In this document: positions 1 to 64,000 of the stretch, piece after piece
Position numbering within the stretch: the stretch's first letter is position 1
Layout of the letters: every line of letters starts with the position of its first letter
NCBI GenBank assembly: GCA_951406725.2
Contig: OX597842.1
Location: 24,986,001-25,050,000 of the forward strand
Origin: Octopus vulgaris
Lineage: Eukaryota
Direction: 5' to 3'
DNA: 64,000 bases
Position numbers and translations under genes: made by a program
Notes under the pieces: generated by a model
Told to the model about the DNA's origin: nothing
Databases searched by the model: none
Seen by the model: only the letters and a program-made list of their open reading frames with translations

Positions 1-395
1 ATCTAATGAACAGAACAACCAGCTCATGAAACTAACATGCAAGTGGCTGAGTACACCACAGACATGCATACCCTTAATGTAGTTCTTGAAGATTCAGCAT
101 GACACAGAATGTGACAAGGCTGGCCCTTTGAAATATGGGCACTATTCATTTTTTAGGGTTCCAGTTGACTGAGTCAACTGTTTTTGAAATTAACATGCAA
201 GTGGCTGAGGACTCCACAAGTGTATGTACCCTTAATTTAATTCTCAAGGAGATTCAGCATGACACATGCTTATCAGAAGTCCATCTGACTTTGCATGTAG
301 GACTCAGTACTTTTTTATTATTTTGTGAGACATGTTTTTGAAGAAAAAAGGGCATCTTATATACCATCAAATACAATATACATACGTACATGTAA

Positions 396-625
396 AGGCG
401 GTGAGCTGGCAGAAACGTTAACACACTGGGTGAAATGCTTAGTAGCATTTCGTCTGCCGTTATGTTCTGAGTTCAAATTCTGCCGAGGTCGACTTTGCCT
501 TTCACCCTTTCGGGGTTGATAAATAAAGTACCAGTTACGCACTGGGATCGATATAATCGACTCAATCCGTTTGTCTGTCCTTGTTTGTCCCCTCTATGTT
601 TAGCCCCGTGTGGGTAGTAAAAAAA
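396..625 (+). mobile_element. tRNA-derived SINE, family A
   Basis: GGCGGTGAGCTGGCAGAAACGTTA head, GAGTTCAAATTC B-box, GCCTTTCATCCTTTCGGGGTCGATAAA body. Other copies at 2990-3495, 5720-6140, 11681-12068, 31474-32108 and 39202-39835. Confidence 0.85.
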
Positions 626-1195
626 TATATACATAGATGTTTGCATACATGATGGCTGCTTTCTTGTTCTTGAGTATGATAATGCTATGTTAAGTGAAGG
701 CCTGTGCATGATGCTTTTTTAAAGTGAGGAGAGGCCTTGTGCACAACCAGCCCCACTCTCTGAACAACAGATACACATTCCTCTGAAAGAACAACTTATC
801 AACATCATTGTCTGCCATCGAATTGTAGGTTTTACAACAGGGTTTACCTTTCCCTAGCATGATGCCCTAACAAGGACTAGGGGTTACTCCCTCTCAGCAA
901 TAGTCCTGACCATTGCCAGTGTCATGCATGTAAAGAGCACCCATTTCACTCTCGGAGTGGTTGGCATTAGGAAGGCCATCTAGCTGTTGAAACCAAGCGA
1001 AAATCAGGTTGGAACCTGGTGCAGTTCTCCAGCTTACCAGTTCCAGACTAACCCTCTGACCCATGCCAGCATAGAAAGCGGATGTTAAATGATAATTGTT
1101 GTAAATGAATGTCGTTTATTTTCAATGTTCTGCAAGAATATGTCTAGTCAAGGGGGAAACTATTACTTTGCATGGAAGCATGTAATGGTTGGTGC

Positions 1196-1582
1196 GTGGA
1201 GGCGCAATGGCCCAGTGGTTAGGGCAGCGGACTCGCGGTCATAGGATCGCGGTTTTGATTCCCAGACCGGGCGTTGTGAGTGTTTATTGAGCGAAAACAC
1301 CTAAAGCTCCACGAGGCTCTGGCAGGGGATGGTGGTGATCCCTGCTGTACTCTTTCACCACAACTTTCTCTCACCCTTACTTCCTGTTTCTGTTGTACCT
1401 GTATTTCAAAGGGCCGGCCTTGTCACTCTCTGTGTCACACTGAATATCCCCGAGAACTACGTTAAGGGTACACGTGTCTGTGGAGTGCTCAGCCACTTAC
1501 ACGTTAATTTCACGAGCAGGCTGTTCCGTTGATTCGGATCAACTGGAACCCTCGTCGTCGTAACCGACAGAGTGCTTCCATC
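1196..1582 (+). mobile_element. tRNA-derived SINE, family B
   Basis: GTGGAGGCGCAATGGCCCAGTGGTTAG A-box head; TSD AATGGTTGGTG. Related copies at 2244-2548, 4878-5178, 14206-14510, 28853-29173 (TSD AAATTATTGCAGAC), 38401-38773 (minus, TSD TACGCTTCAT) and 44537-44689; tail fragments at 1-290 and 34900-35140. Confidence 0.88.
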
Positions 1583-2710
1583 CAATGGTTGGTGACAGGA
1601 AGGGCATCCAGCTGTATCCAGCCCATCCAAGCATGCAAAATGGATGTTAATGATGGTGTCTACACCTGTCCCCATTCCCCTCACATACGTTGTTCAATGA
1701 AAAATAACGCCATATATCCTCACTCGCAGTACGTTTTGATTTCAATACACACAACACCTAATGGAACATATGTAACCTCCCTGCGGGTGTTTGAAATTGT
1801 CTGAGCACTGAAGCAGTGACCTTTGGTGATATATTAGCTTTGGATGATGTAATGACAGAAATTTATCTGGATGTGTCATCATATCTGATGCAAGTGCATG
1901 CCATTAACCAACCAGTAGCGGTATTGTTATTACTTACATGTCGCATGGCTCAGTGGTTAGAGCATTGGGCTAACAATCACAAAGTAGTGAGTTCGATTCC
2001 TGGACCAGGCAGTGTGTTGTTTTCTTGAGCAAGACACTTCATTTTTCACATTACTCTAGTTCATTCATCTGGTGCCAAGTAATATCATCTCTGGTGCCAA
2101 GTAATATCATCTCTGGTGCCAAGCAATATCATCTCTGGTGCCAAGCAATACTAACCTTTGCCTCTCCCTTGGGTAACATCGGTGGCATGGAGAGGGGAAG
2201 CGGGTGTGCATGGGTGACTGTTAGTCTTCCATGAGCAATCTTTGTGGAGGCACATGGCCTTGTGGTTAGAGCAGCGGCCTCGTGGTCGAGGGATCACTGG
2301 TTCGAATCTCAGACCGGGCGATGTGTGTGTTTATGAGCGAAACACCTAAGCTCCACGTGGCTCCAGCAGAAGGTAATGGCGAAACCTCTGCTGACTCTTT
2401 CACCTCAACTTTCTCTCACTCTTTCCTCCTGCATCTTGCAGCTCACCTGCGACAGACTGGTGTCCTGTTCAGGTGGGGAACCTATATGTCAAGGAAACCG
2501 GGAAACTGGCCCTTATGAGCCAGACATGGCTCAAGAAGGAACAAACAATAAGCAATCTTTTCTGGACTTGTACCTTGGAGGGGAACTTTCTAGATGCAAT
2601 CCCATGGTCATTCATAACCGAAGGGTGTCTTTACCCTTTACATGTCAGTTGAATTTAGCGTCTTCAGGGTGGCTTCTAACCCTCTAGCTTTTAGACCAGC
2701 CATATCTAGA

Positions 2711-2938
2711 TTAACCCTTTCGTTTCTGTATTTATTTTGAGATGCTCTGTGTTTCTTTCAATTATTTTAAATATAACAAAGAATTTAGTAAAATAACTTA
2801 GTTATCATTAAGCTAGTGTTAGGAACATAAATTGTGACTAAGGTTTGGTGGAAGATTTTAATTCAAAACTTATGAAAACAAGAAATTTGTACTCAGAGCC
2901 AGAGGCGGTTTTAGCAAGGTTGGTATCGAAAGGATTAA
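2711..2938 (+). mobile_element. piggyBac-like MITE (TTAA-flanked, ~225 bp)
   Basis: TTAA-CCCTTTCG...CGAAAGGA-TTAA; same family at 18475-19190 and 32374-33080. Confidence 0.8.
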
Positions 2939-3694
2939 GAATTGTTTCTCTATTGTATATCTTAACCCTTTTGTTACCGTATTCTGTTGAAATTGACTTT
3001 GCCTTTCATCCTTTCGGGGGTCAATAAATTAAGTACCAGTTACACACTGGGGGTCGGTATAATCGACTTAATCCCTTTGTCTGTCCTTGTTTGTCTCCCC
3101 TTGTGAGTAGTAAAGAAATAAGTATTTCGTCTGCTGCTATATTCTGGGTTCAAATTCTGCCGAGGTTGACTTTGCCTTTCTTCCTTTCGGGGGTCGATTA
3201 AATAAGTACCAGTTACGCACTGGGGTTGAATTAATCGGCTTAAATCCTTTGTCTGTCCATGTTTGTCCCCTCTATGTTTAGCCCCTTGTGGGTAGTAAAG
3301 AAATAAGAAACATTAGCACGCTGGGTGAAATGCTTCGCGGTATTTCGTCTGCCGTTACGTTCTGGGTTCAAATTCCGCCGAGGTCAACTTTGCCTTTCAT
3401 CCTTTCGGGGTCGATAAATTAGGTACCAGTTAATCCCTTTGTCCGTGTTTGTCCCCTTTGTGTGTAGCCCCTTGTGGGCAGTAAAGAAATAAGTGTTGGT
3501 TCTTAATCTCTGTCTCTGAGCATCTAGGGTCTCGATACTAAGCCCTGCTGTCCCGTCTTCGACTCAATGTCGTGTTTTGTGTTGGGCTCTGACATACCCC
3601 TTTTTGCCGCTACCCCCTTCCACATTTATTCCCCTTTGTTCTTCCTTCACTGCTCTGTTGTTGATTACACAATAAGGTACCACTCTATTTACAG

Positions 3695-3769
3695 CGTTGT
3701 GGTTACCACCAACTGCCACAGGTAGCTCCTCGGGGTGGCACCTCTCGCCACTTTCGGCTTTCCCGTCAG
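3695..3769 (+). CDS. Candidate 75-nt exon, possibly an upstream or alternative exon of the KAT6 gene
   Basis: TTTACAG acceptor and CAG|GTAAGT donor; 75 nt of unique GC-richer sequence. The phase-0 reading RCGYHQLPQVAPRGGTSRHFRLSRQ is open and compatible with the phase-0 exon at 12631. No homology recognised. Confidence 0.35.
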
Positions 3770-4152
3770 GTAAGTAAAAAAATCGACCTGTTAGACAGAA
3801 AAAAAAAAATACTATTTAAAAAAAAAAAAAAAAAAAAAAGCTACATGTGGTCATTTGGTCAAACACTTCTGTCTGTGCATCCGGATTTATTGCTGTCATT
3901 TTCATTTTTCTAGATCGGTTTTGCTTCTGTTTTAGATTTTATTAATTTTTTAATCTTTTTATCATTTTTTTTTTTTACTTGTTTTATTTCTTGGATTGTA
4001 CGCTTGTTTGTCTCTGTGACTGTCATTATATTGCTGTTACAACAATGATGATGATGATGGTGGTGATGCTGATGATGTTGGTCTTTCTGATACATTATTA
4101 TTGGTTCTTAAAGCCTCGCCCCTCCACTCAACTGTCTATAGATCATCTTTCA

Positions 4153-4816
4153 GGCGGCAAGCTGGCAGAAACGTTAGCACGCCAGGCGAAATGCTTAGCG
4201 GTATTTCGTCTGCGTTACGTTCTGAGTTCAAATTCCGCCGAGGTCGACTTTGCCTTTCATCCTTTTGGGGTCGACAAATTAAGTACCAGTTACGCACTGG
4301 GGTCGATCTAATCGACTTAATCCATGTGTCTGTCCTTGTTTGTCCCCTCTATGTTTAGCCCCTTGTAGGCAATAAAGAAATAAGAAACATTAGTACACTG
4401 GACGAAATGCTTAGCGGTATTTCGTCTGCGTTACGTTCTGAGTTCAAATTCCGCCGAGGTCGACTTTGCCTTTCATCCTTTTGGGGTCGACAAATTAAGT
4501 ACCAGTTACGCACTGGGGTCGATCTAATCGACTTAATCCATGTGTCTGTCCTTGTTTGTCCCCTCTATGTTTAGCCCCTTGTAGGCAATAAAGAAATAAG
4601 AAACATTAGTACACACTGGACGAAATGCTTAGCGGTATTTCGTCTGCGTTACGTTCTGAGTTCAAATTCCGCCGAGGTCGACTTTGCCTTTCATCCTTTC
4701 GGGATCGACAAATTAAGTACCAGTTACGCACTGGGGTCAATATAATCGACTTAATCCGTCTGTCTGTCCTTGTTTGTCCCTTCTATGTTTAGCCCCTTGT
4801 GGGTAATAAAGAAATA
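4153..4816 (+). mobile_element. Trimer of SINE family A inside a single 16-bp TSD
   Basis: TATAGATCATCTTTCA at 4137-4152 and 4817-4832. Confidence 0.88.
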
Positions 4817-6860
4817 TATAGATCATCTTTCATGATGCTGTGAGATTGCCACACTCTATACACTGTATTAGTGACTAGTGGAGGCACATGGCCTAGTGGT
4901 TAGAGCAGCGGACTTGCGGTTGAGGTATCACGGGTTTGAATCTCAGACCGGGCAATGTATGTGTTTATGAGTGAAACACCTAAGCTCCACACGGCTCCAG
5001 CTGAAGGTAATGGTGAAACTTCTGCTGACTCTTTCGCCACAACTTTCTCTCACTCTTTCCTCCTGCATCTTGCAGCTCACCTGTGACGGACCGGCGTCTC
5101 GTCCAGGTGGATAACTTATACACCAAGGAACCGGGAAACTGGCCCTTATGAGCCAGGCATGGCTCAAGAAGGAACAAGCAATCAGTGACTACTGTGTATA
5201 TGTATATATGAGCAAAACGCCCCCTCCCCTGTCCAATGGACGGTGCTGAGTTGTCAAACATTTAAACCAAATTTTCTCAAAACAACTTGTCCGACTGTCC
5301 CATAGGCCTCCCCTTTGAGAAACACTGATTTAACCTAAATTTGAGACACCAGCAATAGCTAATCTGTTTTATATTCAAACTGACCAGATCCAGGCTCTCA
5401 CACCTACCCTACAATGTTATTCTACATTAAGTAATTACACCATCAACATCTTGAAGATATGAGATAATGCATGATTAATTCAAATCAATGGGAATCAATA
5501 GGCATTATGTTTGATTGAATAATTTGAACACTAAAGGGTTAAACAGTTCTTTTCATTGAAAAATAATTAAGCATGCCTTTATTTCAATAAAATTTTTGGT
5601 TTTTGTTAAATGAAGTTAAGGCAAAAAAGAAAAACTTCTTGAGAAACCAAATAGTCTTTCCTTCCTTCATGCCAAGTTTGAAGAAAATATTGAAACTGGC
5701 CAGATCTGGCTTCACCCCTGTGAGCTGGCAGAAACGTTAGTACGCTGGGCGAAATGCTTAGTGGTATTTTGTCTCCTGTTACGTTGTGAGTTCAAATCCT
5801 GCTGGGGTTGACTTAGCCTTTCATCCTTTCAGGGTTGATAAATTAAGTACGAGTTATGCACTAGGGGTCGATGTAATCGACTTAATCTATTTGTCTGTCC
5901 TTGTTTGTCCCTTCTGTGTTTAGCTCCTTGTGGGTAGTAAAGAAATAGGTATTTCGTCTGCCATTACGTTCTGAGTTCAAATTCCGCCGAGGTTGACTTT
6001 GCCTTTCATCCTTTCGGGGTTGATAAATTAAGTACCAGTTATGCACTGGGGAGTCGATGTAACCGACTTAATCTATTTGTCTGTCCTTGTTTGTCCTTTC
6101 TATGTTTAGCCCCTTGTGGGCAATAAAGAAATAAGAAATAAGATCTGGCTTCTCTCCTCAGTCCTACAATGTCATTGAAACACTAAACAATCACATCAGC
6201 AGAATCTGTAAACTACAAGATAATGTGTGATTATTTCAAAACGATAAGAATTAGCGAATATTACATTCGACAGATTAATCTGAACACCAAAGGGTTAATC
6301 ACTGTCACCACCACCATCATCATCATCATCGTGAAAGACATTTAATGTCTGTTTTCTATGCTGGCATGGGTTGTTCGGTTTTTGACTGGAGTTTGCCAGC
6401 TGGACAAATACCCAAGATCCATTTGTCTGTTTTGTCTTGGTTTCAACAGCTGGATGCCCTTCCTAATGCCAACCACTTTACAGTGCGTGCTGAGTGCCTT
6501 CTCTATGGCACCAGGATTGGCACTTCTATGTGCCACTGACACAGGCACTTTGCACTTGGCACCAGCACAAGTGCTTTTTAGGTGGCACTGATATAAATGC
6601 TTTTTAAAGCTTGGCACCTATTCTATTCTGTTGGTGTCTGTTGCCAAATTGCTAAGTTACAGGGACATAAACACACCAACACCTGTTGTCAAATGGTGGT
6701 GGGACACACAGATACACACACTGGGCTTCTTTCAGTTTCTGTCTACCAAATCATCACACAAGACTTTGGTCTCCCATTTAACAATGACTTTTTACACACA
6801 CATTCTTTCTTTCTCTCTTTCTATATATGTATGTATGTATGTATGTATATATATATACAC

Positions 6861-7268
6861 ACAGGAGTGGCTGTGTGGTAAGTAGCTTGCTAACCAACCA
6901 CATGGTTCCGGGTTCAGTCCCACTGTGTGACACCTTGGGCAAGTGTCTTCTGCTATAGCCCCGGGCCGACCAATGTCTTGTGAGTGGATTTGGTAGACAG
7001 AAACTGAAAGAAGCCTGTCGTATATATGTGTATATATATATATATATATATGTTTGTGTGTGTGTGTTTGTCCCCCCCCCCACATCACTTGACAACCGAT
7101 GCTGGTGTGTTTACGTCCCCATCACTTAGCGGTTCGGCAAAAAAACTGATAGAATAAGTACTGGGCTTACAAAAGAATAAGTCCCGGGGTCGATTTGCTC
7201 GACTAAAGGCCGTGCTCCAGCATGGCCGCAGTCAAATGACTGAAACAAGTAAAAGAGTAAAAGAGTAC
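6861..7268 (+). mobile_element. tRNA-derived SINE, family C (internal (TA/TG)n, (AAAGAGT)n tail)
   Basis: GGAGTGGCTGTGTGGTAAG...GGTTCAGTCCC...ACCTTGGGCAAGT. Further copies at 26857-27260, 28316-28690, 30073-30470, 33634-34190, 34468-34860, 35370-35972(-), 40070-40290, 40596-41068(-), 53656-54068, 54295-54691(-), 54825-55100(-) and 56228-56375. Confidence 0.88.
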
Positions 7269-7384
7269 ACACATACACATAGTGTGTACATAGTGTGTTT
7301 ATAAAGATATTTGTGGGTGTGTGTGTTTATGTACACATTATACATATGTTATGTGTACACACGTATGTGTGTTTACATTGGTCA

Positions 7385-9626
7385 GAATGTTTGGCAGCAT
7401 TTCTTCTGACTTTACTCTTTGAGTTCAAATTCTGCCGAGGCTGACTTTACCTTTCGTCTGTTTGAGGTCAGCGACATAGTACCAGTTAAACACTGGGGTT
7501 CATGTAATTGACTAGCCCCCTTTCTCAAAACTTCAGGCTTCTACCCATAGTAGAAAGGATTATTATTATTATTATTGTTATTGTTATTATTGTTACTATC
7601 ATCATAAGGTTGTGTGCTGGCAGAATCGTTAGCATGCTGGACAAAATGGTTTACTCATCGCTATGTTCTGAGTTCAAATTCCGCCGAGGTTAACTTTGCC
7701 TTTCATCCTTTCAGGGTCCATAAATTAAAGTACCAGTTGAGTACTGGGGTCAGTGTGATCAACAGTCCCCCTCCCCCAAAAATCCAGGCTTTGTGCCTAT
7801 AATAGAAAGGATTATTATTATTATTATAGGCGCATGGCGCAGTGGTTAGAGCGTCGAGCTTACAATCGTGAGGTTGTGAGCTCGAATCCCGGACTGGGCT
7901 GTGTGTTGTGTTCTTGAGCAAGGCACTTTATTTCACTTTGCTCCAGTTCACTCAGCTATAGAAATGAGTTGCGATGTCACTGGTGCCAAGCTGTATCGAC
8001 CTTTGTCTTTCCCTTGGATAACATCGGTGACGTGGAGAGGGGAGGCTGGTATGCATGGGCAGCTGTTGGTCTTCCATAAACAATCTTGCCCAGACTTGTG
8101 TCTGGGAGGGTAACTTTCTAGGTGCAATCCCACAGTCAATCATGACCGAAGAGGGTCCCAAATCATAAGGTGGTGAGCTGGCAGAATTGTTAGCACGCTG
8201 GGTTAAATATTTAGTGGTATTTCTGAGTTCAAATTCCACCGAGGTCGACTTTGCCTTTTATCCTTTCCGAGTCGATAAATTAAGTACCAGCGAAACACTT
8301 GGGGTCGATGTAACCAACTAGGGCCCTCCTCCAAAATTTCAAGCCTTGTGCCTATAGTAGAAAGGATTATCATCATCATCATCACCATCATTGCTGCATT
8401 GGCAAAGCTCTCTTGTAGTTCAGCTCCAGCTGGTCAGATTTGGATTTCTTGCTGGTGCGGGGATGTGAGAACATGAAAGTGCAGTGGTTAAGATATATAT
8501 ATATATATATACAGGGTGTCCCCAAAAAATGTATACACATAGTGGTTCGGCAAAAGAGAACGATAGAATAAGTACTAGGCTTACAAAGAATAACAAATTT
8601 ACAATTATTTAAGGTGTGTATACATTTTTTGGGGACACCCTGTATATATATATATATGTGTGTATGTATGTATGTATGTATGTATGTAAAATCAACTGTT
8701 TCCCTTTGTCCATATTTTCTGGCCTGGTGTCTGTTTTAGAAATATTTGGTATTGCTGTGCTGTAGTCATTTTTGTTATTGCGTGCTTTTGACTGCCGTAC
8801 AATGAGTACATTTCTGTGTATCTTTTGATCAAGTTCTGCAATTTTTCTTTTTTGTTTTGGTTTCATATTTTTCTCTTGTGGTTTGAAGTACTACTAATAT
8901 GTGTGTGCAGTGCCTTGTAGAGCTATTTTCTGTATATTGTGATGACATTATTATTATTATTATTATCATTATTATTTTTTTTGTGTGCATATTTTTTTTA
9001 ATTAGTTTTATGGTGTTTAATATCAAATGTAATTAGTGTGACTATTACTGTTCTTGTTATTTATTATTATTATTATTATAACTATTATTAAGCGGTGAGC
9101 TGGCAGAACTGTTAGTGCCCCAGGGCGAAATGCTTAGCAGTATTTCACCTGTCACTATTGTTCTGAGTTCAAATTCTGCTGAGGTCGACTTTGCCTTGTG
9201 TCCTTTCGGGGTTGATAAATTAAGTACCAGTAAAACACTGGGGTTGATATAATCAACTAATCTCCTCTCCAAAATGGCTGCCCTTGTGGCAAAATTCAAA
9301 ACTATTATTATTATTATTATTATTATTATTATCTTTTTGTGCATCATATTTTTTAAAATTAATTTTATAGTGTTTAATACTAAATGTAATTAGTGTGATT
9401 ATTACCATTCTTGTTATTTTTTTAATTCTTTTTATAATTACTATTATTTTATTTGCATGTTGGGTGAAATGCCTAGAGGCAGTTTTTCCAGCTTTATATA
9501 CTGAGTTCAAATTCAGCTGTGATCGACTTTGCCTGTCATCCTTCTGGGGTCGATATAACTGACATCCCTCTTCCCACAAAATTTCAGGCCTTGTGCCTAT
9601 AGTAGAAAGGATTATTATTATTATTA

Positions 9627-9670
<44 letters not shown>

Positions 9671-10165
9671 CTCCGTTTTGCATTCTGAATTTCAATTCCC
9701 ACCGACATGAATTTGAACTCGCGTATAAGGGTTTTGGACTGGCTGGCGGAATTGTTAGCATGCTGGAGTTAGTAGCATTTTGTCTGTCTTTACATTCTGA
9801 GTTCAAATGCTATCAGGGTTGACCCTTACCCTTTCATCCTTTTGGGGTTGATGAAAACAGGTACCAGTTGAGCACTCCTCTTCCCCTAAATTTCAGTCCC
9901 TGTGCCTATACTAGAAAGGATTATTATTATTGTTATTATTATTATGGTGGTGAGGTGGTAGAATTGTTAGCACGCCAGGCAAAATGCTGAACGGTATCTC
10001 ATCTGTCTTTAGATTCTGAGTTCAAATTTTGCTGCGGTTGACTTTGCCTTTCATCCTTTCAGGGTTGATAAATTAAGTACCAGTAAAACACTGAGGTTGA
10101 TGTAGTCAACTAGTCCCCTCCCCCCAAACTTCAGGGCTTGTGCCTTTAGTAGAAAAGATTATTCT
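7385..10165 (+). mobile_element. Cluster of ~7 older SINE-A-related copies with (ATT)n tails, plus other SINEs
   Basis: Repeated GAGTTCAAATT...GCCTTTCATCC...CCTTGTGCCTATAGTAGAAAGGATTATTATT. Confidence 0.75.
8512..8642. mobile_element. Tc1/mariner-type MITE (131 bp) carrying a captured SINE fragment
   Basis: TA-CAGGGTGTCCCCAAAAAATGTATACAC...GTGTATACATTTTTTGGGGACACCCTG-TA; the interior matches the SINE-C segment GGTTCGGCAAAAGAGA..GATAGAATAAGTACT. Confidence 0.85.
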
Positions 10166-11041
10166 TATTATTGAGTGAGAGAGCAGTGCATGTCATCAAA
10201 GTGACAATGGGGTAAAATATACAAAGCCCAGTATACCCATCATGGCTACCCGTCTGATAAGGGTACACCAGGTACATGCATCACAACCATATGTGCGTGA
10301 CATGGTGATCTCATATCAAGATAAACAGCACATGACCTTGCAAGTGGGGCTCAGTTAGAATTTTCTTCTGGTCGAGTAACCCATCCCACTCAAAAGGTCC
10401 CTGAATAAGGATTGTTTAAGAACACAAAGCATTCCCCAGTCCAGGGATTGAAACCACAATCTTACACTCATGAGTCCAACAACTTAACCACTAAGCCATG
10501 CACCTCCACTCCATTCTGGGTGTTGGTTGTGAAAAGTGGGGTGTTGATTTAATCACTTGTTCCCTGTTTGTAAGGTGGTGGCTGCCCCAGCCTGGCCTCA
10601 ACTCTGAAAGAATAGAGCCATTTGTTTTTTAACCTCTTCTAGTTTGCCTGCCTCCTTGGTTCTCTCCTACCTCTGCCTGTTGCTCTACTAAGCTTACCAG
10701 TGCCTCCACCACATTTGCCTGCTTGATCTGCCCACCACTGCTAAAAATGGTTTTGGCATGGCTGCTTTTTGGTGTTGCTGATTTGATGCTGACTTATTTG
10801 ACATTTTCCATGTTTCTCATTCCTGCTTCTCCCCCTATCTTTCTCTCTCTCTTTCTCTCCCTCTTTCTGGTTTCTGTCAGTAGCGTTCAACTAACCTTCA
10901 GCACACTGTAGGTGCATAATGTCACCTTAGAGTTTTCTCCCCTGTTGTAATGGGAAGTGGCAGGGGAAATAATCCTAGAGAAAAAGCTGTCTGCTAAAGG
11001 TTAATAAATTGTAATATCTCTCTCTCACCCTTTCCCTCTAT

Positions 11042-11280
11042 GCCTCCATCCCGCTCCCTCCACGCCTCCATCCCGCTCCCTCCACGCCTCCATCCCGCTC
11101 CCTCCACGCCTCCATCCCGCTCCCTCCACGCCTCCATCCTGCTCCCTCCACGCCTCCATCCTGCTCCTTCCACGCCTCCATCAGCTCCCTCCACGCCTCC
11201 ATCCTGATTCCTCCACGACTCCATCCTGCTCCCTCCACGCCTCCATCCTGCTCCCTCCATGCCTCCATCATGCTCCCTCT
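11042..11280. repeat. 22-bp minisatellite (GCCTCCATCCCGCTCCCTCCAC), ~11 copies
   Basis: Direct reading, period 22. Confidence 0.9.
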
Positions 11281-12098
11281 ATCTCACTCCTTACACTCTG
11301 CAATCTCTTCCTTCCTCCCTCCACCCTCTCTACAACTCCTCTCCATTCCTCCCCTTCATCTCTCCCCTCTTACCCCCTCTCTTTATATGTAAGTATATTT
11401 CTTTGTATGATGAGAGGGAAAATGTTTGTTAATCTTGTTCAATTAATAAATTGTAATCTCTCTCCTTGTCTATCACTCTCACCTTCTCTCCATCCCTCTC
11501 TTCCCCCCCTCTCTCTCTCTCTTTGAGTATAATTCTCTTTACATGTCTGAGGAGAAGAGAAAGTGCTTATGCCAACGGTATTGCTCTTTGCCTGATTAGC
11601 CCCACTTCTCTCCATCCCCTATCTCTCTACCCCCCCCCCCCGGTATCACTGTTTGTGCGATATATCTCACATCCACAAAAGGCGGCGAATTGGCAGAATC
11701 ATTAGCAAGCCGGGTGAAATGCTTAGCAGTATTTCATCTGTCATTACGTTCTGAGTTCAAATTCCGCCGAGATCGACTTTGCCTTTCATCTTTTCAGGGT
11801 CGATTAAATAAGTACCAGTTATGCACTGGGGTCGATGTAATCGACTTAATCCATTTGTCTGTCCTTGTTTGTCCTCTCTGTGCTTAGCCCCTTGTGTGTA
11901 GTAAAGAAATAGGTATTTTGTCTGTCGACTTTGCCTTTCATCCTTTCAGGGTTGATTAAATAAGTACCAGTTACTCACTGGGGTCGATGTCATCGACTTA
12001 ATCCATTTGTCTGTCCTTGTTTGTCCCTACTGTGTTTAGCCCCTTGTGGGTAGTAAAGAAATAGGTATTCAAGTAATGAATTATGTTTCTCTCCCTCC

Positions 12099-12137
<39 letters not shown>

Positions 12138-12630
12138 GTGGTCATATTTTTCTTTACGTATACTAGAAGAGAAAGTATTTACATCAATTGTGCTCAATTA
12201 ATAATTCATAGCATCTTTCCCTCCCCACTCTCTCACCCTCACTATATCCATATATGTATATTTCTGTGTGTACACACACACACACGTGTTCAGTGCCAGT
12301 ATGTACCTTTGCCAAAGTAAGTTGAATATCCAGTCAGCAATGCCAAATTGTCAGCACCGAAACAGCTCCATTCCATTCAGTTTGATCCCCTACTTTCCCT
12401 TTTCACATTGCTCTTTGCCTGATTAGCTCCACTTCTCTCTACCCCCTATCTCTCTGTATCCCTCCTCCCAGGTATCACTGTTTGTGTGATATATTTCACA
12501 TCCACAAACGACGTCCACAATAATATTGTTCGACAATTCTTCGTTATGCGACCCACTTCTAGCCAACTGCTGTCCACCTTATCAACTTAAAGGTTTCCTG
12601 TTCCTCATTATTTCCCGCTTTTCTTTCCAG

Positions 12631-12801
12631 CTGAAAGAGATGAGTCAGTTAGTGAACCACATTGACGACGAGAAGAAGCTGGCCACAGGCACCGTGTCAC
12701 CAGATCAGCCACCACCACCCCCTGAACGGACGAGTAGGAGGAGGAGCGACACTACTACTACCACTACTACTACTGCAGCAGCCCCCACTGCACGACGAAA
12801 G
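12631..12801 (+). CDS. KAT6: KAT6A/B internal exon (post-MYST region)
   Basis: TTCTTTCCAG acceptor, AAG|GTAGGG donor, 171 nt, phase 0/0; LKEMSQLVNHIDDEKKLA...APTARRK. Joins in frame to the downstream exons. Confidence 0.8.
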
Positions 12802-12986
12802 GTAGGGTTCGGCTTTTACTTGTTTCAGTCGTTAAACTGGCGATGCTGGGGCAGCCCCTTGAAGGGCATTTAGTCAAATGAATAGGGTGTCTGCCTATTT
12901 TCACTAAAGTAAGAGTTATATGTATGAGAATGTGATGTATGTATACATATGTCTGTGTGTGTATGTATGTATGTGTCCATGTGTGT

Positions 12987-13023
<37 letters not shown>

Positions 13024-13057
13024 CTCTGTCTTCCCTTCTCTGGATCTTTCCTTCTAT

Positions 13058-13092
13058 GTTTCCGACGAAGAGTTCTGCTCGAAACGTTACAC
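13058..13092 (+). ncRNA. Minimal hammerhead-like motif (CCGACGA-A core) in a Penelope-like remnant at 13020-13197
   Basis: GTTT CCGACGA A GAGT-TCT-GCTC GAAA CG T T ACAC; the element ends in (TA)n. Confidence 0.55.
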
Positions 13093-13191
13093 CCTCCTTC
13101 TTCCCTTCCTTCCTGAGTGTCCAATAATACTATATTTGTTCCACGTCCTCGCGTTGTTGTGTTTTCTCTTTGTGTTTTCATGTTTGGATTA

Positions 13192-13249
<58 letters not shown>

Positions 13250-13359
13250 CGAATATTCTTTAGAAATATCTCCACCAGTGGCCTAGCATGTATAAATAGT
13301 CAATAGACAACATATTCTTAATATAAAATAATGTACATTTAAACACAAGAGAATTCTAC

Positions 13360-13865
13360 TATCATCATCATCGTTTAACGTCTGCTTTCCATGCTAGCAT
13401 GGGTTGGACGGTTCAACTGGGGTCTGGGAAGCCAGAAGGCTGCACCAGGCCCAGTCTGATCTGGCAATGTTTCTACAGCTGGATGCCCTTCCTAACACCA
13501 ATCACTCCGTGAGTGTAGTGGGTGCTTTTTGCGTGCCAGGCAAGGCTGGCAACGGCCACGATCGGTTGGTGCTTTTTACATGCCACCGGCATGGAGGCCA
13601 GTCGGGGTGGCGCTGGCAACGGCCACGCTCGGATGGTTCTTTTACGTGCCATCGGCACTGGTATCACAACTACAATTTCCATTGATTTTTGAGCGATTTC
13701 GATTTCACTTGCCTCAAAAGGTCTTCGCAAGCAGAGTTTTGTGTCCCAAGAAGGAAAAGTATGCATAAGCGAGCTGGCTACATCCCAGGAAGAGGCCACT
13801 GGTTATGGTCTCACTTGTCCTGCCAGGTCTTCTCACGCACAGCATACTTCCAAAGGTCTCGGTTG
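13360..13865 (-). mobile_element. SINE family D with (GAT)n tail
   Basis: Shared block GTTGG.GTTAGGAAGGGCATCCAGCTGTAGAAAC...CCCATGCTAGCATGGAAAGC.GACGTTAAACGATGATG; also at 920-1092, 6320-6500(-), 18878-19130 and 31340-31470(-). Confidence 0.75.
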
Positions 13866-13912
<47 letters not shown>

Positions 13913-13920
13913 CTCTACAA

Positions 13921-14180
13921 ATTCCCTGTTCCATGAATTGTTATCTCCGCTTATGCTACAACATCTATATCATATCACTAACTCTTTTGCAACAAGCGCA
14001 GGCCTTCTCTCTGGATAAGATTTCAACAGATCATTGTCTAATAAGGTTTGGACATTCGAACATCCTACATTCATAGGCCTGCACCTTAACCTGAATTTAC
14101 TCAAAGTTGTTGGATTACGACCGGACCCAGGCTGTGGTGCCCTGGGACACCTGCCGGGCCAGACCACAGAACAAATGTAT
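13921..14180 (-). mobile_element. 5' fragment of an RTE LINE (5' UTR plus start of the AP endonuclease)
   Basis: MNVGCSNVQTLLDND...YPERRPALVAKEL-(frameshift)-YDIDVVA, matching the RTE APE N-terminus xxGxWNVRTLLD...PERRTALVARELxRYxIDIAAL. Confidence 0.75.
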
Positions 14181-14528
14181 ATTTCTGTGTGTATATAGGT
14201 ATAAAGTGGAGGCACATAGCCTTAGTGGTTAGAGCAGCGGACTCGCGGTTGAGGGTTCATGGGTTCGAATCTCAGACCGGGTGATGTGTGTGTTTATGAG
14301 CGAAACACCTAAGCTCCATGCTGCTCCGACAGAAGGTAAAAGCGAACTTCTGCTGACTCCTTCGCCACAACTTTCTCTCACTCTTTCCTCCTGCATCTTG
14401 CAGCTCACCTGTGACAGACCGGTGTCCCGTCCAGGTGGGGAACTTATATGCCAAGGAAACCGGGAAACTGGCCCTTATGAGCCAGACATGGCTCAAGAAG
14501 GAACAAACAACATATAGGTATATAGATA

Positions 14529-14572
<44 letters not shown>

Positions 14573-14732
14573 TGTGTGTATTATTTGAAGGATATTTGGC
14601 AGCTAAATCCAGGTGTGGCAATTTCTGTTCATGTGGTTGTGTAATTCCATGATGTGTGTGTGTGTGTGTGTGGTTGTTATTACAGTTGGGGCTGATTTTA
14701 TTATTCTCTTTCTTTTCCGTATTTCTTTGTAG

Positions 14733-14841
14733 CTTGGTCGGTGGGTTACAGTGGGCATGAAGAGACGTGTAACAAGACGGACCTCTGTTGAACCTGCAGA
14801 CAAGAGGTTAAAGACAGATGAGGCCGAAACAAAGAAAGATG
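14733..14841 (+). CDS. KAT6: KAT6A/B internal exon
   Basis: TTTCTTTGTAG acceptor, G|GTAAGG donor, 109 nt, phase 0/1; LGRWVTVGMKRRVTRR...KKD. The junction RRKLGRW resembles the RRGRWG motif of vertebrate KAT6A. Confidence 0.8.
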
Positions 14842-14877
14842 GTAAGGGATTATTTTATTGAAATATATTCTCCATTG

Positions 14878-15975
14878 TCTCTCTCTCTCTCTTTGTTTCT
14901 TTCTCTTTCTCTCTCTTTGTCTCTCTCTCTCACTATCTCTCTCTCTTTGTTTCTCCCTCTCTTTGTCTCTCTCTCTTTGTCTCTCTCATCTCTCTCTTTC
15001 TCTCTCTTTGTCTCTCTCTCACACTATCTCTCTCTTTGTCTCTCTCTCATTGTGTCTCTCTGTGTCTCTCTCTCACTATCTTTCTCACTATCTCTCTCTT
15101 TCTTTCTCTCTCTTTGTCTCTCTCTCTTTGTCCCTCTCTCTGTGTCTCACTCTCTCTTTGTCTCTCTCTCACTATCTCTCTCTTTGTCTCTCTCTCATTG
15201 TGTCTCTCTGTGTCTCTCTCTCACTATCTTTCTCACTATCTCTCTCTCTTCTTTCTCTCTTTGTCTCTCTCTCTTTGTCCCTCTCTCTGTGTCTCACTCT
15301 CTCTTTGTCTCTCTCTCACTATCTCTCTCTCTTTGTCTCTCTCTCTCTCTTTCTCTCTCTCTCACTATCTCTCTCTCTCTCACTATCTCTCTCTCTCTGT
15401 CTTTCTCTCTCTCTGTCTCTCTCTCTCACTATCTCTCTCACTCTCTATGTCTTCCTCTCTATTTGTCTCTCTCTCTCTCTCATTGCTGCTTCCCTTTCCC
15501 TTCCTCTTGGTTTTGCTCACTGTTCTTCTTTGATCTCTCTCCCCACTCCCCACCTGCTTTCTCTGCTCTTCCCTCCTCTGTTTTCTTTACTCGTCCCCAC
15601 TTTCTCAGTTCTATCCCTACTTTCTCCTGCTCTTCCTCTCCCTCTGCTCCTCTTTAGTCTCTATCCTCCCTCACTCTGCTCTCCCGTACTCTCTTCTCTC
15701 CTGTGCTATCCCATGCTCTCTACTCTCCAGTGCTCTCTGCTCTCCCATGCTCCCTGCACTCCCACGCTCCCTGCTCTCCCTCGCTCCCTGCTCTCTTCTC
15801 TCCCATGCTTTCCAGTGCTCTCTGCTCTCCCTAACTCTCTGCTCTCCCATGCTCCCTGTTCTCCCACGCTCTCTGCTCTCCAGTGCTCCCTGCTCTCCCT
15901 AACTATCTGCTCTCCCTAGCTCCCTGCTCTCCAATGCTCCCTGTTCTCCCACGCTCTCTGCTCTCCCGTGCCCCC
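14878..15975. repeat. (TC)n-rich tract with an internal ~145-bp duplication, followed by a ~15-bp CTCCCATGCTCCCTG-like minisatellite
   Basis: Direct reading; it fills most of a KAT6 intron. Confidence 0.85.
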
Positions 15976-16102
15976 TACTCTCCTCTCTTCCTCACTCTTC
16001 ATTCTTATTCCTATATTCTGGCTAACCCTCCTCTCTTGGCCTTCACTCACTCATCATTTCCTTCTCCACTTCTCTCTCTAACCTCACTCCCCTATATTTC
16101 AG

Positions 16103-16192
16103 AACCTGTTCCAGAAGGACGATTGCTCAGACGATCCAATGCTGACCGTTCTAGACGGCTTGCGTCTACAGCGTCCCCACCCAAAAGTTCAG
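16103..16192 (+). CDS. KAT6: KAT6A/B internal exon
   Basis: TATTTCAG acceptor, CAG|GTAACG donor, 90 nt, phase 1/1; EPVPEGRLLRRSNADRSRRLASTASPPKSS. Confidence 0.75.
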
Positions 16193-16768
16193 GTAACGTA
16201 CCCTTCCTTCTCTTGTGGGTGAAACGATGTGGCAGATTGAGGATGGGTTTGCATTCAAAACCTGACTGATCTGGGAAACTCAAAAGGCAGTAGTCTTAGG
16301 TGCACTCAATTCATGGAGTGGAGTAGAGGAGTTTGAATGTGTTGTGTTCTTGAGCAAGACACTTCATTTCATGTTGCCCCTGTTCACACAGCAGATGAAA
16401 ATGAGTAAACTGTGATGGGCATCCCGTCTGGGGAGGAATATATATGGGCCAGAGAAACCAGATGACTGGCCCAGCAATCCTTAAGGGGTAATGTGGGCTT
16501 AAACCCCCCCCCCCATGTGGTAAGAAGCTTCCTTCCAAGCCACATTGTTCTGGGTTCAGTCCCATTGCGTGGCACCTTGGAGAAGTATCTTCTGCTATAG
16601 CCTCAGACCTACAAAAGCCTTGTGAGTGGGTTTTGTAGATGGATGGAAACTGAAAGAAGCCTGTTGTATATATATATTTGTGTGTGTCTGTGTTTGTCTA
16701 CCACCTACTCCCACCATCACTTGACACCCGATACTGGATATGTGTGTGTATATATATGTATGTATAAA

Positions 16769-17725
16769 GGCAGCGAGCTGGCAGATACATTAGCACACCG
16801 GGCAAAATGCGTAGCCGTATTTCGTCTGCCGTTACGTTCTGAGTTCAAATTCCGCCGAGGTCGGCTTTGCCTCTCATCCTTTCGGGGTTGATAAATTAAG
16901 TACCAGTTATGCACTGGGGTCGATGTAATCAACTTAATCCGTTTGTCTGTCCTTGCTTGTCCTCTCTGTGTTTAGCCCCTTGTGGGTAGTAAAGAAATAG
17001 GTATTTTGTCTGCCGTTACGTTCTGAGTTCAAATTCCGCCGAGGTCGACTTTGCCTTTCAGGGTCGATAAAATAAGTACCAGTTACACATTGGGGTCGAT
17101 ATAATCAACTTAATCCGTTTGTCTGTCCTTGCTTGTCCTCTCTGTGTTTAGCCCCTTGTGGGTAGTAAAGAAATAGGTATTTTGTCTGCCGTTACGTTCT
17201 GAGTTCAAATTCCGCCGAGGTCGGCTTTGCCTCTCATCCTTTCGGGGTTGATAAATTAAGTACCAGTTATGCACTGGGGTCGATGTAATCAACTTAATCC
17301 GTTTGTCTGTCCTTGCTTGTCCTCTCTGTGTTTAGCCCCTTGTGGGTAGTAAAGAAATAGGTATTTTGTCTGCCGTTACGTTCTGAGTTCAAATTCCGCC
17401 GAGGTCGACTTTGCCTTTCAGGGTCGATAAAATAAGTACCAGTTACACATTGGGGTCGATATAATCAACTTAATCCGTTTGTCTGTCCTTGCTTGTCCTC
17501 TCTGTGTTTAGCCCCTTGTGGGTAGTAAAGAAATAGGTATTTTGTCTGCCGTTATGTTCTGAGTTCAAATTCCGCCGAGGTCGACTTTGCCTTTCATCTT
17601 TTCGGGGTCGATAAATTAAGTACCAGTTACGCACTGGGGTCGATATAATCAACTTAATCCGTTTGTCTGTCCTTGTTTGTCCCCTCTGTGTTTAGCCCCT
17701 TGTGGGCAATAAAGAAATAGGTATT
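16769..17725 (+). mobile_element. Pentamer of SINE family A (units of 184/176/184/176/184 bp)
   Basis: Unit starts at 16817, 17001, 17177, 17361 and 17537. Confidence 0.9.
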
Positions 17726-17868
17726 GTAGTGTAAGACATAGTAATACTTTTACTCCCTGGAGGGCGTGTGCAATGTTATGGTTTGTAATTACATGTGGAT
17801 AATGACGAATGAAACGATGATGCAGTGATGTTCATGCTGATGTAATGGCTTCTTTATTATTCCTGCAG

Positions 17869-18239
17869 GTACGAAGAAAGACAGCCCTGCCAACAGTGCC
17901 GCCGAGGTTAACACTACCAGCCAAACCACGAACAACAGCAGCAGCTCTCCGGTCAGACGGGTGGTCGCGGAAAGGCGACGCACCAGCAGTCGGACGGCGA
18001 GCTACGCAGCAGCAGCAGCCGCTGCTGCTACTGCCGCAGTCGCTGCTGCCTTGAAAGCAACCAATACTGCAAGTAATAGTACGACCACTACTACTACCAC
18101 CACAACTGCTGCAGCTGCTACAACGCAACCGGACGGTGCCCCGCAACCTGAGCGCAAGAAAACGAGAGGTTGGCCGAAAGGGGTGAAACGTGGGCCGTTG
18201 GCGAGGAGACACGGCAAACGACGAGGTCGACAGAATAAG
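17869..18239 (+). CDS. KAT6: KAT6A/B internal exon with basic GWPKG motif
   Basis: TTCCTGCAG acceptor, AAG|GTATGT donor, 371 nt, phase 1/0; contains poly-A/poly-T runs and RKKTRGWPKGVKRGP (cf. KKKGWPKGK in KAT6A). Confidence 0.85.
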
Positions 18240-18474
18240 GTATGTTTATTTTACGGTGTTGTTGTTGTTGTAGTACTTGAATTTGCCCTGCCTGAGCAAT
18301 AAATGCTTTCTGTTTAACCCCGTTTTCGATACCGGGCCCGCATGAAAGCAACCCTGGTTCTGTGATTTGAAAACTTCCTGTGTGAAAGTACCCTAAATCA
18401 AAACCTTCCTTCCATTTTTCCAAACAGCAACTTAATGATCCCTGTGCACAGCCATTATTTATTTTATTGACCCA

Positions 18475-19190
18475 TAACCCATTTGGTACCAACTTGGCCA
18501 AAACCACCTCTGGCTCTGTAGTACAAATGTCTTGTTTTCATAAGTTTTTAATTAAAATCTTCCACCAACCTTAGTCACAATTTATGTTCCTAACACTAGT
18601 TGAATGATAACAAAGTTATTTTACTAAATTCTTTGTTATATTTAAAGTAATTAAAAGAGACACAGAGCATCTCAAAATATATATGGTAACAAAAGGTTTA
18701 AAGTAACCATGATATTTTTAACCCGTTTGATACAAATCCAGCTGAAACCGCCTGTGGCTCTGTGGTAAAATGTCTTGTTTTCAAAAGTTCTGAATTAAAA
18801 TCTTTCACCAAACTTTAGTCACAATTTATGTTCCTAACACCAGCTTAATGATAACTAAGTTCTTTGTTATATTTATGTCTGTGCTGGTGGCACATAAAAA
18901 GCACCAACTAATTGTGGCCATTCACCAGCCCCGTCCGGTACCTGTGCTGGTGGCACGCAAAAAGCATCCACTACACTCACGGAGTGGTTGGCGTTAGGAA
19001 GGTCATCCAGCTGTAGAAACACTGCCAGATCAGACTGGAGCCTGGTGCAGAGTCCTGGCTTCCCAGACCCCGGTTGAACCGTCCAACCCGTGGTAGCACG
19101 GAAAATGGACGTTAAACGATGATGATGATTTAAAATTAATTGAATGAAACCCAGAGCATCTCAAAATAAATACGGTAACGAAAGGGTTAA
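18475..19190 (-). mobile_element. Two tandem piggyBac-like MITEs; the second is interrupted by a SINE (18878-19130)
   Basis: Reverse complement of the 2711 MITE; ends AAAGGGTTAA; spacer AGTAACCATGATATTT between the copies. Confidence 0.75.
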
Positions 19191-19808
19191 AAGGATGAAA
19201 GGCAAAGTGGAATTTGAACTCGGAATGCAAAGATTGACAAAATGTTGCTTTACATTTTGCTTGGCGTGCTAACAGTTTAACCAGTTCACCACCTTGCACC
19301 AGCTTAATAATGGCAGTTATTTTGCTAAATTCTTCATTATCATCATCATCAAATTAATCATTATCTTTCAAATTAATCGAAACAACAAAAGGAAGGGTTT
19401 TTCTACGGAATTATGGTAACAAAAGGGTTTTAGTGATGTAAATTAAAACCTCCCATCAAAATTCCTTGTTAATTTATGTTCCAAACACCAGCTTCTCTGG
19501 TGTATGTATGTATGTATGTATGTATATATATATATATATGTACTAGTAGTATAATCCAGCTTTGCCTGGGATTAAGTTAGGATTATTAAGCTAATCAAGT
19601 TCTTTATTTCAAACCAAAGTAAGTAACATATATATGTAGAGGATTTGTATGTATATATATGTATGTATGTATGTGTGTGTGTGTGTGTGTGTAGTTTGTT
19701 GCTATATATATATATATATATATAAAATTAATTAAGGGTAGAAATCAATATTTATCAATTAAAACCAGTGGTCTAGCATATTAAAAAAGAATCCGAAGAT
19801 TAAATATT

Positions 19809-19972
19809 TATATATACCAATTAAGGACTGAACACGAAAAAGTGGACAGTCAACATGCTAGATATAGACGTCAAATCACCATTCTCTACAAAAAGAGAAT
19901 GGCAATTTGACGTCTATATCTAGCATGTTGACTGTCCACTTTTTCGTGTTCAGTCCTTAATTGGTATATATA
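19809..19972. repeat. Near-perfect palindrome (~79-bp arms, 6-nt loop) in (TA)n
   Basis: ACCAATTAAGGACTGAACACG...CCATTCTCT ACAAAA AGAGAATGG...CGTGTTCAGTCCTTAATTGGT. Confidence 0.92.
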
Positions 19973-20280
19973 TATATGACCAGATATTGATTGATTTTCT
20001 TTACTTTTCCTCTCTGCCTGTGTGGATTGTTTTCAAGTATTTTGGTTTTTTTCTGGGAGTCCCTTTTTAAAGCCGAAGAAATAGCTAACGTTTTTTGGCT
20101 GCTATTTCTAAACTTCGGTATGTGGTAAAGCAAATCTTTGCTGAACCCTAATTATTAAGTATTACTTAAGTTTACCATAAAATGGTCCTTTTTTCATGCC
20201 GAATTCTACTTGGTGAAATTATTGATTACTTCTTAATTAATTAATTTTACCCTTTGTTATTATATATATATATATATAAA

Positions 20281-20627
20281 TAAAAAAAGGGAAATGAAGA
20301 AAATGCTGACAAAATAATTTAAGTAAGGGAGAGTGTATTTAATTAGGTGAAAGTTCTTTTTACCGGTTGCGCATTTGTTATGCTTATCAAAAGATATATT
20401 TTTAAAGAGAGATAGATTTCCTTTCTGATAGATTTTTTTCTCTTATCTGATAAGCAACAACAGATAAGAGAAAAAAATCTATCAGAAAGGAACTCTATCT
20501 CTCTTAAAAAATATCTTTTGATAAGCATAACAAATGCGCAACCGGTAAAAAGAACTTTCACCTAATTAAATACACTCTCCCTTACTTAAATTATTTTGTC
20601 AGCATTTTCTTCATTTCCCTTTTTTTA
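20281..20627. repeat. Near-perfect palindrome (~168-bp arms, 11-nt loop) between (TA)n tracts; probable Penelope-like remnant
   Basis: 20281-20449 is the reverse complement of 20461-20627 with only a few mismatches; it contains a degenerate hammerhead-like motif at 20514-20553. Confidence 0.93.
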
Positions 20628-20735
20628 TATATCACAACTCGTGTTCCACATCTCCTTTTTTAAATATATATATATATATATATATTTATATGTGAGGTTG
20701 AATTATTAAATCTGATGTTGTGTTGTATTTTTCAG

Positions 20736-21503
20736 ACTGCGAATGCGAGAGCGGCACAGAGACGGCGCAGAGCAGCGAATGCTGCTGCCATGGCATCGGA
20801 GGAAATGTTACCATCCGAAGAGCAGCAGCAGCAGCAAGAACAGGAGAAGCAACAGCAGCAGCAGCAGCAACAACAAGAGGAAGAACCTCAGCATGAAGAG
20901 GAAAACGAACAACAGCAGCAACAACAACAAGAACAAGAATCTGCCTTGTCGTCGCCTGTGAGGGAGGAGGAGGAGGAAGAGGAAAGCGGCGAATGCGACA
21001 ATAATAATAATGATAATAATAACACTACTAATAATACGAGTAAAGACGAGAACAATATGGCAGTGGAGGAGGAGGAGGAGGATGACGATGAGGAGGAGAT
21101 GGAGGTGGATATGGAGAAGGAGGAGCAGGATGAGACGATGGAGTCGTCTCCTGCGAGGCCCTATGATGTCGGTGTCGGCGGCCTGGACAAGGGTGAGCCG
21201 ATGCCTTGCGGGGAGACGAACATGCCGGATCATGGCCACCACCACCACCATCACCACCACAACCACAACCACCACATCCAACAGCAGCAGCAGCAGCATC
21301 CACACCACCACCACCACCATCACCACCACCAGCAGCAGCAACAACAACAACAGTCGCAGCACCATCCGCATCACCAAGGGGCCCGCGGCTTCTCGGAGAA
21401 CGACGACAGAGGAGACGAGGGCGATGATGAGGAGGAGGATGACGATGACGAAGAAGAGGATGTCGAGGAGGAAGCTGGGAGAGTTGGTGGTGAAGAGGAA
21501 GAA

Positions 21504-21535
<32 letters not shown>

Positions 21536-24331
21536 CGAGGATGAGGGGGATGGCGTCCACCGAGAGTGTGCGGCAGCGTCCACTGCCACTGCTCCTGTCT
21601 CCCCGTCGTTGCACAGTTGTCAAGAGCCCCTTAATCTTCCGTCTGTGCCTGCACCCCAACAGGACTTCCCCATGGCGAACCCTGTCGAAAGCAGCTCCAC
21701 TTCAGCACACAATCAAGTCAACTGCAGCAACGACGGTCAAACGCTGCAGCCCGTCCACCGATCCCGGTCAAACTCTGATGACGACGACGACGATGACGAT
21801 GATGATGACGACGACGACGACGATGATGATGACGAGGAAAACGATGAAGATGATTCCAGCTCTGCTGAAGAGGCTGAGAGGGACTGCTGCAACGGTACCG
21901 CTGCTCCCACTGCTGCAGATGGTGCAAACAGCAACAGCTGCAGCGGAACTGGTGTTAATTTCAACAGCCGGGTCCCTGAACCCGTCGGCAGCGGCATTGC
22001 TGCTGCCGCCCCAAGCGCCGCTGCAAGCGACCTGGATGAGAGCCCCGACAGCATCACACCGCACATGAGGACCGGGTCACACGGCCACCACCACAATGAC
22101 GATGACAACAATGACGACGACGACGATGAGGATGAGGATGATGATGACGATGACGACGATTCCTCTTCTGCTTCGTCTCCGCCACGACCACCACCACCAC
22201 AGCAACAACAACAACATTGTCCTTCTATCCAGGGAGATGGCATGGATAAGTCGCCTCGGCCGAACAAGATGGACGTCGCCAACGGCAACGATAACAATAA
22301 CACCAACGGCAACAACAACAACAACAGCCGGCTGGAAAACGTTGACAGTGAAGAGGAGAGCGATGGTGATGATGACGATGACGACGATGATGACGATGAT
22401 GATGACAGCAGCAATAATAGTAATAATAATAATAACAACAACAGCAACAACAAAAACATGGAGCTCGACATGGTGAAAGGGAAGCTGAAGAGCCCCAGCT
22501 CTGTGGGAAAAGTGCATCATTGCCATGACGACGATGATGAGGAAGACGACGACGATGAAGATGATGATGATGATGATGATGACGATGGCGATGTCGATTC
22601 CGAAGACGGGGTAAGTGTTCTTTGCCACTGTCCATTGCATCTCGCTCTACCTCGTCGGCCGCGGTGGCCCACAGGGCGGAGGAAGAGGACGACGACGACG
22701 AGGAGGAAGAAGAGATGTCCCACGACTCTGTCGTCGAGGACGACAACAGCCGCGACGCCGAGATGCCGAGTGACGATGACGACGACGATGATGACGATGA
22801 TGACGACAGCAGTGGCAGCTACCACCGCGAGTTCAACAGTGACACGAACGCTGCTGTCGCGACCCCACTGAGCCGCGGCTCCGCTGGTGGCGGCACGGCC
22901 CCTACCCACAACTTCAACAACTTTGAGCCGATTGACAACAACTCTGTAGGGGAAATGAGCGGACCAGAACACGTATCCCAGCAGGCCTCTGCATCGACCC
23001 CAGCAGCCTCCGCAGACGGCCTGACCCTAAATAATCTGCCCAATGCACCCCCTGCCTCAGCGACGACCCCGGCTGCTACCACGCCTTCTTCACAGAACCC
23101 CAACTGCCCCAACGTGGGCGGAGTCTTCCCGCCAGCCCCTGCCGGCAGCACCCTGAACAGTGTCCAGAGCACGGGCCTGTCGAATGGTGGCGCCGGCAGC
23201 GGAGGCAGCAGCGGTAACAGCAGCGGAAGTGGCAGCAGTGGAGAGAGAGGTGGGGGTGGCAACAGCAGTAGTAGTAGCGGTAGTGGTGGAGGAGGCAGTG
23301 GAGGTGGTGGGAGCGGTGGTGGTGGTGGTGGTGGTGGTGGTACGGGTACGGGCGGGTTTGGAGCGGTGGACATCGACGTGGCGCAGCTTGGTCTGGAGTC
23401 ACCGACCTCGATCAGCAGCAACGAGATGGCAGTGAGCTCGGTGGAGACGGCAGCCACGCCCAACTTTACGGACTGCGCCCAGGTGCAAGGTTTCTGTAGC
23501 AGCTCGGGGCCGGGCCGCTTTATGGACACAGTCAACTCACCGCAGCCGGTCAGCAGTACCGGTTCCTATATGCCCCCAAACACAACCGTCAACTACTCCA
23601 CTTACACAGCTCCGTCAGTGCTGCTCCCCCAGGCGACGCAGCGGCTGAGCCACACGGCATCCCCATGCACGCTGCAGCTGAGTAGACAGAGTCCAAACTA
23701 TCAGACAAATGCCAGCTGTAGTTTGGCCAAACTACAGCAGCTGACCAATGGCATTATGGAGATTGTCCCCGAGAACACGATGACCCCGCCGCCCAACCTG
23801 ACCCCACCCCCGGTCAACATGACCCCGCCGCCCACCATGGTGCGCAACATGCCTACCCCGCCCATCCCGACACTGCAGCCGCAGATGAACGCCCAGTACA
23901 AGCAGTTCCAGCGGCGTGGCTCCGGCGTGCGCAAGAGCCCCAACATATCCGCGGCGGCTGCTGCAGCCGCTGCCGCTGCGGCTGCTGCCCCTCCTCCGCC
24001 CCCTCCGGCGCCGCCGACCAATATGGCTGCGGCTGCCGCCGCAGCCGCGGCCCTGTCGCCGAACGTCACCCTGTCGCAGTCGAGCATGATTGCTGCACGC
24101 TACAATGTGATTAACAGCTACCGCATGCCCCAGCAGATGTTAAACCACGGCTACATCTCCAGCCCTGGCTTCATCAACCAACAGCAGCTGCCGGTGCAGA
24201 TGAGTGTGGTGAACATGCACCCCAACCAGGCATTCCAGCAGCAGATCCAGTCCCCCCAGTCCAGCAACCAGGTGTACGCGACCTACGGTTACCTGTCCAC
24301 GCCCACCCTCAACATGAACATGCGGCGGTAG
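20736..24331 (+). CDS. KAT6: KAT6A/B (MOZ/MORF) terminal exon: acidic region plus Ser/Met-rich transactivation domain; frame break near 22608-22611
   Basis: TTTTTCAG acceptor, phase 0. D/E/Q/H/N-rich acidic tract to ~22610, then in another frame LESPTSISS, SCSLAKLQQLTN, TMTPPPNLTPPP, NSYRM..M.N.GY and the C-terminus MNMRR*. These match the conserved KAT6A/KAT6B C-terminal motifs (SLAKLQQLTN, TPPPNLTPPP, YMRR*). Confidence 0.92.
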
Positions 24332-26076
24332 TACTTGGCCCCCCCCCCCCCCGATCCCTTTTTCTCGCCCTGCCCTGCCAACTAGCCCCCAGGGGGGCTC
24401 CTCAATCATCTCATCTCTTCCCGTCTCTCTGGCCGACCTCTCTCTCTCTTTCTCCATCTTTCTCTTTCCCCCCCCTTTCTCCCTCTCTTTCCGTCATGCT
24501 CTCCCCCGCTCCTGCCTCCACCACCTCTTGTCATCTCTACATTCTTCGCCGTACATCAACTGCACCGCCGCCGCCACCATCATCATCATCATCACCACCA
24601 CTACCACCAACCAACCAACCAACAAACAAACCAACCACCATCTTCATCATCATCATCAACATCATCATCATCTTCATCACATGATCAGTTTGTACATAGT
24701 CATTGGAAGTCTTTTTCTTTTTTTTTTTTTTGTCTTTCTATTCCCCCCTCTTGCCATCTCTGTTTGTCTGACCCCTGAGCCCTGATCCCCATTCCACCCC
24801 CATCGCTTCCCATCCTTCAACTCTTCTCTCTTTCTCTTCCCTGTCTTAACTTGTCCTCTCCCCCCTTCCACTACACCACACACACACACACACACCCTTC
24901 ATGCACCTAATATTCTCTCTCTCTCTGTCTCTGTCTCTCCCCCCTTTTTTTCCCTGTTTTTTTTTGTCAGCCTTACTCCCATCTCCCCCCATCCAGTTCT
25001 AACCCCCCATCTGTGAAACACACTCCAGCCTCTTCAAAGCATCTGGGGAACCTTAAAGAGACACAGACTGTGTGTATGTATGTATGTATGTATGTATGTG
25101 TGTGTGTGTGTGTGTGTATATATCTCTATATACATCTCTTTCTCTCTCTATCTCACTGATGTTTAGGGGGTGGGGTCAATACTCTCCATTGCTAACAACC
25201 AGAGAGAGAAAGTCCTTTGTGTCTGTCTGTCTGTCTGTGTGTCTGTTTTCACCTGAAAAAAAAAACCAAAAACCAGGAACTTTTGGGAACCATTTAACTA
25301 CACCCCCCCCACTCCCATCCCACCAATTCCTTGTGTTGTACAGTCTCACCTCTCCACCACCACGACCACCACCACCACAACCACCACCATTACTCTTGTT
25401 GTCAGCTCTGGCTGTGTTTGTTTTTTTTTTTTCCTCTTCATTATTGTTTTTTTTTTTTGTAATCGTTGTAAATATTCATTGCTACAAAGAAACAAAAAAA
25501 AAAATTAAATAAATAACTAAAATAAAGCTGCACTCGAAGAAGAAGAAGAAGAAGAAGACAAAAAAAGCAAAATAAAATTACCATAAACAAACAAAACAAA
25601 ACAAAACAAACAACAAAGAAACTGGATGCTCCACTCGAACTCAAACTCCAGCTCCACTCCAACTCCAAACTCTGAAATGTCATATTCTAGTCTTTATCAC
25701 CATTTAAATAAAACTACACTCAACTATACAAAAAAAAAGAATAATTGAAAGCAAAGCAAAACAAAATAAACAAAATAAAATTTAAAAAAACACTGAAAAT
25801 GTCGCTGTCGACTCCAAGGAACTGTAAACGCCAAGTGGAGATAACTCTCTGACTGAACTTGACTTGGACTTGAACTCGAACTTTGATAAAGTCACACACA
25901 TTAGTCGAGACCTCATGTCGAAACAAGACTCCCATCAAAACTCTAAGCTTGATGTTTCGATGACTTTTAGCACCGACAGGCTCGAGAGATGGACTTGAAT
26001 TATTACCGGGCGATTGGTGATCCGGACCAACCCCGGCTCTCTCGGGTTCTGCAATGGTCGTACTTACTCTAGATTG

Positions 26077-26115
<39 letters not shown>

Positions 26116-26850
26116 CACTCTTTCTCTTTCTATCTCTCTCTCTCTCAATCTGATATCTTTAATAAAGTCATCATGAACAACAATTACTGCTACTACTATT
26201 ATTACTGCTACTACTACTACTACTACAGTAAAATGCAAGCTTGTTGTTTGAATAGAAACGTAGAGATTTGTGAGAATGAAGTGTTGTGTTGTAGAAGAAA
26301 AGCAGCAAAAATGATGAGATATGAAAGGGATGAACAAAAAAAGAGAAAAAGACAGTGTGGGAGAAGAAAGAAATGACCAACGGGAGTTGTAGGGGATGGA
26401 GACGAGGGAGAAGATGTGTTTTGGAAGATGCGGTGGTGTTGGTGGTGGGTTGTACAGACTACTACTGTTCATTACAACCAAACAATTTATCTGTAGCTGT
26501 CACATTACCTTGGGGGGGGCAGGGCATGGAGATTGTTGTTTTTGTTCTTCTTTTATTCTCTCTCTTTCCTTCTCTCTCTCCAACTGTCCCTGCCTCCTTC
26601 CTCAGCATGTACGTTAATATTTCTGTGAAATTAATTATAAAATTTCTTATCTCTTCCCCTCCCCGTCTTTTTTTTTCTTCTTTTTTTGTTTTAAATGTTT
26701 AGGAGTTGTTAAATGCAGATCAAATTTTTTTTTTTTTAATTATGATTTTTAATTGTTTTTCTTTCAATCTAATTTAAAGGCAAAGTCAACTTTTTGAGGT
26801 ATTTATTTATTTGTTGCAGTTCTGTTTTTTTTTTTTTTTTTTTTTTGCAT
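24332..26850 (+). other. Probable KAT6 3' UTR (end undefined)
   Basis: TE-free, low-complexity T/A- and CT-rich sequence after the stop codon, with AATAAA motifs near 25510-25526 and at 26161. Confidence 0.5.
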
Positions 26851-27685
26851 ACATCAGGCGCAGGGGTGGCTGTGTGGTAAGTAGCTTGCTTACCAGCCAC
26901 ATGGTTCCAGGTTCAGTCCCACTGCGTGGCACCTTGGGCAAGTGTCTTCTACTATAGCCTCAGGCCGATCAAAGCCTTGTGAGTGGATTTGGTAGACGGA
27001 AACTGAAAGAAGCCCGTCGTATATATGTATATATATATATATATGTGTGTCTGTGTTTGTCCCCCTAGCATTGCTTGACAACCGATGCTGGTGTTTATGT
27101 CCCCATTACTTAGCGGTTCGGCAAAAGAGACCGATAGAATAAGTACTGGGCTTACAAAAAGAATAAGTCCCGGGGTCGAGTTGCTCGACTAAAGGCAGTG
27201 CTCCAGCATGGCCACAGTCAAATGACTGAAACAAGTAAAAGAGTCAAGAGTAAAAGAGTATCAGTAGCTACTGTGAAGGCATGTGGCCTAGTGAGTAGGG
27301 ATGTGGCACTACAGCGGGCAAGATCATTGGTTCAATTTCTAGACCAGGCAGTGCATTAAGTTGTTGAGCAAAGCACTTCATTTCACATCGTTCTGCGATC
27401 ATTTTGACATCAGACATATAGCGCGCTGTGCTCCAGTTTGGGCAACGTCGATTTGATAGAAAGAAGTAAACTCATTGTACATCACAAACATTTGATCACT
27501 ATAAACAAATTATCTTTATAGGTTATTTAGCAACATCTTGTGGAACCCTTAATCTGTCGTTTACTACTGGTGAAACTTGCTCAGACACTTTTAAACCCCC
27601 TATCCCCATGCCATCCATCTTGGCCCTTCAGAGCGGCATTGAGTATCTCGTTTGATCACTATAAACAAATTATCTTTATAGGTTA

Positions 27686-27977
27686 CTAGCAGTATCGCTC
27701 GGGGTTTGTAAGGGAAATAACTATATCAGCATTTTTAGAGAGTTACTTCCCTTATATAATAGCAAAAAAAATGCATTAAAAATGGGAAAAAATGATGGTA
27801 AATTTTTTTTAAAATCGTAGACTCATCGTAGACGCTCTAATACCCAGAAGGGCTCGATAAGAATCACGACTATAAGATACCCGGTTTTGGTTAAACTGCA
27901 CCGCAAAATGTGGGAGTAGTTAGGAATCTAAATCGTAGGAGACAGACAGCACACAACTTCACTTTTATATATAAAGA
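27686..27977 (-). mobile_element. Non-autonomous Helitron
   Basis: Minus strand begins TCTTTATATATAAAAG and ends CTAG; inserted between A and T with no TSD. The empty site is visible in the adjacent duplicate (GGTTA|TTTAGC at ~27521-27531). Confidence 0.9.
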
Positions 27978-30029
27978 TTTAGCAACACCTTGTGGAACCC
28001 TTTATCTGTCGTTTACTACTGGTGAAGCTTGTTCAGACACTTTTAAACCCCCCATCCCCACACCATCCATCTTGGCCCTTCAGAGCGGCATTGAGTGTCT
28101 CTGGTGACTGCAGAAAACGCTTCTTGTCTGACTCCATGACGAGTAACGCAGGATGAGTTTCTGAGGTTAACACGGGTCATGGAATGTCTTTCGATAGCTA
28201 ATTTCTCACCTTTGGTCGCAGGTCCTTTTGACGAAAATAACTACTACTACTACTACTGCTGCTGCCAAAGTTTTCAGTTGTTTTGGGACGGAATTAAAAT
28301 CTAAACAATAAACACACAGGAGTGGCTGTGTGGTAAGTAGCTTGCTTACGAACCACATGGTCCCAGGTTCAGTCCCACTGCGTGGCACCTTGGGCAAGTG
28401 TCTTCTACTATAGCCTCGGGCCGACCAAAGCCTTGTGAGTGGATTTGGTAGACGTAAACTGAAAGAAGTCCGTCGTATATATTTATATATATGTTTGTGT
28501 TTGTCCACCCCCAACATCGCTTGACAACCGATGCTGGTGTGTTTACATCCCCGTAACCTAGCGGTTCGGCAGAAGAGACCGATAGAATAAGTACTAGGCT
28601 TACAAAGAATAAGTCCTGGGGTCGATTTGCTCGACTAAAGGCAGTGCTCCAGCATGGCCGCAGTCAAGTGATTGAAACATGTACAAGAAGAAAAGAATAC
28701 ACACAACGCCCAGGATGAGAATCAAAACCACGACTCTCCAACCGCTAGTCCACTGCCCTAACCACTGGGCCATTGCACCTCCTCGTCTGCAATAATTAGA
28801 TGTAGAATACTGAAATTTCATTTCATATCTTTTTTGTCAAATTATTGCAGACGTGGAGGCGCAATGGCCCAGTGGTTAGGGCAGCAGACTTGCGGTCGGA
28901 GGATCGCGGTTGCGATTCCCAGACCGGGCGTTGTGTGTGTTTATTGAGCGAAAACACCTAAAAGCTCCATGAGGCTCCGGCAGGGGGTGGTGGTGACCCC
29001 TGTTTTACTCTTTCGCCCCAACTTTCTCTCACTCTCTCTTCATGTTTCTTGAGTAACGCTGTGATGGACTGGCGTCCCGTCCAGCTGGGGGGAACACATA
29101 CGCCATAGAAACCGGGAAACCGGGCCCATGATCCTGGCAAGGCTTGAAAAGGGTGCATAAATAATAAATAAAAAAATTATTGCAGACAGAGAGTATGCAG
29201 GAGAAAATGGCAGAGAGGCTGAGGAAGACCTTGTTCTTTCTCTCCCTCATCTTTCTCACCCATCAGTGCCATCATAACGATGACACCTTGTGACTGTATG
29301 TACATATTTTTATATGTATAGCTTAGCTTTCCCTGAACCCTTTTAATTGCCTTCTGGACCCCTTTTTTTTTTGTTTGTTTGGGTGGGTTTTTTATTGTTT
29401 TGCATTAAGGAGAAGAGAGATAAGTGTGAAATGGTGGTTGTATGATGCCCCCCACCCCCTCCCTATTCTGTGGTGGTTGTCATACATGGACTCTCGGTGG
29501 CAGTGTTGTCTGTCTTCTCTTTGAGGAGGAGGAAGATAACTGAAAAAGAAATTTTCCCTTACTCCCTCCACCATTTAAAACAAAACCTCCCCCCCATCAC
29601 CACGAGCCCTGCCTGTATTACTCCTGATAGTTTTGTTGGGGTCAGAGGGGAGGAGAGAAGGCAGGCAGGTTGAACTTTTGAAAAAAAGAAAACAAGAAAA
29701 AAATGAAACAATTTGCAAAAAAAAAAAAATTAAAAAAACAGACCACTGCATCTATCTCTCTTTGCACTCCACTTCCTTCCTAGTGTGTGCAGGGGCGGTG
29801 GTGACAATAAGAAGCATTTCTGTTTTCCAACCTCCTTTCTGCCACATGCACATTGCCATCTCTGAAGAGTACAGGGATACATAATTGGGCTGTTATCTAA
29901 CACCCCATTGAACCTCCTAGTGAGAAACTGGTGAGATCAGCTGGATATATAATTCTATACACTTCGATTAATATATAAAATAAATCGTGCAACACATACA
30001 ACAGACTGCCAGGGAGCCAATATGCAGCA

Positions 30030-30073
<44 letters not shown>

Positions 30074-30480
30074 GGCGCAGGAGTGGCTGTGTGGTGAGTA
30101 GCTTGCTTACCTACCACATGGTTCCGAGTTCAGTCTCACTGCGTGGCACCTTGGGCAAGTGTCTTCTACTGTAGCCTCGGGCCGACCAAAGCCTTGTGAG
30201 TGGATTTGGTAAATGGAAACTGAAAGAAGCCCGTCGTATATATTTATATATATATCTGTGTGTGTGTGTGTCCCCCCCCCCCCCCCAACATCGCTTGACA
30301 ACTGATGCTGGTGTGTATACGTCCCCGTTACTTAGCGGTTTGGCAAAAGTGACTGATAGAATAAGTACTAGGCTTACAAAGAATAAGTCCTGGGGTCGAT
30401 TTGCTCGACTAAGGGCAGTGCTCCAGCATGGCCACAGTCAAATGACTGAAACAAGTAAAAGAGAATAAAAAAGATATATA

Positions 30481-30512
<32 letters not shown>

Positions 30513-30591
30513 GTATAAAATATATGTATACAATTATTCAATAGCAAGATAAAACTCTGAGTTTCAGACGCCGAAATCGGTTAGATGGCCA

Positions 30592-30652
30592 GATTACTGA
30601 AGAGATAGTGTTGTGGATTTCCACTTCAGTATCCGAAACTCAGAGTTTTATC
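30592..30652 (+). ncRNA. Hammerhead-like motif (CTGAAGA core) in a Penelope-like remnant at 30530-30760
   Basis: GATTA CTGAAGA GATA..GTGGATTTCCAC..TATC C GAAA CTC A GAG T T TTATC. A second family copy on the minus strand at 56429-56490 has helix I GGTAA/TTATC and helix II GATG/CATC (compensatory change). Confidence 0.6.
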
Positions 30653-32373
30653 TTGGCTATTGAATAATTGTCACATATTATTTTACAGATAAATTTCCTC
30701 TATTTACATATTATTGAGGTCTCTTTCTTTCTTTTGTTATCTTACTGTTTTTACCAATATATATATATATATATATAATATGTATATACAGAGAAAGAAA
30801 GAGAGACACACATCACCTCATTTTTTTGTATCCACCAAAAATCTTTATTAGATCTGAAGTAAAAAGACTTCAAAAGATATGATAATGATAAATAAAAGAG
30901 AAAGGCAGACAAACCAACACCACATCATCATATTTTTCTGTGTTTTAAAACAGTCTGTCTCTCAAAACTCTACAATATTAGATCTGAAAATAAAAAGACT
31001 TCAAAAGATATGATAATAATAATAATAATAATAAAAAATAATACGAATACTAAAGGGTTAACACAAAGGGATCTATCTCCTCCATCTTGTTGCACTTTTA
31101 TTTTTCTGCAGTTGCCCCTGCATCGCTCTTGCTACAGATGTCTTATTTGTTTTTTTGTGTATTTTTCTTCTTTGTGTTGTTCTTATTGTACAACTGACTT
31201 TTCTTTATTTGGTTGTTATGTTTTTGTTAAGGGAGAAAATTGCTTTGCAGCATTTTGTTTCAGTTCTTGATATTCTCCGAGTTGGAATTCTGACGTGGTC
31301 TACTTTACCATTTATCCTTTTGGAGTCGATGTCATCATATCATCGTTTAACATCTGCCTTCCACGCTAGCATGGGTGGGATGGTTTCAGGAGAGCCATTC
31401 AGGAAGAAGCCTGCACCAGACTTCTGTGATGGTTTTGGCAGAATTTTTACAGCTGGATACCTTTCTAGGTGGACTTATTTCTTTATTGCCCACAAGGGGC
31501 TAAACACAGAGGGGACAAACAAGGACAGACAAAAGAATTAAGTCGATTATATCGACCCCAGTGCATAACTGGTACTTATTTGGCGGGGAGCTGGCAGAAA
31601 CGTGAGCACACCGGGCGAAATGCGTAGCCGCATTTCGTCTGCTGTTACATTCTGAGTTCAAATTCTGCCGAGGTCGACTTTGGCTTTCATGCTTTCGGGG
31701 TCGATTAAATAAGTACCAGTTACGCACTGGGGTCGATATAATCGACTTAATCCCTTTGTTTGTCCCTCTGTGTTTAGCCCCTTGTGGGTAGTAAAGAAAT
31801 TGGTACTTATTTAATCAACTCCGAAAGGATGAAAGGCAAAGTCGACCCCAGCAGAATTTGAACTCAGAACATAACTGCAGATGAAATACCTATTTCTTTA
31901 CTACCCACAAGGGGCTAAACACAAAGGGAACAAACAGATTAAGTCGATTACATCGACCCAATGTGTAACTGGTACTTAATTTGTCGACCCTGAAAGGATG
32001 AAAGGCAAAGCCGACCTTAGCGGAATTTGAAATCAGAAAGTAACAGCAGATGAAATACCAACTAAGCATTTCGCCCAGCGTGCTAACGTTTCTGCCAGCT
32101 TGCCGCCTTCTAGGCGGACTTAGTGCTTTTTTCATGGTACCAGCACAGGCGGTTTGAGGTGAGTAATGCTTTCTACGTGACACCAGCACAGGTGAGGTCA
32201 GTTTTGGCAAGGTTTTTACAGCTAGATGTCCTTCCAAATACCAACCACTTTATAGTGTGGGCTGGGTGCTTTTAAGTGGCACCTGCACTGACAGGGTCAC
32301 CAAGTACACACCTGTAAAATACTGATGTCGGTGGTATTGAATTAACCTCTCCACAAATCTGCTGGTTTTGTGC

Positions 32374-33080
32374 TTAACCCTTTTGTTACCATATTTCTGT
32401 TGAGATGCTCTAAGTTTCTTTCAATTACTTTAAATATAACAAAGAATTTAGTAAAATAACTTAGTTATCATTCAGCTAGTGTTAGGAACATAAATTGTGG
32501 CTAAGGTTTGGTGGAAGATTTTAATTCAAAACTTATGAAAACAAAACATTTGTACTCAGAGCCAGACCTGGTTTCAGCTGGGTTGATATCAAAAGGGTTA
32601 AAAATATCATGGTGACTTTAACTCTTTTGGTACCCTATTTCTGTTGAGATGTTCTAAGTTTCTTTCAATTACTTTAAATATAACAAAGAATTTAGTAAAA
32701 TAACTTAGTTATCATTCAGCTAGTGTTAGGAACATAAATTGTGGCTAAGGTTTGGTGGAAGATTTTAATTCAAAACTTATGAAAACAAGACATTTGTACT
32801 CAGAGCCAGACCTGGTTTCAGCTGGGTTGATATCAAAAGGGTTAAAAATATCATGGTGACTTTAACCCTTTTGGTACCCTATTTCTGTTGAGATGTTCTA
32901 AGTTTCTTTCAATTACTTTAAATATAACAAAGAATTTAGTAAAATAACTTAGTTATCATTCAGCTAGTGTTGGGAACATTAATTGTGACTAAGGTTTGGT
33001 GGAAGATTTTTATTCAAAACTTATGAAAACAAGGCATTTGTACTACAGAGTCAGAGCTGGGTTGGTAATGAAAGGGTTAA
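32374..33080 (+). mobile_element. Three tandem piggyBac-like MITEs (period 244 bp)
   Basis: TTAA-CCC...GGG-TTAA units starting at 32374, 32618 and 32862, separated by AAATATCATGGTGACT. Confidence 0.85.
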
Positions 33081-33919
33081 ACCAGAAACCAATGGAATTA
33101 TAATAGAAGACTTACACTAGCACTTGTCGTCATTGTGGGGTTGATGAAATAAGGTAGCAGTGAAATACTGGGGTAGATTTAATTTTCCTATAAAGCATCC
33201 TAAATGTGAATGGAATTACTTCAAAAGGTATCTATTAACAAAAACAGGTAAAGTGATCTAAATTAAAAGCTTCCATCAAAATTTTAGAAGGGTTAGCTTG
33301 TTGCTCTCCACACTGAGAGATCCTGTGTCCTGGCAGAGGTTGTGAAACAGGCCAGGCTGAGAGTATCGGATGAGTGCACCTTGGAAGATCTTGGGGCTAA
33401 CATCGTAGCTAGAGTCATGGTCTTGTCTTTGGGGTATTTCTGAGACACTGTACCTGAATTATTCCAAAGTCAATGTGTGGTAAGAAATTTTCTTCCCAAC
33501 CACTTGGTTTCAGGTTCAGTTCCACTGTGTGGCACCTTGGGTTAATTTACTATAGCATCATGTCAGCCAAATGCTTGTGAGTGGATTTGGTGGATGGAAA
33601 TTGAAAGAAGCCCATTGAATGCATATATCTGTACAGGCGTGGCTGTGTGGTAAGAAGCTTGCTTCCCAACCGCATGCTTCTGGGTTCAGTCCCACTCTGT
33701 GGCACCTTAGGCAAGTGTCTTCTACTATAGCCTCAGGCTCACCAAAGTCTTATGAGTGGATTTGGTAGATGGGAAACTGAAAGAAGCCTGTTGTGTGTGT
33801 GTGTATGTATGTATATATATATGTATGTGTGTAGTTAATCCAAACATGAAAGCACAAAAAAACACAACAACGCGAGGACGTGGAACAAATATAGTATTAT
33901 TGGATGCTCAAGAAGGAGG

Positions 33920-33954
33920 GTTTAACGTTTCGAGCGGAGCTCTTCGTCGGAAAC
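33920..33954 (-). ncRNA. Minimal hammerhead-like motif, same family (remnant at 33832-34015)
   Basis: Reverse complement GTTT CCGACGA A GAGC-TCC-GCTC GAAA CG T T AAAC: helix I GTTT/AAAC, helix II GAGC/GCTC, palindromic ACGT helix III. Confidence 0.65.
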
Positions 33955-35767
33955 ATAGAAGGGAAGACAGAGGAAAAAATCGCCAACGGTACACACGCGG
34001 TCACATTTTGAAAATATATATATAAGTACCTATGTGTATGTATCTTTGTGTTTGTCCCTTCATCACCACTTGACAACTGGTGTTGGTGTGTTTGTGTCCC
34101 TGTAACTTAGCAGTTCGGCAAAAGAGTCCAATAGAACAAGTAGTAGGCTTACAAAGAATAAGTCTTGGGGTTGATTTCTTTGACTAAAAGAAACCCCTAT
34201 AAACATATATATTGAAGGCGGTGAGCTGGCAGAAACGTTAGCACGCCAGATAGAATAAGTACTAGGCTTACAAAGAATAAGTCCTGGGGTCGACTTGCTC
34301 GACTAAAAGGTGGTGCTCCAGCGTGGTCGCAGTCTGGTATTCTCTCGGAACTGTTGTAACTTAAGGTAAGTCCGAAAATATAAAAATGCCGATTTTTTGG
34401 CATTTTTCTGGAATCCCCGTAGCCGAAAATGTGGGTTTCTGGCAAAAAAAAGAAAAATAAATTCGGAGGCGCAGGAGTGGCTGTGTGGTAAGTAGCTTGC
34501 TAACCAACCACACGGTTCCGGGTTCAGTCCCACTGCGTGGCATCTTGGGCAAGTATCTTCTGCTATAGCCCCGGGCCGACCAATGCCTTGTGAGTGGATT
34601 TGGTAGACGGAAACTGAAAGAAGCCTGTCGTATATATGTATGTGTGTGTGTTTGCGTGTCTGTGTTTGTCTCCCTAGCATTGCTTGACAACCGATGCTGG
34701 TGTGTTTACGTCCGCGTCACTTAGCGGTTCGGCAAAAGAGACCGATAGAATAAGTACTGGGCTTACAAAGAATAAGTTCTGGGGTCGATTTGCTCGACTA
34801 AAGGCGGTGCTCCAGCATGGCCGCAGTCAAATGACTGAAACAAGTAAAAAGAAAAGAAAGAAAAAAAAGATATTGGGGGTGGGGAAGTCTTTCCAATGCA
34901 TGTGCAAGTGGCTGAGTACTCCACAGATACGCGTACCTTTGACGTAGTTCTCAGGGAGATTCAACATGACATAGTGCGACAAGGCTGGCCCTTTGAAATA
35001 CAGGTACTACTCATTTTTGCCAGCTGAGGAGCAACGTGAAATAGAGTGTCTTACTCAGGGACAATACACAGCCAGGAATCGAACTCGCGACCTTTACGAT
35101 CGTGAGCCGAATACCCTAACCACTAAACCACGTGCCTTCGCATACCTGCAAAATATAGGCGTGAGAAGTGGCTGTTATGTCAGTTTTACCTTGTACCGGC
35201 AGAAAAGGGTTTTCGTAAAACGTTCGAATGCAGGTAAACCATACGGAGTGGAAAGGGATACAGTTAAAAGTGCCTTTGGAGAGGTCGGATATTGGAAATT
35301 TGGAGAAAGGAATTGGCGGAGTAGGGAATAAGGATCTTTGGATTATAGTCTCTTTTCTTTCTTTTTTCTCTTTTACTTGTTTCAGTCATTTGACTGCTGC
35401 CATGCTGGAGCACCGCCTTTAGTCGAGCAAATCGACCCCGGGACTTATTCTTTTGTAAGCCCAGTACTTATTCTATCGGTCTCTTTTGTCGAACCGCTAA
35501 GTGACGGGGACATAAACACACCAGCATCGGTTGTCAAGCAATGCTAGGGGGACACACAAACACAGACACACAAACACACATACATATATATACATATACA
35601 TATATACGACAGGCTTCTTTCAGTTTCCGTCTACCAAATCCACTCACAAGGCATTGGTCGGCCTGGGGCTATAGCAGAAGACACTTGCCCAAAATGCCAC
35701 GCAGTGGGACTGAACCCAGAACCATGTGGTTGGTAAACAAGCTACTTACCACACAGCCACTCCTACG

Positions 35768-35811
<44 letters not shown>

Positions 35812-36457
35812 ACGGGCTTCTTTCAGTTTCCGTCTACCAAATCCACTCACAAGGCATTGGTCGGCCCAGGGCTATAGCAGAAGACACTTGCCCAAGGTGC
35901 CACGCAGTGGGACTGAACCCAGAACCATGTGGTTGGTTAGCAAGCTACTTACCACACAGCCAGTCCTGCGCCTTTAGTCTGGTGAAAATTTGGAAGAAAT
36001 TTAACAAGATCCGTCCTGCCCCAAACAAAGAATCAAACGGGGTGCTGCAGAATAATGTTTCATTTTTTTCTTTGTCTCTTTTAGACGTTATGGGATAGTT
36101 TAAAGGAAATTCGGCTGCTTTTTCTGGCAGGTCGAAAGACCATGCAAAAGGTTTATGCAAGGTGATTTTAGGGTTAGGGTTAGGGGTAGGGGAAGGGTAT
36201 CTTCTTTTCTTCACAAATGTAAATAAACCCAATCTGTTTCTTAAACGAGGGACATATTCATACGGCACAGAATGTTTTCACCTCAATAGACGTCATTGAT
36301 TGGTTAAAATTGCCGAAATGCAAGAAATTAAAGACCAAATATCTTACCAACTATAGAATTTTCTCCCTAGTTTTATCGAAATGAGGGCTTTTTATTGGCT
36401 AAAATTCCATAACTAAATGCTCATAAAGCCATTTTCCTCACCATCATTTCAAATCTA

Positions 36458-36793
36458 GGATCTTTTCTGTTTGACCGGCAGTTTTTTAAAATAATTTCCA
36501 CGTAACTAAACACTTTTAAACTTCGTATACTGGTAGAATGTGTTTATAAAACATCTTTTTCTCTTGGCTTTATTGAGAAAATTCTATAGTTTGTAAGATA
36601 TTTGTTGTTTTTTTTCTGCAATTTCAACCAATCAATGACGCCTATTGAGGTGAAAACATTCTGTGCTGTATGAATATGTCCCTCGTCTAAGAAACAGATT
36701 GAAATGCAATAGATCGATACTGGGGTCATAATTATGGGAGACAATTTCATATAACACCGCTAGAAAAAACTGCCGTTAAAACCGAAAAGACCC
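36458..36793 (+). mobile_element. MITE with GGATCTTTTC terminal inverted repeats (partial inverted copy at 36167-36365)
   Basis: GGATCTTTTCTGTTTGACCGGCAGTTTTT...AAAAACTGCCGTTAAAACCGAAAAGACCC. Confidence 0.75.
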
Positions 36794-36976
36794 CATTTTT
36801 TTTCTTTGTCTCTTTTAGACGTCATGGGATAGTTCAAGGGAAATTCGGCAGCTTTTTCTAGCAGGTCGAAAGACCATGCAAAAGGTTTATGCAAACTGAT
36901 TTTAGTAGTCCTGTTTTATCGGTTTTCTATCGGCTAAAATTCCATTATTAAATGTTCGTAATCACTTTATTATTAA

Positions 36977-37368
36977 CTAGCAGTATCGCCTGGCGTTGCT
37001 TGGGTCTGTAAGGGAAATAACTATATAAGCATATTTAGAGAGTTATAGCCAAAAAATAGCAAAAAAATGCATTAAAAATGGAAAAAAAATGATGGTAAAT
37101 TTTTTTTTAAATCGTTGACTCATCGTAGACATTTTTAGAGAGTTACTTCCCTTATATAATATCGAAAAATGCATTAAAATGAAAAAAATGATGGTAAATT
37201 TTTTAAAATCGTAGACCCATCGTAGACGCGTGCTAATACCCAGACGGTCTCGATATGAATCACGACTATAAGATACCCGAATTTGGTTAAACTGCACCGC
37301 AAAATGTGGGAGTAGTCAGGAATCTAAATCGTAGGAGACAGACACAACTTCTCTTTTATATATAAAGA
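36977..37368 (-). mobile_element. Non-autonomous Helitron, same family, with an internal ~90-bp tandem duplication
   Basis: 5' TC, 3' GC-rich hairpin plus CTAG, A|T insertion site; homologous to 27686-27977. Confidence 0.9.
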
Positions 37369-37500
37369 TTTCTAGAAAGAGATAAAAGCTATTTTCGTCA
37401 TCGTCATTTCAAATCTACATCAAAAGTAAAGGCATTCTTTCGATATAACTCAACAAAATCAAAACATTTCACTTTGGGTATTACCGTGAAAGCAATTCTG

Positions 37501-38113
37501 GGATCTTTTCACTTTGATTGGTTGAAATTGCCAAAATAAGAGAAATTTAACAACAAATAGCTTACAAAGTACAGAATTTTCTCAAGAACGCCAAGAGAAA
37601 AAGATGTTTTATGTGACACAGGATCTTTTCTGTTTGACCGGCAGTTTTTTAAAATAATTTCCACGTAACTAAACACTTTTAAACTTCGTATACTGGTAGA
37701 ATGTGTTTATAAAACATCTTTTTCTCTTGGCTTTATTGAGAAAATTCTATAGTTTGTAAGATATTTGGTCTTTTATTTCTTGCATTTCGTCAATTTCAAC
37801 CAATCAATGACGTCTATTGAGATGAAAACATTCTGTGCTGTATGAACATGTCCCTCGTTTAAGAAACAGATTGGGTTTATTTAGATTTCTGAAAAAAAAA
37901 AGATACCCTTCCCCCCACCCCTAACCCTAAAACAGATTGAAATGCAATAGATTGATACTAGGGTCATAATTATGGGTGACAATTTCATATGACACCGCTA
38001 GAAAAATTGCCGTTCAAACCGAAAAGATCCCATTCTACCAGTATACGAAGTTTAAAAGTGTTTAGTTACGTGGAAATTATTTTAAAAAACTGCCGGTCAA
38101 ACCGAAAAGATCC
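37501..38113. mobile_element. Nested GGATC-TIR MITEs: a full copy (37621-38030) inserted in opposite orientation inside a deleted copy
   Basis: Inner TIRs GGATCTTTTCTGTTTGACCGGC / GCCGTTCAAACCGAAAAGATCC. The host sequence resumes CATTCTACCAGTATACG after the insert; apparent 2-bp CA duplication. Confidence 0.8.
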
Positions 38114-38114
38114 C

Positions 38115-38275
38115 CAGATCCGGAAGTAATGTAACGACTGCGGAGGAAGGGAGGGGGGACAAGAGGATCGAAAAGATACCAACGTGTAGACAGGAAGTAT
38201 GGGATCGCAGTGAATAAGAGCTGAGCTATACGATTCGAGAGTTACGTGATAGTTACCTCCCCTTGTTCGTTATGT
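38115..38275 (+). promoter_or_regulatory. Probable ZNF gene promoter
   Basis: CpG-containing unique sequence with ETS-type motifs CCGGAAGT (~38120) and CAGGAAGT (~38191), upstream of a donor site at 39166. Confidence 0.45.
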
Positions 38276-38949
38276 GTTTATATTTTTCCAGATTTCTAAC
38301 GCACCTGTCATAAGTTTTGCACCTACTGATTGCTTTGATAATCTCACCACACACACACACACACACACACAGCAGACATATATATAAACATACGCTTCAT
38401 GATGGAAGCACTCCGTCGGTTACGACGACGAGGGTTCCGGTTGATCCGAATCAACGGAACAGCCTGCTCGTGAAATTAACGTGTAAGTGGCTGAGTGCTC
38501 CACAGACACGTGTACCCTTAACGTAGTTCTCAGGGATATTCAGCGTGACACAGAGTGTGACAAGGCCGGCCCCTTGAAATACAGGTACAACAGAAACAGG
38601 AAGTAACAGTGAGAGAAAGTTGTGGTGAAAGAGTAAAGCAGGGATCACCACCATCCCCTGCCGGAGCCTCATGGAGCTTTAGGTGTTATCGCTAAATAAA
38701 CACTCACAACGCCCGGTCTGGGAATCGAAACCGCGAGTCCGCTGCCCTAACCACTGGGCCATTGCGCCTCCACTTACGCTTCATACACAGCGATTAGAAA
38801 CTCAAGTGAGCTAGAACAACACCCATCTGAGACAAGTGTTTCGGACCCTAACCTTTTACACTTTAATTGGGCCGGGCCGGGCCGCATCCAGGCCACGACT
38901 CCTGGGTACCATTCTACTGATTGCTTTCCGCCACTTGGATATCGGAGAC

Positions 38950-39166
38950 CTGTACATTTAAAGTGCTTGGAAATTTCATCTAGTTGTAATCTTTCTCCGT
39001 TGGCTCAATATAGACAAGCGAACAACTGGTATCAAGTCGGATTATCGATACAATTTCAGGGTAGAAATGAATATTACAGGAGTTTAAAATCACAAGAGAC
39101 GGTTGAGGAATGCCCCTAACGGTCGTGTTATATGCTGGTATTCTTCCGGAACAGTTGTAACTTAAG
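38950..39166 (+). other. Probable non-coding first exon of the ZNF gene (5' end uncertain); intron to the acceptor at 41185
   Basis: AAG|GTAAGT donor at 39166/39167 and TTTTCTATTATTTCAG acceptor ending at 41185, upstream of ATG 42006. Confidence 0.5.
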
Positions 39167-40303
39167 GTAAGTCCGTATTATTGACAGTACATGGTTAGTA
39201 TAGGCGGCGAGCTGGCAGAAACGTTAGCACGTCGGGCGATATGCGTCGCCGTATTTCGTCTGCCGTTACGTTCCAAGTTCAAATTCCGCCGAGGTTGACT
39301 TTGCCTTTCATCCTTTCGGGGTCGATAAATTAAGTACCAGTTACGCACTGGGGTCGATATAAACGACTTAATCCCTTTGTCTCTCCTTGTTTGTCTCTGT
39401 GTGTAGTCCCTTGTGGGCAGTAAAGAAATAGGTATTTCGTCTGCCGTTACGTTCCAAGTTCAAATTCCACCGAGGTTGACTTTGCCTTTCATCCTTTCGG
39501 GGTCGATAAATTAAGTACCAGTTACGCACTGGGGTCGATATAAACGACTTAATCCGTTTGTCTGTCCTTGTTTGTCCCCCCTGTGTGTAGCCCCTTGTGG
39601 GTAATAAAGAAATAGGTATTTCGTCTGCCATTACGTTCTGGGTTCAAATTCCGCCGAGGTCGACTTTGCCTTTTATCCTTTCGGGGTCGATAAATTAAGT
39701 ACCAGTTACGCACTGGGGTCGATGCAATCGACTTAATAACTATGTCTGTCCTTGTTTGTCCCCTCTATGTTTAGCCACTTGAGGGCAATAAAGAAATAAG
39801 AATCGTTTGCACGCCGGGCAAAATCCTTTGCAGTTTTTTGTTCGTCTTTACTCTCAGGAACCTTTCTCAACCTCTGCACTGGTTGCCCCAAACTTCTGTA
39901 TGTATGACCATATTTTGATGGTAAAATACAGAGGTCCCGATGCATCTCTGTAACCATAAAACGGCATTCCTTCGATATAACTCGACAAAATCAAAACATT
40001 TCACTTCGGGTGTTGTGGAGTATAGATATAACGAAATTATGCCAGCAATGTCTCATTTTAAACTTAAATGTGTGTATGTGTTTGTGTGTGTGTTTGTCCA
40101 CCCCGCCCAACATCGCTTGACAGCCGATGCTGCTGTGTTTACATCCCCGTAACTTAGCGGTTCGGCAAAAGAGACCATTAGAATAAGTACTAGGCTTACA
40201 AAAAATAAGTCCTGGGGTCGATTTGCTTGACTAAAAGGCGGTGCTCCTGCATGGCCACTGTCACATGACTGAAACAAGTAAAAGAGTAAATAGTATAATA
40301 TAT

Positions 40304-40560
40304 GTCACCTTGACTGACCAGTCCGTCAGGCGTCCATTTGACACCGTTGGTCACAGCACGCTGTCCACTCCTCTCTGGATCGCGCCTTTCTCATCCATGT
40401 GATCCCAATCGTCCTCCTGAAATCGTAACTCCACCGTCGTGGTGGTCTTTTCCATTCATGCGGGTACCACTCGACAACTGCGTACGTCCAACGATTATTG
40501 GTGAGCCGGGCGACGTGTCTAGCCCATCTATACTTGGTGCGTGTATACTATGTCATCGCA
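40304..40560 (-). mobile_element. RTE LINE 3' fragment (second RTE family)
   Basis: KYRWARHVARLTNNRWTYAVVEWYP...RPPRRWSYDF...WMRKARSREEW. Confidence 0.78.
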
Positions 40561-40763
40561 GAGTATAATACACACATATATATATATACATATATACGAC
40601 GGGCTTCTTTCAGTTTTCGCCTACCAAATCCACTCACATGGCTTTGGTCGGCCCAAGGCTATAGCAGAAGACACTGGCTCAAGGTGCCACACAGTGGGAC
40701 TGAACCCAAAACCATGTGGTTGGTAAACAAGCTACTTACCACACACCCACTCCTACGCCTACA

Positions 40764-40798
<35 letters not shown>

Positions 40799-40865
40799 CG
40801 ACGGGCTTCTTTCAGTTATCCGTATATATATATATATATATATAACATATATATATATATATATA

Positions 40866-40936
<71 letters not shown>

Positions 40937-41620
40937 CCACTCACAAGGCTTTGGTTGGCCCGAGGCTATAGCAGAAGGCACTGGCTCAAGGTGCCACAAA
41001 GTGGGACTGAACCCGGAACAATGTGGTTAGTAAGTAAGCTACTTACCACACAGCCACTCCTACACCTATTTGTGTAAATGTTTATAATTACACTTAATAT
41101 AAAAATGCAGTAAAATTTTCCTTTTTGAATCTCAATCATTTAAATATCCTCTGTAGCTTATATCATTGTTTTTCTATTATTTCAGGATATCAGATGACAT
41201 TGGAATTAAAGAATTATGTTTTACCCTGGATGCATCACCAACACTTATTATTATTCAAGGACCAGAAGAACACGTTATACAGAGCACATATTTCACTGTT
41301 TTTTTTTTCCATAAAATCTATGATATGTTTCCTCTGAACTGAAGTATATAGTGGAAAAAAAAAAACCTCTTTACTTTACTGTGTGGAATGTGTACCTGAT
41401 GACCTTGGATTCTAATTTAACTCAGATTACAAAGTAATTAGCAGCATCTACAGATATTGACTAAAATTACAGAAATATTGGCTAAGAAATATGTGTTAAG
41501 AATTAAATATATATATATATGTATATAAAGTTAATCCAAACAAGAAAGCACAAAAAAAACACAAGAAAGCGAGGACGTGGAACAAATATAGTATTATTGG
41601 ACGCTCAGGAAAGAAGGAGT

Positions 41621-41655
41621 TTTTAACGTTTCGAGCGGAGCTCTTCGTCGGAAAC
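41621..41655 (-). ncRNA. Minimal hammerhead-like motif, same family (remnant at 41527-41730, upstream of the ZNF ATG)
   Basis: Same core and stems as 33920-33954. Confidence 0.6.
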
Positions 41656-42005
41656 ATAGGAGAAGGAAAGATCCAGAGAAGGGAAGACAGGGGAAAAAAA
41701 ATCGCCAACGGTACCCACGTGGTCACATGTAATTATATATGTATATATATATATATAACTATTGAAAAGTTGCAAGGCGCAACGCAAATTTTAGGACAAT
41801 AAAAATAAGAAAAACGTGGAAATTTTACCGGTGTGTGTGTTACGTAATAAAGCACCAAAACAAAATGACTCTCCCCAGACACAACGGAATATGCTTCAGC
41901 ACATGAACTCATATAAAGAATCTTGCAAACCAAATCCAAAAACGAAATATATGGTAATGGTTCAGAAGAAAAATATCTGTGTAGTATGGTGAGAGGAGGA
42001 AAATA

Positions 42006-44369
42006 ATGGAAAATGAATTGGATGAGAGCACAGGTAAATGTGAGACACAAATTGAAAGGTTTGGTTTTTCTGATGAGATGCCAAAAGATTCAGAAATACC
42101 ATTATACCAGTGTGATATCTGTAAAAAATCATTCTCTCAAAAATGTGATCTCACTACACACCAACTTGTCCATACAAAAAAGATGCCATATTCGTGTGAT
42201 ATCTGTGATAAATCCTTCTCTCTAAGTCATCACTTGACTGTGCACAAACGCATTCATACAGGGGAGAAGCCATATCGCTGTGATATCTGTGGCACATCGT
42301 TCTCTCAAAATGACCTCTTAACTAAGCACAAGCGTGTTCATACAAAAAAGATGCCACATTCGTGTGATATCTGTGGTAAATCATTCTCTCGCGTTCGCCA
42401 CGTAACCGATCACATACGCATTCACACAGGAGAGAAGCCGTTTCACTGCGATATCTGTGGAAAATCATTCTCTCTTAGCCATCACTTAACTAGTCACAAA
42501 CGTGTTCATACAGGAGAAAGGTCATTTAGCTGTAATGTCTGTGGTAAATCATGCTCGCAGAAAAGTAACTTAACTAAACACAAACTGATTCATACGGGAG
42601 AGGGTCCTGATCCCATTGGCATCTCTGGTGAATCATTCGTTCAGAATGATGACATAACTACTCAGAAATGCCTTCAGACAGCAGAGAAACTATATCACTG
42701 TGATATTTGTGGTAAATCCACCTCTAGTAGTAGTAACTTAACCAAGCATATACGAATTCATACAAGAGAGAAACCATATCGTTGTGATATCTGTGGAAAG
42801 TCATTCACTCAGAAGAATAGTCTTACTTCTCATAAATACACTCACACAGGAGAAAAACCATTTGAATGTGATATTTGTGGTAAATCATTCTCTCAAAACA
42901 GTACCCTTATGTATCACAAATCCATTCATACTGGCGAGAAACCATATCACTGTGATATTTGTGGTGAATCATTCTCTCGGAAGAATAGTCTTACTTCTCA
43001 TAAATACACTCACACAGGAGAGAAACTATATGAATGTGATATTTGTGGTAAATCATTCTCTCGAAACAGTACCCTTATGTATCACAAATCCATTCATACT
43101 GGCGAGAAACCATATCACTGTGATATCTGTGGTAAATCTTTCTCAAGTAGTCGTCATTTGACCGAACACAAAAATATTCATACCGGAGATATGCCATATC
43201 AGTGTGATATCTGTGGCAGTTCATTTTCTCGGTATTATCACTTAAATGAACATAAACGCACTCATTCTGGAGAGAATCCACATCAGTGTGATATCTGTGG
43301 TAAATCGTTCTCCGGTAGTAGTAATTTAACCAATCACATACGAATTCATACAGGTGAGAAGCCGTATCGTTGTGATATCTGCGGTAAATCATTCTCCCGA
43401 AATCATGACTTGACTGTACACAGACGATATCATACTGGAGAGAAGCCATATCGCTGTGATATCTGTGGTAAATCGTTTCCGGCAAGTACGAATTTAACCA
43501 CACACAAACGAATTCACACAGGTGAGAAACCACACGTGTGTGATATCTGTGGAAAATCGTTCCCTCGGAAAAGCTGCTTAACCGAGCATAAGCGTAGTCA
43601 CACAGGTGAGAAACCATATCACTGTGATATCTGTGGTAAGTTGTTCTCGCAGAGAGGTAATTTGACAGAGCACATTCATATTCATACAGGTGAGAAGCCA
43701 TACAACTGTAACACCTGTGGGAAGACGTTCTCCCAGAGAAGTAATTTGACCGAACACATTCGTATTCATACAGGTGAGAAACCGTATCACTGTGATATCT
43801 GTGGTAAGGCGCTGTCCAAAAAAATCAGTGTGGTTGAGCACAAATATATTCATACAGGTGAGAAACCATATCATTGTGATATCTGCGGTAAAGCTTTCTC
43901 TCAGAGAGGAAACCTGCCCAAACACAAACGCATTCACACAGGTGAGAAACCTTACAACTGTGATATCTGTGGTAAATCATTCTCAGTGAATTTTTATTTG
44001 ACTGAGCATAAACATAGTCATACAGGTGAGAAGCCGTATCATTGCGACGTCTGTGATAAATCATTCTCTTGGCTTCATAGTTTGACCGAACACAAGCAGA
44101 TTCATACAGGAAAGAGGCAGTTTAATTGTGATATTTGTGGTAAGGTGTTCACTCGAAATCTTCATTTAGTTGAACATAAATATACTCATACAGGAGATAA
44201 GCCGTATCGATGTGATGTGTGTGGTAAGTCATTCCTTCGAAATTTCCACTTGACCGAACACAAATATATTCATACAGGAGAGAAGCCATATCACTGTGAC
44301 GCCTGTGGAAAGTCATTCTCTCGCAAGCAACAGTTGACTTCACATGGTTGTATCCGTACAGAAAAATAA
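42006..44369 (+). CDS. Single-exon tandem C2H2 zinc-finger protein, 787 aa (25 canonical fingers, 1 degenerate internal finger, 1 atypical terminal finger)
   Basis: Repeated [28 protein letters not shown] units after a short acidic N-terminus; no effector domain recognised. Typical of the expanded octopus C2H2 family. Confidence 0.97.
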
Positions 44370-44689
44370 TGTTACCAAACATTATAAGACTGGAGCCAGT
44401 CGAGGCGACGCTGGCATCGACCACGATTCGGATAGTGCTTTTTACGTACCACCAGTCCAGGGGTCCTGGCATCTGCCGGGTGCCAGTCATAGGATTGGTT
44501 CAATTACGATTCCGAAAAAGAAACATCTTCTGTCATGTGGAGGCACATGGCCTAGTGGTTAGAGCAGCAGACTCACGGTCGAGGGATCACGGGTTCGAAT
44601 CTCAGACTGGGCGATGTGTGTGTTTATGAGTGAAACACCTAAGCTCCATGTGGCTCCGGTAGAAGGTAATGGCGAACTTCTGCTGACTC

Positions 44690-44792
44690 GGGAGATAAGC
44701 CACATCACTGTGATGTCTGGGAAATCATTCTCTCGCAAGCAACAATTGACTTCACATGGTTGTATCCGTACAGAAGAATAACGACACCAAAT
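44690..44792 (+). pseudogene. Duplicated copy of the last zinc finger and stop region in the ZNF 3' flank
   Basis: Near-identical to 44277-44379 (TCATTCTCTCGCAAGCAACA.TTGACTTCACATGGTTGTATCCGTACAGAA) with a frameshifting deletion. Confidence 0.8.
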
Positions 44793-44879
44793 CTAAGTTA
44801 TATGATGTATAAAAACATGTAATATACAAATAAATATCTGTATATATAAAACCATCCGAATTTCTGAGTACCTCATTTC

Positions 44880-44926
<47 letters not shown>

Positions 44927-45180
44927 ATGTATATGTTTGTGTTTCTGTGTTTGTCCCCCCAACATCACTTGACAACCGATAGAATAAATACTAGGCTTAC
45001 AAAGAATAAGTCCTGGGGTTGATTTGCTCAACTAAAGGTGGGTGGTGCTCCAGCATGGCCACAGTCAAATGACTGAAACAAATAAAAGATAAAAGAAAGA
45101 TACAGACCAACTAATTTCAAGTTCTTAATTTATGTTGTAGAGACGAGCCCAGAATAAGGGCAACAAAGCGCCATCTATAA

Positions 45181-45408
45181 CTATGAGTAAAAGAGTAAAC
45201 CGTGCTTCCTAGTTCCATAAAATCCAGTTTTTGGGACATTCCTGTAGTTGTAGATCTTCTTACAGCATTCACCCGGGGTGGGTTGTGCTGGCTTCATTCA
45301 TCCTCAATGCTGCATCTCTCACAAACACCGACCAGACCTGGCGATTTGAGGCTAACGACCGCATGATCTCCAACCACTCCCTATTCCAGCGGCAAATGCC
45401 ATAGATAT
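45181..45408 (-). repeat. Inverted copy of 50832-51072 (RTE 3' end plus ~70 bp of its downstream flank)
   Basis: Reverse complement aligns across ~230 bp with scattered substitutions and a ~14-nt indel in the LINE tail. Confidence 0.92.
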
Positions 45409-45410
45409 TT

Positions 45411-48400
45411 GACAGTCAAGGCTGATCTGGAACCCAACCTACGAAGCAATTGCCCCAGCTTCCCTCTCATGGTTGGCGAAAGCGATGTGGTGGACAACAA
45501 AAAACCTGGCTGATGACAGTCAAGGCTGATCTGGAACCCAACCTACGAAGCAATTGCCCCAGCTTCCCTCTCATGGTTGGCGAAAGCGATGTGGTGGACA
45601 ACAAAAAACCTGGCTGATGACAGTCAAGGCTGATCTGGAACCCAACCTACGAAGCAATTGCCCCAGCTCCCCTCTCATGGTTGGCGAAAGCGATGTGGTG
45701 GACAACAAAAAACCTGGCTGATGACAGTCAAGGCTGATCTGGAACCCAACCTACGAAGCAATTGCCCCAGCTCCCCTCTCATGGTTGGCGAAAGCGATGT
45801 GGTGGACAACAAAAAACCTGGCTGATGACAGTCAAGACTGATCTGGAACCCAACCTACGAAACAATTGCCCCAGCTCCCCTCTCATGGTTGGCAAAAGCG
45901 ATGTGGTGGACAACGAAAAACCTGGCTGATGACAGTCAAGGCTGATCTGGAACCCAACCTACGAAGCAATTGCCCCAGCTTCCCTCTCATGGTTGGCGAA
46001 AGCGATGTGGTGAACAATGAAAAACCTGGCTGATGACAGTCAAGGCTGATCTGGAACCCAACCTTCGAAGCAATTGCACCAGCTCCCCTTCAGGGTTGGC
46101 GAAAGCGATGTGGTGAACAATGAAAAACCTGGCTGATGACAGTCAAGGCTGATCTGGAACCCAACCTACGAAGCAATTGCCCCAGCTCCCCTTCAGGGTT
46201 GGCGAAAGCGATGTGGTGGACAACGAAAAACCTGGCTGATGACAGTCAAGGCTGATCTGGAACCCAACCTTTGAAGCAATTGCCCCAGCTCCCCTTCAGG
46301 GTTGGCGAAAGCGATGTGGTGAACAACGAAAAACCTGGCTGATGACAGTCAAGGCTGATCTGGAACCCAACCTACGAAGCAATTGCCCCAGCTCCCCTTC
46401 AGGGTTGGCGAAAGTGATGTGGTGAACAACGAAAAACCTGGCTGATGACAGTCAAGGCTGATCTGGAACCCAACCTTCGAAGCAATTGCCCCAGCTCCCC
46501 TCTCATGGTTGGCGAAAGCGATGTGGTAACAACGAAAAACCTGGCTGATGACAGTCAAGGCTGATCTGGAACCCAACCTACGAAGCAATTGCCCCAGCTT
46601 CTCTCTCATTGTTGGCGAAAGCGATGTGGTGGACAACGAAAAACCTGGCTGATGACAGTCAAGGCTGATCTGGAACCCAACCTACGAAGCAATTGCCCCA
46701 GCTCCCCTCTCAGGGTTGGCGAAAGCGATGTGGACAACGAAAAACCTGGCTGATGACAGTCAAGGCTGATCTGGAACCCAACCTACGAAGCAATTGCCCC
46801 AGCTCCCCTCTCATGGTTGGCGAAAGCGATGTGGTGGACAACAAAAATCCTGGCTGATGACAGTCAAGGCTGATCTGGAACCCAACCTACGAAGCAATTG
46901 CCCCAGCTTCCCTCTCATTGTTGGCGAAAGCGATGTGGTGGACAACAAAAAACCTGGCTGATGACAGTCAAGGCTGATCTGGAACCCAACCTACGAAGCA
47001 ATTGCCCCAGCTTCCCTCTCAGGGTTGGCGAAAGCGATGCGGACAACGAAAAACCTGGCTGATGACAGTTAAGGCTGATCTGGAACCCAACCTACGAAGC
47101 AATTGCCCCAGCTCCCCTCTCAGGGTTGGCGAAAGCGATGTGGTGGACAATGAAAAACCTGGCTGATGACAGTCAAGGCTGATCTGGAACCCAACCTACG
47201 AAGCAATTGCCCCAGCTTCCCTCTCATTGTTGGCGAAAGCGATGTGGTGGACAACGAAAAACCTGGCTGATGACAGTCAAGGCTGATCTGGAACCCAACC
47301 TACGAAGCAATTGCCCCAGCTTCCCTCTCATTGCTGGCGAAAGCGATGTGGTGGACAATGAAAAACCTGGCTGATGACAGTCAAGGCTGATCTGGAACCC
47401 AACCTACGAAGCAATTGCCCCAGCTCCCCTCTCAGGGTTGGCGAAAGCGATGTGGACAACGAAAAACCTGGCTGATGACAGTCAAGGCTGATCTGGAACC
47501 CAACCTACGAAGCAATTGCCCCAGCTCCCCTCTCATGGTTGGCGAAAGCGATGTGGTGGACAACAAAAATCCTGGCTGATGACAGTCAAGGCTGATCTGG
47601 AACCCAACCTACGAAGCAATTGCCCCAGCTTCCCTCCCATGGTTGGCGAAAGCGATGTGGTGGACAACGAAAAACCTGGCTGATGACAGTCAAGGCTGAT
47701 CTGGAACCCAACCTACGAAGCAATTGCCCCAGCTTCCCTCTCATGGTTGGCGAAAGCGATGTGGTGGACAACAAAAAACCTGGCTGATGACAGTCAAGGC
47801 TGATCTGGAACCCAACCTACGAAGCAATTGCCCCAGCTCCCCTCTCATGGTTGGCGAAAGCGATGTGGTGGACAACAAAAAACCTGGCTGATGACAGTCA
47901 AGGCTGATCTGGAACCCAACCTACGAAACAATTGCCCCAGCTCCCCTCTCATGGTTGGCGAAAGCGATGTGGTGGACAACGAAAAACCTGGCTGATGACA
48001 GTCAAGGCTGATCTGGAACCCAACCTACGAAGCAATTGCCCCAGCTTCCCTCTCATGGTTGGCGAAAGCGATGTGGTGAACAATGAAAAACCTGGCTGAT
48101 GACAGTCAAGGCTGATCTGGAACCCAACCTTCGAAGCAATTGCACCAGCTCCCCTTCAGGGTTGGCGAAAGCGATGTGGTGAACAATGAAAAACCTGGCT
48201 GATGACAGTCAAGGCTGATCTGGAACCCAACCTACGAAGCAATTGCCCCAGCTCCCCTTCAGGGTTGGCGAAAGCGATGTGGTGGACAACGAAAAACCTG
48301 GCTGATGACAGTCAAGGCTGATCTGGAACCCAACCTTTGAAGCAATTGCCCCAGCTCCCCTTCTGGGTTGGCGAAAGCGATGTGGTGAACAACGAAAAAC

Positions 48401-50824
48401 CTGGCTGATGACAGTCAAGGCTGATCTGGAACCCAACCTTCGAAGCAATTGCCCCAGCTCCCCTTCAGGGTTGGCGAAAGTGATGTGGTGAACAACGAAA
48501 AAACCTGGCTGATGACAGTCAAGGCTGATCTGGAACCCAACCTTCGAAGCAATTGCCCCAGCTCCCCTCTCATGGTTGGCGAAAGCGATGTGGTGGACAA
48601 CGAAAAACCTGGCTGATGACAGTCAAGGCTGATCTGGAACCCAACCTACGAAGCAATTGCCCCAGCTTCTCTCTCATTGTTGGCGAAAGCGATGTGGTGG
48701 ACAACGAAAAACCTGGCTGATGACAGTCAAGGCTGATCTGGAACCCAACCTACGAAGCAATTGCCCCAGCTCCCCTCTCAGGGTTGGCGAAAGCGATGTG
48801 GACAACGAAAAACCTGGCTGATGACAGTCAAGGCTGATCTGGAACCCAACCTACGAAGCAATTGCCCCAGCTCCCCTCTCATGGTTGGCGAAAGCGATGT
48901 GGTGGACAACAAAAATCCTGGCTGATGACAGTCAAGGCTGATCTGGAACCCAACCTACGAAGCAATTGCCCCAGCTTCCCTCTCATTGTTGGCGAAAGCG
49001 ATGTGGTGGACAACAAAAAACCTGGCTGATGACAGTCAAGGCTGATCTGGAACCCAACCTACGAAGCAATTGCCCCAGCTTCCCTCTCAGGGTTGGCGAA
49101 AGCGATGTGGACAACGAAAAACCTGGCTGATGACAGTTAAGGCTGATCTGGAACCCAACCTACGAAGCAATTGCCCCAGCTCCCCTCTCAGGGTTGGCGA
49201 AAGCGATGTGGTGGACAATGAAAAACCTGGCTGATGACAGTCAAGGCTGATCTGGAACCCAACCTACGAAGCAATTGCCCCAGCTTCCCTCTCATTGTTG
49301 GCGAAAGCGATGTGGTGGACAACGAAAAACCTGGCTGATGACAGTCAAGGCTGATCTGGAACCCAACCTACGAAGCAATTGCCCCAGCTTCCCTCTCATT
49401 GTTGGCGAAAGCGATGTGGTGGACAACGAAAATCCTGGCTGATGACAGTCAAGGCTGATCTGGAACCCAACCTACGAAGCAATTGCCCCAGCTTCCCTCT
49501 CAGGGTTGGCGAAAGCGATGTGGACAACGAAAAACCTGGCTGATGACAGTTAAGGCTGATCTGGAACCCAACCTACGAAGCAATTGCCCCAGCTTCCCTC
49601 TCATGGTTGGCGAAAGCGATGTGGTGGACAACAAAAAACCTGGCTGTGACAGTCAAGGCTGATCTGGAACCCAACCTATGAAGCAATTGCCCCAGCTCCC
49701 CTCTCAGGGTTGGCGAAAGCGATGTGGTGGACAACGAAAAACCTGGCTGATAACAGTCAAGGCTGATCTGGAACCCAACCTACGAAGCAATTGCCCCAGC
49801 TTCCCTCTCATTGCTGGCGAAAGCGATGTGGTGGACAATGAAAAACCTGGCTGATGACAGTCAAGGCTGATCTGGAACCCAACCTACGAAGCAATTGCCC
49901 CAGCTCCCCTCTCAGGGTTGGCGAAAGCGATGTGGTGGACAATGAAAAACCTGGCTGATGACAGTTAAGGCTGATCTGGAACCCAACCTACGAAGCAATT
50001 GCCCCAGCTTCCCTCTCATTGCTGACGAAAGCGATGTGGTGGTCAACGAAAAACCTGGCTGATGACAGTCAAGGCTGATCTGGAACCCAACCTACGAAGC
50101 AATTGCCCCAGCTCCCCTCTCAGGGTTGCTGACGAAAGCGATGTGGTGGACAACGAAAAACCTGGCTGATGACAGTCAAGGCTGATCTGGAACCCAACCT
50201 ACGAAGCAATTGCCCCAGCTTCCCTCTCAGGGTTGGCGAAAGCGATGTGGTGGACAACGAAAAACCTGGCTGATGACAGTCAAGGCTGATCTGGAACCCA
50301 ACCTACGAAGCAATTGCCCCAGCTTCCCTCTCATTGTTGGCGAAAGTGATGTGGTGGACAACGAAAAATCTGGCTGATGACAGTCAAGACTGATCTGGAA
50401 CCCAACCTACGAAGCAATTGCCCCAGCTTCCCTCTCATTGTTGGCGAAAGTGATGTGGTGGACAACGAAAAACCTGGCTGATGACAGTCAAGGCTGATCT
50501 GGAACCCAACCTTTGAAGCAATTGCCTCAGCTTCCCTCTCATTGTTGGCGAAAGCGATGTGGTGGACAACGAAAAACCTGGCTGATGACAGTCAAGGCTG
50601 ATCTGGAACCCAACCTATGAAGCAATTGCCCCAGCTTCCCTCTCATCGTTGGCGAAAGCGATGTGGTGGACAATGAAAAACCTGGCTGATAACAGTCAAG
50701 GCTGATCTGGAACCCAACCTACGAAGCAATTGCCCCAGCTCCCCTTCAGGGTTGGCAAAAGCGTTGTGGTGGACAATGAAAAACCTGACTGATGACAGTC
50801 AAGGCTGATTTGGAACCCAACCTA
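45411..50824 (+). repeat. Tandem satellite, ~52 copies of a 104-bp unit (shorter and longer indel variants) derived from an RTE LINE ORF
   Basis: Unit GACAGTCAAGGCTGATCTGGAACCCAACCTACGAAGCAATTGCCCCAGCT...CCTGGCTGAT with period 104 (45411, 45515, ...). The 103-bp variant translates YEAIAPAPLQGWRKRCGGQRKTWLMTVKADLEPNL. Confidence 0.97.
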
Positions 50825-51000
50825 GGCCCCCATATCTACGGCATTCGCCGCTGGAATAGGGAGTGGTTGGAGATCATGTGGTCGCTAGCCTCAAATCGCC
50901 AGGTCTGGTCAGCGTTTGTGAGAGATGCAGCATTGAGGAGGAATGAAGCCAGCTCAACCCACCCTGGGTGAATGCTGTCTTAAGACAAGAAGAAGAAGAT
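50794..51000 (+). mobile_element. 3' end of an RTE-clade LINE, continuous with the satellite unit
   Basis: TVKADLEPNLGPHIYGIRRWNREWLEIMWSLASNRQVWSAFVRDAALRRNEASSTHPG* followed by a (GAA)n tail; RTE C-terminal W...LA.xR..W...VRD pattern. Confidence 0.8.
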
Positions 51001-51179
51001 CTACAACTACGGGCATGTCCAATAAATGGATTTTACGGAACTTGGAAGTACTGTTTACTCTTTTACTCATAGGAAAAGGACCCCTAAAGACAATGAAAAA
51101 GAAGAAAAGATCAGAAACAAATCTTGAAGCATTTCTCTCCCTTAAAAAATGATTTTCACACACACTGTAATTTTATAGT

Positions 51180-51228
<49 letters not shown>

Positions 51229-51289
51229 AAGGATACATACACACATATACATACATGCACACATGTAAAAAATTATTTTTTAAATCTGT

Positions 51290-51684
51290 AGGTCAAAAGG
51301 TAAAGATCCACGCAATCTTTCAGGATGATAATGCACCAATTCACACAGCTAAAGTTGTTACTGAATGGCATGAGGAACATTCTAGTGAAGTTGAACATCT
51401 TAATCTGGCCACCACAGTCCCCAGATCTCCACATTATTGAACATTTATGCTGCATTTTAGAAAAAACAAGTAAGGAGTTGATATCCTCCACCATCATCAC
51501 AACAAGAACTGGAGACTGTTTTAGCTGAAGAATAGACAAAAATTCCTTTGGAAACAGTTCAAACTTTGTACAAGTCCATACCTCATAGAATTCAAGCTGT
51601 AATTACTGCCAAAGTTGGTCCTACCCCATATTAGAATAATTTTGCTTGAAATTTTAAGGTGTTTCCATTATTTTGTGCAACCCC

Positions 51685-51686
<2 letters not shown>
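51290..51686 (+). pseudogene. Tc1-family transposase 3' fragment with right end
   Basis: IFQDDNAPIHTAKVVTEW...(frameshift)...IWPPQSPDLHIIEHL (DD34E motif); ends TTTTGTGCAACCCCT in (TA)n. Confidence 0.88.
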
Positions 51687-51719
<33 letters not shown>

Positions 51720-51895
51720 GTGTGTGTGTATCTATATATATATTTGTATCTGTATCTATATATATATGTATCTATATATCTCTATATATATATATCTATA
51801 TATATATGTATCTATATATCTCTATATATATATATCTATATATATATGTATCTATATGTATATATATATTTATGTATATTATATATATATATATG

Positions 51896-51934
<39 letters not shown>

Positions 51935-52031
51935 ATATTTGGAGGGCAAGCCACTATGTGGTCGGCCGTATGCTATATATATATATATATGTATATTTGG
52001 AGGGCAAGCCACTATGTGGTCAGCCGTATAC

Positions 52032-52092
<61 letters not shown>

Positions 52093-52232
52093 TACGGAGA
52101 TGTACTCGCATAGCAAGTAATTTGATCTGAGATCGTGTGCTGAAACGAAAACAATTGCAGCGTATACATATATATATATATATGTATCTATATATATGTA
52201 TATATATATATGTGTGTGTGTGTATATATATA
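51686..52232. repeat. (TA)n-rich tract with embedded short duplications (similar tracts at 55560-55910 and 40770-40933)
   Basis: Direct reading; GGAGGGCAAGCCACTATGTGGTC occurs twice. Confidence 0.9.
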
Positions 52233-54755
52233 AGTGTGTATGAGTGTTCTCATGTAAGACAATTAAGGAAGTGATTTATCTATAGAAAACAGATTCTTGT
52301 TACAGACCTCCCACACCAATACAAGGGAGATAACAGTTGAGAAATTTACATTAATTATCTCCCCTGGTCTGTGTATTTAGTTTGAAATATTGCAGTTTTA
52401 ATCGACCTTGTGTATTCTCACCTGTATTCTGCCATAGCTTCCTGTGCAAAATCGTTCTTCAGGGCACTGTTGAGGTAGGTTGAAAGAGAGGTGACAAGGA
52501 AAATCCTGGTTTGACAACATCAAAGACTGGTCAGGTCACAACACAGTGAACATGCTACACATGACAAAGAACTGAGAACAGTGACAAAGGCTGACAATGA
52601 AAGTGTCAAAAGTAGCATCCCAACAACTGACTGCATTAGACGGGGACTCTTGATGATGAGGATTCTTATCATTCACATGTGGCTCGCTTGAATAAATGTG
52701 ATTATCCCTTTACATGAAACCACTGGTTGCCGTGTTAATTCAGAAATAAAGAATATTTACCCACAAATATGGTATTGAGCACTCATTCTCACCTGTTGAT
52801 ACTAATGTATATATGTATGTCATCATCATCATTAATTAATATCATGTTCCAATTCATCTAGTGCTTGCAGCACAAAACAAACAAAAGAACCAACCAGTTA
52901 TACTCATGCAGAGACAAATTCAAATGTCCTTTGGACAATCAATGTATGAACAAAAATGTGATATAGAAGTGCACTGTAAACACTAGAGGAGGCTCCTATG
53001 TATATATTGGAGTCTCGCTAGATATTTAAAAAAATCAATATTGTAACCACATTGCCGGCTTTTGAAAAATTCTTAAATGGCATGTAATATCACTGGCTGA
53101 TTTTATCTGGATGCTCAAGGAAGCGAAGACAATAGATGACCTAACCTGGTCTATAATCAGACATGCGAGTCACTCTCAGTTTTGTTTACAAAGGAGCGCA
53201 TTATAAATAGATTTATGGAACATTGGATTTGATTAAAAAGAGACGATGAGTGATGGCTAGAAGAATATTGAGCTTTATTTGATAACCGGCTGATCTAGCA
53301 AGTGGGGCCTCATATCAGTGCGGTGGGCAGTGTGCATTGATGTCGTTGAGAGGTAGACCCCAAAATGGAGCGCATTCTTTCCTGATGACACTATACACTT
53401 GGTGGCTTCAAGTATGCAGAGCTTTCGACTGGTAGCACTTGCATGTGCAAGTTATTTGCAAAACATTTACCCAGATGCCTACATGCAGCTAAACACTCAT
53501 TCACAAATTACAATCTTAACCATACCTAACTAACATAAACCTAACACCCACAACTCGGATTAATCCATCTGAGTTAAAAAGAACCGTATCAGAATAACAT
53601 GTATTTAGACATATAACTTTACAATCTAGGTGTGTGTGTGTATACATATATATATAGGCGCAGGAATGGCTGTGTGGTAAGTAGCTTGCTTAACAACTAC
53701 ATGGTTCCGGGTTCAATCCCACTGCGTGGCATCTTGCGCAAGTGTCTTCTGCTATAGCCTTGGGCCGACCAATGCCTTGTGAGTGGATTTGGTAGATGGA
53801 AACTGAAAGAAGCCTGCCATATATATGTATATATATATATGTATGTGTGTGTATATGTTTGTGTATCTGTGTTTGTCCCCCTAGCATTGCTTGACAACCG
53901 ATGCTGGTGTGTTTACGTCCCCCGTCACTTAGCGGTTCGGCAAAAGAGACCGATAGAATAAGTACTGGGCTTACAATGAATAAGTCCCAGGGTCGATTTG
54001 CTCGACTAAAGGCGGTGCTCCAACATGGCCGCAGTCAAATGACTAAAAGAGTAAAAGAGTAAAAGAGTATATATATATGTTCATAGGCGCAAGACTTATT
54101 CTTTGTAAGCCTGTACTTATTCTATCAGTCTCTTTTGCTGAACCGCTTGTTTACGACGACGTAACACACTGACATTGGTTGTTCAAGCAATAATTGGGGG
54201 ACAAACACAAATATATACATATGTATATATGTTCAATTTGAAGACTCCACTAGAATGGACAAAAGCACTAAAATATGATATATCTTTCTTTCGTTTTTAC
54301 TTGTTTCAGTCATTTGACTGCGGCCGTGCTGGAGCACTGCCTTTAGTCGAGCAAATCGACCCCGGGACTTATTCTTTGTAAGCCTAATACTTATTCTATT
54401 GGTCTCTCTTTTGCCGAACCGCTAAGTGACGGGGACTTAAACACACCAGCATCGGTTGTCAAGCAATGCTAGAGGGACACACACAGACACACAAACACAC
54501 ACACATACACATATATATACATATATACGACAGGCTTCTTTCAGTTTCCATCTACCAAATCCACTCACAAGGCTTTGGTCAGCCCGAAGCTATAGTAGAA
54601 GACACTTGCGCAAGGTGCCACGCAGTGGGACTGAACCTGGAACCATGTGGTTGGTAAGCAAGCTATGTACCACACAGCCACTCCTACGCCTATAATAAAT
54701 CTTTTTTAGATGCTATATCTCCATTTTCTTATTTTTCATTTATACATACAGACAT

Positions 54756-54806
<51 letters not shown>

Positions 54807-55094
54807 AAAACTCCGTTCGTTACTTTTTTACTCTTTTACTTGTTTCAGTCCTTTGACTGTGGCCATGATGATGATGATGATGATGATGATGATATATATA
54901 TATATATATATATACTCTTTACTTTTTACTCTTTACTTGTTTCAGACTGCGGCATGCACCGCCTTTAGTCGAGCAACTCGACCCCGGGACTTATTCTTTT
55001 GCAAGCCCAGTACTTATTCTATTGGTCTCTTTTTGCCGAACCGCTAAGTAACGGGGACATAAACACACCAGCATCGGTTGTCAAGCAATGCTAG

Positions 55095-55154
<60 letters not shown>

Positions 55155-55448
55155 AAAAAAAAAATTTTTTGGGGCTGCTATTTCTACTAAGTTCAGTATG
55201 TGGCAAAGTAATTTATTTTACTAAGCCCTAATTATATAATATATATATATAGATATATATATATATACATATATATATATAGACTGTTGGGTTTATTCAT
55301 AAAGTATTGGAATCTTACATTTTGCCTAAAAAATAGATCTACAAATTCAAAATCCCTACATATCTCACATCTCTTTTCTTTCCTCCACCTCACTCTCTAT
55401 TTTGTATCCTATCTAAATTAACTATGACTTAACCATTTTCTTACACTG

Positions 55449-55494
55449 TCTCCGATGAAGGGATATAATAAATATCCTGGAAACAGCTGTAAGA
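55449..55494 (+). ncRNA. Minimal hammerhead-like motif (CCGATGA-A core) in a Penelope-like remnant at 55283-55560
   Basis: TCT CCGATGA A GGGATAT-AATAA-ATATCCT G GAAA CAGCTG T A AGA; palindromic ACAGCTGT helix III, GUA cleavage triplet, flanked by (TA)n. Confidence 0.65.
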
Positions 55495-55577
55495 TCTTCT
55501 GTCTATAAATGTTCCAATATCTATACAGTCTCGGTTTTTTATCTCATTACTAAAAAAAAATTATATATATATATACG

Positions 55578-55611
<34 letters not shown>

Positions 55612-55803
55612 TATATATATGTATATATATGAGTGTGTGTGTGTGTATGTATATATGTGTGTATATATATATGTGTATATATATATATATGTGTATATAT
55701 ATGTGTGTATATATATATGTATGTGTATATATATGTGTGTATATATGTATATATATATATATGTATAAATATGCACATATATATATATGTATATGTATAT
55801 ATA

Positions 55804-55864
<61 letters not shown>

Positions 55865-55865
55865 G

Positions 55866-55904
<39 letters not shown>

Positions 55905-57028
55905 GTATGTATTTATATTTATACACAACCTCACGCACTAGCTATGCACATTTGCTCAATGTCGTTAAACTGTGTTACCTGTCCAGTTAGTAGTGAGTAC
56001 AATGTAGCCATTGTTACCATTAGTAACCATCTATTAGGCAAAAATATCACCTGCGTTGGAACAACTCATGACTGATGACAAAAGCACACCCCCCTCATCC
56101 TCATCCAGTAATCCTCTGTTTAACCCCCACGTTGCACACACACACACATACAAAATGAATTCATCATGTTTTATGCAACACGACTGTATATAAATATATA
56201 TGTATGTGTGTGTGTGTGTGTGTATACAGGTGTGGTCAGAAGCTTGCTTACCAACCACATGGTTCCGGGTTCAGCCCCACTGCGTGGCATATCTTGGGCA
56301 TGTGTTTTCTACTATAGCCCTGGGCCAATCAAAGCCTTGTGAGTAGATTTGGTAGAAAGAAACTGAAAGAAGCCTGTTGTATATATATATATCTGTAAAT
56401 GTAATATGTAACAATTATTTGGTAGCCATGATAAAACTCCGAGTTTCAGATGCTGAGGTGGAAATCCACACTGCCATCTCTTCTGTTACCCGGCCATTGG
56501 GAAAAATGCTACCGGGCATTGTCTTGTTGAAACACCACCTCTTTTCTGTTGGCAATCTCCAGCCTCTGTTCTTTGGTTTTTTGCTTCAAACTAACCAGCT
56601 TTTGACAGTACGCATCAGAATTAATGGTCTGATTTTGTGGGAGAAGCTTATAATAAATAAGGCCTTTATGATCCCACCAAAGTCAAAGCATAGCTTTTGT
56701 GGCATGGATATTCATCTTTGGTTGCTGTTTTGGAGGATCCTTATAGCAAACTCCAGGATCTTTTTGCACTACATTTTCATACACAATCCATTGTTCATCT
56801 CCAGTTCCAAGTTGTTTCAAAAAAAGGCATTCTTTCATTCCATTTCAAAAGCATATCACAAACGGGATACCAGTCCAAATAATTCTTTCCTGAGAATATA
56901 TGAGGGACCCATTACATTATAGCAAGAAATGTATCCTAGCTTCATTAGGTGTTCATGGGCCATACTTTTAGCAACTTGCAACCTCTCTGCAAGTTCTCTA
57001 GTCATGATATTTGAGTTTTCAATTTTTT

Positions 57029-57300
57029 CAGGAAACATTTTTTTCACGCTGAGAGTTGCTGAAGCATGGAACAAACTGCCAGCATCGGTTGTTAGTTGTC
57101 GGAGCACTGCATCCTTCAAAACTTCCATGCTTCCTGAGAGATTCGCCAACACTACACCTGATTTTCTCCCCTCCATACACACACAAGCATGTATCTGAAT
57201 CATACACTGTTCACTTCCCAGACATTTCTACATTACTGCATATACTCTATATGCACTTTCTGACAAGTTGTGGTGCACCTGAGCACTGTATACAATAATT
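57029..57300 (+). mobile_element. CR1-like LINE 3' end (3' UTR repeated at 57630-57794 with an (ATT)n tail)
   Basis: FFTLRVAEAWNKLPASVVSCRSTASFK, the typical CR1/L2 RT C-terminal RV...WN.LP..VV.....SFK motif. Confidence 0.8.
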
Positions 57301-57794
57301 TCGATACACCTGTTGTATAAAAGAGTATTATAAAAGGAGAGAGGGGCTCTCTACCCTACTTTTGACCAGGCTCCCGTGGCTTTTATGGGTTTTCCCACGA
57401 GTAACCTTTCGAAGCGCATCCCCTTATTGGGAATTACAATTGTTATATTTCCGTTATCTCTGGAATTTTTACACGTTTTTTTTGCAGACGGTCAAAACCC
57501 TTTGTAACTTTTGTCCTGTGTTTTGTCCCTTTATGTTTTAATTATTTTTGTCAGCCCTTTAGGCCAATAAACGAATTAATTATTATTATTAACTACACTT
57601 TAGTCGTCCGCATACGACTTTTCCCCTTGTAACACTATACCTGATTTTCTCCCCTCCATACACACGCAAGCATGTATCTGACTCATACATTGTTCGCTTT
57701 CCAGACATTTGTACATTACTGCATGTACTTTATATGCACTTTCTGACAAGTTGTGGTGCACCTGAGCACTGTATACAATAATTTCATTATTATT

Positions 57795-58113
57795 ATTTAA
57801 GAAACACACAAAAGCCGTTCGATTCACTTCAACATTTAAGTTTAATTTGTCAAAATATTTTCGCCGCTAAAATCCGCGACCTGTTCACTGACAAAGTCCG
57901 TGCTGCGGGATGCAGCACGGACTTTGTCAGTGAACAGGTCGCGGATTTTAGCGACGAAAATATTTTGACAAATTAAACTTAAATGTTGAAGTGAATCGAA
58001 CGGCTTTTGTGTGTTTCTTAAATGGCTTATAAACACCTTCCACGCTGCAATTGTTTTCGTTTCAGCACACGATCTCGGATCAAATTACTTGCTATGCGAG
58101 TACATCTCCGTAA
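57795..58113 (+). mobile_element. Penelope-like remnant forming a palindrome with 112-bp arms (57795-57906 / 57912-58023) plus a 3' tail
   Basis: One mismatch between arms, 5-nt loop GGGAT. The tail 58040-58113 recurs inverted at 52091-52163 inside (TA)n. Confidence 0.75.
57923..57972 (+). ncRNA. Minimal hammerhead-like motif with G3:C8 swapped core (GTGAACA)
   Basis: TTTGTCA GTGAACA G GTCGC-GGATTTTA-GCGAC GAAA ATAT T T TGACAAA: 7-bp helix I, 5-bp helix II, palindromic AATATT helix III. A mirror copy lies on the minus strand in the left arm of the palindrome. Confidence 0.65.
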
Positions 58114-58464
58114 TTATTATTATTATTATTATAAAACATCTTCACCCAATTTTGAAGGTTTTCCACTATGACTGTCATCTTCCAAGATAAATTTACACAG
58201 CATCATCACCATAAACTTCACAAATGTCTTTGTAGCATTTTCTCCTTTTTGAAAAAGAAAAGCATTACAGCACGAATATGAAATTTTTGGTTATCCATTT
58301 CAAATAGCAATGAAGAGTAACCGGAATGAAAGGTAGATCTATTTTTTTAGTCAGGAATAGAGAAGAGATGCATTACAACTTCAAGCAATGCTGAAGTTTT
58401 AACTTTCAATGAAGTATGTAAAGATTTAGCTTAAAAACACTCAGAACTTTCCTGACAACCTAAT

Positions 58465-58791
58465 ACACACACACACATACATACATACATACATACATAC
58501 ACGTACATACATACATCTATACAAACATACATACATACATACATACATACATACATACATACACACATACACACATACATACATATATTCTATACATACA
58601 TACATATATGCATACATACATACACATACATACGTACATACATTCATACATACATACATACACACACATGCATACATACATACATACACACATACACACA
58701 TACACACATACATACACACATACACACATACACACATACACACACATACATACATACATACATACATACATAGATACATACACACACACAC

Positions 58792-58824
<33 letters not shown>

Positions 58825-60430
58825 CACACATATGCATACATACATACATACATACATATATACACACATATGCATACATACATACATACATATATACATA
58901 TACACACACATGCATACATACATACATACATACATACATACATACATAAATACATACATACATACACACATACACACATACACACACATACATACATACA
59001 CACATACATACATACATACTTACATACACACATACACACATACATACATACACACACATGCATACATACATACATACATATATACATATACACACACACA
59101 CACAAGCATACATACATACATATGTACATACATACATATGTACATACATACATACATACATACATACATACATCTATACATACATACATACATACATACA
59201 CATACGTACATACATACATATATACATACATACATATATACATACATACATACATACATACACACATACATACATACATACATACATACATACGTACATA
59301 CATACATATATACATACATACATACATACATACACATACGTACATACATACATCTATACATACATACACATATACATACATACATACATGCATACATACA
59401 TACATACATACATACATACATACATACATACATACATACATACACACATACACACATACATACACACATATATACATATACACACACATACATACATACA
59501 TACATACATAAATACATATATACATACATACATACATACACACACATATACATACATACATATATACATACATACATACATACATGCATACATACACACA
59601 TATATACATACATACATACATACACAAATACATACACACATACATACATACATACATACATACATACATACACACATATATACATACATACATACATACA
59701 TACATACATACATGCATACATACATACATACATACATACATACATACATACATACATAAATACATATATACATACATACATACACACACATATACATACA
59801 TACATATATACATACATACATACATACATACATAAATACATACACCCATACACACATACATACATACATACATACATACACACATATATACATACATACA
59901 TACATACATACACACATACATACACACATACATACATAATACATACATACATACATACACAAATACATACACACATACATACATAATACATACATACATA
60001 CATACACACATACATACATACAAACATACATACATACATCTATACATACATCTATACATCTATACACACATAAATACATACATACATACATACATACATA
60101 CATACATACACATACATACGTACATACATGCATACATACATACATACATACACATACATACGTACATACATGCATACATACATACATACTTACACACATG
60201 TACACATACATACATACATATACACACATACATACATACATACATACATACATACATACATACATACATACATACATACATACATACATACATACATACA
60301 TACATGCATGCACACATACACACATACACACATACACACATACAAACATACATCCATACACACATACACACACACACACACACATACAAACATACATACA
60401 TACACACATACACACATACATACATACATA
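58465..60430. repeat. ~2-kb degenerate (CATA)n/(CA)n microsatellite
   Basis: Direct reading. Confidence 0.97.
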
Positions 60431-60689
60431 GATGGAGTTTGGACTGAATTTGACAGCTTTTATAAAAGGTAAAATAAATAATATTCCAACCGGAAATTAA
60501 AGTATTCTAAAAAATCAAAAAATATCCACACAATATCAAGATGGTTTCTACTCCTCCGTGTCAGTTAACTTTTTCTCAACTACAATTTCAATCTTTATGC
60601 TCTCCAACGCCATTGACCATTCACCAATACTCCAAACTGTTCCTGAAAAAAGGGAGACATCAAATTTAGCCTGATCATCAGTCTCCTAA

Positions 60690-62580
60690 ATCAGGACTGA
60701 CCTAGGGCTAAACAACAACATTTTTATCCATAATACTAACTGCTATGCTGTACATTAGATAATGTAGTCCTAGATACACTATGTCTGAATAATAGATGGG
60801 ATGGTCACAGCTGGAATGTCTTTGATCATAGGTCTGCTGGATCAAGACCGACCTGGGGCTAAACAACACCTGTCGTCGCTAATGCTAACTGCTATACTGT
60901 ACATTAGATAATGTAGTCCTAGATACACTATGTCTGAATAATAGATGGGATGGTCACAGCTGGAACGGCTTTGATCGTAGGTCTACTGGATCCTGGATTG
61001 AGCTAGGACTACATAACAACGACAGCCCCTAATACTAACCCCTATACTATACATTAGATAATGTAGTCCCAGATACACCATGCCTGAATAATAGATGGGA
61101 TGGTCACAGCTGGAATGTCTTTGATCATAGGTCTGCTGGATCAAGACTGACCTGGGGCTAAACAACACCTGTCATCGCTAATGCTAACTGCTATACTGTA
61201 CATTAGATAATGTAGTCCTAGATACACTATGCGTGAATATGAGATGGGATGGTCACATATTGGACATCTTTAATCATAGGTCTGCCTGATGAGGATTGAC
61301 CTGGGGCTAAACAACACCAACACCTATAACCACTAATACTAACTTCTGTACTATACATTAGACAATGTAGTCCAAGATACACCATGTCAGAATAAAGTTG
61401 GGATGGTCATAGCTGGAACGTCTTTGATCGTAGGTCTGCTGGATCCTCGACTGAGCTAGGACTACATAACATCCACAGCCACTAACACCAACCACTATAT
61501 TATACATTAGACAATGTAGTCCTAGATACACTATGCCTGAATAAAAGATGGGATGGTCACAGCTGGAATGTCTTTGCTACTGGATCCTAGATTGAGCTAG
61601 GACTACATAACAACGACAGCCCCTAATACTAACCACTATACTATACATTAGATAATGTAGTCCCAGATACACCATGTCTGAATAAAAGTTGGGATGGTCA
61701 CAGCTGGAACGTCTTTTGATCATAGGTCTGCTGGATCCTGGACTGAGCTAGGACTACATAACATCGACAGCCACTAATACCAACTAATATACTATACATT
61801 AGATAATGTAGTCCTAGATACACTAAGCCTGAATAAAAGATGGGATGGTCACAGGTGGAACATTGGATCATAGACTTGTTAAATAACAAGGTAGAAATAG
61901 CAGCCAAATTTCACATAACATACACCTTACTGTTCTAAAAATAAAACAAAAGAAGGATGCATTAATAATGTAGTCAAAAATACACTATGTCTGAATAATA
62001 GATGGGATGGTCACAGCTGGAACGTCTTTGATCATAGGTTTACTGGGTAAGAACTGGTATGAGGTTAAACAACACTTAAAGCCACTAACAATAATTGCTA
62101 TACTGTACTTTGGATAATGTGGTCCAAGATACACTATGTCTGGATAAAAGATGGGATGGTCACTGCTGGAACGTCTTTGATCATTGGTCTGCTGGATCAG
62201 GATTGGCCTAGGGTTAAACAACAACAACTATAGCCACTAATATACTATACATTAGATAAAGTAGTCCTAGATATACTATGCTTGAATACAAGATGGGATG
62301 GTCACAGCTGGAATGTCTTTTGATCATAGGTCTACTGGATCAAGACTGACCTGGGGCTAAACGATAACTGTAACCACTAATACTAAGTACTATACTGTAC
62401 ATTAGATCATGTAGTCCAAGATACACTATGTCTGGATAGAAAATGGGATGGTCACAGTTGGAACGTCTTTGATCATGGGTCTATGGGATCAAGATTGACC
62501 TAGGGCTAAATAACAATAGCCAAAATCACTAATACTAACTACTATACTGTACATTCGATAATGTAGTCCAAGATACACAG
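60690..62580 (+). repeat. Diverged ~150-bp tandem repeat (~12 copies) resembling a SINE 3' tail
   Basis: TACATTAGATAATGTAGTCCTAGATACACTATGTCTGAATAA..GATGGGATGGTCACAGCTGGAA...CTGGGGCTAAACAAC at 60751, 60900, 61050, 61199, ... Confidence 0.88.
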
Positions 62581-62589
62581 GCACTAATG

Positions 62590-63975
62590 CTATCATCACC
62601 ATCACATAAGACCACACAAGCAGCAGTAGTGGTAGTACCACCACCACCACCACTACCATCATCACCACCACTACCACTACTGTCACCATCACCACCACCA
62701 CCACCACCACCACTACCATCACCATGTTACCACCACCATCACCACCACAACTGTCACCATAGCCACTACAGCTACCACCACAATCACCACTACCATCATC
62801 ACCACCACTACTACCACCACCACCACCACCACCACCACCACCACCACTACTACCATCACCATGTTACCACCACCATTGCCACCACCACCACCATCACCAC
62901 CACAACTGTCACCATAGCCACTACAGCTACCACCACCACCACCACTACCATCATCACCACCACTACTACCACCACCACCACCACCACCACCACCACCACC
63001 ACTACTACCATCACCATGTTACCACCACCATTGCCACCACCACCATCACCACCACAACTGTCACCATAGCCACTACAGCTACCACCACAATCACCACTAC
63101 CATCATCACCACCACTACTACCACCACCACCACCACCACCACCACCACCACTACCACCACACCATGTTACCACCACCATTGCCACCACCACCATCACCAC
63201 CACAACTGTCACCATAGCCACTACAGCTACCACCACAATCACCACTACCATCATCACCACCACTACTACCACCACCACCACCACCACCACCACCACCACT
63301 ACCATCACCATGTTACCACCACCATTGCCACCACCACCACCATCACCACCACAACTGTCACCATAGCCACTACAGCTACCACCACAATCACCACTACCAT
63401 CATCACCACCACTACTACCACCACCACCACCACCACCACCACCACTACTACCATCACCATGTTACCACCACCACCGCCACCACCACCATCACCACCACAA
63501 CTGTCACCATAGCCACTGCAGCCACCACCGCCACCACCACCACCACCACCACCACCACCACTACTACCACCACCACCAACACCACCACTACTACCACCAC
63601 CACCACCACTACCACTACTACCACCACCACCATCACCATCACCACTACCACCACCGCCACCACCACCATCACCACTACAACTGTCACCATAGCCACTGCA
63701 GCCACCACCACCACCACCACCACAATCACCACCACCATCCTCACCACCACCACCATTTCTACCACCACCACCACTGTCACCACAGCCACTACAGCCACTG
63801 CCAAAATCACCGCTACCGCCATCACCAACACCATCACCACCACAACCTCCACCAAAGGCAGTAGCACCACCACCATCCTCACCCCCCACCACTACTACGA
63901 CCACAACCACTGTCACCACAGTCACTACAGCAACTGCCACAATAACCACTACCACCACCACCACCACCACCTTCA
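62590..63975. repeat. (CAC)n-based compound microsatellite with a ~140-bp higher-order unit
   Basis: The marker CACAACTGTCACCATAGCCACTACAGC recurs roughly every 140-160 bp. Confidence 0.9.
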
Positions 63976-64000
63976 TTAAAACCTGTTCTACCAGCCATGC

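Follow-up and report, generated by a model that had tools for sequence, protein, structure and literature searches.

Minimal hammerheads of Penelope-like elements (PLEs) cleave weakly and as dimers (Cervera and de la Peña 2014, PMC4209133). In the available part of that paper, the metazoan examples sit in pseudo-LTRs (pLTRs) and are of type I, with a short helix I, an extra nucleotide after A9 and a palindromic helix III; H17 is often U, copies are mostly solo, opposite-strand pairs occur, each genome holds many families, and U3-A8 is found naturally. The octopus motifs described here are alike in these respects, except that the extra nucleotide after A9 is not present in every family. The hammerhead of the anole Poseidon element also lies in the pLTR, upstream of the RT start site and the tail, and, in the accessible portion of the report, it needs the protein, is dispensable for insertion in vitro and is partly rescued by C3G/G8C, the G:C swap being the sole rescued double mutant of that core region (Frangieh et al. 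2024, PMC11167929). G3-C8, an engineered partial rescue there, is the natural state of our family B. The hammerheads of Hydra-clade PLEs (Craig et al. 2021, PMC8557442, as far as available) resemble our families C and D in several ways: the linker is CxCX5C, insertions target (TA)n, the palindromes are 8-9 nt long and one more nucleotide precedes GAAA. However, File S2 of that paper has CTGA cores in all 34 rows, whereas octopus C and D are mostly CCGA. Among natural core variants, U3-A8 is recorded, U4C is natural in a viroid and A6C has low activity, and the available text mentions neither G3-C8 nor A6U nor A13C (Perreault et al. 2011, PMC3088659). PLE hammerheads cleave poorly and were dispensable in the one in vitro system, which raises the question of why PLEs carry them at all. 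The large variant set of Lünse et al. 2017 reportedly includes small PLE hammerheads that have a short palindromic stem III and cleave as dimers (reviewed in PMC6765202), and it may already contain the variants described here. In the literature that we searched, we found no natural family-wide G3-C8 or A13C and, among the papers listed, no A6U, and G3-C8 (C3G/G8C) occurs in the accessible parts as engineered instances only.

The sites in the window, meaning the whole 64,000-nt stretch of Octopus vulgaris DNA that was analysed, are listed in Table 1. An earlier sequence-only reading had described five hammerhead-like families here. Every 7-nt core string that it named is present; its coordinates are core starts on the plus strand and low motif ends on the minus strand, where the cores start at 33950, 41651 and 56485. 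The GAAA strand that it ascribed to all five elements is found in families A-D, and family E, at 20518, reads GCAA, an A13C change that had been overlooked. The supposed sibling of 30597 at 56429 on the minus strand belongs to a subfamily of C, with its own core (CAGAAGA) and helix III (ACTCGGAGT). Also overlooked were the inverted partner copies 57888- and 20390- and a sixth family with U3-A8 (41762+). The repeat search of the window was dominated by microsatellites, none of the motifs lies within a tandem array of the window, and tblastn (E<1e-4) detected no PLE ORF remnants inside the window itself.

Table 1. Hammerhead-like motifs and their pLTR copies in the window.
Feature	Positions	Strand	Motif and core	Helix III	Remarks
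Family A solo pLTR	13019..13195	+	motif 13058-13092; CCGACGA (U4C)	ACGT	predicted cut after 13088; helix I of this copy broken
Family A solo pLTR	33833..34013	-	motif intact, 33954-33920; core start 33950		
Family A solo pLTR	41528..41731	-	core at 41651		
Family E, pLTR ends as inverted pair	20279..20656	both	TTGATAA, 20518+ / 20390-; U3-A8	ACCGGT	GCAA (A13C); 2-bp helix I
Family C pLTR	30530..30757	+	motif 30591-30653	ACTCAGAGT	probable Hydra clade; truncated inverted copy ~30530-30575
Family C subfamily copy	56392..56511	-	CAGAAGA at 56485	ACTCGGAGT	
Family D pLTR	55283..55561	+	motif 55448-55495; CCGATGA (U4C)	ACAGCTGT	helix II flanked by extra A and extra G; probable Hydra clade
Family B inverted pair inside (ATT)n	57797..58113	both	motifs 57923-57972+ / 57895-57846-; GTGAACA (G3-C8)	AATATT	7-bp helix I; predicted cut after 57965
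Family F (sixth)	41758..41952	+	TTGAAAA at 41762 (U3-A8)	AATT	GCAA in window copy, GAAA in three other copies

The majority cores are CCGACGA in family A (48/72 copies), GTGAACA in B, CCGAAGA in C (52/82 copies) and CCGATGA in D. The CTGAAGA previously given for 30597 is that of the window copy and not of the family majority; its T likely reflects CpG decay, C>T being found in 25/82 copies at the core CpG and in 20/82 at another CpG. When the first core strand is compared with the published CUGANGA/UUGANAA consensus, family E alone fits and the majorities of A-D depart from it, so that we file the motifs as variants and not as strict members. Of the hammerhead-like families encountered in this analysis, most escape a strict CUGANGA/GAAA search, as the sequence-only reading had anticipated for CUGANGA. 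Type I topology, with helix II and a helix I of at least 3 bp, is seen in the majorities of A, B, C and D, the exception being E with 2 contiguous bp. The second core strand is GAAA (G12-A15.1) in A-D and GCAA in 53/54 family E copies; genome-wide, 18 exact copies of E have another letter at this place (16 T, 2 G, 0 A), and no exact GAAA copy of this family was found. A palindromic helix III with an A15.1-U16.1 closing pair, followed by H17, completes the motif. Both the G10.1-C11.1 pair and the extra nucleotide after A9 are present in A and B, whereas E has the pair only, C would need a bulge, and D, which reads CCTG before GAAA in 46/66 copies, has no such pair next to GAAA. The extra G of family D was rejected as a novelty, an extra nucleotide before GAAA being common in Hydra elements.

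Family E includes 43 copies identical over 111 nt, which indicates recent spread. Family A2, a young sister of A found in this analysis, carries A6U (T at position 6 in 31/33 older copies) and differs from A by a compensatory change in helix I, GTTT/AAAC in A versus CTTT/AAAG in A2. Position 7 of A2 is free among genomic loci (A 8, C 7, G 6, T 10), but no position 7 variants are listed at 5% for this motif in public contigs, which counts against that freedom. The idea of a diversified non-canonical set is borne out in that U4C, G3-C8 and U3-A8 are all present; however, the available part of Cervera and de la Peña (2014, PMC4209133) already documents the architecture, the palindromes, the extra nucleotide and U3-A8 as well as cleavage by dimers, and U4C has been described from a viroid. 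G3, C4 and U6 are absent from all 44 alignment rows available from the 2014 paper, and the second core strands listed are GAAA or AGAAA, unlike the octopus family majorities with U4C (A, C, D), G3-C8 (B), A13C (E) and A6U (A2). The motifs are largely explained by known PLE hammerheads, with new variants.

Each motif is the 3' pLTR of a PLE, with about four PLE lineages for the five families. All five lie 0.4-2 kb 3' of a GIY-YIG ORF on the same strand, and A, B, C and E also have RT, in the EN+ PLE order of RT and then C-terminal GIY-YIG upstream of the pLTR; the link to PLEs thus extends to both domains in four families and to the endonuclease only in D. Among six extended loci of family A, L368 has RT and EN, and L367 and L369 have EN. 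ORF links are found in 18/30 loci of family B, in 21/30 of family C and in L151, L152 and L062 of family E, and EN and pLTR occur together in 9/30 loci of family D. Family B includes a 755-aa ORF (L358), whose RT and GIY-YIG were identified by motifs and tblastn; Pfam at 0.01 gave no match to it. ORF fragments adjoining the motifs in L050, L060, L024, L165 and L169 were not counted as links, since the motif there had inserted separately into (TA)n. The linkers of C (CSCRNKKLC) and D (CNCRPGTIC) follow CxCX5C in place of CX2-5CxxC, which suggests that these families belong to the Hydra clade and led us to reject a Poseidon-type assignment; judged by eye, the RT of C resembles Hydra-1_Obim. A, A2, B and E, with CX2-5CxxC before GIY-YIG, probably fall within the Neptune and Nematis clades taken jointly.

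In the window, the copies lack their 5' parts and sit as end fragments in (TA)n or (ATT)n, frequently next to an inverted partner. Such a partner is present in 20/30 loci of B, 20/30 of C, 25/30 of E and 6/30 of D (some loci overlap). The 3' ends of copies fall at one or two constant positions, 40-250 nt past the predicted cut, with two clusters of 3' ends each in B, C, D and E, as for a PLE tail, and inserted copies are uncut at the predicted site. The tandem or inverted pLTR arrangement, the tail and the microsatellite targets are those of PLEs. Non-LTR retrozymes were rejected, the copies being solo, inverted or ORF-linked and not head-to-tail ORF-less arrays.

In repeat-rich, AT-rich DNA such motifs might arise by chance pattern matching; loose descriptors indeed yield about 18 chance hits per 1.48 Mb, and an Rfam search of the window returned no hammerhead among 145 matches (E<=5). 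Nevertheless, a descriptor with positions 3, 4, 7 and 8 free gives 8 matches in the window, 6 of them Watson-Crick at 3:8, against means of 0.28 (max 2) and 0.03 (max 1), respectively, in 60 block shuffles. It recovered 5/8 of the earlier sites; 13062, 30597 and 20518 escaped, the first two because of a helix I mismatch in those copies. In a wider scan with positions 3, 4, 6, 7 and 8 free, 3:8 is Watson-Crick in 11/11 recurring motif families, compared to 8/19 singletons and 18/52 shuffle hits, so that the pairing exceeds chance; it is also Watson-Crick in all five families of the earlier reading. The naive p of 9e-6 for 11/11 overstates the case, since the families are related. The expected covariation is seen between families (C:G, U:A, G:C) and not within any one of them, where variation resembles neutral decay. 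As three of the five families have C3:G8 in common, the record amounts to at least two independent changes, not five, and only two can be placed on ORF lineages. The shuffles, the 3:8 pairing and the ORF links, with a fixed place behind PLE ORFs in all five families, largely refute chance matching, which we regard as most improbable.

We consider it probable, judging from these sequence features, that the motifs are slow type I hammerheads in the 3' pLTRs of five PLE families, assisted by dimerization or by a protein and with a loosely constrained core. In a tandem transcript, two copies would pair through the palindromes of helix III, and their cleavage after H17 would free the element RNA from its precursor; reverse transcription would begin downstream of the 3' motif. 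Integrated copies would then derive from RNA uncut at that motif, so that selection would disfavour rapid cleavage; weak cores (U4C, G3-C8, A6U, A13C) could be fixed but gross 3:8 disruption could not. According to the available portion of Frangieh et al. (2024, PMC11167929), no RNA-seq reads were found to stop where the anole element is cut, which counts against this explanation, and so does family E, whose recent spread with A13C and a 2-bp helix I fits a dead relic equally well. The motifs might indeed be catalytically dead or dispensable descendants of hammerheads, either passengers in pLTRs or a binding structure for an element protein: young families carry A13C or A6U, Naiads have spread although they lack canonical hammerheads, the site is uncut in inserted copies, and hammerhead mutants leave insertion in vitro unaffected (Frangieh et al. 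2024, PMC11167929, available part). We find this unlikely, as the 3:8 pair of the active fold is retained in 11/11 families through C:G, U:A and G:C, and the variation at position 7 and H17 is like that of an active hammerhead. Much less likely still is the suggestion of the sequence-only reading that the palindromes are selected, family-specific dimerization codes which block cross-family cleavage. The five palindromes of the window all differ, and homoduplexes are predicted to be more stable than most heteroduplexes, but such orthogonality needs no selection because any two different palindromes mismatch. Moreover, different families have palindromes in common (ACCGGT in E and I, ACATGT in H and in N, a family with the canonical GAAA, ACGT in A and A2), that of family C (ACTCAGAGT) recurs in the Hydra element Penelope-3_HM, the Hydra clade typically has palindromes of 8-9 nt, and dimers are thought to form in cis, within tandem transcripts.

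Several young families with fixed changes at normally invariant core letters could serve to test whether PLEs need to cut. One genome holds cores that are canonical, swapped (G3-C8) or apparently crippled (A6U, A13C) and can be compared directly, and the cognate ORF is intact or nearly intact for B (L358) and A2 (L232). More tentatively, octopus PLEs might amount to an allelic series made by nature: for nearly every rule of the invariant core, some young and still spreading family departs from it (G3-C8, U4C, A6U, A13C), yet all of them would still cut, the active site being completed by the element's RT-endonuclease or by a dimer partner. Such a ribozyme, helped by a protein, would have been tuned to slow cleavage, which lets the template last until reverse transcription. 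Against the proposed ribozymes, the predicted monomer fold is of unremarkable stability for A, A2, B and E (z +0.2 to -1.7), and that of D is a non-hammerhead hairpin. The B and A2 motifs also occur in sequencing-run contigs, under four organism codes each.

All core strings that the sequence-only reading had assigned to five hammerhead-like families are present in the window, and together with their relatives they form a real set of predicted hammerhead variants of Penelope-like elements (PLEs), linked to the ORFs of these elements. A descriptor with G5, A6, A9, GAAA, a palindrome and two helices fixed, and positions 3, 4, 7 and 8 free, matched the window eight times, with six matches paired at 3:8, compared to 0.28 matches and 0.03 paired in 60 shuffles. 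Five of the eight proposed sites were recovered; those at 13062 and 30597 were missed because helix I carries a mismatch there, and that at 20518 because of GCAA in place of GAAA and a 2-bp helix I. The minus-strand coordinates first proposed were the ends of motifs. No hammerhead was found in the window by Rfam, nor by the descriptor within the 104-bp tandem array.

Features of the window. For families A to E the core is the majority among collected copies (a few misses are register shifts), candidates are first-look matches in the 2.8-Gb genome and not copy numbers, and 3' ends are the approximate distances (nt) of two fixed ends from the core.
Feature	Window position	Core or description	Candidates	3' ends
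Family A	13062; 33950 (-); 41651 (-)	CCGACGA, 48/72	1625	
Family B	57930	GTGAACA, 71/80	1007	about 124/183
Family C	30597; 56485 (-)	CCGAAGA, 52/82	1395	92/160
Family D	55452	CCGATGA, 45/66	2351	111/270-290
Family E	20518	TTGATAA, 49/54	773	103/145
Family F (sixth family)	41758-41952	TTGAAAA (U3-A8), helix III AATT		
Short word, A	13138-13150	CCACGTCCTC		
Short word, E	20631-20646	CCACATCTCC		
Short word, B	58100-58110	TACATCTCC		
Tandem array, 104-bp unit	45410-50824	52 copies, about 95% alike; CTGATGA in many units		
Tandem array, 84-bp unit	42195-44338	consensus resembles C2H2 zinc-finger coding repeats (by eye)		
Further repeats	60672-62578; 4187-4816; 16817-17725; 39251-39798	149-bp tandem array, plus a common SINE-like repeat (176-216 bp) in tandem copies		

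With positions 3, 4, 6, 7 and 8 left free, a scan over 1.48 Mb in 377 sequences gave 284 matches, including 11 families found in two or more loci and 19 singletons. Seven of the 11 had not been picked in the sequence-only reading, and E is not counted among the 11 because of its GCAA. Families additional to the five first proposed are labelled A2, F, G, H, I, K and N. Positions 3 and 8 pair in all 11 (six C:G, four U:A, one G:C; naive p 9e-6, although the families are related) and in 8 of the 19 singletons. Shuffles gave 52 matches in 4.25 Mb, 18 of them paired, or about 18 matches per 1.48 Mb, in line with the singletons. The proposed 3:8 covariation holds as pairing across families; variation within families is decay-like, and only two changes can be placed on the ORF lineages, namely a switch from C:G to U:A in the E/N/G lineage and the G:C state of B. 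Helix I shows a compensatory change between the sister families A and A2. An A6C motif (CTGCCGA/CTGCTGA) with a weak helix II recurs as three copies in two loci (L286, L325), and a single motif in L104, TTGTTAA (U3-A8 with U6, 6-bp helix I), may represent another family with A6U or result from decay.

The majority cores of A to E place U4C in three families, and the T at the core of 30597 is likely CpG decay. Family E reads GCAA in 53 of 54 copies, not the GAAA first claimed; an exact genome-wide pattern found 18 copies with another letter at position 13 (16 T, 2 G) and none with A. Family copies are surrounded by (TA)n or (ATT)n, often with an inverted partner. Family N, young and Neptune-type with 781 codons (L153, L156 and related loci), combines TTGATAA with canonical GAAA and offers a natural control for E, their endonuclease regions being 62% identical.

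The expected association with PLE ORFs was confirmed: all five families are tied to GIY-YIG ORFs, and RT was found for A, B, C and E. For A to D the link was made by walking upstream from the motif; the loci were selected on their upstream sequence, so the fractions are evidence of linkage and not estimates of frequency. RT and endonuclease lie upstream of C in 21 of 30 loci; D accompanies an endonuclease remnant (both parts in 9 of 30 loci), and the walk across its 30 loci found no RT. Among six extended A loci, L368 has RT plus endonuclease, and L367 and L369 have endonuclease. Family B has a 755-aa ORF with RT plus GIY-YIG in L358, and the ORF end lies about 1 kb upstream in 18/30 loci, mostly 95-100% identical; Pfam did not recognize this ORF, so that its assignment rests on motifs and weak tblastn/blastp matches to other ORFs. 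In L142 and L136, a GIY-YIG search placed family E downstream of an endonuclease of Neptune type; RT is present in L152. The CxCX5C linker, which defines the Hydra clade, is present in C and D, and a CX2-5CxxC linker in A, A2, B and E. Pairwise identities of 21-31% set apart four ORF lineages, E/N/G, A/A2, B and C/D. The ORF-to-motif stretch is TG-rich in C (L266-L295) and CA-rich in other families.

Family A2, whose ORFs are about 53-60% identical to those of A, has a fixed A6U (CTGTNGA). It forms the pseudo-LTR (pLTR) of a young autonomous PLE (L231-L235; L201-L230) that has 150 or more copies sharing 98-99% identity over 186 aa, and its core reads CTGTTGA in 27 of 30 loci. Four of five long loci show a motif-ORF-motif tandem, with a frame of 1119-1214 codons that has Pfam matches to RT and weak ones to GIY-YIG. 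In older copies (10 of 65 rows, which did not match the parsing pattern, left out), position 6 is T in 31/33, any of the four letters can occur at position 7, and H17, after which the cut is predicted, is variable. Contigs of public runs confirmed the H17 variation, but at the 5% level neither position 6 nor position 7 was listed as variable, so the freedom at position 7 rests on the collected loci. No A2 copy was found within the window. An A2-type end downstream of a Hydra-like endonuclease remnant (L326 and L327, one duplicated locus only) hints at pLTR exchange between clades.

The architecture, extra nucleotide, palindromes, U3-A8 and opposite-strand pairs are already published (Cervera and de la Peña 2014), as is a CTGA-core Hydra hammerhead of an octopus, and U4C is known from a viroid (Perreault et al. 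2011, PMC3088659). Literature searches did not turn up natural G3-C8, A6U or A13C, or U4C as the majority state of a PLE family, and none of these is present in 44 rows of the Cervera alignment or 34 rows of File S2 of Craig et al.; they may occur in Lünse et al. 2017 or Cervera supplement file 1, which lie outside this comparison. The idea of palindromes as family-specific dimerization codes is not supported, since different families have the same palindromes and the pattern follows clade. The ACTCAGAGT palindrome also occurs in Penelope-3_HM, and Hydra elements have palindromes of 8-9 nt (Craig et al. 2021, File S2).

The motifs have a defined location and arrangement, with fixed 3' ends beyond the predicted cut site (40-250 nt past it in B, C, D and E), and their 3:8 pair is kept. 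Helix III would be built by palindrome pairing between tandem copies, and cutting may be slow or protein-gated; weak cores could be tolerated because the 3' motif has to remain uncut on the template. For minimal PLE hammerheads, published work describes weak cleavage in the dimeric form (Cervera and de la Peña 2014; review PMC6765202). The hammerhead of an anole element requires the element's protein and is partially rescued by C3G/G8C; insertion in vitro, with RT starting at an internal site, does not depend on it (Frangieh et al. 2024). Among double mutants of that core region, only the G:C swap was rescued (Roberts et al. 2023). Of the variants described here, we predict G3-C8 to have the best chance of being active, and family E, which combines A13C with a 2-bp helix I, to be the one that has most probably lost activity. 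A similar short word occurs near the 3' ends of A, E and B, perhaps tied to RT initiation.

Follow-up and report, generated by a model that had tools for sequence, protein, structure and literature searches.

The locus lies on contig OX597842.1 of the Octopus vulgaris assembly GCA_951406725.2, within a stretch of 64,000 nucleotides (positions 24,986,001 to 25,050,000, hereafter the window) whose own numbering is used throughout. Downstream of a C2H2 zinc-finger ORF, a tandem array at 45410-50823 is bracketed by two inverted arms, at 45181-45408 and 50832-51072 (Table 1). The same arm-array-arm structure had been noticed in a first-pass annotation of this sequence, and the TRF array call and an alignment of the arms confirm that the array and the inverted arms exist and lie where they were first placed. 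The left arm begins 811 bp after the end of the zinc-finger ORF, and the tie between the cassette and the gene is positional. Tandem repeats are reportedly enriched at octopus zinc-finger genes, the units in that report being 70-90 bp long and not 103-104 bp. An enrichment of this kind is not stated in the accessible portions of PMC10547256, PMC12988792 and PMC9068888. Within the 64-kb window, BLAST detected no further copy of the unit, of the arms or of the segment that lies beyond the LINE tail.

Table 1. Features of the arm-array-arm locus and its zinc-finger neighbor, in window coordinates.
Feature	Position	Strand	Remark
C2H2 zinc-finger ORF (context only), 794 aa stop to stop	41985-44369	+	zf-H2C2_2, 24 stretches
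Left arm, part beyond the tail, 74 nt; probably flank of the original insertion	45181-45254	-	within the window recurs only at 51000-51072
Left arm, 3' UTR and tail, reduced by 14 nt relative to the right arm	45255-45268	-	
Left arm, final 45 codons and stop of the LINE ORF, inverted	45269-45408	-	tblastn against P0003 residues 1000-1044, 56% identical, E=3e-11
Inner inversion junction, 1 base untemplated by either side; without clear microhomology	45409	.	read from sequence
Tandem array of a 103-bp LINE ORF slice, 52 units preceded by a 31-bp partial one	45410-50823	+	
Recent higher-order duplication, units 5-18 (45857-47301) to 47923-49369	45857-49369	+	
Terminal unit u52: in LINE frame, most diverged unit, continues into LINE C-terminus	50721-50823	+	
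Single-copy LINE bases, 8 nt, separating array from right arm	50824-50831	+	
Right arm, LINE ORF C-terminus and stop; final residue same as P0003	50832-50971	+	
Right arm, 28-nt 3' UTR with short GAA-type tail	50972-50999	+	
Right arm, 73 nt beyond the tail	51000-51072	+	

TRF delimits the array at 45410-50824 with a period of 104, 52.3 copies and 95% matches, in keeping with the initial count of about 52 units of 104 bp. The 52 full units vary in length (35 of 104 bp, 10 of 103, 6 of 101 and 1 of 107) and 36 of them are distinct, with a pairwise substitution divergence that averages 4.1% and reaches 10.7%. The slice was ancestrally 103 bp long, and the 104-bp version that now predominates derives from it by a 1-bp insertion; at the diagnostic indel, the LINE frame survives in just 9 of the 52 units. 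The unit peptide originally quoted does not stand for the array as a whole, being encoded exactly in only two units (u8 and u28). A protein-coding role for the array was rejected, since it contains no plus-strand ORF of at least 80 aa; three minus-strand ORFs of 86-137 aa are present.

Divergence averages 7.3% between the terminal unit and the other 51 and 4.0% among the inner units, the lower inner value reflecting homogenization. Units 5-18 match the copy found 20 units further on at 1440 of 1445 bases (99.7%), identical sequences occur in 9 of the 32 unit pairs at this lag, and among 171 informative site pairs 45 are incompatible under the four-gamete test. The block duplication, the lag-20 identities and the incompatible site pairs all agree with the proposal, made at the outset, that the interior was later homogenized. 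Of 39 variant states, 23 are common to more than one unit. Some of the four-gamete failures may come from recurrent CpG mutation. Seven other long-unit arrays are present in the window; because six of them are slices of dispersed repeats and none has inverted flanks, the array itself is ordinary in this setting, while its combination with an inverted bracket is unusual.

The 60 codons at the LINE ORF's C-terminal end (50789-50968) have one longer relative among 13 candidates, a 1044-aa protein designated P0003, to whose residues 985-1044 they are 60% identical (E=2e-22, pairwise). A single unit is 55% identical to residues 963-993 (E=3e-10), and tblastn of P0003 yields 50 matches in the array, all of them inside these residues. 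P0003 carries reverse transcriptase and endonuclease domains (RVT_1, E=8e-33; Exo_endo_phos, E=2e-9), of which no piece was found by tblastn elsewhere in the 64 kb; the window carries only residues 963-1044, the last 82. A wider search returned 137 hits at E≤0.001, or 135 after two were removed. P0004 (17 stretches) and P0016, considered as other RTE-derived arrays, are unrelated repeat proteins and were excluded from the counts. The terminal motif is recognizable in 29 of the 135, of which 14 share their final residue position with the ORF in the window; 7 of the other 15 continue into a QVQV-like stretch, which probably represents a short repeat tail placed straight after the stop. None of 47 full-length relatives has a C-terminal Cys-His motif. 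The named relatives of P0003 are unclassified flatworm reverse transcriptase proteins (Spirometra, Sparganum, Trichobilharzia, Schistosoma). Pfam returned no match for the two short peptides, and the 90%-cluster database contained no candidate among short relatives of the C-terminus, the best relative of any length being 56-60% identical.

In the right arm, the 3' UTR of the source element, counted from the stop through the GAA-type tail, is 28 nt long. Short 3' UTRs that finish in simple, A-rich repeats are typical of RTE elements (PMC2887409, PMC1291365); that of SR3 has 177 bp (PMC1291365). A single ORF, a C-terminus without a Cys-His motif, and a 3' UTR of 28 nt that closes with a simple repeat thus fit the RTE clade as described in these sources. 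On architecture rather than an RT phylogeny, the source appears to be a single-ORF endonuclease/reverse transcriptase LINE of RTE type. The view that both the unit and the arms derive from an RTE-like LINE is borne out by their alignment to the C-terminus of P0003. The inversion has replaced the original 5' junction of the element, and no target site duplication (TSD) of its insertion is visible (RTE-type TSDs being 6-12 bp).

The left and right arms, 228 and 241 nt long, align with 210 of 227 bases identical (92.5%; BLAST E=5e-83), one 14-nt and one 1-nt indel, and a divergence of 7.5% (95% CI 4.4-11.9). Both reach 73-74 nt past the LINE tail. The left flank had been described as an inverted LINE end plus about 70 bp of sequence beyond the tail, and this is what was found. 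As also stated there, the last unit runs directly into the LINE C-terminus; the (GAA)n tail that was said to follow, by contrast, comes down to about four GAA-type triplets in the right arm and about two in the left, where the 14-nt deletion also takes out the short 3' UTR. CpG-type changes account for 8 of the 17 arm substitutions (5 derived on the left, 3 on the right), and the nine substitutions in the ORF fall on codon positions 1, 2 and 3 in a ratio of 4/2/3, as neutral decay predicts. The spread of both classes indicates that the two arms decayed neutrally from one ancestor, a result that is compatible, on its own, with a duplication as well as with two insertions from one young subfamily. 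At the five amino-acid differences between the arms, the right arm has the family state at four and the left at one.

The junctions of the array reveal the order of events. If the slice is numbered 1-103, the array begins at base 73 and the inverted arm at base 112, 8 nt downstream of the slice, while every unit contains bases 1-72, LINE sequence from upstream of the array's left edge. Had a LINE without the tandem duplication folded back, the spacer would span about 40 nt (bases 73-111) and would not include bases 1-72, so that at least two tandem units must have been present by the time of the inversion. Likewise, since the array holds 72 nt from upstream of its own left edge, the tandem duplication occurred before or together with the inversion. 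The divergence values also bear on timing, the anchored terminal unit being as old as the split between the arms (7.3% versus 7.5%). The first-pass annotation had placed an older inversion first and amplification of the interior later, an order opposed by both the junction geometry and these divergences; its observation that the arms are more diverged than the units holds against the inner units (7.5% versus 4.0%) and fails against the terminal one. At the octopus rate of 0.0036 substitutions per site per million years given in PMC13282606, the arms would be very roughly 6-11 million years old and the 20-unit block about 0.5 million years.

These features are best accounted for by a single rearrangement, without function, in the 3' remnant of a dead RTE-type LINE, by way of tandem duplication of a slice, a fold-back or template switch, and unequal exchange, a reading to which we assign a probability of roughly 0.65. 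By homology, the starting point would have been a LINE 3' end with its short UTR and tail beside ordinary flanking sequence. A 103-bp slice of the ORF would then have been duplicated head to tail, a step whose place in the order of events follows from the junction geometry and whose mechanism is conjectural. A break in the young array may next have been mended by fold-back or template switching, the structure being visible and the process presumed: a reverse copy of the last 228 nt (ORF end, tail and 74 nt of flank) would have been joined across the break, with loss of whatever LINE lay upstream, either in place or after capture of a hairpin product at a break elsewhere. Unequal exchange and gene conversion, whose signatures are seen in the array, would have multiplied and shuffled the inner units, with the 20-unit block duplication as the latest step, and neutral decay would have affected the two arms and the anchored terminal unit.

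As expected of a fold-back, the array and the adjoining 8 nt form a single-copy spacer between the arms, found in neither of them. Twin priming of a LINE inverts upstream RNA sequence and does not produce a duplicate of the 3' end. The inverted segment here duplicates the 3' end together with flank, which rules out a twin-priming 5' inversion. The inner junction is blunt with one extra base, and no inverted microhomology is evident there by eye, which counts against a simple snap-back; fold-backs described in PMC3907307 mostly have 2-8 bp of microhomology, 5 of 21 human junctions carrying insertions instead. Old junctions can lose microhomology. Local fold-back insertions in yeast mostly measure 5-34 bp according to PMC11724301, and the 228 nt found here is longer. 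In the same source, yeast breaks take up inverted copies of local sequence as well as inverted inserts of two fragments from distant sites, so both the in-place and the captured version of the event are possible.

The principal alternatives concern how the arms came to face each other. Two independent 5'-truncated insertions, head to head, would suffice if the element's 3' end included the 73 nt (a 3'-transducing subfamily) or if both had entered the same target within a repeated sequence. The two tails are 14 nt apart in length, and inverted pairs of dispersed repeats are frequent, with 94 pairs of at least 150 nt in the window. Non-CpG changes between the arms are also denser past the tail, at 6/74, than within the ORF, at 3/140 (Fisher p=0.067), a pattern that two insertions would allow and a single duplication does not predict. 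Against this, the two copies would have to stop at one identical base, lacking an A-rich tail and a TSD, and to lie no more than 1 nt apart, and they share 73-74 nt past the tail, as an inverted duplication extending beyond the tail requires; the argument first made on this ground against a simple second insertion still stands. That 14 of the 29 terminal-motif relatives end at the same residue, and that RTE 3' UTRs as characterized in PMC2887409 and PMC1291365 are typically short with simple-repeat ends, count further against this alternative, as does the lack of any other copy of the source LINE family in the window. We consider two insertions unlikely.

Also doubtful is the idea that the cassette belongs to a dispersed family of non-autonomous foldback or MITE-like DNA elements, with terminal inverted repeats (TIRs) taken from a LINE 3' end and an array inside. 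Elements of miDNA4 type are among the foldbacks and MITEs that contain internal tandem repeats. The arms do make long TIRs that finish at one and the same base, next to the array, and a TIR-array-TIR arrangement is known from MITEs and foldbacks (PMC12628747, PMC4079207). However, no TSD of 4-20 nt was found within 6 nt of the outer ends, whereas Tetris copies carry TSDs of 8-10 bp (PMC4079207), and the absence of a TSD of at least 4 nt is the reason the cassette is not filed here as a foldback element. A 2-bp TA duplication is formally allowed at the outer ends, where it is indistinguishable from the inverted repeat itself. The outer flanks show no similarity to each other, direct or inverted (479/500 and 496/500 shuffles equally good). 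With the arms 7.5% diverged, their outer tip is no better kept than the rest, and the 64 kb contain no second copy. The sequence beyond the tail was considered as a Tc1-like terminus and rejected, its likeness to a neighboring Tc1-like remnant being not significant (487/2000 and 702/2000 shuffles equally good). The suggestion that the cassette moves or amplifies as a unit is thus opposed both by the missing TSD and by the missing second copy in the window.

A combination of these ideas, in which a repair fold-back turned the LINE 3' end into TIRs and the resulting foldback-like element has since been mobilized, carrying a LINE satellite through the genome, strikes us as quite unlikely. If true, it would be a conversion from class I to class II caught early, and if other arm-array-arm copies with TSDs exist, foldbacks could gain TIRs without descent from a DNA transposon.

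Maintenance of the locus as a source of fold-back RNA, serving as an ADAR substrate, or of piRNA against RTE elements, is improbable. If co-transcribed, the arms are predicted to form a duplex of -388 kcal/mol against a mean of -93 for 20 shuffles, with perfect pairing runs of up to 32 bp, but a stable predicted duplex is to be expected of any 92% inverted repeat. Although piRNAs are described as abundant in molluscs (PMC12479628), and cephalopod editing as enriched in non-coding regions, three AATAAA motifs (44829, 44983 and 45081) lie on the zinc-finger strand between the stop of that gene and the left arm, runs of T at 44439 and 45228 would terminate Pol III transcription, and the changes in the arms are without compensation. 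Rfam gave no match in 44300-52000, and the mollusc-wide survey of PMC12479628, in its accessible part, did not find an endo-siRNA pathway. The hairpin RNA or piRNA output envisaged in the first-pass annotation is, in light of the AATAAA motifs and of this survey, not upheld, and the cassette gives no sign of movement or function. The locus would matter more if its arms were co-transcribed with the zinc-finger gene and edited.

Least probable of all is that the structure, or its length, is an artefact of assembly or reads: the 99.7% identity of the 20-unit block could reflect two stacked haplotypes, and a few 1-bp indels confined to single units resemble read errors, but the window contains no N, most of the variant states recur in more than one unit, and an inverted-read chimera, which predicts near-identical arms, is excluded by the 17 substitutions and the CpG decay on both sides.

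The favored reading, a local satellite built from a LINE slice in the manner of SINE-derived satellites, to which one fold-back or template-switch inverted duplication was added, places the locus among known systems. Like the squamate SINE-derived satellites (sSat; PMC10702118), the array arose locally from a retroposon slice, has one terminal unit that runs to the element's terminus (here u52, to the stop and tail), contains locus-specific subvariants, and follows the tendency of long arrays to be more homogeneous (91-94% in sSat, 96% here). The features that mark a retroposon-slice satellite of the sSat kind are all present: at least four retroposon-slice units (52 here), an extended terminal unit and concerted inner units. 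Unlike sSat, the slice comes from a LINE ORF, and an inverted copy of the extended terminal part lies opposite it; the word "inverted" does not occur in the main text of PMC10702118.

Satellites derived from LINEs are on record (PMC9659126, PMC12628747), including, as listed in PMC9659126, the common cetacean satellite (L1 3' end), chicken HinfI (CR1 ORF2 and 3' UTR), and PROsat and Pvc20 (L1 ORF2). The present array resembles them in being a tandem repeat related to a non-LTR retrotransposon's 3' part or ORF2, and differs from the families named there in its RTE-like source, its inverted arms and its restriction, so far, to one 5.4-kb array. With the fold-back duplications and templated insertions of PMC3907307 and PMC11724301, the locus shares a single-copy spacer and the lack of a TSD, at a scale between the yeast cases (tens to about 150 bp) and the human ones (large chromosomal); unlike those, it has no clear junction microhomology, and its spacer is an expanding array. 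Tetris/TIR-220 and Xstir (PMC4079207, PMC12628747) likewise place long inverted arms around an array, of up to about 60 units, but they are described as multicopy DNA transposons with TSDs, the Tetris repeats forming part of the TIRs, whereas the arms here are retrotransposon-derived, lack a TSD and are single-copy in the window.

No LINE-derived arm-array-arm structure in cephalopods, and no match to any of five short motifs of the locus, was found in the papers covered by motif and topic searches. Octopus RTE-2_OV (PMC9115989) is, like the source element, an RTE-type LINE, but is described as having a C2H2 finger and UTRs roughly 600 nt long. The differences from the 28-nt 3' UTR found here, and from relatives without a Cys-His motif, suggest that the source probably belongs to another family, a distinction drawn from description. 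The locus looks like a one-off DNA repair accident built from two known processes, useful for repeat annotation rather than surprising. It is also a datable example of a satellite born from a LINE, in which the terminal unit and the two arms serve as internal clocks.

One minor observation concerns which of the two sides is the original. An 8-bp direct repeat is present at 45134-45141 and 45247-45254 (P ~0.002, from a single test on a repeat spotted post hoc); it could mark an older insertion of 105 bp, in which case the left side would be the native one.

At the left-hand border of the cassette, the LINE-derived tandem array bracketed by inverted arms, an 8-bp direct repeat encloses 105 bp, and one of its two copies sits precisely at the tail edge of the left arm. 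This repeat, noted post hoc, may be a target-site duplication (TSD) left by an earlier insertion; if so, the left side would be the native one. Within the outer end of each arm, 15 nt match the short tandem tail that dispersed repeats carry elsewhere in the window (for example at 54049-54063), but the body of that dispersed repeat adjoins neither arm. Just to the right of the cassette lies a frameshifted remnant resembling the C-terminus of a Tc1-like DDE transposase (Pfam DDE_3, E=0.046, under the curated cut-off).

On the other side of the cassette, the region of the C2H2 zinc-finger gene that comprises the last zinc finger and the stop is duplicated downstream with 89% identity and two 1-bp deletions. 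The duplicate stands immediately behind a copy of a dispersed repeat, and the first AATAAA (44829) follows it.

Six short arrays in the window, with 2-5 copies of units of 152-244 bp, each consist of a dispersed-repeat slice in tandem, and these dispersed repeats have 4-27 further matches within the window. A second local satellite consists of about 12.7 copies of a 149-bp unit (76% matches) that has no copy elsewhere in the window. An inverted pair of about 390 nt, 92% identical and separated by 37 kb, probably reflects a dispersed repeat present at both sites.

Positions of the repeats and neighbouring features in the window
Feature	Position
8-bp direct repeat	45134-45141, 45247-45254
15-nt tail match, arm ends	45185-45199, 51054-51068
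Tc1-like remnant	51291-51680
Zinc-finger gene end region	44277-44379
Its duplicate	44691-44791
Dispersed-repeat copy before duplicate	about 44537-44689
Six short arrays	4187-4816, 11773-12069, 16817-17725, 32374-33060, 35580-35973, 39251-39798
149-bp satellite	60672-62578
Inverted pair	1196-1582, 38401-38773
GC-rich region	20821-24687
Tetranucleotide repeat	58467-60430
Trinucleotide repeat	62637-63971

Base composition also varies along the window. One GC-rich region, dense in trinucleotide repeats, differs from the rest, with a GC content of 54-64% in 21001-25000. At the end of the window, two very long simple repeats, a tetranucleotide iterated about 495 times and a trinucleotide iterated about 440 times, make the strand skew extreme.
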